Shown here: positions 1-64,000 of the stretch, in pieces
Layout of the letters: each line of letters opens with the position of its first letter
Numbering within the stretch: position 1 is the stretch's first letter
Source of the DNA: Massalongia carnosa
Lineage: Eukaryota
Length of the DNA stretch: 64,000 nt
Direction: 5' to 3'
Assembly (NCBI GenBank): GCA_965645245.1
Contig: OZ287076.1
Location: 2,046,001 to 2,110,000, forward strand
The notes under the pieces: generated by a model
Databases searched by the model: none
Seen by the model: only the letters and a program-made list of their open reading frames with translations
Told to the model about the DNA's origin: nothing
Position numbers and translations under genes: made by a program

Positions 1-2067
1 TACGCATAAGGAATCTATTTTGCTCAGCTTCTTTTGAAGAGTAGGCAACAATCTCGTCACCTCGGTGTTGATGCTCTGATAATCAGGGCGCCTAGACGGT
101 GCATCGGCAGGATTGGTCTTTCCCGAGCGATGCATGATTACGAAATCATAAGCGGCTAATTTCATAGCCCATCGCGCTTGCCGACCACTCAACACCTTAA
201 TAGTCATAAAACCCCTCAAATTGTTGTGGTCTGTCAGGACCTCAACGGGGTGCAGGCTACCCTCCAGGTAATGCCTCCAGTGTTTAAAACACATCACAAT
301 GGCCAGCAACTCTTGATCATGGGTTTCATAGTTGCGCTCGGCCGGTATCATCTTCCGCGAGTAGAAAGCGACGGGATGCCATTGCCCATCCTTCTGCAAC
401 TGGGAGATAATGCCAGAGATTCCGAAATCCGATGCATCGGTCTCTAGGCGAATGAGCAGTTCTGGATCGAAGTGAACCAAGATGGGCGCGCCCTGAAAGG
501 CTTCTTTCAGCTTGCTAAACGCTTCCGCTCCTTCGGCCGTAAGATAAAAAGTACCCCTTTTTATCCCAGCCTGCATGCCTTTCAGCATGTCAGTCAATGG
601 CCTAGTGATTTGAGAATAATGACGTATGAAACGTCGATAGAAATTGGCGAATCCTAGAAAGACCTGAATGTCTCGAAAGGACTGAAGTGCAGGCCAATCC
701 CGCACGGTTTCAACCCGGCGTGGATCCATGGAGATACCATCGCTGCTAATGATAAACCCTAGATATTCCACGGCCGGAGCAAAGAACTCGCACTTTTTAA
801 GATTTGCATAGAGATCGTGTTTCCTTAGACGACGTAACACCTCTTTAACATGCTCCACATGGCTGGTTCTATCTTTGGAAAATACCAATATATCGTCCAG
901 ATAGACTACGCAGAAAACATCCACGATCCCAGATAAAGCTTTATTGATGTAAGCTTGAAAAGTTGCAGGGGCGTTGGCTAATCCAAAAGGCATAACCATA
1001 TACTCGTAGTGTCCGTAACGGGATCGAAATGCCGTCTTCCACTCGTCGCCCTTGCGGATTCGGAGACGATGATAAGCATCTCGCAAATCCATTTTGGTAA
1101 AATAGGAACACACGTTTAACTGATCCAGTATCTGCGTGATAAGAGGGAGCGGATGACGATTCTTTTTGGTCACCTTATTCAATCCTCGATAGTCAACGCA
1201 GAGGCGCAGAGTACCGTCCTTCTTAGGCACAAATAGTATTGGTGCACCTGCAGAACTGGTGGAGTGCCGGATCCAACCCTTCGCCAGGGCGTCGTCAAGA
1301 TATTCCCGAAGAGTCTTAAGCTCCGTATTCGATAAGTTGTATAAAGGACCATAAGGTGGATCACCGCCTTCTAAATCGATAGCGTGGTCACAGTCCTTGT
1401 GCGTAGCTAATTGATTGGCTCTGTCCTTAGAAAAAACATCCTGGAATTCAGCAAATTCCACAGGTATCCCCTGCGTTTCGTTGGTGTTCCGGCTGTTGTT
1501 CTCATCAACAGCGCCAACATTAACAGGTTGTCTTTCGGAAGAAGGTGCAATGGGTTGAGCCACTATAGCATAAAGTGGTGCCCCGGAATCCAGGGTCTTC
1601 GCAAACTGTTTAGGCTTGCACAACTCGAACATATCAGACTGAAAGCCATAACGCCAGCGCTTCGCTCCATAATCGATTACGATACCCAGCTGTTTGAGAC
1701 CAGGGAGACCCAACACCAAGTCAGGGCCCTGTTTGTCAATTGCGTAAAACACGCTGGTAAAGGTGCGCTGTCGTTCCCAAGTATCCTCGAGAGCCATTAC
1801 TACCTCATAAGCTCCATAGCAGTAAACCTCTTTACCATCCATGAATTGAGGAGCAGGTAGTTCGCTTTCAATAGGTCTAAGATCTGAAGCGACGGCGAAT
1901 CCCTGATTAATCACATTAATCTCGGCTGCTCCATCAAGCAACACTGTCGCCGGGTATTTTTGGACTCCCCTCGTTATAGTCCCCTCAGGAATTAGGCTTG
2001 GCTCGCTTTCTACTGATCGTTTCCCTCCATCGGCTGGCGAGCTTTCCGTGGAGGTTTGGCTTTTCCC
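1..2067 (-). CDS. pol: Gypsy pol polyprotein (PR-RT-RNase H), partial, expressed by a probable -1 frameshift; absent from the ORF track
   Basis: Manual translation is open from 2067 to 1: protease VLLDGAAEIN, RT motifs PILFVPKKDGTLRLCVDYRGLN, MPFGLANAPATFQ, VYLDDILVFS, and RNase H motifs LETDASDFG, YETHDQELLAIV, VLTDHNNL, NPADAPSR. Confidence 0.93.
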
Positions 2068-3251
2068 GACTTTGCGACGGCGTTCACACCGTGCTTCGGC
2101 TCCTTGTCGTCTTTAGGAGGGTTGGGACACTTGTTGGCGTAGTGACCCTGTTCTCCGCAGCGATAACATGTCACCTCGTCGGTACTTTCCTTTGTCTCAG
2201 CATGCTTTCTTTTCTGACCCCTTTTACCGTCTTTCGTAGGTTTTGGTTTGTCAGTGTCCTTTATCTCCTCGTTCCTCTTATCTCTATGTGATTTAGTGCG
2301 AGGAGGGTGAGAAACATTTGGACGCTCATGCTTCGACGTCGTTAAGACATCGTTTTCTCTTTTCTGATTGTTTTCCAGCCTACTGGCCAGAGTCACCAGA
2401 GCTTCTCTAGTCCTTGGAATATTCTGATAGTTGCCTATAGCTGCTCTAATAGACGGCCGCAACTTAGTAAACAGATGAGTCGCTCTTTGTTCTTCGGTAT
2501 AGGAGGGCAACTGGTCCTCGAGGCTACTCAAGTGCGCCTCGAAAGCTCTTACCGTTTGCTTCTCTCCTTGCTTGGCTTCGGCAAATAATTGGGCCATATG
2601 CAGACCTCGATTAACTGGGTCCTCGACAATATTTAACAAGAATTTCAAGTACTCTTCGAAGGTATAATTGTGCATTTCACCGTCTGCCTCATATCGATGC
2701 CAAGCTTCCTTAGGCTCCCCTTCCAGCGATTGCATTGCGAAAGCGATCTTGGATTCATCATCTGGGAAGTCCTCTTTTGCCACGCGAAACGCCACTCTGC
2801 AATTCCGCTCATAATCCAGATGTTCCTTGACCGTTTTTCCATGATAGGGACTGACTTTCTCGGGTCTAGCAGCGCGTCTCCTGTAAACAACTACAGGTAC
2901 TGACTGGCTACTCGTCATCTCTACATTGTCGTCAGAACGAGGGTTAATGGCTCCTCTCATTACCGGTTCCTTGGATGATCCGGTAGGGTTTGGAGGTTTC
3001 GAAGGCTTTTGAGTTTGTTCTTGCAGTTGCTCAATACTGGCTTTCAAATTCCTCAGACGTACTTCCTTCTTAAGTTCGCTACGCCTGCGCTCAGCTTGCG
3101 CTATCTGTTCGTCCAACGTCAGGGGTTGAATGGGTTCGACTACTTTTTCCATTGGGGTCAGGGCTCCTCTTCCAGGGCCCTCAGAATCCGAAAGTTCTTC
3201 GATCCGCTCCTCCGGCATCATGGTATCAGAGGCAACTTCTTGCGCGGACAT
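2010..3251 (-). CDS. gag: Gypsy Gag (capsid plus CCHC zinc knuckle)
   Basis: 413-aa ORF with retrotransposon gag-like QGEKQTVRAFEAHL and CYRCGEQGHYANKC, directly upstream of pol. Confidence 0.92.
   Translation of the reverse strand: MSAQEVASDTMMPEERIEELSDSEGPGRGALTPMEKVVEPIQPLTLDEQIAQAERRRSELKKEVRLRNLKASIEQLQEQTQKPSKPPNPTGSSKEPVMRGAINPRSDDNVEMTSSQSVPVVVYRRRAARPEKVSPYHGKTVKEHLDYERNCRVAFRVAKEDFPDDESKIAFAMQSLEGEPKEAWHRYEADGEMHNYTFEEYLKFLLNIVEDPVNRGLHMAQLFAEAKQGEKQTVRAFEAHLSSLEDQLPSYTEEQRATHLFTKLRPSIRAAIGNYQNIPRTREALVTLASRLENNQKRENDVLTTSKHERPNVSHPPRTKSHRDKRNEEIKDTDKPKPTKDGKRGQKRKHAETKESTDEVTCYRCGEQGHYANKCPNPPKDDKEPKHGVNAVAKSGKAKPPRKARQPMEGNDQ
2024..2067 (-). promoter_or_regulatory. -1 programmed ribosomal frameshift signal
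   Basis: Slippery heptamer G GGA AAA in the gag frame (2067-2061), a 6-nt spacer, then a stem CCTCCA-CGG...CCG-A-TGGAGG (2054-2024). The -1 frame is the pol frame. Confidence 0.8.
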
Positions 3252-3382
3252 GGCGGGACGATAGTGTATAGAAGGTGTATAAATGTGTCAACGGATCGTC
3301 ACTCCTTGAAGGATAGAACGATTAGAATTGTAAGAGTCAGACCTGGCGATTATCAGACACCAGGCCTAGGGATATGTGACAA

Positions 3383-3820
3383 TGTGAAGACACTAATGAT
3401 TTGCTATACTAATATACTAAAAGAAGTATGTAGGTAAAGCGGAAGACTAATCGTTGAAGATTGCATCTCCCTCGAGCAGCCTCCTTATATACCCGGACCG
3501 AAGCCCTTGACCCTCTGGGCCCTTGATACTGTAACTATCTTGACCGCCCATTACTCCTACCGGATAAGCCGGCTAAACACTCTGCTGACTGCATCGTGGA
3601 CACTGTGCTGACTGTATCGTGGACACTGTGCTGACTGTATCGTACCATCCGCTCACTAATCGTACGAGCATCCTCGTATATCTCGATCGCTCGTACTATA
3701 CTCTCGGCAGTAGATACCAGCCGCGTAACGCAGACCAACTGCTTTCCATATGACTAAGCCTAGCCGTAGAACTAAGCCCCGCTTAGTTAGCTTAGCCCTT
3801 ATTCCTTCTATGCCCTGACA
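3383..3820 (-). repeat. Probable 5' LTR of the Gypsy element
   Basis: Minus strand runs TGTCAGGG...TCTTCACA with a TATA-like TATATAAG and lies just upstream of gag. The partner LTR is outside the window. Confidence 0.65.
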
Positions 3821-4015
3821 ATTAGTAAGGCTACCGAAACGTCTTAGGGTCTATAGCGGCTAGCGAAATGGGCCAAAGACAAGAGTCACTCAGTATGCTA
3901 AAATGTTAGCCTAACGGACAAGGTAAGGCAACTGGTGACTGCTTAACCGGAATAGGCTTAGGGTAGATTAGCCAGTGGGTGTTCATAAACACCCACGATA
4001 GACAATAATCGAAAT

Positions 4016-4092
4016 TATCCCTTCCAAATATTCGTATCATGCACCAAGGTGATCAATTCTCCCTCCAATAGCATCGGTTGCCCGTTTTAACG
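4016..4092. repeat. Nested LTR remnants: Copia-C-related LTR end (4016-4070) abutting a Copia-A LTR end (4071-4092)
   Basis: 4016-4070 is the reverse complement of the LTR C terminus at 39101-39157. 4071-4092 (gcatcggttgcccgttttaacg) is the reverse complement of the LTR A start. Confidence 0.75.
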
Positions 4093-4329
4093 TGAACATT
4101 AAAACATTAAACGATAAGTCCATCGGTAATGAGCTTCAAGACTAAGGGAGATAATGAGTGCTGTATGATCTGTAATATTCCTTCATCAAAGGGTCTCCAA
4201 CCCTCCGCGCTTCCTCTTATATAAAGACTCTCTTTCTGCACTATTGAGAGGAAATGTCGACATTAAGTTACGGTAGAAAGAGCACTTCAGTCATATGAGA
4301 CAAATGAGAATATGAGTAGCCCGATTATA

Positions 4330-4741
4330 TGAAAGAAAGCTGAACCAGTTGTAAACCAAGACTACTTCGAAGAAGTGGCCCCTGTTTCTTCCAGTAATAT
4401 TTTGATCTCAGAATGTCCATATTTAGCAGCATACTGCCATGCAGAGCCAAATACCCCCATGAAGCATTGACATCAGCTCCATTGTTTAACAACAAGACTA
4501 TTTCCCTGTAATCAAATCGTGAGGCAATTTGCAAAGCAGAGCCATATAACCCCCCGGAGCATTGACGTCAGCTCCATTGTTTAATAACAACAAGACAATC
4601 GGTTTATTCCCCTTATATGAGGCAATTTGCAATGCAGAGCCATAGAACCCCCCCGGAGCATTGACGTCAGCTCCATTGTTTAATAACAAGACAATCGGTT
4701 TATTCCCCTTATATGAGGCAATTTGCAAAGGAGAGCCATAG
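4330..4741 (-). pseudogene. Ankyrin-repeat gene relic, fungal NLR (NACHT-ANK)-type C-terminus
   Basis: Near-identical 96-99-bp repeats encode GADVNAPGGFYGSALQIASYKGNKPIVLLLLNN. The reading is frameshifted and 5'-truncated at about 4741. Confidence 0.75.
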
Positions 4742-4794
4742 AGTAAAGGGCAACGTAAACCCCAGGTATCTCGAAGAGTCTTTCCATCCATTTT

Positions 4795-4983
4795 CTAAGG
4801 AGCATTGTCTTTGCGCATCACATAAAAAACCCCAGATTTCTTATGAGCCACAGACTTTGATAAACCAATCAGGCTTCGCACTTTTTCCTCCCTACATAGC
4901 TTTCGAAAAGCAATACCAGGGCGAACCATGACATTGTGAACATAGTCTTTCGATTTCCAGACTCCTTCTTGAGCTAAAAATTG
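4795..4983 (-). pseudogene. C-terminal piece of the CMC/EnSpm-like transposase relic, separated by Copia A
   Basis: Removing Copia A and one aattg TSD joins ...ATIQGLQF (17206+) in frame to LAQEGVWKSKDY... here. Confidence 0.6.
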
Positions 4984-5304
4984 TGTTAAAATGGCAACCG
5001 ATGCCAATTACCGAAACCAGCTAACAAAGCAATTTACATCTACCTCGTCAAGGGAAGGCTTGTGGCGGTGGCAAATTTGTGTGAAGTCAGAAATCGCATC
5101 GGAAGCGGGAACCGATGAGATGGAAATGGAAGCTTCTGGAATCGCTGGTGGACGGGCATAAATAGGGCAGTTATACCCTACGTAGTGGTAGAAAGTCAAT
5201 CGTTTCTCCCAATTTATTTTGCATGTGCAAGAACTCGTTTGTCGAACTAGTCATATCAATTGCCCAGTGCTACCATTCCGCCTGTTGCAGTCACAGTTCC
5301 AACA
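4984..5304 (+). repeat. Copia A 5' LTR
   Basis: Direct repeat of 16885-17205 with about 9 substitutions and 2 single-base indels by eye. Confidence 0.95.
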
Positions 5305-5331
5305 GGTTATGAGCCCGGTCAGCTAGACTGA

Positions 5332-5979
5332 GTGATTGATTTGTTTCACCAAACCCCCCACCCCAGAAACGATTCCGATGGAGTCCACCCCAGAGAGCAC
5401 CACTCGGGCCGTGAAAGTCGGGCGACCGAGTCGCCGTTCGCTACCATCGAAAGGGAGGGCGGCAGGTCGATGTCGCCCGGTGGTGTCAGAAATAGGCAAC
5501 CACCTCAGGTGTTGGATAACACCTACCTGAAGAGTCTCTTGAAGGGAGACATAAAAGTTACCAAGCTGAACAGGGACAACTATCAATCTTGGGCCAGGAA
5601 CATGAGAATATCCCTCGACGCCAAGCTGCTATGGGACCTGGTGAAGGGGACCATACCAGAACCTGATGTAAGGATCAGACCGAACGACCACCGGGCATGG
5701 TGGATCGACAACAACCACGCTAAGATGTGGATCAACAACAACTTGGAAGATGATCAAAAGACACACTGCAGTGAGGAGGAGAGATACGCCCACAATATCT
5801 GGATGACGTTATATAAAGTACACGGGGTGGATAGTCAGGGTCGAATGATGATGCTGAAAAGAAAATTTTACACGTACAAGGCTAGAACGGATGAAACAAT
5901 TGACGAAATAGCTAGCGAACTAACCTGGATCCGGTTACTTATTCGGAACATCCGATCATCCGAGGCACCCAGTGATTTT
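5332..5979 (+). pseudogene. gag: Copia A gag N-terminal part, cut by the LINE
   Basis: KLNRDNYQSWARNMRISLDAKLLWDLV is a Copia gag N-terminal motif. The reading resumes after the LINE TSD at 12727. Confidence 0.85.
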
Positions 5980-6212
5980 TATTTTATTTTATTTATTCAT
6001 TAAGTGTATTCAACCTAAGGTTATGACACTAAACTATTTTAAGATATGGTTTTATTTTACAAATAAATCAACCCTTTATAACCCAACTATCTATCGTCAA
6101 TATTGCCCCGTTTTTACTCCTTGTTAGTAACAACCTTTAGTAATCGAAATATCGATTTTACAATTTGTTTTTGTAAAGCTCGTAAATATTCCAGCATAAA
6201 TCATTTCTAATT

Positions 6213-9200
6213 TTACTGTTCGATCTCTCCCCAACCTCCCGTTTCGATATTTTCGTCATCGAGCTGACCTAGCATCCATTTTCTAGTCGCGATTTTGTTA
6301 TCAACAATAAATTTAATCAAAATATTATTTCCGATCCTAGTATTAAACAACATTTTTAAAGTAATTGTGGTATCGATATTTTGATTCATGTTTAGGATTT
6401 CATTTGAATAATGTATGCAATTCATCAATAAGTGTTCTGGCGTTTTACGTTCGTTGCAGCGCCCTGTGCATTTTGACGAATTATAATCTTTCAATCGGTG
6501 CAGATATGATCGAAAATAACCCTGTCCGAATTTCATTTGCATAATAGTCGCAAATATTAATTTCGAACAATTATTCGACAGATAATAAAAACTCGATTTG
6601 CCCGGCTGCATTTCGAATTTCTCATAGTATTTGCCTTTTGACTTGCATTGTTGCCATTGATTCGCCCATGTGGCTAACATATTTCGATTTATTTGACCCT
6701 TTACATAATCAAATGTTATTATCGAGGACTCGACTAGGATTCGACTATGTCCCGCTTTTGCTGCTTTATCTGCAATTTCATTTTCGACGATTTTCGAATG
6801 ACTAGGAATCCATTGTAGAACCACCTGATAATTGTTTCCGAATAAGCATTTCGAGAATTTTCGAATTTGTTTTGCGTAAGTATGATTTGTCAAGTTCTGA
6901 ATTTCGTTTATCGCGTTTATGCTATCGGAAAAAATCCAAATCGTTTTTTCCAAATTGAAGAGAATATTCGCAATTGTCAATTTGTATGCCCATTTTATTG
7001 CTTGTAGTATCGCATAGAGTTCAGCGTTTTTAACGCTTGACTGTTTGTTTAATTTCCAGCTTTTCGAAATCGTATGATGTTTGAGGAGACAATCTTTTTC
7101 GATAAAACGATTGAAGTTATCGGTGAAATTGTTCCAATTTCGCATAATTGGTGCAAATGTGACAGCGGAAGTTGAAAACTCGGTTTTTGATCCATCGGTA
7201 TAGAGTAAGATTCGCGATTTATCGGCGTTTATTGATTGGATTTTTGATAAAGTCGAATAATAACTTGACTTTGCTGTTTCTTTGGATCTTTCGATTTGGA
7301 ACTTGATTTTACAAGACGGCTTCCATGGTTTGATGAAATTATTTACTGATTCGAATTCATCAGTTTTGTGAACTATATCCGAAACGGAATGAAGAATACG
7401 GATAAGCTGACTAGGATGAGGTTTACTCGATTTTTTCTCGTCTTCGTTCCATTCAGCATATCTGTTGTTCCATAAACTAGTGTCAAAACCGATGTTTTCG
7501 AATTTCACAGAATAGGTACTGGGAATTCTTTGACAAATAGGATTATTTTCGGCAATCTTCAATAATCGAATTGCGTATTTTTGATTTTTCATCAACAATC
7601 GTAGCTTGGCTGGTAAAATATGCGATTCAATTTCCATCGCCTGAACAGGCGTGGTTTTGAATGTGCCTAAAATCTTTCGAATCATTCGATTTTGCAGATT
7701 CTGAAATAGCTTTTCATATTTCTTTTGACCGTTATACCAGATTTCTGAGCCATAGTCCGAAATAGGAATAATACATGACAGATAGAGCTGTCTGCATGCA
7801 GTTGGCTTTAGTCCCCATTCAGACTTCATCAAATTTTGAATTGCGAAAAACGATCGATTTGCAGAAGCAATTCGCGTTTCGACGTGTTTTTTGTAATTTA
7901 GTTTTCGGTCTAACCAGACTCCTAACCATTTGACAGAATTTTTTGGTTCTAGTATTGTCCCGTTTGGTAATTGCACTTTGTCTTTTGATGCATTTCTTGA
8001 CTTTTCGAAGTGAATCAACTCAGATTTGTCGTCATCAAATTTGACATTATTCGTTGCGGCCCAATCAAAAGCTGTTTTGACGATAATTTCGATTTCTTTG
8101 CAATTCTGTGTGGCAGTTTTATTTTCGACATATATTGCAACATCGTCTATAAAGCTAGGTAAATGAGCATTGAATTTCATTCGTATTTTCGGAAATAAGT
8201 AACGAATATAAATCAGAAATAGAATTGGCGAAATAGGTGAACCTTGTGGAATTCCAGATTCGATATAGTACGTTTTGCTTTTGTGTTCATCGAATATCAA
8301 ATTGATCGATCGTTTTGTCATAAAATGCTTGACCCATTGAATAACTATGCGAGATAAATGCAGCTTTTTCATAACATTTAGCAATTGATTAATCGAAACA
8401 AAGTCAAATGCTCCTTTGACATCGAGTAATAGACATGATAAAACGTTTTTGTTTCGGTTTGCGATTTCGATATCATGAACGACGTTCATTACCGCATCGA
8501 TTGCAGAATGATTTTTCCGTCCGCCCATTTGTTCGGTATCTAACAATCTCGAATTTTCGCCGAGGTAGGCTAGTCGATTAGCAACTATTTTCTCCGCAAT
8601 TTTACCAAGACAATTCAGTAAGGTAATAATTCGATATGATTTTGGAAGCGAGTAGTCTGGTTTATTAGGTTTTTTTAAAACAGCACCGAGTCCTGTTCGC
8701 CAACATAACGGGTGATAACCGATTTGTATAAACTTAGAATAAATAGTAAAAAACACGTTTTTCAATGGTTGAAACGATTTTTGAATTATTGTGAAATTGA
8801 TTGCATCAGGTCCACATGATTTCTTTGGATTAAACAAACTAATCGCATTTTGCAATTCATTTTCGGTTAAATTCGGCCAATTGTTGTCATTTTCGCTGTC
8901 TTGATTCGTTAAATCTTCAATATTATCATCCGTGAACGGGTTTTTTGTGTACATTGCTGACACAAACGCATCGCATTTTTGATCGAATTGAACATTCAAC
9001 TTATTTTCATATTGAATAGGTGGTATTTTTTCGAACATGCGCGGTTTAGTGTATTTATAAGCTGTAAATACGTCTTTATTCGCTGCGTTTTCAGGAAAGC
9101 CAACCAAGTTTGCTGTTTCGCTTTTCGAATTGCATGAAAGTACTCGATTCGACTATGTCTAAATGTTTGATGACTAAAATAGGACGGATTATTCTTCCAT

Positions 9201-10225
9201 TCTCGAGGATGTCTACACATGATTTTTCGAAGTCCGGATAAATCTTGCGACCACCAATTTTTCGATTTTGCGCATATTTTTGTCTTCGGAATAAAGATTT
9301 CAGCCGCGTTTTTGATAACGTTTTGCAAATATAACGCTGATTCATCAAATTGATAATTGTTCAATATACTTTGTATTTGGGACTCGTAGTTTACTGCATT
9401 TTCGTCTAGAAACTTCGCGAATTTATCCCAATCGGCTTTATTGCAGTTGTATTTATTCGATAATGCGGTTGCGTGTGACGTCAAGTTCTTGAAAGACGCG
9501 ATAAGTTCAAATCGAATAACTTCATGATCTGAACCCGTGACTGCTTTTTCATCGATTGACCAATTTGTAATTGCGTTTTCGATTTTAGAATTTGCAAATA
9601 TTAAATCAATAATAGATGAAGAGTTTCCTGAATGAGCAAAAAATGTATATAGAACAGGCGTATTTATCAAACTACATTTGTTTAATTTTAACCATTTGAC
9701 TAGATTTTCTGATCGAATTGCATTTTGAATCTTCGAATTCCACCAGCTATGATGTGCATTGAAATCTCCACATATGACAAATTGATCAGTTGATATAGGT
9801 TGATATTTAACTAAAAGTCGATCGATTGTATATGTTTCTCGATCGTTTAGACTTTTTTCATTGTAAAGGTTAAAGATCTGCACTTTTCGAACTTCATCAA
9901 TTGTAATTTCGATAATTTGCAGATCAGTATCGTTTATAAGATCCGTTCTAGGCGTGCATTGTAATTTTGGATTGCATTTTGTAACGAATGTAGCTACTCT
10001 CGGCCGATAAGTCGCTATTTTCGGCATAATACATGTGAATGACGGATGGGAAATTGTTTTTTGATCTCGCGTCCATGGTTCCTGAAATAAAACAATATCA
10101 ACACGATTTAATACTGCATATTCCAGACACGAAATCATTGCATTCGTTGACTTTGCACAATTATGTTGAATAAATTTGACATTTTGTGTATTTTCGATAT
10201 TTGTCAACGAATGTTGTCCCGCCAT
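6213..10225 (-). pseudogene. LINE ORF2 (APE endonuclease-RT-RNase H) with a single frameshift near 9090
   Basis: Endonuclease motifs FQEP, GDFNAHH, IIDL, GSDH. RT motifs YRIITLLNCLGK, LDVKGAFD, GIPQGSPISP, FIDD. RNase H motifs YTDGSK, AELYAI, FSDS, WIPSH. ORFs 8996-10225 and 6213-9107 join with a 1-nt shift. Confidence 0.92.
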
Positions 10226-11796
10226 TAACCAAGCATTAATTCATCATTCGATTTTCTAGGATTTAGCGAGATAAACATTTCGCAACCTATATCGTTCGAT
10301 TGATGATTTTTGTTGCAATTGACGCATTTCAGAATTGCGATTTTAAACTTGCATGTTGTGCATTTATGATTATGCGTTTCATGACTTTGTGCGCATATAT
10401 TGCATTTTGCCGGACTTTTGCATTGATAATGCTTATGTCCAAATTTCTGACAATTAATACATTGCGTGTTTGGACGAACGGAAGCAAATATTTCCGTGTC
10501 ACAATGTCTACCCGCGATATTCACGCCTCTTAACGCGTTTGACGCTTGATTTTGATTATTGAAAGTCAAAACTACCGACGACGTGACTTTGTTTTGACGA
10601 TCCCGAGCAAGCCATCTTGGTAAATCGCATAGTTGCATATTCGAATTGTATTTTTCGATTTCGGTTTGCAAATATTGCATGTTATTATCGAATAACGAGA
10701 TATTTACTCCGTGTGCTATGACTTTAAACCAGGATTCGTCTTTTCGAATTCTTTGTGATTCGAAAATGTGTTCCCATGAAGATTTATTTTTCAACAATTC
10801 TTCGGCATTGTTGTCAGGGCTAGTGGTGAGAACGATATTCTGACCGGTTTTGGACTTTTCAACAGTATTGACGATGATGTTTAAATTTGCGGTTTTTAAT
10901 AGCGCGTTAATTTGATCACGCAACTTCATAGAGTCGATTTGAGCGTCAGGATTTTTCGGTGAAATCACGAGTCGTCTGGCCTTGATTGCATCAAATCGAT
11001 CGACTTTGTTCGAATTATGATTCGAACTTTTCCTTTGAATAGTAGTCCAATTTTCGGAGTTTTCGGTTGCTTTTCTAAGCATTTGACTCCATGTACCGGT
11101 TGTGCTAACATTGTTACCAGAGACCCCGGTAGCTCCTTTGCGAATGGTCTGATTTTCGATAATTGAATTTTCGTTCAATTTAACAACAGGTTTTTGGATT
11201 TGTGGACCATTCTGTAGTGGAGTCGTTTGTTGTTGTGACGTTTTTGAGGAAAGATGACTAGTTTGATCAAGTACTATGCCCATTTTATAGTTAATCATAT
11301 CTAAGGATGTTTGTAAATTGATTGATTTTTTCGAAATCAACGAATTAACGTTGTCAATTACGATAGCCGTTTGTGGATTTTGGTCCAGTACAAATGATTG
11401 CAATAATGCTTTTTTAGCCGACTTTAGAAGCTCAATTGAATTTGCCCGATTGATCGCTTCTTGGCTATCTCTCGAATGTTCGTCAAATGTGCGTCTTTTA
11501 TTTCGTTTGATTGGTGGGCTTGATCCAATGTTTAAGTTCAATGAAGGCATCGGCAAGATAGTGGAAAATGGACCCGATGGGAATTTCGTTGCCTTTGGTG
11601 TCGGTGTTGACGGGGCTGATGCATATTCGCGAGTTTGATCCATAGGTTCAAGACGGGGAGAGCTCCCTATCAACGCCACCGGAGATGGTCCGGGGGAGTG
11701 TCGGGGGGGGGCCGGGTAAGTGGTCGATAGGGGGGCGGGACCGGCTGGGGGTGGTGTCCTTGGTATATTCCGGCGGTTCATTACCGCGTTAAACAT
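10225..11796 (-). CDS. LINE ORF1 (Gag-like nucleic-acid-binding protein)
   Basis: 523 aa with C-terminal CINCQKFGHKHYQC, CNICAQSH and CVNCNKNH knuckles. Its stop overlaps the ORF2 start as TAATG. Confidence 0.92.
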   Translation of the reverse strand: MFNAVMNRRNIPRTPPPAGPAPLSTTYPAPPRHSPGPSPVALIGSSPRLEPMDQTREYASAPSTPTPKATKFPSGPFSTILPMPSLNLNIGSSPPIKRNKRRTFDEHSRDSQEAINRANSIELLKSAKKALLQSFVLDQNPQTAIVIDNVNSLISKKSINLQTSLDMINYKMGIVLDQTSHLSSKTSQQQTTPLQNGPQIQKPVVKLNENSIIENQTIRKGATGVSGNNVSTTGTWSQMLRKATENSENWTTIQRKSSNHNSNKVDRFDAIKARRLVISPKNPDAQIDSMKLRDQINALLKTANLNIIVNTVEKSKTGQNIVLTTSPDNNAEELLKNKSSWEHIFESQRIRKDESWFKVIAHGVNISLFDNNMQYLQTEIEKYNSNMQLCDLPRWLARDRQNKVTSSVVLTFNNQNQASNALRGVNIAGRHCDTEIFASVRPNTQCINCQKFGHKHYQCKSPAKCNICAQSHETHNHKCTTCKFKIAILKCVNCNKNHQSNDIGCEMFISLNPRKSNDELMLG

Positions 11797-12726
11797 GGAT
11801 TTATAAATAAACCGATGTTGCCTTTGCTATATCCCCTTTATCGCCACCAAATAATTTATTCTGACGTTCCCCGGACGTAATAGTCAGAATAGAGAGTTTT
11901 TACACCGATTTACTGGTCTAAAGACTCTTGCTTTCCAAACCCTATTTATTTGACAATAACAAGTCAAATAAATCCTAGTCGAGTTAAAATAGACCGTTCC
12001 TCGCTTAGGCAATAGATCTTATTTAACTCTTTACCTTGAGACTACGATATATGGAATATAATAAGAATTTTACGATCGAACAGAAAAAAATTTTTTTTTT
12101 TAAAAAATGTTTTTGATCCAGAAATAAAAATCAAGTACAATGAGAGAGAGGAGACTTCCTATTCTGGTTAGCCTGAAACAGGGCCTTTGGTTTAACCCTA
12201 ATTCAGACGTTTTTCCCCTTCGTTTCAGCAGATTGTTGGTCGGCAGTTCAACGAAAATCGAAAAAACCCAAAATGGAATAGTGTATACGGTACCGGTAAC
12301 CTTAAATTTCAAATGAACACCAAGAAGTTTTGTTGTCTCGAGAACAGGTTGTACAGTTACGCGACAGTGATGATATTTTGTAGATAATTTTTGTGATAAT
12401 AGATGAGATCTATGCGACAATTAAACCGAAGAAATATCGAAAATCGAGCGATTTTTGACGTTGTTGTTGGTGGTTTTGTGTTTTGTAGATTTTTTGGACG
12501 CGCTTTTTGGTTAAGGGGCGGACAGACCGCGAGGAAAACTCTGCAGGAGCAGTGGAAGAGCTCTCCTGTACCCAATTCTGATGGGTTTAAGCTTCTGGTA
12601 GGCTCAAATGAATGAGAAGAATGAGGAGAATAAGTTGGGAAAGTTTCAGTATATCAAAATATAGGGTACCGATGTTTTGGGGGTTGGCTTATTGCTGATG
12701 AGTGCAAATTGTTACCCAGTGATTTT

Positions 12727-15307
12727 GATTTGGCCATGTGTTCGCGGTCGACCACGAACAGTATGAGTTCGTTAAACTACACCTCGAGGAAGATAACAAC
12801 CTCACTCTCGAATACGCAAAGCAGCGACTAAGAACGGTCGAGCAAAAAATCGTTGATAAGGGACAAAAGGAAATTGCTAACAAGGTTCTCACCACTTTGC
12901 ATGGTTTGTGTTTTCACGGGCATTTCAAGACCGAGTGCCCTGAATGGCTGAAGACTGACGCTGGAAAATCATTCAGCAAGAGAAAGCAAAAGAAGGTAGC
13001 AAAGAAGGTGAAGAAGGGACCAAGGCAAATAAGTCAGAAAACGGCAGCGGAGCACCCCCTCGAAAAAAGCCCGGAAAGACAAAGCATAGGCGGAAGGGAA
13101 ATGCTCGACAGGCTCAAGAAGAGCAGGAAAATGAGGCCTCAGAGTCGGAAGATGACGAAGAGATAGGCTTCATGGTAAAGGAATGGAACGGGAGGAGTGA
13201 AGAAATCCTGAAGACAGAGGTCTCGAAAGAAATCCTGGATACAGTGGTCTCGGACGAAAACCTGGAGACGGTGGTCTCGGATAAGGCCAGGAAGGTGGAC
13301 ATCTTCATTAAAACTCCTCGGGGTGACAGAGATTTGGGTAGGTGGATTATCGACTCAGGGGCGAGTCGGCACATGACGCCCGACAGGAAACTGTTCACCA
13401 AGATCCGGAATATTTTAACCAGTGTCACCATTGCAGATAGGATAAAGCTATCGTCGCCCGTAAGGGGTGACATCAGTGTGGACCTTGGAGGAAAGAAGGT
13501 CCGGATGGAAAATGTTCTGTGGGTACCGCGGCTTGATTCGAATTTGCTGTCCATAAAGGCTCTGAATCGGAAAGGGCTCAGCATTCTTTTCCGCCCAGAG
13601 GGGGTGGAAATCACCAAAGACGGTACCTCGGTCGCCACCGGTTTCTTTAAGGGCAATATGTTTCTACTCCGAAACTCGGAAGTTGCATTGGAAACTGGAG
13701 TGCAGGAAGACCAGGAAGAACAGGAAGAACAGGAAGTTCCGCAGGAAGTCCAGACAAGGGAATTGGTCGGGACTCAGCGAAGCGAGCCAAGGGCAGGACC
13801 GAGTAAGTCGAAGTCAGAACAGGCCAAAATAAGCGGAAATTTACTCTGGCACTCTCGACTGGGGCACGTCAGCGCTCGAAGGATTCAACTTTTGTCCAAG
13901 AAATTCCGGAAGCAGGGAAAGCGATGGACATTGAAGGCACCCCTTTATCTTTCTTTGACAAGGTGGAGTGCTCAGTTTGGAACTATACTAAGATGACCAG
14001 GGCCATTTACCGCGTATCTCCTCGCCGAGTTGATAGGAAACTAGGGAGGGTATATAGCGATGTCTGGGGGCTGTATCGAATAACTAGCCTGAACGGCTAT
14101 CGATACTTCATCAACTTTGTGGACGAGTTCACCAGGAAATCCTGGTTGGAGCTCATGAAAAGTCGAAAGGAAGTCCAGGGAAAAGTACTAGAATGGAAGA
14201 CGGTGGCGGAAGTGGACTCAGGTGAAACTCTCGCCAAACTACGAACTGACAATGCAAAGGAGTTCGAGCACATGGCGAATGACCTCAGAAAGAAGGGGGT
14301 CATCATGGAATTTACTACCACACACACCGGAAGAAAACGGCATGGCTGAACGATTAAATCGAACCATCATCCAGATGGCTCGAGCTATGCTACATTGGGC
14401 CGAACTACCGAAGACTTTCAGGGGGAAGCAGCTAAGACAGCAAACTACCTCCGAAACGTGCTTCCATTGGCCAACAATCAGCACCAGATGAACAATGGTA
14501 TGGTTATGCACCTGCCATCGAAACCTTTGGGTGTTTAGTGCATGCGCACGTACCAAGCGCTAGCAGAGCTAAAACTAGATCGGGTATCGTTCCAGGGGAT
14601 TTTCGTTGGCTACCATTCGCATCACCAATTTCTCGAAGACACACCTGGAGGCACCCTTCTAAAATCACCCACTAGGCCTGAACAGTGGGAGTCTGACCAG
14701 AGCAATAATGATGATTCAGACGACTCCGACCAGAACGAGTCTAGCCAATCACATCACAGTCCCTCATCTGGCCCTATAGGAAGAATAACGCATGGGCAAT
14801 CTCCCGGAGAAGACGTTCCCGGAGCAGTGGGAGATAGAGAAGTTTTCTCCACGACTGACCCAAATAACACTACAAAAGAGCAGACGTGCTCCCAAACGCA
14901 CCAAAAACAGGTGCAACTCGGAGCAACAGTGTTCCAAAATCAAAAAGTGATGGGAAAATCTCGATTCAAAAATCCAAACCGAAAGGGAGGGAAATTGAAC
15001 AACCAATTAGAAGTAGCACACGGGCAACTAAGCCGTATGACCGTTATGCTTTTGACAAAGAACAGGGCCGTTCAGCAATCACCAGTTCAAAGTCCGAACC
15101 AGGCAAGTCCGAACCAGGCAAGTCCGATCAGGCAAGTCCGAACCAGGCAAAATATGGACTGAAATGGATAGGGACCTTCAAAAATTTCAGAAAATATCTG
15201 AACCCTAATCATTCCAGGAGGCCATTCAGTGTCAATACAAACGCCAGTGGTTAATATCCATTAAAGATGAACTAGGTGCACTAACAGCAAACGGCACATG
15301 GGAAATT
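12727..15307 (+). pseudogene. Copia A gag C-terminus, protease and integrase, multiply frameshifted
   Basis: WIIDSGASRHM (protease), LWHSRLGH, VYSDVWG, FVDEFTRKSW, LRTDNAKEF and ENGMAERLNRT lie in shifting frames. Confidence 0.88.
15088..15148 (+). repeat. 15-bp tandem repeat x4 in the Copia A IN-RT linker
   Basis: (aagtccgaaccaggc)4, with one variant unit. Confidence 0.85.
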
Positions 15308-16750
15308 GTGCGACTACCACCCGGCCGAAGGGCAATCACCTCCAAATGGGTGTTCAAGGTAAAATACACCCCCACCGGCCTGATCGACCGATTTAAAGCA
15401 AGGCTAGTCGCTCGAGGATTCACCCAGGTGTATGGTTTCGACTATGAGGAAACCTTTGCACCAACACTAAGGATGGAGTCATTCCGCATGCTATTCTCAT
15501 TGGCTATTCGTTTCGGTTTGCATGTTGAACAAATGGACGTACCAAACGCCTATCTTCGAGGTAGTTTGGACGAAGAGGTTTACATGGAAATTCCTGAAGG
15601 ACTAGACCTACCCCCTGACACCCCAAAAGGTAAGGTACTACGCCTTTTGAAAGGACTATATGGCCTGAAACAATCCGGTCGAATCTGGAATAAGAAAATA
15701 AGAACCTTCTTGATTTCGATTGGTTTCAGCCAATTAATAGCCGACAATTGTGTTTTCATCAATCATCCAACAAACGTCATAATATCACTATATGTCGATG
15801 ACCTGCTAATTTTCTCGAAGACAATGGGGCCCATCAACTCCGTCAAGAAACAACTGCATAAGGAATATAACATGAAGGACCTAGGCCCAGTTGAGCAAAT
15901 CCTAGGCATTCGTGTCCGGAGGGAAGACGACCGATTGGCCCTTGACCAGACCCAATATATTGACAATTTTCTGAAAGAATATCAAATGGACGAAGCACGG
16001 ACCGTACAGACCCCAATTGACGGGTATGAAGCCCTAACACCTGCTCGGCCCGAAGAGGAGCGAGCCAATCAACTGGCATACCAGAAACGGATCGGTAGTG
16101 TTATGTATGCTATGATCGGCACTAGACCTGATATCGCTTTCGCCGTTGGAAAATTGAGCCAGTTCAGTCATGATCCGACTACTCGACACATGAATGCATT
16201 AAATCGAGTACTCCGCTATCTGAAGGGAACTGCTGACCTAGCGTTAATATACGAGTCTGCCACTGCATTTAGCACCCCAATATGCTATGCAGATGCAGCA
16301 TACGGTGACGACAAAGTGGATAGAAAATCCACTTATGGCACAACTATGATGATGGGAAACGGGGCGGTCATGTGGACTAGCAAGAAACAACGAACCACAT
16401 CGGCCTCCACAACTGAGGCTGAGTACGTAGCCCTATGTCACGCAAGCAAGGACATCGTCTGGGCGACCAGATGGATAAAAGAACTGAGGTTCAAGGATGT
16501 CCTTACCGAACCAATGGTGCTGGCTGGAGACAACAAAGGTAGCCACGACCTGATCAAAAACCCCGAACATCACAGCTGGACAAAGCACATTGATGTCCAA
16601 TATCATTACATTCGGGAGGTCATCGAAGATGGAACCGCTATCATAAAGTATGTCCCTACCAAAGAGATGGTAGCAGACATCTTTACCAAGCCACTGACCC
16701 CAGCAACCTTCAATGACATGCGAGGCAGGCTAGGTCTAAGGGAATGGTAG
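15308..16750 (+). CDS. pol: Copia A reverse transcriptase-RNase H (open segment of a broken pol)
   Basis: KWVFKVK, KARLVARGF, QMDVPNAYL, LYGLKQSGRIW, LYVDDLLI, YADA, STTEAEY, KHIDVQYH, ADIFTKPL. Confidence 0.9.
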   Translation: MRLPPGRRAITSKWVFKVKYTPTGLIDRFKARLVARGFTQVYGFDYEETFAPTLRMESFRMLFSLAIRFGLHVEQMDVPNAYLRGSLDEEVYMEIPEGLDLPPDTPKGKVLRLLKGLYGLKQSGRIWNKKIRTFLISIGFSQLIADNCVFINHPTNVIISLYVDDLLIFSKTMGPINSVKKQLHKEYNMKDLGPVEQILGIRVRREDDRLALDQTQYIDNFLKEYQMDEARTVQTPIDGYEALTPARPEEERANQLAYQKRIGSVMYAMIGTRPDIAFAVGKLSQFSHDPTTRHMNALNRVLRYLKGTADLALIYESATAFSTPICYADAAYGDDKVDRKSTYGTTMMMGNGAVMWTSKKQRTTSASTTEAEYVALCHASKDIVWATRWIKELRFKDVLTEPMVLAGDNKGSHDLIKNPEHHSWTKHIDVQYHYIREVIEDGTAIIKYVPTKEMVADIFTKPLTPATFNDMRGRLGLREW

Positions 16751-16884
16751 GAAGGTAGGCTAGCTTTTCAGCTACCCCGTCTCATTGGATAAAAGGACCA
16801 ATGGACATGCACAATGGAGGTTTCATTTGTCACCACTTTCTTTTTAGTTAAAAGGGAGTCCATCAGCTACTTTCGGAGTGGGAG

Positions 16885-17205
16885 TGTTAAAACGGCAACC
16901 GATGCCAAGTACCGAACCAGCTGACAAAGCAATTTGCATCTACCTCGTCAAGGAAAGGCTTGTGGCGGTGGCAAATTTGTATGAAGTCAGAAATCGCATC
17001 GGAAGCGGGAACCGATGAGATGGAAATGGAAGCTTCTGGAATCGCTGGTGGACGGGCATAAATAGGAGCAGTTATACCCTACGTAGTGGTAGAAAGTCAA
17101 TCGTTTCTACCAGTTTATTTTGCATGTGCAAGAACTCGTTTGTCGAACTAGTCATATCAATTGCCCAGTGCTACTATTCCGCCTGTTGCAGTCACAGTTC
17201 CAACA
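16885..17205 (+). repeat. Copia A 3' LTR
   Basis: Direct repeat of 4984-5304, preceded by the PPT and followed by TSD aattg. Confidence 0.95.
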
Positions 17206-18650
17206 AATTGTAATCCTTGAATTGTAGCGGCTTTATTCGCCAGGTCACGAGAGCCAGCTTGACGGTTTGTGAGTTCAAGTTGGCGTCTAATGTGCTTATT
17301 TGCGGCCCCATTGACTTCCGCAATCGCAATGATCGATGATCCAAATCGTTTCGCCCACATATCAAGATGAGAGAGATGATGGAATTTTGTCTTTTTCTTT
17401 ATGTCATCCAGACCTCATTCATCTGTCCAGAGTTGAATAAACTCATTCGAAGCTTCTTGTACTTTGAATCATCGCTCATCAAGGTTCACTATTGCCGATT
17501 TGTAAAGCAATGAAGTTATCTTTTCAGCAAAAACCCAAAGACAAATAATATTTCGTACTGTTCGGATTGGAAAGGCTTGAGTGCTGTAGTAAGCAATCAA
17601 GGTTAAAGGCCAAATCTGTATCAAGGTTCGAAAATCACCCCCAGTAAAAGATCCGCTCCAGGAAATGATTTGCTTGCCTGTCAAATTATGCGATATCAAA
17701 TCTTTGTTCCTTGCATTAAAATCAAAGCCAGCTTCTCTAAATCCTTGGCAATGATCTTGTTTGCAATTGTTTCCTTTCATTAATACTTGATGTATCCTAA
17801 TAGTGCATCATGAAGAATTTCATAAGGCCAATCCAAGTGAGGATTAATATCAGGTAGGTCATAAAAATCCGTTAAAGGTGTTTTAATACTCAAAAACTCT
17901 TGCTGCTCGGCGGTGCTTGTTTTCGCTAACAATATTTCTCGAGAGCTTTCACTGATATCTTTTGGAGACGTGATATTGGTATTATTGAACACAGACACGA
18001 CATGGATATGTTGACCTCCAAGAGTGAGAATATAATTCCGAAGCTGCAGGGTTGTCTCCTGTTCGCATGAGCAAACTACCACAGATGACAATCTTTTAAC
18101 ATGTTGTGGCATCAAAATCCATAATACTACGTTGGAATCGTCGAAGCTGTTGTACTATTGTTGGAATCATTGAGCCAGCATTCATATGTCTTGCAGCTGC
18201 GATAAGAAAATTCTGACTTGAATGAAAATTGATCTGCGTATTAATCAGTTTCATCTTTTATCATAGAAATAGAGACAAAAGTACCTTGTGTGGCTGTCCC
18301 GCAAAAGTAAAAGTCCACACCTCAACAGGGTTCCATCGCCTACTTCTGACCGAGCTTACACCATCGTTCCAACATGATTTGTTAAGCTGAATGATTGGCA
18401 AGGGATCTTTCATTTTCTGATACATTAAACGTAATGGATGAGACTCAAACCAAGCTTCCCTTATTCTAGGATCAAAGGAGTGGTCTTTATCCGTGATTGA
18501 ATCTTTTCCCACAATCATTGGGAATGATAAATTATCTATATGGTCAACAATGAGGTCTTTATCAATCAATAAAATTGCTCTTTCATCAACTCTAGGAATG
18601 CCACTGGAATTAAATATGACTTCCTCGCAATCGTCAAGATCAGCGAGTAA
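17206..18650 (-). pseudogene. Degenerate CMC/EnSpm-superfamily-like (CACTA/Plavaka-type) transposase
   Basis: Ordered motifs WNDGVSSVRSRRWN, NPHLDWPYEILHDALLGYIKY, GSFTGGDFRTLIQ, KFHHLSHL..RFG..E.N...R...TNRQAGSRDLA resemble fungal CMC-type transposases (from memory, not searched). No TIRs were found. Confidence 0.55.
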
Positions 18651-18680
18651 GCTTCTCGTTACGAGTCCGCGTTCAACACT

Positions 18681-21600
18681 TTGTGCGACGAGTTGGGCAT
18701 GCGAATAAACCCATCAAAGGGAGAGACGGGACAAATCTGCGATTTTCTTGGGTTAACACTAGACACCCAACGCATGGAAGCCCGTCTACCTCCCGACAAG
18801 CTAAAAAAAGCTATCGAGTGGGTTAACAGCGCATTAACGCAAGATTATATGATCATAGACGAATTACGTTCTCTTCTGGGGTTTCTATCAATTGCGGCCA
18901 AAGTGGTCAAACCAGGCAGAGCCTTTCTACGCCGCCTATTTACCGCCCTCGGCGAAGACACGAGTCGGATCCGCATTGCCGGCGACATGCGATTAGATCT
19001 ATTATGGTGGCAATACTTCTTGCCCTGATTGAATGGCGTTCAAATTTTGCGATCGCTGAACACTAGAGATGAGATAAGTTTATGGACAGACGCTTCGAAA
19101 ACATGGGGAATGGGCGGGTACTATTCGGTGCACCTATCCCCACACTCCACCGAAGCGGGCACGCTTTCTTGTCGTTCAAACACATAAATATTAGAGACAA
19201 CTGAAACACAGCGTGCGTTTACCGAGGTATCTCTCCCAAGACGGGGTGTTCCCACGAGACCCCCTCATTGGATGCCTTCAAAGAAGAAGAACTCAACCTC
19301 TTTCGAGACGTCTTCAGACAACGAGTTAAGGATACAAGATGTCCGGGTCACGCAGTCTCAAGGGATAGTCGGGGTGATAGACGACGAGAATTCCAGCGAA
19401 TTCCTAGTCACACCTGCCGGGACGTCCGCCATAACGTAATTCACTAGTCAAAGGGACAAACCGCTCAACGGGACTAACTAAATTTCGCTTAATTCTTGAA
19501 GCCTCCCTCCCACCCATTTTACATACAGTTTCGGCTTCAATGTCTAATAATTGTAAAAATGATGATCATCTGCATGTAAGCTTACTAAAACAATCACATT
19601 TTACGTGGTGGACGAACAATACGACCCCGTCTGGTAGTTTGAACCTCCTTCACCACCTCAACCACCTCCACCACCTCCTTTGCCCCTTCCACCGTCTCTG
19701 TCACCTCCGTGATTGAATGAAGCATGAAGGGGGGTAACAAACACTCTTTTGAAGGACTTACAGGCCTTCTTTGTGAATTACAGGGAATTTTTTGAGGACT
19801 TTTCGTAGGGGATGTAGACGTTTGTCCTAGTAAATCAGGCCCAAATCGACACATTTCTCTGAAGGTTTTGATAAGATCCTCGTTTCAACTGAGCGGCCTT
19901 CTTTCTGTCATCCTTCACCTTCTGTTGAGTTTTAGCCCATTGCTGTCTTTGTTGAACGTCTTCGAGGCTCAGGACTCGAGCCTTTCCACCATAGTGAGCC
20001 CCGCTACGATTGGCTCGATGATGCCGCCGTAAATTGGCCTGAAGAAGCTCGTTGTTGGTAATTCGTAGCAAGGTAGAGTCGGCAAAGGCGTATTTGGCCC
20101 CCTTTATCAATTTGTTTAGCGCTCGGGCGGGTGTCGAGTCTGAATTCTCATCAGATCGAATTCGACGAATCAATTGATCTAATTGATCGATATTTGCAGG
20201 TGTCTTTTCCACCTCGATGACAGCTTTCTGAGAACTCTGAATTATCGGAGTGTCAGGGTCAGAGACCGACGTGGTCTCCGGATCAATTCCGACATTCGTA
20301 AAAGTGGAAGTAGTTGTGGTGGTAGTGGTGGTGATGGTAGTGGTAATTATGCTGTCAGTCTTTCGCAACACCGATTGTTTATTAGAGAGTTTCTGAAGAA
20401 CTAGAGAAGGATTGTATGGCACTAATCCGGTGACTCTCCACGCAGTGAGCACGTTTTTTTTGTTGATTGCTTCTTTTCTTGCTTTTTGTATGATCTTCAA
20501 AAAGTCCACCTTGTCAATCGAACAAACGTTGAATCGAGTGACGGCCTCCAGTTGTTTTTTATACTCCCGAGACAGGGGACCGAAAACGCTTACGTCTAGA
20601 GGTTGTAGTAAATGTGTAGTATGAGGAGGTAGACATAGAGGAATTATTTTCTTTTCATTGCAAAACTTGATAAATTCAGTAGAAATATGAGAAGCATGAC
20701 CGTCTACCATCAGAAGTCGATAATCACCATGTAAATATTTTGCAGTAGCAGGTTCAAAACATCTTTTCAACCAATCGACACCTAGTTCGTTATCTGTCCA
20801 TCCGTTTTCACTGGTGGCAATTTCGCTGTGAATATCTTCCAGAACATCAAACCAGGCCTTTAGTTTGTTTACCCCTTTGAAAATGACGAAGAGGGGTAGA
20901 CTGCGTCCAGTAGCAGAAATGGCCTCGATTAATGACACCCATTCTCGATTACCTGATTGTGCTGAAAAGGCCTGCTTTTCGTGCTTAGGTATTACCACTT
21001 TAGCACTAGCGGCCACCCCCATCATGAACCCTTTTTCATCCATATTGTAGATGTCTTCATCAAGAATTCCGTGTTTTTATTTGACGGAAAGAAAAAGCTC
21101 GAAACAATGTTTAAAAATCTCTTCGTTCTCCGCAAATAATCGTTCCTGATCCAATGTGCGACTATATTTGGCCTGCAAATCGGGATGACGATGTAAAAAA
21201 TGCTGTTGCCAATTAACTCCCAGGGCAGTATGATTTCCCCTTGCTCGCAATAATTCGATGGCCATTTGACGCAATTGAGCGACTTTAACAGGCCAGCCCC
21301 AGGCGTACAATTGTAAAACACAGTCCTTCAAAGCGTCCTCTTCTTCAGGTGTCAACAGCTGTCTGACTTGATCTGATGAAAATCGTGGTTGACGACCCTG
21401 AATGCGAGCATGAAGGGTGGACTTTGAAACGCCATACAGAGCAGCTGCCTTCGTGATGGAAAGAGTCTTGTCGGTCTGTTTCCAGGCCAGAAAAGCTGAT
21501 TGTAATCGTTGTTGATACGCGGAGGTGGGGTGGGAAGAAGGAAGCTTGGAGGTTTTTTTAGAGGTGATTTTTTACAAACAGCCATGATTATACTGTTTAA

Positions 21601-23543
21601 TAAGATGATATTGATTAGTTTTATTATTTGAAGCTACTTTTGTATGGAAAATGTATGATGAAAAGGCTTCAACATGTAAGATAGTCCAAATATTGATATT
21701 TTCGGATTTTCTTAGTCCCGTTGAGCGGTTTGTCCCGTTGACTAGTGAATTACGTTACGGACCTCGTCCGGGGACATCGCAATGCGAACCTTTAAATCCG
21801 GGACAACCGAGATAACCGAAGAAGGAAGTTACAGCGAATTTCTGGAGGTGTCTGCCGAGGTGTCTTCGATGCGGATGGCCGGGATGACAGACGAAAAAAA
21901 TTCTAAAGAACTTCTCGCTGTATCTGCTCGAGGTATCAAGGATTCATCAGAACTTGACCGGGAACATAACGTGTCACGCATGACACATCACGAAATAACC
22001 GGGATGATCGACGAAGGATATTCAAAGGAATCTGTCAAATGTCAGCTATACTGGCATTAACCAACATTGGTCAACGGGCCCGTCACATGCCCGTCACATG
22101 ACATTGCCACCGCGGCACAGGTAAAAATTCTTCATCCCCCACATTCTTTCTTCCTTCGGAGACATCTCTTGATCTATCCCCTGGCGGCATACCTAGCTAG
22201 AAAATCATCTATAGATCAATGCCATTCATTTCACCTCATCTGGTCAAGACGTAAATCATCTCAACTGAACATCAGGGCAAAAAGCCTCAGAGAATCTCTA
22301 GTCTCATCCGCCGAGGTATTCTCGATAAGGACCTCGTCCAGAGATATGAAAAAGCATATCAATGTCAAAGAAATGATGACTGTACTACACGCATTGCGTA
22401 AATGGTTATCTATTTTCAAAGGATCCAAACTCGTTATATATGACGACAATCAAGCGGTCGTAAATGGACTACGGAACGGCTCTATACGTGGCCCGGCCAT
22501 GAAACCCTACGAGCTATTGCCATGCTATTAGCATTACATGACATCGTCATTGAATCACATTGGATCTCACCAAGAGAAAACACTCTAGCAGATATGCTTT
22601 CCCGCGGTCAATGGAACAAAATTGCTGACAATTATCCTTTACTACATGACATGGCATTAGCCCATGGGGCACAACCGGTGAACCACCGGAACACTAGTTC
22701 CAAAATCAAGAATTGTCAAACTCAGCGGCGAGATATTTATGGTGGGGCCTAGCTACAGGGACTAGGACATCGTATGAGCAGGCACGACGAAGTTACACCG
22801 AATATTGCGCGTTATGGACTCACGTCTCTTTTCCTCTGTCTATCCGATCATTATGCGACTGGGCAGCCTATTTAGGCGATAGGGGAATTAATCCAAAAAC
22901 CATAAAACAATACATAAGCGGCATCAGATCTTATCAAGTTGACAGAGGTGCGTCGAAGGGCTGAATTAGATATATTTCATTATCCCCAACTAGAAAGAAT
23001 CGTAGCAGGCATACGCCGGCTCCGCCCCGCTGTCTAGCCACGAGAACGTTGACCTATAACCCGGTCCATCCTAAAAGAAATAGTCAATACTTTTGACCAA
23101 AATTCCTTAAGAGGAGCCACATTGCACGCGCCCTTTAGTTTAGCCTTTGCGGCCTTTTTACGAATAGGAGAATTCACATGGGAAGAAAACATGTAGGGAG
23201 ACGACTTTGCCCAATGGCACATAACCAGAGGTTCATTATTACTGAACGAGGACAGATTACAACCGACTCTCCCCGCCTCCAAGACGGACCCCTTCCGACA
23301 AGGCGTCACTGTTACAGTAGCGGCCGTCAACGACGCAGCCTGCCCAGTTCGATCATTGAGAAATCTGACCGAACGCTTTCCCACAGATCTCACTCAACCT
23401 TTATTCTATCCAAAAAAGGCTTTCACGCGGAATTTCGTCACGAAAGCATTACAAGACATCTTAAAAGACAAGGGATACCAAAGAAATTATTCAGGTCACT
23501 CCTTTCGCAGAGGAGCCGCCAGTTCCACGAAAAACGCCGGCCT
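18681..23543 (+). mobile_element. Degenerate tyrosine-recombinase retrotransposon (DIRS/Ngaro-like), truncated at both ends
   Basis: RT C-terminus FLGLTLDT...LPPDKL...LLGFL, RNase H LWTDAS (about 19080) and HINVKE...DNQAVV...ADMLSR (22350-22610). A YR follows on the same strand: FLRIGEFT, SKTDPFRQG, SGHSFRRGAAS (22713-23543). Confidence 0.85.
19434..21755 (-). mobile_element. pogo/Fot1-like DNA transposon 1 with a frameshifted transposase
   Basis: About 45-bp TIRs acgtaattcactagtc...gggactaa and TA TSD (19432-33, 21756-57). HTH and DDE_1 pieces in ORFs 21077-21355 and 19835-21043 (MDEKGF, LMVDGHASH, QPLDVSVF). Confidence 0.95.
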
Positions 23544-24694
23544 GGGCCCAGGCGTTGGGGCACACACCGACCGAGATTGGGAAGACTCTTAATTTCACTA
23601 AATCGACCGTGCAGAGCACCTTCAGAAGCACTCAATTCGCAACGACGGCGTGTCTATATCACGTTCTGGACGGCCTGAAGTGCTGTCAGAACGCGATCGA
23701 CGTTATATCATCAAGCATGCACGAATCAATCCACGAATGACTTATGCACAAATCAAACTAGAAGTGGGGCTCGCCTGCAGTCGTACGACCATTTATCGGG
23801 CACTCAAACTGTATGGTTTAATCAACTGGGTGGCTAAAAAACGACCTTTATTGACGCCTGAGGTGGCCAAGAAACGATTGGATTGGTGCTCGCTGCGGCG
23901 TGAGTGGAATTTTGAGCAGTAGTCAAGAGTTATATGGTCAGATGAGTGCTCGGTGGAAAAGGGATCAGGAAAACAGCGTCAGTGGGTGTTCAGATTACCG
24001 AAAGAAAAATGAAATAAAGAGATGATAAAACCTGTCCCCAAAGGCAAATGAGTCAGTGTCATGGTTTGGGCAGCTTTTTGGGGAGATGACAGGTCAGATC
24101 TTTACAGATTGGCTCGTGATTTTGCTGCGAAGAAGATGGGGTACTCGGCGAACTCATATCTGGAATTATTGAACGATAATCTGCTTAGAATTTGGCAACC
24201 GGGCCTCGTTTTTATGTAGGATAACGCACCTACACATAAGGCTAAAAAGGTGATGGAATGATTCAATGAGAACAGCATAGAGGTCATCGATTGGCCCCCC
24301 TATTCACCTGATTTGAATCCTATCGAGCACGTCTGATATTCTATGTGCTCGTCTATCAAGTCAATCCGAACATAGATTTGGTGATCGGCAGTGATGAAAC
24401 TGTTCGTGAGGTACTTTGGAAGCGTTAGAAGAAGCCTGGTTGTTGATTGATGTGAAAATGATAAGGAGGTTAATAGAGAGCATGAATAGGAGGATAAAAG
24501 CGTGTATAGCGTCGGAAGGATGGTATACTAAATATTAAAAATCAATTTTTGGGGGAATTCGTGTTTAGTATAGATGTAATCATTATATAAAATTTCATGA
24601 CATTCCAGCAATCATGACGTGGTTGATTGTTGATTGAATAGAATGATTGAAATGTTAGTAGGGTGCGGGGCCGCAGACTTTTGGCCTAGTACTG
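23544..24694 (+). mobile_element. Tc1/mariner (Tc1-like) transposon, 5'-truncated, degenerate
   Basis: HTH region RSGRPEVLSERDRR, then WSDECSV, DNAPTH and WPPYSPDLNPIEH with several stops. The right end is ...tagtactg followed by TA. Confidence 0.88.
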
Positions 24695-25037
24695 TATGAG
24701 AGCAAAGATTTTCGAAGTTCCTCCGGAACGGATAAACTGTCAAATCGTGTTAGCTTACTTGGGGGTGTTAACCTAGAGAAAATCAGCCTATTGAAATTTC
24801 TTCAAATGACAAAATAATGCTCACTTGTAGCTTAGTCCTTCTGTCGTCTTAAAAATCTCCCATCTACCGCATCAACCTCATCCATGACGAGAGCCTTGTA
24901 AACCAAAAACGCAAGAAACGCTCAGATTCCAAACAGGCACTCATACATTCTGAAAGTAGGATCGGCCGAACTCATGTACGAGACTATAATCAGATGAGAT
25001 TTCAAAGAAGCTCTTCATTTTGATAGGCGGAATGGTA

Positions 25038-26943
25038 ATCGTGCCACGCCTCACCCCCTAGCGGGGGTGCTGGCCACCCAAATGACGTACACCACCCATA
25101 TGACATTTTTTTCGATTTTTGACTTCAACTATTTCAACGATCACCATTCAACAACACAATGCCTACCAATTATGAAGAATTGGAGCATCATATTCAGGAT
25201 GCCCTGGATGCTATTGGCGATGGCGAATACCGCTTTGCAACCGATGCTGCCGTCGCATTCAACGTCAAAGTCAGAACTCTTCAGAGACGCATTGCTGGAA
25301 GCCATACTTCCTTCTTTGAACGTGAGCCTCATGGTCATGCTCTAACTGACGATCAAAGAGGTGCAATAGTCATATATTTGACAAGACTGGATAAACTATC
25401 GATTTCTGCGCGCATCAGGCATCTGCCGGGTGCAGCAAATTACCTTCTTGCTCAGGCGAATCCTGTCGATCCTTCCCGAGTCGGACAGCACTGGCCAGCA
25501 CGATTTCTAGTTCAGCACCCTCAATTTCATAGGAGGAAGCAGACACTCTTGCAGTCGAAAGGAAGACTTCCCTTACAAACGATGTTGCAAAGGCTTACTT
25601 CCATGAATTTCGTCAAATTTGTCACGAGAAGGGGATCGGACCCGAAGATATTTGGAACATGGACGAGTCAGGCTTTCGGATAGGCGTTGGCAGGGGTCAT
25701 ACTGTTATCACATTGCTTGCCAAAGGTCCTGTTCGTGTTACTGATCCGGGTGTACGTGATCTGATCAGTGACGTTGAAAGTATTAGTGGTGGAGGAGCGA
25801 CGATCCCTCCGATGCTCATCGTGCCCGGAGTTTATATTCTAAATAAATGGGTGCAAGAAAACGACCTCGACGACGATATACTGCTTGCTACTACTTCCTC
25901 TGGGTATTCCGATGATGTTAAGGTTTATGAGTGGATACAGCACTTTGAAAAACATAGTCGGAAGACTCAGGTAGGTGGCTGGAGACTCCTTATCGTGGAC
26001 AATTATGGATCTCATCTTACATACGAATTTATTGAGTACTGCAATCACAAGAATATCATCTTGTTCGGTCTTCCCCCGCATTCTACACATGTTACTCAGC
26101 CATTGGATGTGGGAATATTTCAGCCCATGAAGCACTATCATTCCGATGTAATTGACGATGCTGTTCGACTCGGGAGCGATAATTTCAACAAACAAGATAT
26201 TTTTGCCGCTTTCACAGACATGCGAGCAAAGGCCTTTACTAGATCAAATATTCTATCGGCCTTCGAACACACTGGTCTAATTCCTTACTCACCCAAGATA
26301 GTGCTAGATAAAATAAGTGGCTGGCAACCCCCTTCAAAGGAGCCAACTCCGGACCCTTTCGGCTCGTCACCATCCTTTCAAGGCACTCCACATGGTCCTA
26401 AGCAGTTGTTTAGACGCGGAAGGGAGTTATAAAGAGGTCTAGAAGACTTTTATCTGCCCGAGGATCGTCGTAAAAAGATGGATCAATATTTAAAGGGGTC
26501 GCTCGAAGCTGCGAATTCGCTAGCGTTGGCGGAGCGAGACATTGCAGCCACTCAAAATCATCACAAACAACGCTCAAAAAGAGACCACTAGATGGATCGC
26601 TTGCTCAAAAGGGCGGTGTTATAACTGTGGGCGACGCAAGAGGAAAAATTAAGGCCTGGAGGATAGAGAAAGTGGCTAAGCATAATAGAGCGAAGGAGCG
26701 GCAAGAGAGGATCGATGCAAATGCACGAAATAAGTGGAATAAACAGTGCGCCAAAGGCTTCAAATTGATAGGTAAGAAAGCTGATCAGTGGATCAACACC
26801 TGGATAGAGTTATTAGACATAGAATATGAGGATGGGGCTACCTTTGAGGAGGTAATAGAACTTTTTAATTAAAAACGTCATATGGGTGGTGTACGTCATT
26901 TGGGTGGCCAGCACCCCCGCTAGGCGGTGAGGCGTGGCACGAT
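25038..26943 (+). mobile_element. pogo/Fot1-like DNA transposon 2
   Basis: About 70-bp TIRs atcgtgccacgcctcacc...catatgac and TA TSD. Transposase 25159-26872 is disrupted (WNMDESGFRIG, LLIVDNYGSH, QPLDVGIF). Confidence 0.95.
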
Positions 26944-26992
26944 TAGCACTGGGCAATTGATATAACTAGTTCGACAAACGAGTTCTTGCACA

Positions 26993-27252
26993 TGTTAGAT
27001 TAGACAGCTATCCTATGTGCCGTGCCAGACGGCAACATAACGGCTTGGGAATAACGTCTCAAGTGATCCGCACACGGCTAGCTAATGAGGTGGTACGGCA
27101 GGGAGATTCAAGGCAAACTGCCCTGCCGCTGTGCCTGCTCTCTATCTTATTCATCTCTCATCTATCTAGCTATATAAACATAGTAGATAGCCACCTAGAT
27201 AGAATAATCAATCCTTCCCACACATACTATTATCTACCTATTTAACTCAACA
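26993..27252. repeat. Solo LTR (family B)
   Basis: 260 bp with TGTT...AACA ends, 5-bp TSD gcaca (26988-92 and 27253-57) and an internal TATATAAA. Confidence 0.85.
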
Positions 27253-27470
27253 GCACATGCAAAACAAACTGGGAGAAACGATTGACTTTCTACCACTACG
27301 TAGGGTAAAACTGCTCCTATTTATGCCCGTCCACCAGCGATCCAGAAGCCTCCATTTCCATTCTCATCGGTTCCCTCTTCAGATGCGATTTCTGACTCCA
27401 TACAAATTTGCCACCGCAGGCCTTTTCTTGCCGAGGTAAATGCAAATTGCATTGTCAGCTAGTTTCGGTA

Positions 27471-30004
27471 ATCGTCGGCTCGTTTAGCTCCGTTGGATCC
27501 GACTAAAAGGCGTTCGCCTTTTAGTCGGGGAAAGCGAAGCATCCCGGCAAGCGATGCATCCTGCCAAAATCAGAAAATTTTCAACTTATTCAACTTTTCT
27601 TAGCAACCACCTTGATTTATTGATTCTAAATTTCGAAAATTGATACGTATAGCCCTTGCAGCATTTATTCGGTAAAATAACTTCTCAATTACCTCATTTG
27701 CAGCACTGTATCGCCTCCGTCGCATTTTCAGTCTGCCAAACCAACCATGGATCGTTCCAACGCCGCCCCCCTCACCCCCCTCACCTCATTGGAAGAGGCG
27801 AAGCAATTTTTGGAGGAACATCCATCCGAAAGCAAGACCACGGCAGCGATAATTTTTGGCCTCAATGTCAAAACATTGACGGCCTCTATTCGACGGAATT
27901 ATAGAACGAAAAAGGGAGGACAAAATCGAATGATGAAGGATCATGAAATAAGAGCTCTTGATCAATTTATTCGATCTTTATTGGCACATGGAATTCCGCC
28001 TACACATCAGATTGTTTTCAATGCAATTGGAAGTCTGAAGAGAGCTCATGATCCTGCCTTCGTAGGTCCATCTCAAAGATGGTTTCGGAGTTGGTGGAAA
28101 AGTAGCGGTCTTCATAAAATAAAGACAAAACCATTGCCAATGACACGTTTTGAAGCAGCCCACGAATCAGGTTTGATGCAATGGTTTGAAAATTATAAGC
28201 TTGTTTTAGAAGAATTGGAAATTCGTCATCGACGAAATATTCTGAATTTCGATGAGGCGGGGTTTCGTATCGGCTGCATGAAGGGGCAGGAAGTTCTGCT
28301 TCCCCCAGATATCAGACAATTTTACGCTGTTAGCCCGGAAAACCGCAGATCTGCGACCATCATGGAGACAATAAATGCCGCCGGCGATTTCCCCCCCCCT
28401 CCCATGATTATCATACAAGGGCATGACATCATGGCTACCTGGTTTTCAGAAGATTTGCCGTAGGGCACACGTATCGTACCTTCGAACAGTGGTTTTACAT
28501 CTGATAAGTGATAAGATAGGGATTGAATATCTGCAGCATCTCATCAAGCACACAGATTGCGGACCTGATGCGGATTGGAAATTGCTGCTGATGGATAATC
28601 ATGGCAGTCATATAACTCCTGAATTTGTCAAATTGGCTAATGAGAACCGGATTCGTCCCTTTCCATTTATTCCGCATTTGACTCATTGCATGCAACCATT
28701 GGATGTAGGCGTATTTCAGCCTTATAAACATTGGCATGACAAAGCTATTTCGGAATTTGTTGCGAAGTCATTTATTGATTATTCTTTGACTCAATTTCTG
28801 CAAGATCTCGGCAAAATCAGAAATCAGACATTCAAGCCTTCTACAATTCGACATGCTTTTGAAAAGTGGGGAATGTGGCCTATTAATCCGAAGCAATGCG
28901 TCAAACTTTTGAAAGTTTTCAATCCTGACTCTGATCTAGTCGAGACTGATCCTAAGTTGCCACTGCTACCTCGTCGAACTCATCCTCAGGAAATAGCTGA
29001 TATGGAGTATGGTTTTCAGGAATGGGGTCCTAAAATTCAGAAATTCATGCAATGGAGCGATCCTGTCCGTGCTGAGGAATTTAATTCCTTCGTCACCAAC
29101 ACTAGCGAAGTCGTTTCGAAATCGATTCTCAAAGAGGCAGAACTGACAATGTGGCAAAAGACAAGAATGCAACAGTTGCATGGTCGGAAACTATCTCGCA
29201 AGCGATTGAAGCCCGAAACAGGAAAATTGGGACTTACAAAGGAAGATGCGGATGAAGCTATAGCCATAAAAACTCGACAGGAAGAGGAGGCTGAGAAGAA
29301 ACGGGCGGACAATAACTTCATGAGATTATGGCGAGGTGAAAGAGATGACATTCATGTCAAGGGGGTGCTGCTCGAAAGGCAGAAAGAGATCGCGTCAAAA
29401 GACTGAAAGAAATGCAGAAAGGATTCGGTGCCATTCCAGCTGAGATGTATGAGGGAATTCCTGACCCCGAGGCATTATGGAAGGCGACGAATCATGTGTG
29501 GATAGCTGAGGAGGCGAAAAAGGAAGCCAGGAAGAATCCACGTGCCAGTGCCAATGCCAACTATGAAGAAGACGTCACGTTTATTGTAGATGAGGCTGGG
29601 ACTAGAAATGAAGATATTCCGGACATTCCAGAAGAAGAAGAATGGCTGCGTGATGATTTCGTATCTTTCGATCTAGGTTTCGAACCGGGAGATGCTTGGG
29701 ATGGGGAAGATGCGGGGTATGCGGGGTATGCGGAAGATCAGAATGATCAGAATAGTCAGGAGGATCAAGGGGGTCAGGGGGGTCAGGGGGATGATTTTAA
29801 TCACGGCTTTGATGATGACGCTGCCTTTCGAGCTTTTCAAGAAATTTAGAATCAATAAATCAAGGTGGTTGCTGAGAAAAGTTGAAAAAGTTGAAAATTT
29901 TCTGATTTTGGCAGGATGCATCGCTTGCCGGGATGCTTCGCTTTCCCCGACTAAAAGGCGAACGCCCTTTAGTCGGATCCAACGGAGCTAATCGAGCCGA
30001 CGAT
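27471..30004 (+). mobile_element. pogo/Fot1-like DNA transposon 3 with long (about 164-bp) TIRs
   Basis: TIRs 27471-27634 and 29841-30004 with TA TSD. Transposase 27747-29849 has a stop and frameshifts (NFDEAGFRIG, LLMDNHGSH, QPLDVGVF). Confidence 0.95.
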
Positions 30005-30048
30005 TACCTGGCATCGGTTGCTCGTTTTAACACATTTCTTGCCAATAT

Positions 30049-30836
30049 GACACAGGTACAGGGTCTTGCCGCAGCACGCTCGAGGGTCACTCGGACTGGG
30101 TCGGCGCTGTAGCCTTCTCGCCGGACGGCCAGCTGATAGCGTCTGCCTCGCGCGACAACACGATCCGGCTCTGGGACGCAGGTAGAGGGTCTTGCCGCAA
30201 CACGCTCGAGGGTCACTCGTACTGGGTCAACGCTGTAGCCTTCTCGCCGGACGGCCAGCTGATAGCGTCTGCCTCGCGCGACAGCACGATCCGGCTCTGG
30301 GACGCAGGTACAGGGTCTTGCCGCAGCACGCTCGAGGGTCACTCGAGCTGGATCAGCGCTGTAGCCTTCTCACCGGACGGCCAGCTGATAGCGTCTGCCT
30401 CGGGCGACAGCACGATCCGGCTCTGGGACGCAGGTACAGGGTCTTGCCGCAGCACGCTCGAGGGTCACTCGGAGGGGGTCAACGCTGTAGCCTTCTCGCG
30501 AGACGGCCAGCTGATAGCGTCTGTCTCGGCCGACTACAAGATCCGGCTCTGGGACACAGGTACAGGGTCTTGCCGCAGCACGCTCGAGGGTCATTCGAAA
30601 TGTATCAACGCTGTAGCCTTCTCGCCGGACGGCCAGCTGATAGCGTCTGCCTCGGACGACAACACGATCCGGCTCTGGGACGCAGGTACAGGGTCTTGCC
30701 GCAGCACGCTCAAGGGTCACTCGAGGTGGATCAGCGCTGTAGCCTTCTCGCCGGACGGCCAGCTGATAGCGTCTGCCTCGTACGACAACACGATCCGGCT
30801 CTGGGAAGCAGGTACAGGGTCTTGCCGCAGCACGCT
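30049..30836 (+). repeat. 126-bp WD40 tandem array, about 6.25 units
   Basis: Exact 126-bp periodicity, about 67% GC, with variation concentrated at a few codons. Confidence 0.97.
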
Positions 30837-31164
30837 TTTGATTGATAAAATAATTAGCACTCTATTCTTTTCTCCAGATGGTTTACAACTAAAGACGGAT
30901 AGAGGGCATATCTTCATTCCTTTATCTCTCTATAGTGCTCCTTTCCGTCAGAAAAAAGAGCTATGTTCTGTCTTTGCTGAAGATCAATGGATAGCTTTTA
31001 AAGAACAACGTTTTCTTTGGCTTCCATCCGACTATCGACCGATATGTTCAGCTATTTACGGGAACTTTATCTGCTTGGGACATGCATCCGATCATCTTAC
31101 CTTTCTCGAGTTTAATTTTGAAAGTATACCTTCACATAAAGAACCTGCACAGAGCTTTATTTAA
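30049..31164 (+). pseudogene. 5'-truncated NWD/HNWD (HET-E-like) NLR gene: six WD40 repeats plus C-terminal tail
   Basis: The true frame, mostly missing from the ORF track, is open from 30049 to 31164: (TGSCRSTLEGHSxxVxAVAFSPDGQLIASASxDxTIRLWDAG)6, then ...LKTDRG...QWI...LWLPSDYRP...LGHAS. No start codon or NACHT domain is upstream. Confidence 0.88.
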
Positions 31165-31630
31165 CTTTAAATTTAGAGTTTGTTTTAAAGATCTCGTGAA
31201 CTCCTATGTTAGAACTAGTCCTAGCGATTAATAAGAATATCATTCAATAAATCATGTGTTAATATATCTTAGTGTTTCTTTATAAACTCTATTGTAGATA
31301 GAGGTTTGTGGGATCTTAGATATTTATATTGAAAGAGGCGTGCTTCTAGTCTCTTCTAGATGTTTCGTTATGGGGCTCTAAAACCTATACTTATAGCGGG
31401 TTCGGGATTCACATTTTCCGGAGAGACCTTGGCGGTGGTCAGGTGAAAGTCTCTCCTTTATATATAAAATTATGCAATCATATAAATGTTAAATATGTGA
31501 GTTTTTACAAGAATTTTTATCTTTAAGAATATTACAAATCTCATTTAAGTTGATGTGAATGAATTATTTAAAAAAAATAACTAATTAAACACATCAAAAA
31601 ATGTTGAATGTTCAACTTCTACCAACAAAA
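30837..31630 (+). repeat. Inverted segmental duplication arm (WD40 tail plus 3' flank), homologous to about 62538-63253
   Basis: The tail and about 430 bp of AT-rich 3' flank match the reverse complement of 62538-63253 at roughly 90% by eye, with one indel of about 70 bp at 31123-31196. Confidence 0.92.
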
Positions 31631-32127
31631 TGTCAGGCGATTAATGGTTTCATGACCCCCATGGGTCACATGACCCACGAACCCCTATTAGTTATATCCC
31701 TTAGTTACCTAGCCTAGAGCTCCCACATATCAATACACACCACTCCTTTTCACCCATATTCCACATTAGCCCATACAGCTTGATAGTTATGAGCCCGGTG
31801 AGCATAAAAGCTTTAAATTCCTACTCATTGATCTAGTTGAATAAAACCCCCTTCCCAAAACGATCGGACAAAACTATCAAAATGGAGGAGACCAACAAAG
31901 CAACGATGATCGCCCTAACTATTGGTGTCGAGACTTGATCACCTTGGTGCATGATACGAATATTTGCAAAGGATAGTTCATTTGTTTACTATCTGCAGAC
32001 ATTTTACCAAAACTCCAAAATGCACGCTAGGCCTAAACGGGCAGTCACCAACTGCCTGACACATTCTGGTTTGGCCTCCTAGCCCAAACACCAACACTCC
32101 CACTCAGGCATGGTGTCTGCCTGACGG

Positions 32128-32231
32128 TTGATGCTATTCATCTTCGTCGTTTCCAATTTGGTATCTCTGTCTTTTCAATTTGATGCTATTCATCTTCGTC
32201 GTTTCCAATTTGGTGTCTCTGTCTTTTCAAT
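32128..32231. repeat. About 52-bp tandem duplication in the Copia C 3' region
   Basis: ttgatgctattcatcttcgtcgtttccaatttggtRtctctgtcttttcaat occurs twice. Confidence 0.85.
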
Positions 32232-35200
32232 CTGATTACCTCATGCCCATCATGGTCCTGAAGACCTTGAACTTCTGTGGAGGTAAAGGTTTCGTCATTC
32301 CATAAGCTATCATCTCATTGGTTGAGATGACTATCTTTCTGCTCAGCACTACATCTCTTATCTAGTGATGCCGTACGTCGATGAGCTTTGTCCGCTTATG
32401 AAACTCTGGGTTAGCGGTAAGGTCAATCTCCCCCTTGTTTTCTGCTCGGAGGTCTGCTGGTTGGTCAGGTCGTCTGTGCCCGAGGGCCTCGAGGAAGCGA
32501 GAGCAACAGAAGGCCTCCTTCCCTGCTTCAGTGATCGCCATATACTCAGCTTCGCATGAAGACAGAGCGACGGTCGGTTGTTGTTTTGATTGGTGAGAAA
32601 TTGGACAACCCGAAAGCATCCAAACGTACCGACCGGTCGACTTTCTTCCATCTACGGTCCCCGCCCCATCAGAGTCAGTGTATCCGATTAGTTCATCCGG
32701 AGAGTCAGCCGAAAATTTCAGTCCTATGGTCAGTGTTCCTGCTATATAGCGGAAGATTTGTTTGATCAGTTGAATGTGGATGGGTCCGGGGTTGCTGCAC
32801 TAGCGGCTGAGGACTCCCACAGAATAAGAGATGTCTGGTTGAGTATGGGCTGCTGGCCACATCAGTGACCCGATTGCTGACTGATACCAGGAAATGGTGG
32901 CCCTGTCCGCCACCTGTCTTGATGGTAAAAGGGATCTTGCCACTCCCGGGTCCATTGGAATGCAGGATGGTTTACAGTCGGTCATTCCAAAACGTCCCAG
33001 GACCTTCTTCAAATAGGTCGTTTGTCGAATAGTTGTGGATTTTCCAACGTCCACATCCACATCCATTCCGAGGTAGTGGGAAACGTCGCCCAGGTCAGTC
33101 ATTTTGAATCGGTCAGAAAGCTGCTTTTGTATGAACTCGAGATGGGATATGTCAGCCCCAAAGAGTAGCAGATCATCCACATATATCGCTATGTATTGCT
33201 TTCTGTCATTTGAAACAAACACTCCATGATCAAGTTCCAGTCGATGAAATCCTAGCTTCTTTAGGAAATCAACAAGGGTCTGATACCACACCTGGGGGGA
33301 TTGTTTCAGTCCATAAAGTGCTTTGATAAGCTTACAGACCAGGTGCAGGTTGGTAATGAATAGATGAGGTTGTTCAACATAGATCAACTCGTTGAGGTAG
33401 CCATAAAGAAAGGCAGTCACAACATCCATATGACGTATAATAAACCATCGTTTGACCCCAACACCCATCATTGCTTTGTATGACATCGGTTTGACAACTG
33501 CAGCAAAGGTGTCGACGTAGTCCAAGCCTTCTTCTTGCTTATAGCCATGGACCACCCACCTTGCCTTATATTTCAGTATATTTCCGTGTCGGTCTTTCTT
33601 CAATTTAAACACCCACCTGCCGGTGATTACCCGACGGTCCTTTGGTGCTTCGGTCAGCTCCCACGTACCATTCTCGGTGTGAGATGCAATTTCAGTCTGC
33701 ATTGCTATCAACCATTTGGGCCAATCAGGTCTGGCCATAGCTTCTTTGAGCGAAAAGGGTTCATCTGGCCCTTCCGTGTTAATGTTATTGGCTAGCATTG
33801 TCAATGCTTTCATCATATGAATGTGGGATTTAGCCACGTTTGTATCAGTAAAATATGACCTTCCCCCTGAATGATTTGGGTCAAAAGCGTTGCCTTTATT
33901 ATCAACAATTTGTTTTCTTCAGTCCGTTTCGGTATTTTACCAAAACCATACATAATTTCATCAGGATAATTCGTACATTTGACGGGTGCTCGTTTGGATC
34001 TTCTAATGGAACATGGTCAGATGAGATGGTGGAAGAATTATGATCTTCCTGAGCGTCATGGTCGGTGTCAAGGGTCACTTCGCTGTGACTATCATAAAGA
34101 CTATCATAATTGTCTTTGGCATTCCTCCCCCTTCTGGCCGTGTTTGTTGGGAAGCTCCCACAGGATTTTGGTCTGAATGTCCTGTGTTTGAAGGACTATT
34201 TGGGGGTCTAGGAAGTTGAGATTTGTTGAATCAAGATTGGGTGTATGGATCGTCCTTCTCGTCGTCGTCATAGTCGTCTGGATTTCCAAATAGATCATCG
34301 TCCGTCTGGGTCCACTCGTCGTCAACAAGCTCATTCGGATTGAAGGCCTTTCGGTCAAAGAGGTTCTTTTCGTCAATAGTTACGTCTCTTGTAACATGAA
34401 CCTTTCCGGTGCAGGGGTCATATATCCTGTACTGATTTGTGCCTTCATAGCCCACATGGAGCCTTGCCAGGACCGTTCATCTAGCTTCCTTCTCTTTTCC
34501 TTGGGAATATGAACCCAAGCACGCGCACCCAACACCCTCAAATGACTGAGGTTGGGCTTTTTGTCATTGAGCTTCTGGTATGGTGTCACTCCGTCCGTGT
34601 TGGGACTTCTGTTTTTGAGATAACACACTGCTTTGATAATTTCAGGCCATAGGCCCTTCGGTAATTTCATTGCTGATAAGATGGACAGAACTGAGCTCAT
34701 AAGGGTATAATTCAGTCGTTCGGCCTTTCCATTTTGTTCAGGTATGTATGGGGCAATACATTTCCATTTGATGTGATGTTTCTTAAGATAGTCCTGAAAG
34801 TCTCCATTGTCATATTCACCTCCCCCATCCGTATGGAGTGCTCCCATCTGCATGCCAGTTTCCTGAGACGCCCATTCAATATATTCCTTTGCCTTCTCAA
34901 AGGCCTGACTCTTCAGTTTCATCGGATAAACATGGTACGTTCCAGTGGCATCATCTTTGAAAGATATGTAATACTGTAATCCGTTTCGAGAGGCCGGGTA
35001 TGGACCTCCCAAATCACTATGGACCTCTTCCAGAAATTTTGAAGCCCGAGGCATGGGAGTTCGTGACAGCTTTCGTTGCTGTCTACCCTTTATGCAGGGC
35101 CCACAAATTTCCTCCGGGGCAGGTCCTTTCACGTCAATTCCTTCAGCTATTTGTGGAAGTTTGAGGACGTTTCGATAACCAAGATGGCCCATTCTTCGGT

Positions 35201-36674
35201 GCCATATCTCGATGGTTGGTTTGATCGCATTCACGACTGGTTTAGTGTTTGCAAAATTCGTCTGGATCATCACCTCCGGGGTTTTTATCCGAAGAACATA
35301 TTGACGATCGATAATGTCAGCAAGTCCATGAATTTTGTTTTCATGAATTATTCGAGTAGCAACACCCGCCTGTCTCAAGAACACTTCCACTCCTTTAATA
35401 GCAAGGGGAATAGTGCTCAGTAAATTATGGCTGAGGTCCGGTGCCCAGCTGACATTCTTTACAGTGAAGATGTTTATGGATTTATCCCCCTGTATCATTT
35501 TTAGAACTACGTCTCCATACCCGAAGGCAGGAAGAACTTGTCCGGAGCCAGTTGAAACTCGTGATAGTACTCCGTGTAGATGGAAAAGAAGTCTCGGTTT
35601 GAGAAGAAATGGTCGGTGGCCCCAGAGTCTATGATTACTCTGGAGTTTACTGTTGGAAAAACTGTGGCTACTGACTTACACGTCATATGAATAGCTCCCA
35701 TTCCTTTCTTCTCTTCGATCTCATTGGTCGGTATGAACTTTCTGATAAAGCAAGATAGCCCTTTGGTGGTTACGTCGGGGGTGGTCGCCTCGCTTTCCTG
35801 GTTCGTCTTGTTCTTTTTACAGAACTTCTTGATGTGACCGTGTTTTCCACATCCGTTACATTCCACCTTTTCCATCCAGCAATCACCTTTTCTATGTGTT
35901 TTCTTACATCGGGTGCAGACATATGAGTCTTGCTGTCGGTAGAATTATTAGAGTTGGAGTTCTCCCCCGGTTTTTTCTTTTTATCGGAGTCCCCTCCTCC
36001 TTTCTTTTCTTTCTGCATGTAATTTGCGGTCGCTTTGTCCTGATTGGCTAGTCGTAACTCTTCATCCTCCAAGGCCTTTGCTGAGACCTCAAGAGTTGGA
36101 AGTTCTGCTTTCTCCCTCGACTCATGATTGAGGATGGCCAGGTAAGACTTAAACTGAGTGTCTAGCGAATTAAGGGTATGAATTGTAATTGCCTCATCCA
36201 TGGTGATTTTCAGGTCATTGATTTCTAATTTAATATCGCGAATTTTGCTGATAAATTCTGCACAATCTCTTTGATGGATGGAGTGTAATTTTCCAAGCGT
36301 GTTCCACTTGGAGGCCCAATTTTGTAGTGTATTGCGGATTTGTAAATGGTCCCACAGCTCTTTTGGAGTCCATTTTGCTAATTCATTCTTGGAGAGAAAT
36401 TCCTTTTGCACGGTCTCTGTGCACATTCTCCCAGTTTTCGCCACCGTTCGGCGGGAGTCGTCAGAAAAGTCTTTGATTTTGAGGGATCGCTGGTAGATTC
36501 TTTCCACCCTTTCCTCATCGAGATGCTTAGGCACAGTCCCCCCCCGACCGTCCCCCCCCCCTGGGCAAATCTTTACTAGTAAACAGCCATTTCACTGCTC
36601 ATCCAGGGTGCGTACAAGCTAGTAATGCAACTGCCAACAGCACATTAAACTCTTTTCGGTTTAAATCGTATGAC

Positions 36675-37676
36675 GTGTTATTGTTACTTATAATTATCCT
36701 ACTCGGTCTGATAAAGCATACCCTCACCCTCATCCTGCCCTTGCCTATAAAACAATCGGTGCAGAAAATATGTGATGAGGTGCGGAAAAAACAATTTGAT
36801 CAGGAGATTTTGTGCAATCAACAGCGAATACGCAATCCTAGATTGATAGATAGAAATGCTTTTACGCTACTCATTGGGAAAATTACGCATCATGCCATTG
36901 GCCTCGTTTCAAGAGAACTCGATGCCGCCAAATCATTAGCTGAACGAATCCTTTCAATTGTCCCTGATGGTGGAAGCTGTGTTTATGATTGTGAATTGCA
37001 TTTAAGGTATGGTCTCCCATGCAAATGCTGGTTGTATAGCATCATCGACTCGGTCCCTATTCCCGTTTCCCTCATCCACCCCCGCTGGTTTTTTTATGGC
37101 CCACCTTATGCGGTCTCTTGGCAAACGACCTTCGATCTCGCTCGCGGCTCGGAGCCCGAGGTCGAAAAGATCGTCGATGAGGTCGAAGGGACGAGAAAGA
37201 TTGAGGCGAATAAGGATGAGGTCGAGCTCGAAGAAGGCGTGTTGAGTGAGGATAGATTTCGCCGCGGGGGCCTTGATTTGCTACATTCTGTGGCATATCA
37301 ATCTATTGACCTGCATCAATCAATAGAAGATTCTCATCGAAGGGATGAGTACGCTCGCGAGCATGCTCACATCGTTGAAAAGTTCAATAAGAAATGGCAA
37401 AAGAAGGAGCTGATAAGACCTCTCATCCCCACCACATTCCCTGACGAAATTCGGCCCAAAGAAAACCTCATGTATAAGAAAGGAGGGAGTCGTCGACGTG
37501 CCTACACTGGTCGCGAGGCAGCTGAGGCTAGAGAAACCGAACAGCGACGTACTAGGCGAAGGGACTCTATTGAGCAAGGGAGGAGGCTTAGATATAATAG
37601 ATTGCGTGCTGGGGGCGACGATGGGGTTGAAGGTGAAACAGAAGATAAAACTCACGATGTTGCAAATAATGAATGA
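36675..37676 (+). pseudogene. C-terminal fragment of a MULE transposase (SWIM-like zinc finger, no DDE core)
   Basis: CVYDCELHLRYGLPCKCWL...LIHPRW lies inside MULE TIRs. Confidence 0.7.
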
Positions 37677-37787
37677 TAAATTCACGTGTAGGTATAATAG
37701 CATGATTGTCATTGAAGGTGATTATCTATGTGGGCTACTTGTCTGCTTTATATAGCAGTCACAAAATAGGCACATCTAGGAGCCTAA

Positions 37788-37916
37788 ACGGTCAGACCTT
37801 GTCCCCTTATATCTGCTTGTTTAGGCACCCTGACGGTCAGACCTTGGTTCCCATATCTGCTTGTTTAGGCACCCTGACGATCAGACCTTGACTCCCATAT
37901 CTGCTTGTTTAGGCAC
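37788..37916. repeat. About 44-bp tandem repeat x3 inside the MULE
   Basis: Units of acggtcagaccttg...atatctgcttgtttaggcac. Confidence 0.85.
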
Positions 37917-39172
37917 TTTGCCAGGCACCTCCCGAGGCTCATGATGGATGCCCATATTGATGGTGGCCTCATCATCTAACATATAACAGCAAAGTTATTG
38001 CGCCCGGGTCGGCTAATATTGGGTACAATAGGTTTAGGAGAAAACTTAGTTATGGAGAGAATCGAAAACGCGCCTATCGTCTCCGACGACGATGACGAGG
38101 TGCAGTATATAAGCACTTCAGCCCATTCACGGTCGTTCTATGGGTCCTATGCTTCCTTCGGATGACGTTAATGATGTTATTCTTACATCAGAAGCCTCGT
38201 CGGATTCGCTCGGAGATATTGACGATGTGCTTGCCAAGCATAGTCAAAAAGCCCTACCTCAGGCAGCGCCGCCTCCATCTCTTTATCGTCTCAGTCAAAA
38301 CGTGCGCACCAGTCAAATTCTCCTACTTTCTCTGCAACAACGCGAAGGTCTCGGGGTGTGGCGAAGAAATCAAAGGCTCAGTTGGAGTTGGAATCTCAGC
38401 AAAGAGTCGAGAAATCAGTCAAACAAGCTAGGGCTCAAGCGAGAAAGGAAACGGCGATGAGAAAGGTGGCTAAAACCATGAAGCCTAGAAAAGATGATGT
38501 ATCGCAATTGGCTGACAAGTTTTTGAAGTTGAAGTCATCGCAATAGGTAGATTTGTAGATGTTGAATACACTTATTCAGTAACAGCAACATTATTAATAC
38601 GTAGTGTAACTGCTAGCTTGTACGCACCCTGGATGAGTAGTAAAATGGCTGTTTACTAGTAAACATTTGCACAGGGGACGGTCGGGGGGGGACTGTCCCT
38701 AAGCATCTCGTTTCCTCATCATCATCTTTGGCTGTCAGTGCCGGAGGTGGTATAGCTGTTCCTAGGACATGGTCCCAGAGCTTTGCCTCCTCCAAAGCAA
38801 AGGACATGTCACGCGTCCATTGCTTGTAGTTGGTCGAGCCGGTCAGCTTTTTAAAGCTATAATCGTGGTTCGAGTCTGATGCCATCGCTGCGGCACAGAA
38901 AACGATTGGTCGGTCGGGTCAGGCCGGTCGGGTCTGGTCGGTCGGGTCTGGTCGGTCTGGGTAGCAGCTAACTGGCTGGTCAACTACCGCTGTGGTCGCA
39001 GGAAAAGCTGATTGGCTGGTCAACAGTCCTGATTAGAATACTCGTGGTCTAATTAATCATGCTATTGTCATGCAGTACGCGCATCCGGGTTCTCATAATC
39101 TATTGGGGTCGAGACTTGATCACCTTGGTGCATGATACGAATATTTGGAAGGGATAGTTCATTTGTTTACTA

Positions 39173-39608
39173 TGGCGAGAGCTAGTGCGGGACCGATGCT
39201 ATTCGGCTACCAGCGGATTCGGCTACCAGCGGATCGGCTACCAGCGGTTCTCCACGCATGACGGGGACAGCAAAATCCATATCCGCCAGGAGCTGTTTCG
39301 GATAACGACGGGGGATCGGATAGGGAAGGATGGATGACAGGGGGGAGATGGAGGCTATATAGAGGGCCAAAGCAGTCCTACATCTCCTCATCATCTCGGA
39401 TTCGGAGGTAGCATTGCATAGTAGTTTTTGACCCGCCCACCCACTCCAGGTCTCAGCCGCAGAGGTAGAGGGAGTATCCACCGCGATCTGCACCAAGGCC
39501 CGAAAGGGGGCGCTAGGTAGAGGCGCCGGCGAGAGTGACGGCGCCAGCGAGGTGCAGATCGCTGTGTTTCCGCCAACCTTAGAAATAGAAGCAATACGAG
39601 GTCACATG
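39173..39608. repeat. About 435-bp GC-rich solo-LTR-like insertion in the Copia C 5' LTR
   Basis: Absent from the sister LTR at 31920-32096. It starts with TG and contains (ggctaccagcgg)x3 and TATATAG. The TSD is imperfect (tacta/aacta), so the ends are approximate. Confidence 0.6.
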
Positions 39609-41611
39609 AACTAGCTGCAGAGATTTTACCAAAACTCCAAAATGCACGCGAGGCCCAAACGGGCAGTCACCAACTCTGGTTTGGCCTCCTAGCCCAAACA
39701 CCAACACTAACACCCAAGAATTATCATCTATGGATTAGGGAATTACAAGGAATATCCGAGAAAGCGAAGGTATGGCAATATGTGGACCCCAATGGTTCAA
39801 AACCGGAACCCGAAGAGGGAGAATATCCGGAAGTTTCACAATATCAAGTCCCTATTCAAGCGCAGCCAGCAGGTGGAATTGCTTACCCCATTATAGAAGG
39901 TGGAGTTGTAATAGCCACGAAATCGGCTGAGAAATACGACAATTTATCGGCTGAGCAAAAGGAGGACTATAAAATGGAGATATCAACCTATAAGATGAAG
40001 GAAAAACAGGTAGAGAAGGTCACCCAAGGACTCAGAATAGTGGACAATGCACTAAAGAGCTCCGCACGAGCATACATCCCCCCCAATAAGATGGCTTCAT
40101 CGGTTAGGGAAATAGTGAAAATTCTGGCTGCAAGATATAAGCGGTCAGATGACCAAGTCATAGAGCAATTGCATGAGCAATTGCTAGCCCTAAAAACCCC
40201 GCCCATTAAAGGTAAAATAGAGGCATGGGTAGCTGATTGGGAGAATATTAAGGGAAAAATTGTTGAGCTCAATGTAACGGGCCTATTTAGCTCCGAGACC
40301 ATGTTTATCAATGAATTTCTCCAATCAGGGAAGAAATGGGCGCCCAATTTCTGTGAAAACTGGTTAATGCAGCATAGGGCTGCTAAGACGACGGTTGAAT
40401 TTTACGAGACAAGCAGGGAATATCGTTTAGCCGTGGAATCATTCCTGAATGAGGCAAAATCAAAGTCTAGAAATCAAGCTAATGCAGCCTCGCTGCAGGA
40501 GCAAATGCAAGACGAAAATAAAGCTCCGGGGCCTAGCCAATCAAGTCAATGGAATGGCCAATCAAAAGAGGCCAGATTCAAGGATAGAAAGTGCGTATGT
40601 GGGAAAATACACCTGTTTAGGCTATGCCCATATATCGTCAAAGCAGCTCGCCCCCCTGCATGGAAGGAAGATAAAACCGTACGCAATGCAATGCGTCAGA
40701 AAATTCAGTCAAACATTCGGTTTTTCATGGCCATTAAGAAGGTCACCGACACCAACATACTAGATGGAATAACTGAGGAGTCAGTCAAAAAGAGCTCCCA
40801 AAGCAGAGAATGATCAACATAATCAGGGCAATCACATTGAATTGCCTGGTCAATCCTTCTCGTTTGCGAACATTACATCCAGGGCAAATAACCCCTTGCA
40901 TAAAAGCGTCATATTTGACTCCGGATGCGATAATCCTCTGACCTATGATAAATCATGGTTTATAGGAGAAATAACCCCAACTTCGTCAGACATATGGGTG
41001 GACACTCCCGACGGGGAGATGAAAATCCATGGTCATGGCACAATGAGGGTAAATGGCCTATTGAATGGCTAAAAAAGGGAGCTATTATTCGAAGGAACAG
41101 CTTATATTCCTGATTCATCAGTGACGTTGGTTTCGGCCAATAAGTTGAAAAAACGAGGCTTTTTCTGGGATATGTTCACTGATACCCTTATAGTTAAGGA
41201 GACAGGGCAACAAATATGTGAAATAAAGGAGCACTATGGGCTCTCAATCATAGAATATAACCTTGAATCCATAGATATAGGGTTTGCTAACTCAGTACGC
41301 CACGCGATACGTCAAAAGCAACTCCTTGGAAATAGCATCTTCGGCTCGGTCATTGCCGGCCAGAGGTGATTGACCAGCTAAAGAAGATCGATGAGGTGAC
41401 AGTTTCAAAAGGCGTAGGGGGTGAAAACGCACCTAGGACCATTCAATGCGAAACGTGTGCAGTCTCCAAAATGCATAGAGTCATCAATAAAGCTCCGTTA
41501 GGGCGTGCCATCAAGCCATATCAGGTGCTTCATTTTGACCTAACCATCAATGATAAGGGGTTCGATGGAACGAGCTGTATAGCTCATTTTACGGACGAAT
41601 TTACCTCATAT

Positions 41612-41937
41612 TGAAGAAGGGTAGTCGTGCGTGCTAATGGAAGGTGGTGGTACGTGATGATAGATGGCGAACTGAGCAGTGAACACACACACACACAAAC
41701 GTCTGAATGGACCTACAACTGCATAGACATGAAAAGAACTCGACGACTGAACGACTAGTTGATGCACGAAATGAACATGTGTCGATGACTACGTGACACG
41801 ATGATGATGATGACAGCGTAGGTGATAGAAGATGATGTCCGGAGATGATGAAGAAAACGCCAGCAAAAAACCCGTTTTATCCCCACACAGGCCTGCCATG
41901 TCACCTGACCATAGATGACACATGTCGCCCCACCACA
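41612..41937. repeat. Solo LTR inserted in Copia D integrase
   Basis: 326 bp with TG...CA ends and 4-bp TSD atat (41608-11 and 41938-41). Removal restores DEFTSY|VWVFPL. Confidence 0.85.
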
Positions 41938-43422
41938 ATATGTATGGGTTTTTCCATTGAATGATCATAAGGATAAGACCCTATTGCCCATCTTCAAAAG
42001 CTTGATCAATCAATGCGATAGGGCTGGCATTTCCATTAATTCAATGGTAACCACGATTCGCACGGGGCAAGAAACATCAATAGGAAAAGCCCTAGAAGCA
42101 TGGATCAGTCAGCAAGGCATAGAATGGTCATGGTCAGCAAAGAATACCCCTGAGCAAAATGGCGTTTCGGAGCGTTTCGGAGCCCTATTAACTGAAAAAG
42201 CTCGATGCACCAGGGAATATGCAAAAATACCAGAAGACCTGTATCCGGAGTGCTATTTAGCTGCAGCCCATCTGATGAATCGAACCCCCAATAAAGCTCT
42301 AGAATGGGACTCCCCATTAGTCAAATTGCAGAAACTGACCAATCCGGGCCAATCAGTCAGATACGAGCTGGCTCATCTAAAAGTGTTTGGTTGCAAGGCG
42401 TATCCATTGCTAAAAGGGGCCGATGCTCCTCCCAAAAGCAATAAGTTGAAATCTAGGACATTTGTTGGCTATTTGGTTGGCTATGATTCAACCAATATCT
42501 TCAGGATATGGAATCCAGAAAAGGGAGATGTCAGCGGTTATAGAGAAGTCATATTCAACGAAGATGAGCTTTATAGCGCCTATACGTCGAATAAGGAGCT
42601 GTTGCTAAAGGAGACTGAAAAAGCGAGCTTTATAGAGTTTCATGTATACGAACCACACCCCGCATTTCAGGAGATAGATAGTGAGGAAGAAGAATGGCTA
42701 GACCTATCAGTCAATAAGCGTATAGAGCAATTGACCATAGAAGATAACTCACCTAGTCAGGACGAAATATAGGAGAAAATAACTCCCTCATCAACGCCCA
42801 TGCAACTGGAAACGCCGATAGAAACATCTGAACCAGATATCAGCCCTAATGTCTCCATAGATAAAAGAAGGGCCAAAAAGGTGAGGGCATCAAAAATTGA
42901 CCCTCCACAACTCCCGCAAACAGGCCGAACGCCCCTCAATGTGACGGAAATAGAGCAATTATCAGGAAAAAGGAGCGATGGGATAAATGAGGCAAACGTT
43001 ATAGAGGGAAAACGTACTAGGAAACCAAACCCTAGATACGCTGCAAATGGAGCTTGGTCAGCAGAAGAAATGTCGAAATTCCCTCAATTTCATACAGCGT
43101 TTATGGCGGGGACGGCGAGAATGACTAATCAGCTCCGAACTGATGATTTGCCCGACCCCCCATCTCATTGGCGAGCTCTGCTAAGGCATCCCTATGCAGA
43201 TGAGTTCATGAAAGCAGCTAACGTTGAATGGGAGGCAATTTTCCATAAAGAAACATGGGAAATAGTTGATCAAGATGAGGCTATATAGCCAATATTGCCC
43301 CTCAAATGGGTTTTCACCTATAAGACTGATTCGGACGGCTATTTGGCAAAGTTCAAAGCACGTCTAGTGGTTAGAGGTGAGCTACAGCAAGATAATGCTC
43401 AAGATGTTTATGCAGCTACCCA

Positions 43423-43581
43423 GGTGTCTCGGATGATCTACATTTCCAATAAAAATCCGGAAATGTGACATTCACTTTGATGTTTCGGATGATCTACATT
43501 TCCAATAAAAAACCGGGAATGTGACATCCAGATGTCTCGGATGATCTACGTTCCCAACAAAAAACCGGGAATGTGACATCC
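43423..43581 (+). repeat. Three remaining hairpin-forming 50-bp units of the E1 5' UTR array
   Basis: Same units as 47722-48044 (units 4-6). Confidence 0.9.
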
Positions 43582-46500
43582 ATTGGGATGAAACGAAATC
43601 TCCCTGCCATCGATTTTGCCCTCTATTCATAGTCAGCATCTGCGTATCAGTTATAAGACTGCAGGATTATGGCTTCGAGCAACAAAAAACGATCTCGATT
43701 TATCAATCCCAAAATCACAACTAAACGCCTCAAATCTATCTTTGCATCTGCATCTGCTTCTGCATTTAGATCTATTATATCAATCACTGCCCCATTGCTA
43801 CGTGGCACTTTTGCCGAGATCCAATAACTCTCAGAGCCTCAACCAAATAATAGGCCGGCAACAAGGCTTGAACGAGATTCTCAACATACATTACAGGCGG
43901 CTAGTGCGGCAATCGTTGCTTTTCTCTTAGAGGATAACTCAGATTAATCAAAATTGGATTGCTTTGTACCATCATCCCTGAGCCTCCAGTCACTCCCGGT
44001 CAGTCCACATCAAAATCGGACCTAGAACCGCCCAGCGACTGTGATCCTTTCGGTCTAAGAGCCAGAACCAAGCCACCAAGCACTTATAATAGCACTCCGT
44101 CGGAATCCGGTAAAACCAAACACCAGTTCAAGCCAGTCCATTAACAAGGACAATCCATCAAGCTCTTCCAATAAACCCTTTCCATCATGAGTGAAAAAAT
44201 CTCTGGGTCGGGGCCCTATAGCGCTATTGATAGGATTCCTAAGCTAGTGGACCACGAGGGTTATCCAGCATGGAAGCGAGCCATGCGGGATTGCCTCAAA
44301 ATGATAGATCTTTGGATCTATTGTGATAACACTCAAGCTGCACCACGCCCAAACGCTCCCAATGATGGCTTCAACAAATGGAAAAAGGGCCAAGATAAGG
44401 CCTGCACTGCTCTTCGATTAGCTTGTGAAGGAAATGCCTACACCGATATAGAAGACCATACTACTGCTTCCGTCGCCTGGGACCTGCTTGAGTCAAACTA
44501 TAAGCCTCGCGGTTCGGGATTCCTCAATGACACCTTCAGAAAACTAGACAACCTTATCCTATCGGATTGCAGCAGCCCTGCAGACTACGTTACCCAATTT
44601 CGCGCCACGGCCAATAAGCTTCGCACCTTCTCAAGCAAGCTAAGCCTGGACGAAAACTGGCTTATCTATCGTTTCCATACCAATTTAGGCTTCGAATACA
44701 ACAGCTATTTCCAACGATACGCTCAGGATCATGATCCTTTCAATGAAATGGGTGAATCCAAGCACACGTTAAGTCAGGCTATGCAGCATTTCCAAAACAC
44801 GGTGACCAACCCAAGCAAGTCCAGCGATAAGGCCGTAATCGCAATGGCAGCTGTTTCAAACGATCAAACCCAAGCAGGAGCACAATCCGGAACAGCCCAT
44901 TCTCGAATCATCACCAAGACCATCAAGTACTGCAACCACTGCCGAAAGGACTATCACGTAGAGAGCGAGTGTCGTGAAAAAAATCCACCCCTCGTTAACC
45001 AAGACTCACAGCGTAAGTCCAATAAGCGTCGTAGGAATTCCAAAAGTCAAGGTCAAAGTCAAAAGCCAACCGGAAATAATGACTCAACCAAAGGAGCCTT
45101 CTGCGCCTACATGGCCACCGCGGATATAACAAAAATATCTAAGCTCTGGATCTGTGACTCTGGAACTAGCCAACATATTACCCACGATCGCTCCATCTTC
45201 ACATCATTCAAGACATCCGATTGCCCACCAATTCAAGGTATTGGAGGAGTATTAATTCCCAAAGGAATAGGTAACGTAACGTCATGTTGCGGTGTGCCGG
45301 TAACGAGGGTCTTCGGGAGTTCCCTCTTTTCGATGTGTTATACGTTCCGGACGGAGGCCTAAATTTCATCTCCCAAGGACAATTACAACGAGATGGATGT
45401 CCCCTGAAGATTGTACCAGAGGGAATTGAAATCGGGAACTATGGTATCACCGCTCGCCGCCAGGACAACAATCTGTATATCCTGAAAATGTAGAACGTCT
45501 CTGAAGCCGCTCTCGCTCTCGCTGCAATTAATAGCGAGGCGATAAAAATGTGGCACGCTCGTTTAGGCCATCTTGGAAATCAAAACATACTCAAGCTCGC
45601 TGGCATGTCAAAAGGAATGGACCTCACCAAGCCCCCGCCCCAAGGCGCCTGTCCTCCGTGCGCCATCGCTCAGTCCCAAGTAGAACCACACCGGGCCCCC
45701 ATCCAACCAGGCAAGCACCCGCTGGACTTAATTCACAGCGATATCCAAGGACCTTTCCCAGAAGCCTTGAATGGCGCCAAATATATGGTGACCTTTCTTT
45801 GCGATTTCGATAAACGGTCCCACGTCACCTTACTGCGCGTCAAAAGCCGAGTCCTTCAAGCTTTTAAAAACTACAAGAAGCAAAATGAATATGGAGACAA
45901 ACGAATTAAGCGCTTGCGATCGGACTGTGGGGGTGAGTATGACTCCAAAGACTTCGAGAATTTCAGAAACAAGCATGGCATTCAGTGGGAACCTACCGTA
46001 CCGGGAAATCCACCCATGAACGGGACAGCCGAGCGCCTAGGTCAAACGCTTCACAAGTTAGCCAGCACCATGCGAGAAGGCGCTAAACTCGACATCAAAT
46101 ATTGGGCTGAGATGGTTCTCACAGCCAACTACCTAAGAAATCGACAACCAACTGCAGGACGCTCCATCACCCCCTACGATTCTCACACCGGCAGCCCACC
46201 AGATCTAGGACATCTAAGGATAATAGGACAGACTGGCTATGCGCAAAATTGCAAGCTCTCCACCGGATGGAAGAAATTTCAGGAACGAGCCACCAAATGT
46301 ACTTTAGTAGGATACGAAGGCGATCATATCTATCGAATGATAAATCCACGGGGCGCGGTCATGCGTTATTCCAATGTTCAGTGAATGGATAACAATCCCC
46401 CAACTCCTCCTTCCTTATCATTCTCTCAAACTAAAAGAGCCCTATTGGAATTTGCCGAGATACCTGAATATTTGCGACCGAGGTTCTTTTGCCTCCTGCT

Positions 46501-47721
46501 TACTAATTTCCAGATTAGGCAATCATATGCTATATGCGAAAAGCTTCAGATTTCGGCACGACTTCGGCAACTACGAGGAGGCAAAGGTATGCAGCAAAAA
46601 TGCTACATTTCGGAGGCAATTCAGCTGTTCATGATCACTGAGTGTCTCGGTGTCTCCGGTCAGCAACGAGGTGTATTTTGCCCAGCTGAAAAGGTTCAAA
46701 GGAAGCAGGTTCATGCATTTGATATAGGCCGAGATGGAGGCCCTCAAGCAGTATAAAGAGACGATGATTCCTCATGTAATTTAGCTATTCAGTCGTTCAG
46801 AATTCAGTTCAGCAGATAGCTAAATTTGGAGTATCTTCACTGGAAATACGGAGTACCTGCATCACGTTTGCCAAGCACTTCTCTTTGCCTATCCTTGATA
46901 GCCCTAGACCCTCTTCTCCTGCATCCCGCTGCCGTATGCCTGGTTGATTTTTTGTTCAACAGGTTATGAGCCCGGATAGCACTCTATTCAAATCCAGGAG
47001 TATTTATCACTAGATCTTTTATCTTAGGGGATATAGCCCGTGTGCTTGTTTGAACTCCTAGCTATCCATTTCGGCACTCGAATAGGACGACTCCTTCACC
47101 ACCAAAATGTCTGCCTCAGAAGACAGCCAAGATACCGGAGGTGCCATGAGGGCATCCACCACCCCCGAGGCAAGCAAGGCCTCCTCATCAAAGGACAAGG
47201 GCCTAGCGGCTATGACAGCCATTGATGGGGGATATAAAAGGGGTGCCGGTGTGAAAGTGTTAGAATGTACAAATCAGGTTACTTCATTTCAGCCGCACTC
47301 ACCTTCTACCGCACGAGTATGGCGCACGCTAATGGCTAGACGTATCGCTAGTCTAATACTAGCATACCGTACATTGTCTATAAATCTAGCTATTCCCACT
47401 ATATAGAACAACAGCAAGCGTTCTATCCTCTATCTACTATACTACCTTTTGATAGGTTATGAGCCCGGCCGCAGGGCGCCTCTTTACATGTGTTTGCTTG
47501 TCTTACTTTACCTACCCTAACACAAGCCTCCTTACCGTCGCAAACAATTACCGTCGCGAATAATCTCCTACAAAAAAATCCGACACAAATCGACACATAT
47601 GAAACAGTCGGCAGTGTTTGAGATGGCTAAGCACTACTATCGGGCGCCCGGCTTCTTCTTTGCCCCTTACTAAACGAACGCTAACAAATATTTTAACAGG
47701 CACCTCCTTGCACTTCGTTTC

Positions 47722-48044
47722 GATGTCTCGGATGATCTACATTCCCCACAAAAAACCGGGAATGTGACATCCAGATGTCTCGGATGATCTACGTTCCCAA
47801 TAAAAAACCGGGAATGTGACATCCACTTCACTTTGATGTCTCGGATGATCTACATTCCCAACAAAAAATCGGAAATGTGACATCCAGGTGTCTCGGATGA
47901 TCTACATTTCCAATAAAAAACCGGAAATGTGACATTCACTTCGATGTCTCGGATGATCTACATTCCCAACAAAAAACCGGGAATGTGACATCCAGATGTC
48001 TCGGATGATCTACGTTCCCAACAAAAAACCGGGAATGTGACATC
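47722..48044 (+). repeat. Six hairpin-forming 50-bp units in the E2 5' UTR
   Basis: Unit GATGTC-tcggatgatct-ACATTCCC-aacaaaaaacc-GGGAATGT-GACATC, separated by alternating short spacers. Confidence 0.92.
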
Positions 48045-48649
48045 CATTGGGATGAAACCAAATCTCCCTGTAATCGATTTTGCCCTCTATTCATAGTCAG
48101 CATCTGCGTATCAGTTATAAGACTGCAGGATTATGGCTTCGAGCAACAAAAAACGCTCTCGATTTATCAACCCCAAAGGCACAACTAAACGCCTCAAATC
48201 TATCTTTGCACCTGCATCTGCTTCTGCGTTTAGATCTATTATATCAATCACTGCCCCATTCCTACGTGGCACTCTTGCCGAGATCCAATGACTCTCAGAG
48301 CCTCAACCAAATAATAGGCCGGCAACAAGGCTTGAACGGGATTCACAACATACATTACAGGCGGCTAGTGCGGAAATCGTTGCTTTCTCTTAGAGGATAA
48401 CTCAGATCAATCAAAATTGGATTGCTTTGTACCATCATCCCTGAGCCTCCAGTCACTCCCGGTCAGTCCACATCAAAATCGGACCTAGAACCGCCCAGCG
48501 ACTGTGATCCTTTCGATCTAAGAGCCAGAACCAAGTCACCAAGCACTTATAATAGCACTCCGTCGGAATCCGGTAAAACCAAACACCAGTTCAAGCCAGT
48601 CCGTTAACAAGGACAATCCATTAAGCTCTTCCAATAAACCCTTTCCATC

Positions 48650-51600
48650 TTGAGTGAAAAAATCTCTGGATCGGGGTCCTATAGCGCTATTGATAGGATC
48701 CCTAAGCAAGTGGACCACGAGGGTTATCCAGCATGGAAGCGAGCCATGCGAGATTGCCTCAAAATGATAGATCTTTGGATCTATTGTGATAACACCGAAG
48801 CTGCACCACGCCCAAACGCTCCCAATGATGGCTTCAACAAATGGAAAAAGGGCCAAGATAAGGCCTGCACTGCTCTACGATTAGCTTGTGAAGGAAATGC
48901 CTACACCGATATAGAAGACCATACTACTGCTTCCGTCGCCTGGGACCTGCTTGAGTCAAACTATAAGCCTCGCGGTTCGGGATTCCTCAATGACACCTTT
49001 AGAAAATTAGACAACCTTATCCTATCGGATTGCAGCAGCCCTGCAGACTACGTTACCCAATTTCGCGCCACGGTGAATAAGCTTCGCACCTTCTCAAGCA
49101 AGCTAAGCCTGGACGAAAACTGGCTTATCTATCGCTTCCATACCAATTTAGGCTTCGAATACAACAGCTATTTCGAACGATACGCTCAGGATCATGATCC
49201 TTTCAATGAAATGGGTGAACCCAAGCACACGTTAAGTCAGGCTATGCAGCATTTCCAAAACACGGTGACCAACCCAAGCAAGTCCAGCGATAAGGCCGTA
49301 ATCGCAATGGCAGCTGTTTCAAACGCTCAAACCCAAGCAGGAGCTCAACCCGGAACAGCCCATTCTCGAATCATCACCAAGACCATCAAGTTCTGCAACC
49401 ACTGCCGAAAAGACTATCACGTAGAGAGCGAGTGTCGTGAAAAATATCCACACCTCGTTAACCAAGACTCACAGCGTAAGTCCAATAAGCGTCGTAGGAA
49501 TTCCAAAAGTCAAGGTCAAAGCCAAAAGCCAACCGGAAACAATGACTCAACCAAAGGAGCCTTCTGCGCCTACATGGCCACCGCAGATATAACCAAAATA
49601 TCTAAGCTCTGGATCTGTGACTCTGGAACTAGCCAACATATTACCCACGATCGCTCCATCTTCACCTCATTCAAGACATCCGATTGCCCTCCAATTCAAG
49701 GTATTGGAGGAGTATTAATTCCCAAAGGAATAGGTAACGTCATGTTGCGGTGTGCCGGTAACGAGGGTCTTCGGGAGTTCCCTCTTTTCGATGTGTTATA
49801 CGTTCCGGACGGAGGCCTAAATCTCATCTCCCAAGGACAATTACAACGAGATGGATGTCCCCTGAAGATTGTACCAGAGGGAATTGAAATCGGGAACTAT
49901 GGTATTATCGCTCGCCGCCAGGACAACAATCTGTATATCCTGAATATGTGGAACGTCTCTGAAGCCGCTCTCGCTCTTGCTGCAATTAATAGCGAGGCGA
50001 TAAAAATGTGGCACGCTCGTTTAGGCCATCTTGGAAATCAAAACATTCTCAAGCTCGCTGGCATGTCAAAAGGAATGGACCTCACCAAGCCCCCGCCCCA
50101 AGACGCCTGTCCTCCGTGCGCCATCGCTCAGTCCCAAGTAGAACCACACCGGGCCCCCATCCAACCAGGCAAGCACCCGCTGGACTTAATTCACAGTGAT
50201 GTCCAAGGACCTTTCCCAGAAGCCTTGAACGGCGCCAAATATATGGTGACCTTTCTTTGCGATTTCGATAAACGGTCCCACGTCACCTTACTGCGCGTCA
50301 AAAGCGGAGTCCTTCAAGCTTTTAAAAACTACAAGAAGCAAAATGAATATGGGGACAAACGAATTAAGCGCTTGCGATCGGACTGTGGGGGTGAGTATGA
50401 CTCCAAGGACTTCGAGAATTTCAGAAACGAGCATGGCATTCAGTGGGAACCTACCGTACCGGGAAATCCACCCATGAACGGGACAGCCGAGCGCCTAGGT
50501 CAAACGCTTCACAAGTTAGCCAGCACCATGCGAGAAGGCGCTAAACTAGACATCAAATATTGGGCTGAGATGGTTCTCACTGCCAACTACCTAAGAAATC
50601 GACAACCAACTGCGGGACGCTCCATCACCCCCTACGAGTCTCACACCGGCAGCCCACCAGAACTAGGACATCTAAGGATAATAGGACAGACTGGCTATGC
50701 GCAAAATCGCAAGCCCTCCACCGGATGGAAGAAATTTCAGGAACGAGCCACCAAATGTACTTTAGTAGGATACGAAGGCGATCACATCTATCGAATGATA
50801 AATCCACGGGGCGCGGTCATGCGTTATTCCAATGTTCAGTGGATAGATAACAACCCCCCAACTCCTCCTTCCTTATCATTCTCTCAAACTAAAAGAGCCC
50901 TACATGTTGGACAGTCAGGACCGCCCACAAGAAAGCAAAAAATTACCCATCATACGGACTCCCCTCATACGGACTTAGTCGACGCTCATGAATCCATAGA
51001 ATCAATTCCCACTGGACCTCTCCCATCAAACGCTGGAAAAGAGGCATTGGCAAACCAACTGCCCATTGAGCCTTGGTCCCAGGCAGATATTCTCTCTAAG
51101 CATCCAAAACTTCGTGCCCCCTCGCCTGACCCGCTTGCTCTTTTGGCTCTTCTTGCTCGAGCCAATGACCCGGAGCCATACGAGCCTAAAACCTATAAAC
51201 AGGCCGTAGATAGTCGGGAGGAAAAGGATTGGCGAAGGGCAATGCAGGAAGAAATTGACTCTATCAACGAAAATGATACCTGGATCCTCACCTCCCTGCC
51301 CCCGGACCGCAAAGCCCTGCGAGGCAAATGGGGTTATAAAATCAAACGAGGCCCGGCTGGCGAGATTCTTCGTTACAAGGCTCGATGGGTAGTCAGAGGC
51401 TTTGAGCAACGTGAAGGCATTGACTACAATGAGACTTTTGCTTCAGTAGTGAAGCCAATGAGCTATAAAGCCATCTTCGCTATCGCTGCAGCCAATGATT
51501 GGGAAATCCACCAAATGGACGTAAAAACAGCCTTCTTGTACGGAAGGGTGGACGAGGAAATCTACGTGGAGCAACCAACCGGTCTGGATGACGGGTCAAC

Positions 51601-52774
51601 GAGAGTTTGCAAGTTGAAGAAAGCTCTTTATGGCCTGAAACAGTCGTCTAGAATCTGGTATGAAACGATCACTACTTTTTTCAAGTCTCATGAATTCGTT
51701 CCAGTCAACGCCGACCTTAGCGTTTTCGTTAAAGAAGGGGTTATCGTAGCCATTTACGTCGATGATTTAATCATCACTGGCTCTTCTTCTTCCGAGATAC
51801 AACGTGTCAAGAAACTGCTGAGTGACGAGTTCTCGATGGTTGATTTAGGCCCTATCAATTACTACCTGGGCATGACGATAACTCGGGATCGGGCTAATAG
51901 GATTCTTCGCCTTGGTCAGCAGGCCTATCTGGAAAAAGTACTACGCGACCATGGCATGTGGGACACTAACCCCGTGGCTACCCCGATGGATGGGCGACTG
52001 GAGGCTGCACCAGAGGGCCATCAGGCCACAGATGACTCTCGCCTCCGCTACCAATCAGCGGTGGGCTCTCTCATGTATGCTATGCTAGGCACTAGGCCTG
52101 ACTTAGCCTACGCCGTATCGGTGGTCAGCCGCTATGCCTCGAACCCGACCGATACGCACTGGAAGGCAGTCAAACGCATCTTTCGATACATCAAGGGCAC
52201 TCTACCGTTGCAGTTAACATACAAAGGTCACTTACAACCCTTGAACGGTTACACTGACGCGGATTGGGCCGGAGATCATCATACCCGAAGGTCTACCTCA
52301 GGCTTCGTGTTTAATGTGGGTAGTGGCGCTATTAGCTGGTCTTCCAAACGACAACCGACCGTAGCCCTATCTTCATGCGAAGCCGAGTACATGGGTCAGA
52401 CTCAAGCCACCAAGGAAGCCGTCTGGCTGTCTAGTCTTCTCGACCAACTTTCAGCACCTCAAGTCCCTGGGATACACTCTCTCCAAACCCAGAGCACCTC
52501 TGTAGCCCTTGCCTGCTTGCCTACATCTTTCGCCCTAAATGCTATCATCATTCACTGCGACAATCAAGGAGCAATAGCTTTGGCCAAAAATCCCCAGGCA
52601 CACGCGCGGAGCAAGCATATTGACATCCAATGGCACTACCAAAGAGAGAAGATCGAAGACAAATCAGTGGAATTTCGCTATGTTCCTACCGAAGAACAGG
52701 TAGCTGACGGCCTAACCAAGGCCCTACCAAAGGACAAATTTGTTGTCTTTCGAAAAGCTTTAGGCTTAGAATAA
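48650..52774 (+). CDS. gag-pol: Copia E2 Gag-Pol polyprotein (1374 aa); first codon is TTG where E1 has ATG
   Basis: CNHCRKDYHVESEC, WICDSGTSQH, WHARLGH, IHSDVQG, LRSDCGGEY, NGTAER, QMDVKTAFL, YVDDLII, YTDADW, SSCEAEY and ADGLTKAL lie in one frame. Confidence 0.95.
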   Translation: MSEKISGSGSYSAIDRIPKQVDHEGYPAWKRAMRDCLKMIDLWIYCDNTEAAPRPNAPNDGFNKWKKGQDKACTALRLACEGNAYTDIEDHTTASVAWDLLESNYKPRGSGFLNDTFRKLDNLILSDCSSPADYVTQFRATVNKLRTFSSKLSLDENWLIYRFHTNLGFEYNSYFERYAQDHDPFNEMGEPKHTLSQAMQHFQNTVTNPSKSSDKAVIAMAAVSNAQTQAGAQPGTAHSRIITKTIKFCNHCRKDYHVESECREKYPHLVNQDSQRKSNKRRRNSKSQGQSQKPTGNNDSTKGAFCAYMATADITKISKLWICDSGTSQHITHDRSIFTSFKTSDCPPIQGIGGVLIPKGIGNVMLRCAGNEGLREFPLFDVLYVPDGGLNLISQGQLQRDGCPLKIVPEGIEIGNYGIIARRQDNNLYILNMWNVSEAALALAAINSEAIKMWHARLGHLGNQNILKLAGMSKGMDLTKPPPQDACPPCAIAQSQVEPHRAPIQPGKHPLDLIHSDVQGPFPEALNGAKYMVTFLCDFDKRSHVTLLRVKSGVLQAFKNYKKQNEYGDKRIKRLRSDCGGEYDSKDFENFRNEHGIQWEPTVPGNPPMNGTAERLGQTLHKLASTMREGAKLDIKYWAEMVLTANYLRNRQPTAGRSITPYESHTGSPPELGHLRIIGQTGYAQNRKPSTGWKKFQERATKCTLVGYEGDHIYRMINPRGAVMRYSNVQWIDNNPPTPPSLSFSQTKRALHVGQSGPPTRKQKITHHTDSPHTDLVDAHESIESIPTGPLPSNAGKEALANQLPIEPWSQADILSKHPKLRAPSPDPLALLALLARANDPEPYEPKTYKQAVDSREEKDWRRAMQEEIDSINENDTWILTSLPPDRKALRGKWGYKIKRGPAGEILRYKARWVVRGFEQREGIDYNETFASVVKPMSYKAIFAIAAANDWEIHQMDVKTAFLYGRVDEEIYVEQPTGLDDGSTRVCKLKKALYGLKQSSRIWYETITTFFKSHEFVPVNADLSVFVKEGVIVAIYVDDLIITGSSSSEIQRVKKLLSDEFSMVDLGPINYYLGMTITRDRANRILRLGQQAYLEKVLRDHGMWDTNPVATPMDGRLEAAPEGHQATDDSRLRYQSAVGSLMYAMLGTRPDLAYAVSVVSRYASNPTDTHWKAVKRIFRYIKGTLPLQLTYKGHLQPLNGYTDADWAGDHHTRRSTSGFVFNVGSGAISWSSKRQPTVALSSCEAEYMGQTQATKEAVWLSSLLDQLSAPQVPGIHSLQTQSTSVALACLPTSFALNAIIIHCDNQGAIALAKNPQAHARSKHIDIQWHYQREKIEDKSVEFRYVPTEEQVADGLTKALPKDKFVVFRKALGLE

Positions 52775-53217
52775 ACCAGAAGCCCTTTGTCGTAAAAAAT
52801 TCGACCTTAACCCAAAAAAAAAAAAAAAAAAAAGTATCACCCACAGCTGAGCCTGTGGGGGTGTTTTCGTACATCGCCAGCAGCATTAGCCTGCGGAGTA
52901 CACTGACTCACCTGCAGGTGATCCACTGGGAAGCATGATATTATACTGGAGTATGTGGGAGTTATTGAATTTCTCTTTATCATGTGGGAGTGCTATTTCA
53001 GTGCCTGAGTGGGAGTGTTAGAATGTACAAATCAGGTTACTTCATTTCAGCCGCACTCACCTTCTACCGCACGAGTATGGCGCACGCTAATGGCTAGACG
53101 TATCGCTAGTCTAATACTAGCATACCCTACATTGTCTATAAATCTAGCTATTCCCACTATATAGAACAACAGCAAGCGTTCTATCCTCTATCTACTATAC
53201 TACCTTTTGATAGAAAG

Positions 53218-56200
53218 GTGAAGTAAAACTGCCAAAACTTACTAGCGACAACTACAGGCTGTGGTCCCACCTTTTGAAGGTGCACTTAATTGCCAAAGGG
53301 CTCTGGAAAGTAGTCAGTGGAGAGATACTCGAACCACCAGGAAGCATGCCTTTGGATAGAGACTCGTGGATCTTTGATGACGCCACAGCAATCACCATCC
53401 TCATGGGAGCCATGGATGAAAGGCAGCAGAAGCATGTGCAACTGCAGCAATCTGCCAAAGGGGTATGGGATGCCCAAAAGGAAATTCACAGCAAAGACTC
53501 CAGGACACGCTTGGTCCCCATGCTCCGCCGATTTCATACGTATAAGGCCAAGGCAGAGGAAGGAGTGGATGAGACTGCAGCAGAGCTAGAAGATATGAGG
53601 GATATCATCGCAAATATCAACCCAGAGGTGAAGCCATCCGATATCATGATGGCCCTAGTCCTAATGGATTCGGTGGATCACGAGCGGTATAATGCGGTGA
53701 AATTGCAATTAAACGACTTGGAAAACCTCACGTTTCGGAAGGTGATTGAAAAATATAAGGAAATCGAGCAGATGGCCAGAGATAACGCGGGGACCCCCTA
53801 TGAAATCGCTAATAAGGTCTCCGCCAAGCCCTATAAGTTTAAGGGGAAATGTTACCACTGCAAGAAACCTGGTCACGTGAAAACCAAGTGTTTTGAATGG
53901 CTTGCCAGTGACGAAGGCAAGGCCTACAATGAAGATACCGCCAGCACGGCCCAATCAAAGGGCAAGAAAGCCAAGGACGGAGGTAAGGGAGAGGAAAAGT
54001 TAAGGGATGGCAGACGTGGCAAGGGCCGAGGAGGTCACCTTGCACGCAAAGCATCCGGCACAAGGGACAGCGACAGTGAGGATAGCGACGACGAGTCAGT
54101 GTACGGTCGCATGGCCATTGACCACGTGGACCAGAGCGACCATGAGGATTATACCGACTACGTCAACAATGGGGCGCGCTATCGCACTTCCCAGAAGTGC
54201 TCCTCCCCTAAGAGTTTTGCTAGAGTGGCAAAACTCACTTCCAAAGTAATACCCCCGAATGAGTGGATTATTGACTCAGGGGCCAGTCGCCATATGACGG
54301 CCAATCGGAAGCTATTCACAAACTTTACACTGCAGGTAAGTTGGGTGACGATAGCTAATGGGGTAAAGATTAAATCACCTGGTAAAGGTGATGTGGCTGT
54401 GGAGCTGGAGGATAAGAAGTTCAAACTCACAGAAGTGTTATACGTACCTGAGCTGGATGCGAATTTGTTGTCAATTTCGGCAGTACAAGCTAGAGGAATG
54501 ATTGTGAGGTTTGGATTGAGTTGCGTCGAAATTTTGAGGAGAGGTACCTGCCTCGCCACCGGGTTTTTGGTGGGAAAAACGTACCTGCTCCGATCCGCAG
54601 GAAGCGGAGTGGCCCTGATAGCCACTGAGGATCCCGAGGAAGAAATCCCTATTACTTCTGATCCAAATATCAGCGAAAGATCGTCCGGAAATCAGAATTT
54701 GCCAAGAATGCCAGAAAATGCAAAAGACAACAAAAAAGCAATTAGCACTCGGTCCCAATTAGAAAGAGACCGATACCTACTATGGCATGGACGCATGGGG
54801 CACGTGGGAGCATACAGACTCACTGTCCTCCATGAAGCCACTAATGGAGTGGGAGCCAAGTTACATGACCATGAGAAGGAATGCAAATGCATCACATGTA
54901 CTCAGACGAAAATGACTCGAATAATCAACCGAAACCCACCAGAACGGGCTACCCGCTGTCTGGAACGAGTCTATTCAGACTTTTGGGGTCCATATCGGGT
55001 GCCCAATAACCAGGGGACCAAGTATTTTGTGTCCTTCACCGACGAAGCCACCGGCTACTCGGATGTTTACCTCGGGGCCAGGAGCGAGCTAGAAAAGCTC
55101 TTTCGGATGTTCAAAAATCGTGCCGAGATCGAGACAGGGGAGCGAATCAGGACCCTGCGATGTGATAACGCTTTGGAGTATGAAAACTGGCTAGAACGAT
55201 ATTGCCGGAAGGAATAGTGGTGGAGTTTACCACGGCCTATACCCCTGAGCAGAATGGGGTTGCAGAAAGACTCAATAGAACGCTGATGCAGATGGTATCA
55301 GCGATGCAGATGTGGTCTGGGTTGCCTAGGTCATTTGGGGGGACGCAGTACTGACTGCCAATTATCTGAAGAATCGGCTTCCGTCGAAGCGGTTTGATAT
55401 GAAGACCCCATATGAGATGTGGCACCAGAAGAAGCCAGAGGTAGGCCATATAAGGACCTATGGATGCCTCGTACACGTGCACGTTCCTAGCGAAACTCGT
55501 GCGAAAATGGATAAGATATCCCATCAGGGAATTCTCGTTGGATTCCGGTCATCAAGACAGTATAAGGTGCATAATCCTGATACGAAAACAGTGGGAGTAC
55601 ATACCTCAGTGAAGTTTTTCGAGGATTGGCCAGGAGGCCCTTTACTGAACGCACCAGTGGAACCGGGTGAGTGGGAGTTAGATGTTGCAGATTCGGACTA
55701 CGAACCGGATGAGGAACAAGGAGTTCCTACGCACAAACTTACCAACCCTGAGACAGCCTTAGAGTTTCAGGGAACATCAAACCTAGAAAATGACGACGCA
55801 ATAGTTCTAGGCGATAATGTTCCCGGAGAAAGTATTGAGGGTGCAGAGAATCCCTCACTGAATGAAGGCGATATTCCCGGAAATCGCGAAACTCCGGGAA
55901 ATCAAGAAGAAGGAAACGAGACCTCGGAAACTGAAATCCGAGCGCCAGAATTCGAAGGTCTGCCGACTACTGGACGAAATTCGCCAGAGCCAGCACAGAA
56001 TTCAAAAAGGGGGCAGAAAGCCACGCTCTCACCGAAAAATCAACAGCTTGTTTCAGCAGCATCTTCCCGGTCAAGACGCACGAAAAAGCCGTATGACTCC
56101 AAGGCATTTGATAAGTCAAAAGCACCAATGGCTATCGTTTATATAGCTCGATTGCCTGAACCGGCTACCTATAAGGAAGCCATGACTGGACCAAATCGCC

Positions 56201-57150
56201 GTGAATGGAGGGGGGCAACGGAAGAAGAGCTGGAAGCGCTGCGGTGGAAACGCACGTTTATTATCGTGCCAAGGCCGAAAAACTGTGAGCTAATAACTTC
56301 GAAATGGGTGTTCAAAATCAAATACACATCCGCCGCAGTTATTGAGCGGTTCAAGGCCAGACTTTGTGCTAGAGGTTTCAGTCAGAAATATGGCATTGCT
56401 TACGAAGAGACATTTGCACCCACCTTGAGGTTCGAATCTCTGAGAATGTTAATGGCAATTACTGCGTTACTGAACCTGGAAGCACATCAAATGGACGTTT
56501 CAAATGCCTATTTAGAAGGTGAGTTGGAAGAAGAAATCTACATGGAAATACCAGAGGGAATGGATGTTCCGAACGAAAAGAATAAGGCCCTTCTACTGCA
56601 AAAAGGCCTTTATGGTCTCAAGCAATCCGGCCGAATCTGGAGCAGAAAGTTCAGAAGGTATCTGAGATCCATTGGATTCGAACCAATCTCAGCCGACAAT
56701 TGTGTGTTCATAAACCTCCAAGCCGGCGTCATTATCTCAGTATACGTCGATGATCTTCTCATTTTTACCGCCAAAATATCCCGCATCAATGCAGTCAAGG
56801 CACAGCTAAAACGGGAGTCTAAGATGAAGGATTTGGGAGAGGTGGACCACATCTTGGGAATGCGAGTGCGGAGAAACCGAAAATCTAGAAATCTAGCACT
56901 AGATCAGTCAGTATACATCAACAACTTCGTTTCGAAATATGGGATGGAAAATGCACACCCAGTTTCAAGTCGATTGATGGATATGCAGCACTGACTGCCG
57001 CCACCCCCACGGAACCCAGGACCGACCAGCTGGAGTATCAGAAAAAGCTATGATCCCACTAACGAGATGGCAGCTGATATTCTGACAAAGCCTTTGACCA
57101 AGGCGGCTTTTGAACGCGGACGTGCTCTACTAGGTATGAAGGAGACCTAG
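53218..57150 (+). pseudogene. Copia F gag-pol remainder
   Basis: ORFs 53274-55217 (CCHC, WIIDSGASRHM, IN) and 55399-56994 (RT YVDD) are separated by frameshifts. The end is ...ADILTKPL...MKET*. Confidence 0.9.
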
Positions 57151-60036
57151 AGAGTTAGCGATAGTTTATCGCAACCACATCGGCCCACGAGGGCCCATGG
57201 CCTACCTGAGCATCGGGTTCAGATGGGCAAAACGCGGAGGATTTCTTTTAATCCGTTTTCGGGCATGCGAGGGTATGAAGCCATTCAGATACTCGGAGTG
57301 GGAGTATTGGAATTTGCCGAGATACCTGAATATTTGCGACCGAGGTTCTTTTGCCTCCTGCTTACTAATTTCCAGATTAGGCAATCATATGCTATATGCG
57401 AAAAGCTTCAGATTTCGGCACGACTTCGGCAACTACGAGGAGGCAAAGGTATGCAGCAAAAATGCTACATTTCGGAGGCAATTCAGCTGTTCATGATCAC
57501 TGAGTGTCTCGGTGTCTCCGGTCAGCAACGAGGTGTATTTTGCCCAGCTGAAAAGGTTCAAAGGAAGCAGGTTCATGCATTTGATATAGGCCGAGATGGA
57601 GGCCCTCAAGCAGTATAAAGAGACGATGATTCCTCATGTAATTTAGCTATTCAGTCGTTCAGAATTCAGTTCAGCAGATAGCTAAATTTGGAGTATCTTC
57701 ACTGGAAATACGGAGTACCTGCATCACGTTTGCCAAGCACTTCTCTTTGCCTATCCTTGATAGCCCTAGACCCTCTTCTCCTGCATCCCGCTGCCGTATG
57801 CCTGGTTGATTTTTTGTTCAACAAGCCCTACATGTTGGACAGTCAGGACCGCCCACAAAAAAGCAAAAAATTACCCATCATACGGACGCCCCTCATACGG
57901 ACTTAGTCGACGCTCATGAATCCATAGAATCAATTCCCACTTGACCTCTCCTATCAAACGCTGGACAAGAGGCATTGGCAAAGCAACGGCCCATTGAGCC
58001 TCGGTCCCAGGCAGATATTCTCTCTAAGCACCCAAAACTTCGTGCCCCCTCGCCTGACCCACTAGCTCTCTTGGCTCTTCTTGCTCGAGCCAATGACCCG
58101 GAGCCATACGAGCCTAAAACCTATAAACAGGCCGTAGACAGTCAGGAGGAAAGAATTGGCGAAGGGCAATGCAGGAAGAAATCGACTCTATCAACGAAAA
58201 TGATACCTGGATCCTCACCTCCCTGCCCCCGGACCGCAAAGCCCTGCGAGGCAAATGGGTTTATAAAATCAAACGAGGCCCGGCTGGCGAGATTCTTCGT
58301 TACAAGGCTCGATGGGTAGTCAGAGGCTTTGAGCAACGTGAAGGCATTGACTACAATGAGACTTTTGCTTCAGTAGTGAAGCCAATGAGCTATAAAGCCA
58401 TCTTCGCTATCGCTGCAGCCAATGACTGGGAAATTCACCAAATTGACATAAAAATAGCCTTCTTGTACAGAAGGGTGGACGAGGAAATCTACGTGGAGCA
58501 ACTAACCGGTCTGGATGACGGGTCAACGAGAGTTTGCAAGTTGAAGAAAGCTCTTTATGGCCTGAAACAGTCGTCTAGAATCTGGTATGAAACGATCACT
58601 ACTTTTTTCAAGTCTCATGAATTCGTTCCAGTCAACGCCGACCTTAGCGTTTTCGTTAAATAAGGGGTTATCGTAGCCATTTACGTCGATGATTTAATCA
58701 TCACTGGCCCTTCTTCTTCCGAGATACAACGTGTCAAGAAACTGCTGAGCGACGAGTTCTCGATGGTTGATTTAGGCCCTATCAATTATTACCTAGGCAT
58801 GACGATAACTCGGGATCGGGCTAATAGGATTCTTCGCCTTGGTCAGCTGGCCTATCTGGAAAAAGTACTACGGGACCATGGCATGTGGGACACTAACCCG
58901 TAGCTACCCCGATGGATGGGCGACTGGAGGCTGCACCAGAGGGCCATCAGGCCACAGATGACTCCCGCCTCCGCTACCAATCAGCGGTTGGCTCTCTCAT
59001 GTATGCTATGCTAGGCACCAGGCCTGACTTAGCCTACGCCGTATCGGTGGTCAGCCGCTATGCCTCGAACCCGACCGACACGCACTGGAAGGCAGTCAAA
59101 CGCATCTTTCGATACATCAAGGGCACTCTTCCGTTGCAGTTAACATACAAAGGTCACTTACAACCCTTGAACGGTTACACTGACGCGGATTGGGCCGGAG
59201 ATCATCATACCCGAAGGTCTACCTCTGGCTTCGTGTTTAATGTGGGTAGTGGCGCTATTAGCTGGTCTTCCAAACGACAACCGACCGTAGCCCTATCTTC
59301 ATGCGAAGCCGAGTACATGGGTCAGACTCAAGCCACCAAGGAATCCGTCTGGTTGTCTAGTTTTCTCGACCAACTTTCAGCACCTCAAGTCCCTGAGAAT
59401 CACTCTCTCCAAACCCAGAGCACCTCTGTAGCCCTTGCCTGCTTGCCTACATCTTTCGCCCTAAATGCTATCATCATTCACTACGAAAATCAAGGAGCAA
59501 TGGCTTTGGCCAAAAATCCCCAGGCACACGCGCAGAGCAAGCATATTGACATCCAATGGCACTACCAAAGAGAGAAGATCGAAGACGAATCAGTGGAATT
59601 TCGCTATGTTCCTACCGAAGAGCAGGTAGCTGACGGCCTAACCAAGGCCCTACCAAAGGACAAATTTGTTGTCTTTCGAAAGGCTTTAGGCTTAGAGTAA
59701 ACCAGAAGCCTTTTGTCGTAAAAAATCCGACCTTAACCCAAAAAAGAAAGTATCACCCACAGCTGAGCCTGTGGGGGTGTTTTCGTACATCGCTAGCAGC
59801 ATTAGCCTGCGGAGTACACTGACTCACCTGCAGGTGATCCACTGGGAAGCATGATATTATACTGGAGTATGTGGGAGTTATTGAATTTCTCTTTATCATG
59901 TGCGGGTGCTATTTCAGTGCCTGAGTGGGAGTGTTAGAATGTACAAATCAGGCTACTTCATTTCAGCCGCACTCTCCTTCTACCGCACGAGTATGGCGCA
60001 CACTAATGGCTAGACGTATCGCTAGTCTAATACTAG

Positions 60037-60575
60037 TTCGTGTCAATCTCGTTATATTGCTACTAAGTATGTTTGGGCTATTGCTCACAGCCCCCGGCCT
60101 CGAGAGGGGGACTCGATAAGGGCCTTGCTGTCTACTAATGTAAGACCCTCTCGCAGGCCTTGGGCTGTGAACAGACTCCCTCTATCTAAGCGACAGAAGA
60201 ACTGGAGTGGGTGGGTGGGAAAGAAAACGTTGCAAACAGTGCTATCAAAATGCTATGCTTTTTGATTGTCTTGAGATGTGAGATGATGAGGGATACCGTC
60301 TGGGACCTCCTCTTTATATATCTTCTTCCTATTCTCCTTGTCCTACTCTACCATCCCAGTATGCCCCATCAACGCGGCCCATAGCAAGGCATACACAAAT
60401 CCGAAACCTAACTGTCGTCCGAAGGATCGATGCGGTGCTAAGATCTCTATGCCGTGCTGAGACATCCTTATGGTGCTGAGACATCTATGCCGTCCGAGAG
60501 ATCCATGCGGTGCCGAAATCAAAGCGGGAGCTGTCTCGATTAACGACGCACTAGCTCTCAGCATAGCCGAACTAG
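60037..60575. repeat. About 540-bp LTR-like insertion or extra segment in the E1 3' LTR
   Basis: Absent from both E2 LTRs and bounded by ctagttcg...cgaactag. It contains TATATAAAG (minus strand) and degenerate 21-bp repeats at 60390-60515. No unambiguous TSD. Confidence 0.55.
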
Positions 60576-62949
60576 CTAGCATACCGTACATTATAAATCT
60601 AGCTATTCCCACTATATAGAACAAAGGCAAGCGTTCTATCCTCTATCTACTATACTGCCTTTTGATATTCGCATCCAGAAGAGAAAATATCATATTCCGG
60701 AAGCGGCTTTGATAAATTTTTGAAAGAAGTGATTTAGACTTCAAAGAGAGAGCGGAACTCGAATAACATGAAACGTTGAGTATTAATCTTAATAGCAGGA
60801 TGAAGCTGTTACCACAAATTCATGTCCACACGTCGGATTTTCGTGATCAGCTGCTGAATCAGCCAACCTCTCATTTACGTTAATGTTGTTTTTTGTGGTT
60901 TATTGACTGACGTCTAACCGCTATTCGGATATGGAGCTTTATTCGTTTCGAAATTTTTTATCAATACAACGTTAGTTGGCGCAATCTTAACTTTCAAAAA
61001 GAACCGTTATAAACTTACCAGACAAATTTCCTCCCATTTCTTCTCACGTTGTAGGGGTGGAGCGATGATCCAAATTCAAATTGCTAGTGGTTCGGGCGTT
61101 GGTTTGTCCGACTGAGGCATGGCAAGGTCGTGGGGAAGTCAGGTGACAGTCTTTCCTTTTAGATATAGATATTTCTTTTCCCTTAGACACAGAGCAAGCA
61201 TGCTCGCAGAATAGCATCAACACATACAATTCACAGGCACGAGGCACGAGGCGCGAGGCGCGAGGCATACAGTGACCAGTCTAGCTATTGTTCTCATTCT
61301 ATTGTCTTGTTCTTCTCTTATTTGTTTGTTCTATTGCACTCCTAACAGTAGTGGACCACGCACACCACCCAGTTCATCCTTCCACAACGTCTCGCAGGAG
61401 CGGGTAGCATCGCGCGGGAATTATCATGTGCAATTACAACATCCAGGACACGGAATACTGTTGAGGCAAGCAATAGCAAGAAGAAGGCCAAAAAAATAGA
61501 AATGGGTGAGTCAATCCTTTAGATAGCAAGCCTACTAAGATGCTAGAACTCTAGAGTAGCCAGCACCTAAGGGATCACGATGGCGGTGACAAATCTACTC
61601 GAGAGGCTTGATAGATCAACGCCATCAGCAGCTTATTCTATAACACAGCAAGGACTGATCGATCCGAAGGCGTATTAGGTATTCAGCAATAGCTGGCTAG
61701 AATTGATTGTTTGTTCATAATCGTAACCGTTCGCGCCGTCAAGCTTGCGGTTAGCAGAATGAACCAGGGATCTTATTTGCTTGCACGTTAAAGATGTAAC
61801 TTCAAGGGGCTGCATCAAAGAATGTGATCCGCCATTCGGTTGGGTGTAATCCATGTGAGGACTAAAATATGATAGTTAGCACTCGAGCTGCTTCCATGGA
61901 ATGGTCGAGGCAAACTCCGGAGAACGAGAATATGAAGATCGCTTAAGTGTTGTCGCTTGGCTTTCGCTCGAGGAGGAAGCTATACGGGCAGCAGTCAACT
62001 GTGCTCCCTGAAGCGGTCATTAATAATTTCTCCCGCTTCAATCTTTTACAGAATATCACTCGAACTCAACCCCCATGAAGACACAGCTGGCTTGCATGAG
62101 GAATTGCATTGTCTTCAAGGATCAATGCTACCAATGCAAATACAAAAGCTAGGGTTTAACAAACAATCCCTGCTCTTTCTTTCCTAAATTCGATCTTTCA
62201 AAGTAACGTAACCATCGTTCTCCCCTTCCGCGCCCTTTCTCACACTCCGATAACAGTTTTCGCTCTGAATCTCCATCTCAAGCCTTGCCTCCAGCCCACT
62301 CGACTTCTTTGCCGCATTTCGATAGCACCAACTTAGGCCCTTCACCCCAGCCATTGCTGACAGCATCAACCGCATGGATGGGAAACCTACGATGCGCCAT
62401 CTTTTTTTCGCCGTTTGCAGACCGAACACTTTCACCTCTCCAGAGTCCGGTAGCGTCAAATCGTCAGGGCGTTCGATATTGTAACGGTGTCCAAGAGCCT
62501 CCTGTAGTTAAGCCTAATTTGGTCCATCTACGATGCTTTGTTGGTAGGAGTTGAACATTCAACATTTTTTTGAAGTGTTTATTAGTTATTTTTTCAAAAT
62601 AATTTAATCAACTCAAATGCGATTTGTAATATTCTTAAAGATAGAAATTCTTGTAAAAACTCGCATGTTTAACATTTATGTGATTGCATAATTTTATATA
62701 TAAAGGAGAGACTTTCACCTGACCCCCGCCAAGGCCTCTCCGAAAAATGTGACTCCCGAACCCGCTATCAGTATAGGTTTTAGAGCCCCGTAACGAAACA
62801 TCTAGAAGATGCTAGAAGCACGCCTCTTTCAATATAAATATCTAAGGTCCCCCAAACCTCTCTCTGCAATAGAGATTATAAAGAGAACATTAAGATATAT
62901 TAACAGATGTATTATTGAATGATGTACTTAATAATCGCTTAGACTAGTT

Positions 62950-63999
62950 CTAACATAGGAGTTCGCCTTCAAAATTAAACTCGAGAAAGGTTAGATGACC
63001 GGATGCATGTCCCAAGCAGATAAAGTTCCCGTAAATAGCTGAACATATCGATCGATAGTCGGATGGAAGCCAAAGAAAACGTTGTTCTTTAAAAGCTATC
63101 CATTGATCTTCAACAAAGATAGAACATAGCTCTTTTTTCTGACGGAAAGGAGCACTATGGAGATATAAAGGAATGGAGATTTGCCCCCTATCCGTCTTTA
63201 ATTGTGAACCATCTGGAGAAAAGGATAGAGTGCTAATTATTTTTTCAGTCAAAAGCGTGCTGCGGCAAGACCCTGTACCTGCGTCCCAGAGCCGGATCGT
63301 GTTGTCCTCCGAGGCAGACGCTATCAGCTGGCCGTCCGGCGAGAAGGCTACAGCGTTGATCCAGCCCGAGTGACCCTCGAGCGTGCTGCGGCAAGACCCT
63401 GTACCTGCGTCCCAGAGCCGGATCGTGTTGTCGTCCGAGGCAGACGCTATCAGCTGGCCGTCCGGCGAGAAGGCTACAGCGCTGATCTCGTCCGAGTGAC
63501 CCTCGAGCGTGCTGCGGCAAGACCCTGTACCTGCGTCCCAGAGCCGGATCGTGTTGTCGTCCGAGGCAGACGCTATCAGCTGGCCGTCCGGCGAGAAGGC
63601 TACAGCGCTGATCTCGTCCGAGTGACCCTCGAGCGTGCTGCGGCAAGACCCTGTACCTGCGTCCCAGAGCCGGATCGTGTTGTCGCCCGAGGCAGACGCT
63701 ATCAGCTGGCCGTCCGGCGAGAAGGCTACAGCGTTGATCTCCGCCGAGTGACCCTCGAGCGTGCTGCGGCAAGACCCTGTACCTGCGTCCCAGAGCCGGA
63801 TCGTGTTGTCGCCCGAGGCAGACGCTATCAGCTGGCCGTCCGGCGAGAAGGCTACAGCGCTGACCCAGTCCGAGTGACCCTCGAGCGTGCTGCGGCAAGA
63901 CCCTGTACCTGCGTCCCAGAGCCGGATCGTGTTGTCGCCCGAGCCAGACGCTATCAGCTGGCCGTCCGGCGAGAAGGCTACAGCGCTGATCCATCTTGA
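62950..63999 (-). CDS. 3' end of an NWD/HNWD (HET-E-like) NLR gene: six WD40 repeats visible plus tail, running off the window
   Basis: Open frame 63999-62950: (TGSCRSTLEGHSxxIxAVAFSPDGQLIASASxDNTIRLWDAG)n, then TEKIISTLSFSPDGSQLKTDRG...LWLPSDYR...LGHASG. A NACHT domain is not visible in this window. Confidence 0.88.
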   Translation of the reverse strand, partial: SRWISAVAFSPDGQLIASGSGDNTIRLWDAGTGSCRSTLEGHSDWVSAVAFSPDGQLIASASGDNTIRLWDAGTGSCRSTLEGHSAEINAVAFSPDGQLIASASGDNTIRLWDAGTGSCRSTLEGHSDEISAVAFSPDGQLIASASDDNTIRLWDAGTGSCRSTLEGHSDEISAVAFSPDGQLIASASDDNTIRLWDAGTGSCRSTLEGHSGWINAVAFSPDGQLIASASEDNTIRLWDAGTGSCRSTLLTEKIISTLSFSPDGSQLKTDRGQISIPLYLHSAPFRQKKELCSIFVEDQWIAFKEQRFLWLPSDYRSICSAIYGNFICLGHASGHLTFLEFNFEGELLC

Positions 64000-64000
64000 G
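63254..64000 (-). repeat. 126-bp WD40 tandem array, about 6 units visible
   Basis: The framework is essentially invariant between units and two adjacent units are identical. Confidence 0.97.

Follow-up and report, generated by a model that had tools for sequence, protein, structure and literature searches.

The closest known cases of NACHT-WD40 genes that have decayed around healthy-looking repeats are the NWD pseudogenes of Podospora anserina. These have mutated flanks and intact WD repeats (PMC1805685; PMC13449251), and Paoletti et al. 2007 ascribed the integrity of the pseudogene repeats to concerted evolution with the active loci (PMC1805685). NWDp-3 is without a start codon and has a transposon relic immediately before it (PMC1805685). 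The idea that such copies serve as donor cassettes was also published by Paoletti et al., who drew an analogy to P. falciparum, with its one expressed site and silent loci (PMC1805685). In the Podospora experiments, the repeat rearrangements that were recovered were intragenic (PMC2873952).

The stretch of DNA analyzed here, 64,000 nucleotides long (the window), contains two copies of the 3' end of a WD40-repeat gene plus its tail in inverted, tail-to-tail orientation, a left copy (L, 30049-31629, forward strand) and a right copy (R, 62537-64000, reverse strand), whose stop codons are 31.8 kb apart. This confirms an earlier note that had placed two inverted copies about 32 kb from each other. 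Self-BLAST pairs them in two inverted matches, 30097-31122 with 63993-62968 (94.6% identity) and 31198-31629 with 62964-62537 (90.8%). Both arrays have the period of 126 expected of the WD40 units in NWD/HNWD-type fungal NLRs; Tandem Repeats Finder reports 6.3 copies with 92% matches at 30049-30836 in L and 5.9 copies with 97% matches at 63254-63993 in R, and the Pfam WD40 family (PF00400) matches L at E=4.6e-89 and R at E=3.8e-91.

The L array (30049-30836) consists of a 36-nt partial unit and six full 126-nt units and has no start codon. It is followed by a tail of degenerate terminal blades with the stop codon (30837-31164), which contains a 72-nt segment (about 31123-31195) that has no counterpart in R, and by a 3' flank (31165-31629) that BLAST and alignment identify as the homologue of the R flank. 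A high-copy repeat begins at 31629, and read depth jumps at 31623-31823, where this repeat starts, in all four runs. On the reverse strand, the R array (63254-64000) has five full units, of which R3 and R4 are identical, and one unit cut by the end of the window; its tail and stop codon lie at 62950-63253 and its flank, likewise recognized by BLAST and alignment, at 62537-62949. The R gene is visible for 1,050 nt, which contain no NACHT domain, and the remainder lies past the window end at 64000; the earlier description of R as an intact-looking NLR paralog thus goes beyond the visible sequence. Since the 72-nt segment of L encodes ESIPSHKE, a C-terminus typical of the family by comparison with those of the relatives P0002 and P0003, its deletion from R is the derived state.

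The shared tail is a normal NLR C-terminus. As a query it matched 1,500 library proteins at E<=1e-3, and of the 12 long matches examined, eight have NPHP3_N or NACHT_N in the list of their 25 best Pfam families. When the whole of R was compared with longer proteins, the best identity among the 120 matches listed was 72% and the best full-length matches came from lichen-forming fungi; these matches are ranked by repeat number, so that paralogs from the same genome may be hidden. Proteins of similar length to L reached 73% at best, with none near-identical among the 120 matches listed. A search of longer proteins for a full-length relative with the R tail region gave 23 candidates, none of them significant, and the metagenome contigs yielded one weak locus carrying the tail (L001, 57% identity over 30 residues). 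A protein search did find a third copy of the tail, P0001.

The read data are short Logan contigs, whose depth is a rough guide and not a copy number. In run X1 the summed word depth is 27,698-101,668 in the array bins versus about 505-655 for three L-specific contigs, and in X2, a second sample, it is 2,715-12,973 versus about 167-169. Both arrays would thus belong to a many-copy family with 126-nt units that are strongly alike internally. At 97% likeness, run X4 gives no or minimal coverage of the array and tail, and run X5 of the tail.

As in het-e, het-d, het-r and nwd6/nwdp-2, the units are 42 amino acids (126 nt) long with near-identical frameworks, a few variable loop codons and identical units within arrays, and there is evidence that repeats are shared among paralogs, one of them pseudogenized (PMC12222747, PMC13449251, PMC2873952, PMC4986451). 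In contrast to the HNWD/NWD genes, L and R show neither a HET nor a NACHT part in the visible sequence. The NACHT domain upstream of the repeats, which defines an NWD/HNWD-type NLR, is absent from L within the window, and in the whole window neither the 36 ORFs of at least 150 aa nor a tblastn search with 12 NACHT-bearing N-termini gave a NACHT match.

The L frame is open from stop to stop over 30031-31164, with 377 codons and not one Met codon, and the claim that L lacks a start and a NACHT domain and is still open over about 1.1 kb therefore stands. The openness is real but not statistically remarkable, because a frame of this kind would survive 20-40 substitutions by chance with P ~0.25-0.5. 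The setting of "heavily decayed neighbours" has to be dropped, as the neighbours are transposons, several of which have long open frames (for example, a 1,378-aa Copia ORF at 48638-52774), and one 519-bp LTR pair is 100% identical by self-BLAST. A single-sequence fold prediction for L gives a beta-propeller over residues 1-280 (pLDDT 70-87) and no usable model of the tail, residues 281-377 (pLDDT <50).

The 5' breakpoint of L can be read directly. A truncated Copia LTR on the reverse strand (27253-27466), which shares its family with the paired LTRs at 4983-5304 and 16884-17205 (89.7% and 91.4% identity by BLAST), is interrupted by a pogo/Fot-like DNA transposon on the forward strand (27467-30008). 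The latter has a DDE_1 transposase in three overlapping frames (PF03184 matches the ORF at 28408-29406), terminal inverted repeats of 175 bp (27467-27639 versus 30008-29834, 96.6% identical) and probably a TA target duplication; in a contig from run X4 it ends at 30006 and is followed by a different flank. Both reference-LTR alignments resume exactly past the element for the last 24 nt of the LTR (30009-30032, reverse strand), which end in TTTTAACA. The LTR is separated from the first base of the WD40 array by 16 nt (30033-30048) that resemble neither a WD unit nor LTR-internal sequence. The possibility that a transposon captured or transduced the L fragment was also considered and rejected, as no second copy of the L-specific structure was seen in the read contigs, where its depth is single-copy-like.

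The main observation is that the repeats of L and R differ much less than what lies beside them. The two frameworks differ at 11 of 606 in-register sites (1.8%), the tails at 15 of 286 (5.2%) and the 3' flanks at 41 of 429, or 33 of 421 without a poorly aligned block (7.8-9.6%). The counts made earlier by eye, about a dozen framework differences over some 650 nt and about 10 in the first 96 nt of the tail, were close; the alignment gives exactly 10 of 96 for the latter. Framework divergence is lower than that of the tail (Fisher p=0.009) and of the flank (p=5e-6 to 2e-8). Over the 126 unit columns there is no fixed difference between the arrays, which makes the L repeats look younger than the L flanks, and the units do not cluster by locus. 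The suggestion that repeats were exchanged after the duplication agrees with all of this. Within these ORFs GC3 drops from 0.76-0.77 in the array to 0.29-0.31 in the tail, which, with the identity of units R3 and R4, speaks for a long-term conversion regime in the arrays. The L repeats look more recently homogenized than the rest of the duplication, and the low framework divergence fits inter-locus concerted evolution as in the Podospora NWD pseudogenes.

How strongly the statistics speak for exchange after duplication hinges on the neutral rate that is assumed. With a neutral rate half that of the flank, L should have 25-31 private substitutions versus 11 counted (p=0.001 to 2.5e-5), the 11 including one state shared with R5. 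With half the tail synonymous rate, which is based on only three synonymous changes, the expected number is 15.8 (p=0.13).

The substitutions within L look like neutral decay. There are 10 private framework substitutions in L, eight of them amino-acid-changing and one a Pro>Arg in the conserved SPDG, versus two in R, with polarity set by the third copy P0001 at the protein level and not by a DNA outgroup. In the tail and flank, L has T or A where R has C or G at 22 sites and the reverse at eight; CpA>TpA changes number seven in L and none in R. Heavy RIP was rejected as the main cause of the flank divergence because transition contexts are mixed in two Copia copy pairs and the RIP indices are borderline.

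Taken together, our preferred explanation, to which we give a probability of about two in three as a whole, is that L is the dead remnant of a fungal NLR gene of the NACHT-WD40 (NWD) type, cut off at its 5' end. The remnant comprises six WD40 units and the terminal tail, followed by 465 nt of 3' flank, and has transposon sequence on both sides. L and R would go back to an old inverted duplication in tail-to-tail orientation, whose non-coding parts have diverged by roughly 8-10%. The present 32-kb spacing would largely be Copia-type and other retroelement sequence, including some very recent insertions. The 126-nt units would be kept alike by gene conversion and unequal crossing-over inside each array and, now and then, from one locus to another, and so the L framework would be younger than its tail and flank. 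Framework distances are largest within L (3.4%), smaller between L and R (2.1%) and smallest within R (1.0%), and the L units decay in a star-like manner from a shared consensus; any exchange would therefore have been into L and not out of it. We infer that L was the recipient, its units being overwritten by the family consensus after the duplication.

An alternative is that there was no exchange between the loci and that L was, for most of the period after the duplication, a full-length functional paralog, its units kept close to consensus by purifying selection and homogenization within its array, which lost its head recently in a transposon-associated rearrangement. If fixation is counted from synonymous changes only, about 1.5-2.3 fixed differences between the arrays would be expected and zero is not improbable (P=0.10-0.23); the private load of L is also compatible with the half tail synonymous rate, the ancestral C-terminus, lost in R, is still present in L, and the identical LTR pair indicates that transposons are active here. 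However, the tail has a pN/pS of 1.09, which gives no sign of constraint, tail and flank of L carry the GC>AT excess, and there is no NACHT remnant in the 30 kb upstream or in the rest of the window. At the breakpoint, the LTR fragment differs from its relatives by about 9-10% and already carries the secondary pogo insertion, with terminal inverted repeats 3.4% diverged; this does not give the impression of a recent truncation, although strictly neither of these dates anything. We consider this history unlikely.

The variable codons bear on a different suggestion, that L is a silent reservoir. Variation is concentrated in codons 4-7, 23, 25 and 26, where 27.8% of in-register sites are different versus 1.8% elsewhere. 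The predicted propeller places these codons within the d-a loop and the b-c turn or next to them, as in NWD/HNWD genes, whose variation centres on top-face loops of the propeller, and they would form a putative ligand-binding face. With an inferred register offset, the spacing 5/7/23/25 corresponds to positions 7/9/25/27 of Paoletti 2007. Several hypervariable states (Y, S, E and K at codon 4; R, A and Y at codon 23) occur in L and are absent from the visible R units. The sharing of RWIS, DWV and DDN between the loci, to which the earlier note had drawn attention, holds at the protein level. It is not specific to the pair, since the third copy P0001 has AEIN like R and the K and Y states like L, which makes the motifs family-wide. 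The RWIS Arg codon is AGG at one locus and AGA at the other, and the preceding Ser codon differs as well.

Silent cassettes that feed an expression site by directional gene conversion are familiar from Neisseria pilS/pilE, Borrelia vls, trypanosome VSG and the chicken Ig pseudo-V genes, and this directional transfer is what defines such systems. L resembles them as a truncated, promoterless copy whose neighbour, with its modular variable segments, may be expressed. L could accordingly be imagined to donate specificity-bearing WD40 units to R through intrachromosomal conversion or flip-flop inversion; it is promoterless and start-less yet open, the arrays have no fixed difference, L has states of its own to give, and inverted orientation would, judging from the geometry, permit exchange without loss of the interval. 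Unlike in the known systems, there is one cassette and no cassette array, and directional transfer was sought and not seen in the 5.9 visible R units, which contain none of the 10 L-private framework substitutions. An L-specific contig (30444-30554) carries the most marked unit, L4, and has an X1 depth of 533.6, which resembles that of the other single-copy L contigs; by this rough guide the variants of L4 are present once in X1. With the mostly amino-acid-changing, decay-like framework changes, the unlike RWIS codons and the largest distances being those within L, a donor role for L in R is very unlikely. We would give slightly less credence still to the view that an occasional crossover or conversion between the inverted arrays lets R replace its distal units and tail with the ones stored in L; if true, the 31-kb interval would be inverted by a crossover and kept in full, and this fungus would have a cassette switch, working by recombination, for the specificity of an immune receptor.

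That L or its junctions are an assembly artefact, from repeat-rich reads collapsed or misjoined, is scarcely credible even in so repeat-dense a region and with no independent contig bridging the LTR-to-WD junction at 30033-30049 among those listed, since L has its own substitutions along its entire length, no joints or loose ends are listed at its boundaries, X1 has L-specific contigs with no differences (30444-30554, 31104-31281, which spans the 72-nt segment, and 31510-31623), and X2 has an identical 178-nt contig (31104-31281) and one with two differences (31482-31623).

The pattern seen in L is already known from Podospora. Like NWDp-1, NWDp-2 and NWDp-3, the preferred relic would be a non-functional NACHT-WD40 member with open, consensus-like repeats in more mutated surroundings, and like NWDp-3 it is start-less and beside a transposon relic (PMC1805685). 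It differs from NWDp-1 and NWDp-2, which keep a RIP-riddled NACHT, in having no NACHT at all (PMC1805685). Relative to what is described for the Podospora NWD pseudogenes, the contrast in L is also mild, 1.8% versus 5-10%, with no heavy RIP, and the host belongs to a different ascomycete lineage, a distant and probably lichen-associated one. No new mechanism is opened by this, and the published donor-cassette idea finds no support here. The break in GC3 between array and tail is a simple marker of homogenization that could be used in genome screens. In conclusion, the Podospora pattern of dead NLR paralogs with fresh WD40 repeats and decaying surroundings would extend to a distant ascomycete, which supports inter-locus repeat homogenization as a general feature of those fungal NLRs whose repeats are highly conserved.

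The WD40 sequences in this stretch of Massalongia carnosa DNA belong to two inverted copies of one WD40 3' end, a left copy L (30049-31629, forward strand) and a right copy R (62537-64000, reverse strand). The L array consists of 126-nt units at 30049-30836 (Tandem Repeats Finder, 126-bp period, 6.3 copies, 92% matches) in an ORF of 377 codons that is open from stop to stop (30031-31164). The R array is at 63254-63993 on the reverse strand (126-bp period, 5.9 copies, 97% matches), and its ORF at 62950-63999 is open and continues beyond the window end. By self-BLAST, the inverted duplication spans the array, the tail (the degenerate terminal blades and stop codon after the array) and the non-coding 3' flank; L 30097-31122 is 94.6% identical to R 63993-62968, and L 31198-31629 is 90.8% identical to R 62964-62537. 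The arrays, the frames and self-BLAST thus bear out the inverted pair described in the earlier note.

The description of L as headless also holds, as its frame has no Met codons and a tblastn search of the window with the N-terminal 620 residues from 12 relatives gave no NACHT remnant at E<=1e-3. That the frame of L is open is not remarkable: only 3.4% of the substitutions possible in the L frame create a stop, and the probability of no stop is 0.50, 0.35 and 0.25 for 20, 30 and 40 substitutions, respectively. A single-sequence AlphaFold2 model of L predicts a beta-propeller for residues 1-280 (pLDDT 70-87) and no usable structure for the tail. Among 1.84 billion representative proteins, 1,500 match the 98-aa tail at E<=1e-3, in every case at the C-terminus. 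Eight of the 12 long tail matches scanned contain NPHP3_N or NACHT_N (25 best-listed Pfam families each), and the other four have propeller families only among the 25 listed. Of the full-length proteins listed as matching R, the best are 72% identical and come from lichen-forming fungi (Peltigera leucophlebia and Endocarpon pusillum); one of the five runs containing part of the window is labelled lichen metagenome. L is a pseudogene fragment, bounded by transposons, of a paralog of the NWD type, the NACHT-WD40 NLR family of Podospora.

Directly upstream of L is a 2.5-kb pogo/Fot-like DNA transposon (27467-30008) with 175-bp inverted termini (96.6% identity by self-BLAST) and a DDE_1 transposase that frameshifts or introns split among three overlapping frames. 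In run X1 the element has about 10 times the contig depth of single-copy L contigs, and a contig of run X4 (organism B), in which the element stops at 30006 and a different flank follows, confirms its boundary. In-silico excision of the element rejoins a truncated Copia LTR (27253-27466 + 30009-30032), which ends in ...TTTTAACA and aligns with both LTRs of the Copia element at 4983-17205. The next 16 nt (30033-30048) are unassigned, and WD40 sequence begins mid-unit at 30049. No contig bridging this LTR/WD junction was seen among the contig pieces listed. At the other end, the homology with R stops at 31629, where contig depth jumps in all four runs and, therefore, repeat sequence starts.

The window as a whole comes from a filamentous ascomycete genome and is rich in transposons. 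Twenty-two of the 36 ORFs of at least 150 aa match Pfam families, and except for the two WD40 ORFs all of these matches are to retroelements or DNA transposons (RVT_1, RVT_2, rve, gag, RNase H, Exo_endo_phos and DDE_1); the same scan of 36 ORFs in the 64-kb window gave no NACHT match. The Copia element at 4983-17205 has LTRs that are 96.6% identical, and a LINE-like element (endonuclease, RVT_1 and RNase H; about 6213-11826, minus strand) is nested in it. Two related Copia copies begin with tandem 52-bp repeats, whose copy number varies between them (three at 43420-43582 and six at 47722-48046). An uninterrupted Copia gag-pol ORF of 1,378 aa (48638-52774; gag, Pol_BBD, integrase and RVT_2) suggests an element that may be active. 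A 519-bp direct repeat (46443-46961 and 57305-57823) with 100% identity by self-BLAST probably represents the two LTRs of a nested Copia element that inserted very recently; the Copia copies flanking it are 97.2% and 96.7% identical (self-BLAST). Within two pairs of Copia copies, 80 and 61 sites differ, and the transitions among them fall in mixed contexts. Because of this open ORF, the identical LTR pair and the mixed contexts, the neighborhood of L is not strongly mutagenic.

When the units (L1-L6 and R0-R5) are aligned in one register, none of the 126 nt columns shows a fixed L/R difference. Variation clusters in codons 4-7, 23, 25 and 26, where 35 of 126 in-register sites differ (27.8%). 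On the AlphaFold2-predicted L propeller, these codons map to the d-a loop and the b-c turn or next to them, which is the placement given for positions 7, 9, 25 and 27 by Paoletti et al. 2007 (PMC1805685). The framework outside them differs at 11 of 606 sites (1.8%), as few as the earlier note had estimated by eye. The R units are nearly pure consensus, with no framework differences in R1-R4 and two private changes in R0; no compared site differs between the adjacent units R3 and R4 (63380-63631), which points to a very recent unit duplication in the right array. Every L unit has some of the 10 L-private framework changes, and an eleventh L change is common to the orthologous last unit, R5. Eight of the 10 are amino-acid-changing, one of them a Pro>Arg change in the conserved SPDG, and the other two are synonymous; four are transitions at CpG. 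Mean framework distances are 3.4% (L-L), 2.1% (L-R) and 1.0% (R-R). This is the pattern of star-like decay in the L units, with R retaining the consensus from which they departed.

Outside the arrays, 15 of 286 tail sites differ (pN/pS 1.09), exactly 10 of them within the first 96 nt, where the earlier note counted about 10. In the 3' flanks 41 of 429 sites differ, a count that falls to 33 of 421 when one poorly aligned block is excluded. In tail plus flank, L has T/A and R has C/G at 22 sites and the reverse is true at eight, and CpA>TpA changes number seven in L and none in R, with no DNA outgroup polarising either count. A 72-nt segment of L (about 31123-31195) is missing from R (62964-62968). 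It encodes ...ESIPSHKE..., like the C-termini of two relatives with the family-typical end, P0002 (ENIPSYRK) and P0003. The reading frame of a third close tail copy, the ENA protein P0001 (189 aa with two WD40 units), implies that the same 72 nt are missing there. Therefore, R and P0001 appear to have a derived deletion in common, with L keeping the ancestral end, and by this comparison L would not be a recent copy of present-day R. After ...KEQRF, the P0001 frame is shifted by one base with respect to L and R. Its residues form a mosaic of L-like and R-like states: AEIN is common to P0001 and R2, K and Y states are common to P0001 and L units, and of the 10 positions among tail residues 1-60 where L and R differ, P0001 matches R at six and L at four.

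Framework divergence is lower than that of the tail (Fisher p=0.009) and of the flank (p=5e-6 to 2e-8). Because of this contrast and the lack of fixed differences, we favour homogenisation of the L units by the family after the duplication as the likely history. The test is not clean, however, and its result varies with the neutral rate and model. Against the 11 private changes counted, 25-31 are expected at half the flank rate (p=0.001 to 2.5e-5) and 15.8 at half the tail synonymous rate (p=0.13); the lack of any fixed difference has P=0.10-0.23 if a synonymous-only model is assumed. The exchange proposed earlier has partial support, with a significance that depends on the rate chosen. The motifs offered as a sign of exchange are weak evidence: RWIS has AGG in L6 versus AGA in R0, the preceding Ser codon also differs, and W, I and S are merely consensus states. 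None of the 10 L-private framework markers occurs among R's visible units, so the suggestion that L is a donor or reservoir of repeats is unsupported; the direction of any exchange would be into L.

The runs also bear on L itself. L-specific contigs of X1, which may be the source of the assembly itself, match without differences at 30444-30554 (within L4), 31104-31281 (which spans the 72-nt segment) and 31510-31623. A second sample from that study, X2, again has an identical 31104-31281 contig, and its contig at 31482-31623 has two differences. Their depth is about 505-655 (X1) and 167-169 (X2), versus summed depths of 27,698-101,668 and 2,715-12,973 for array bins. This ratio fits tens to more than 100 units in the genome, depth being no copy number, and therefore L and R do not form an isolated pair.

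The observation is real, and the pattern is already known. Passages of PMC1805685 describe Podospora NWD pseudogenes with RIP-mutated flanks and NACHT and intact WD repeats, which Paoletti et al. 2007 put down to concerted evolution with active loci; one, NWDp-3, is start-less with a transposon relic before the gene. Portions of PMC13449251 and PMC12222747 take up this account again, and the donor/reservoir idea itself is already in print. The rearrangements recovered experimentally in PMC2873952 are intragenic, and PMC4986451 reports highly conserved repeats as common among fungal NLRs. Among the 8 of 116 matches listed in a literature search on lichens and NLRs, the topic was not found for lichen fungi.

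Both copies display a sharp GC3 break inside one ORF (30049-31164 and 62950-64000). GC is 0.64-0.65 in the arrays (GC3 0.76-0.77), 0.37-0.385 in the tails of the same ORFs (GC3 0.29-0.31) and 0.30-0.33 in the 3' flanks. This break may reflect GC-biased conversion under recombination that has long been at work in the arrays, or decay towards AT in the sequence around them, or both.
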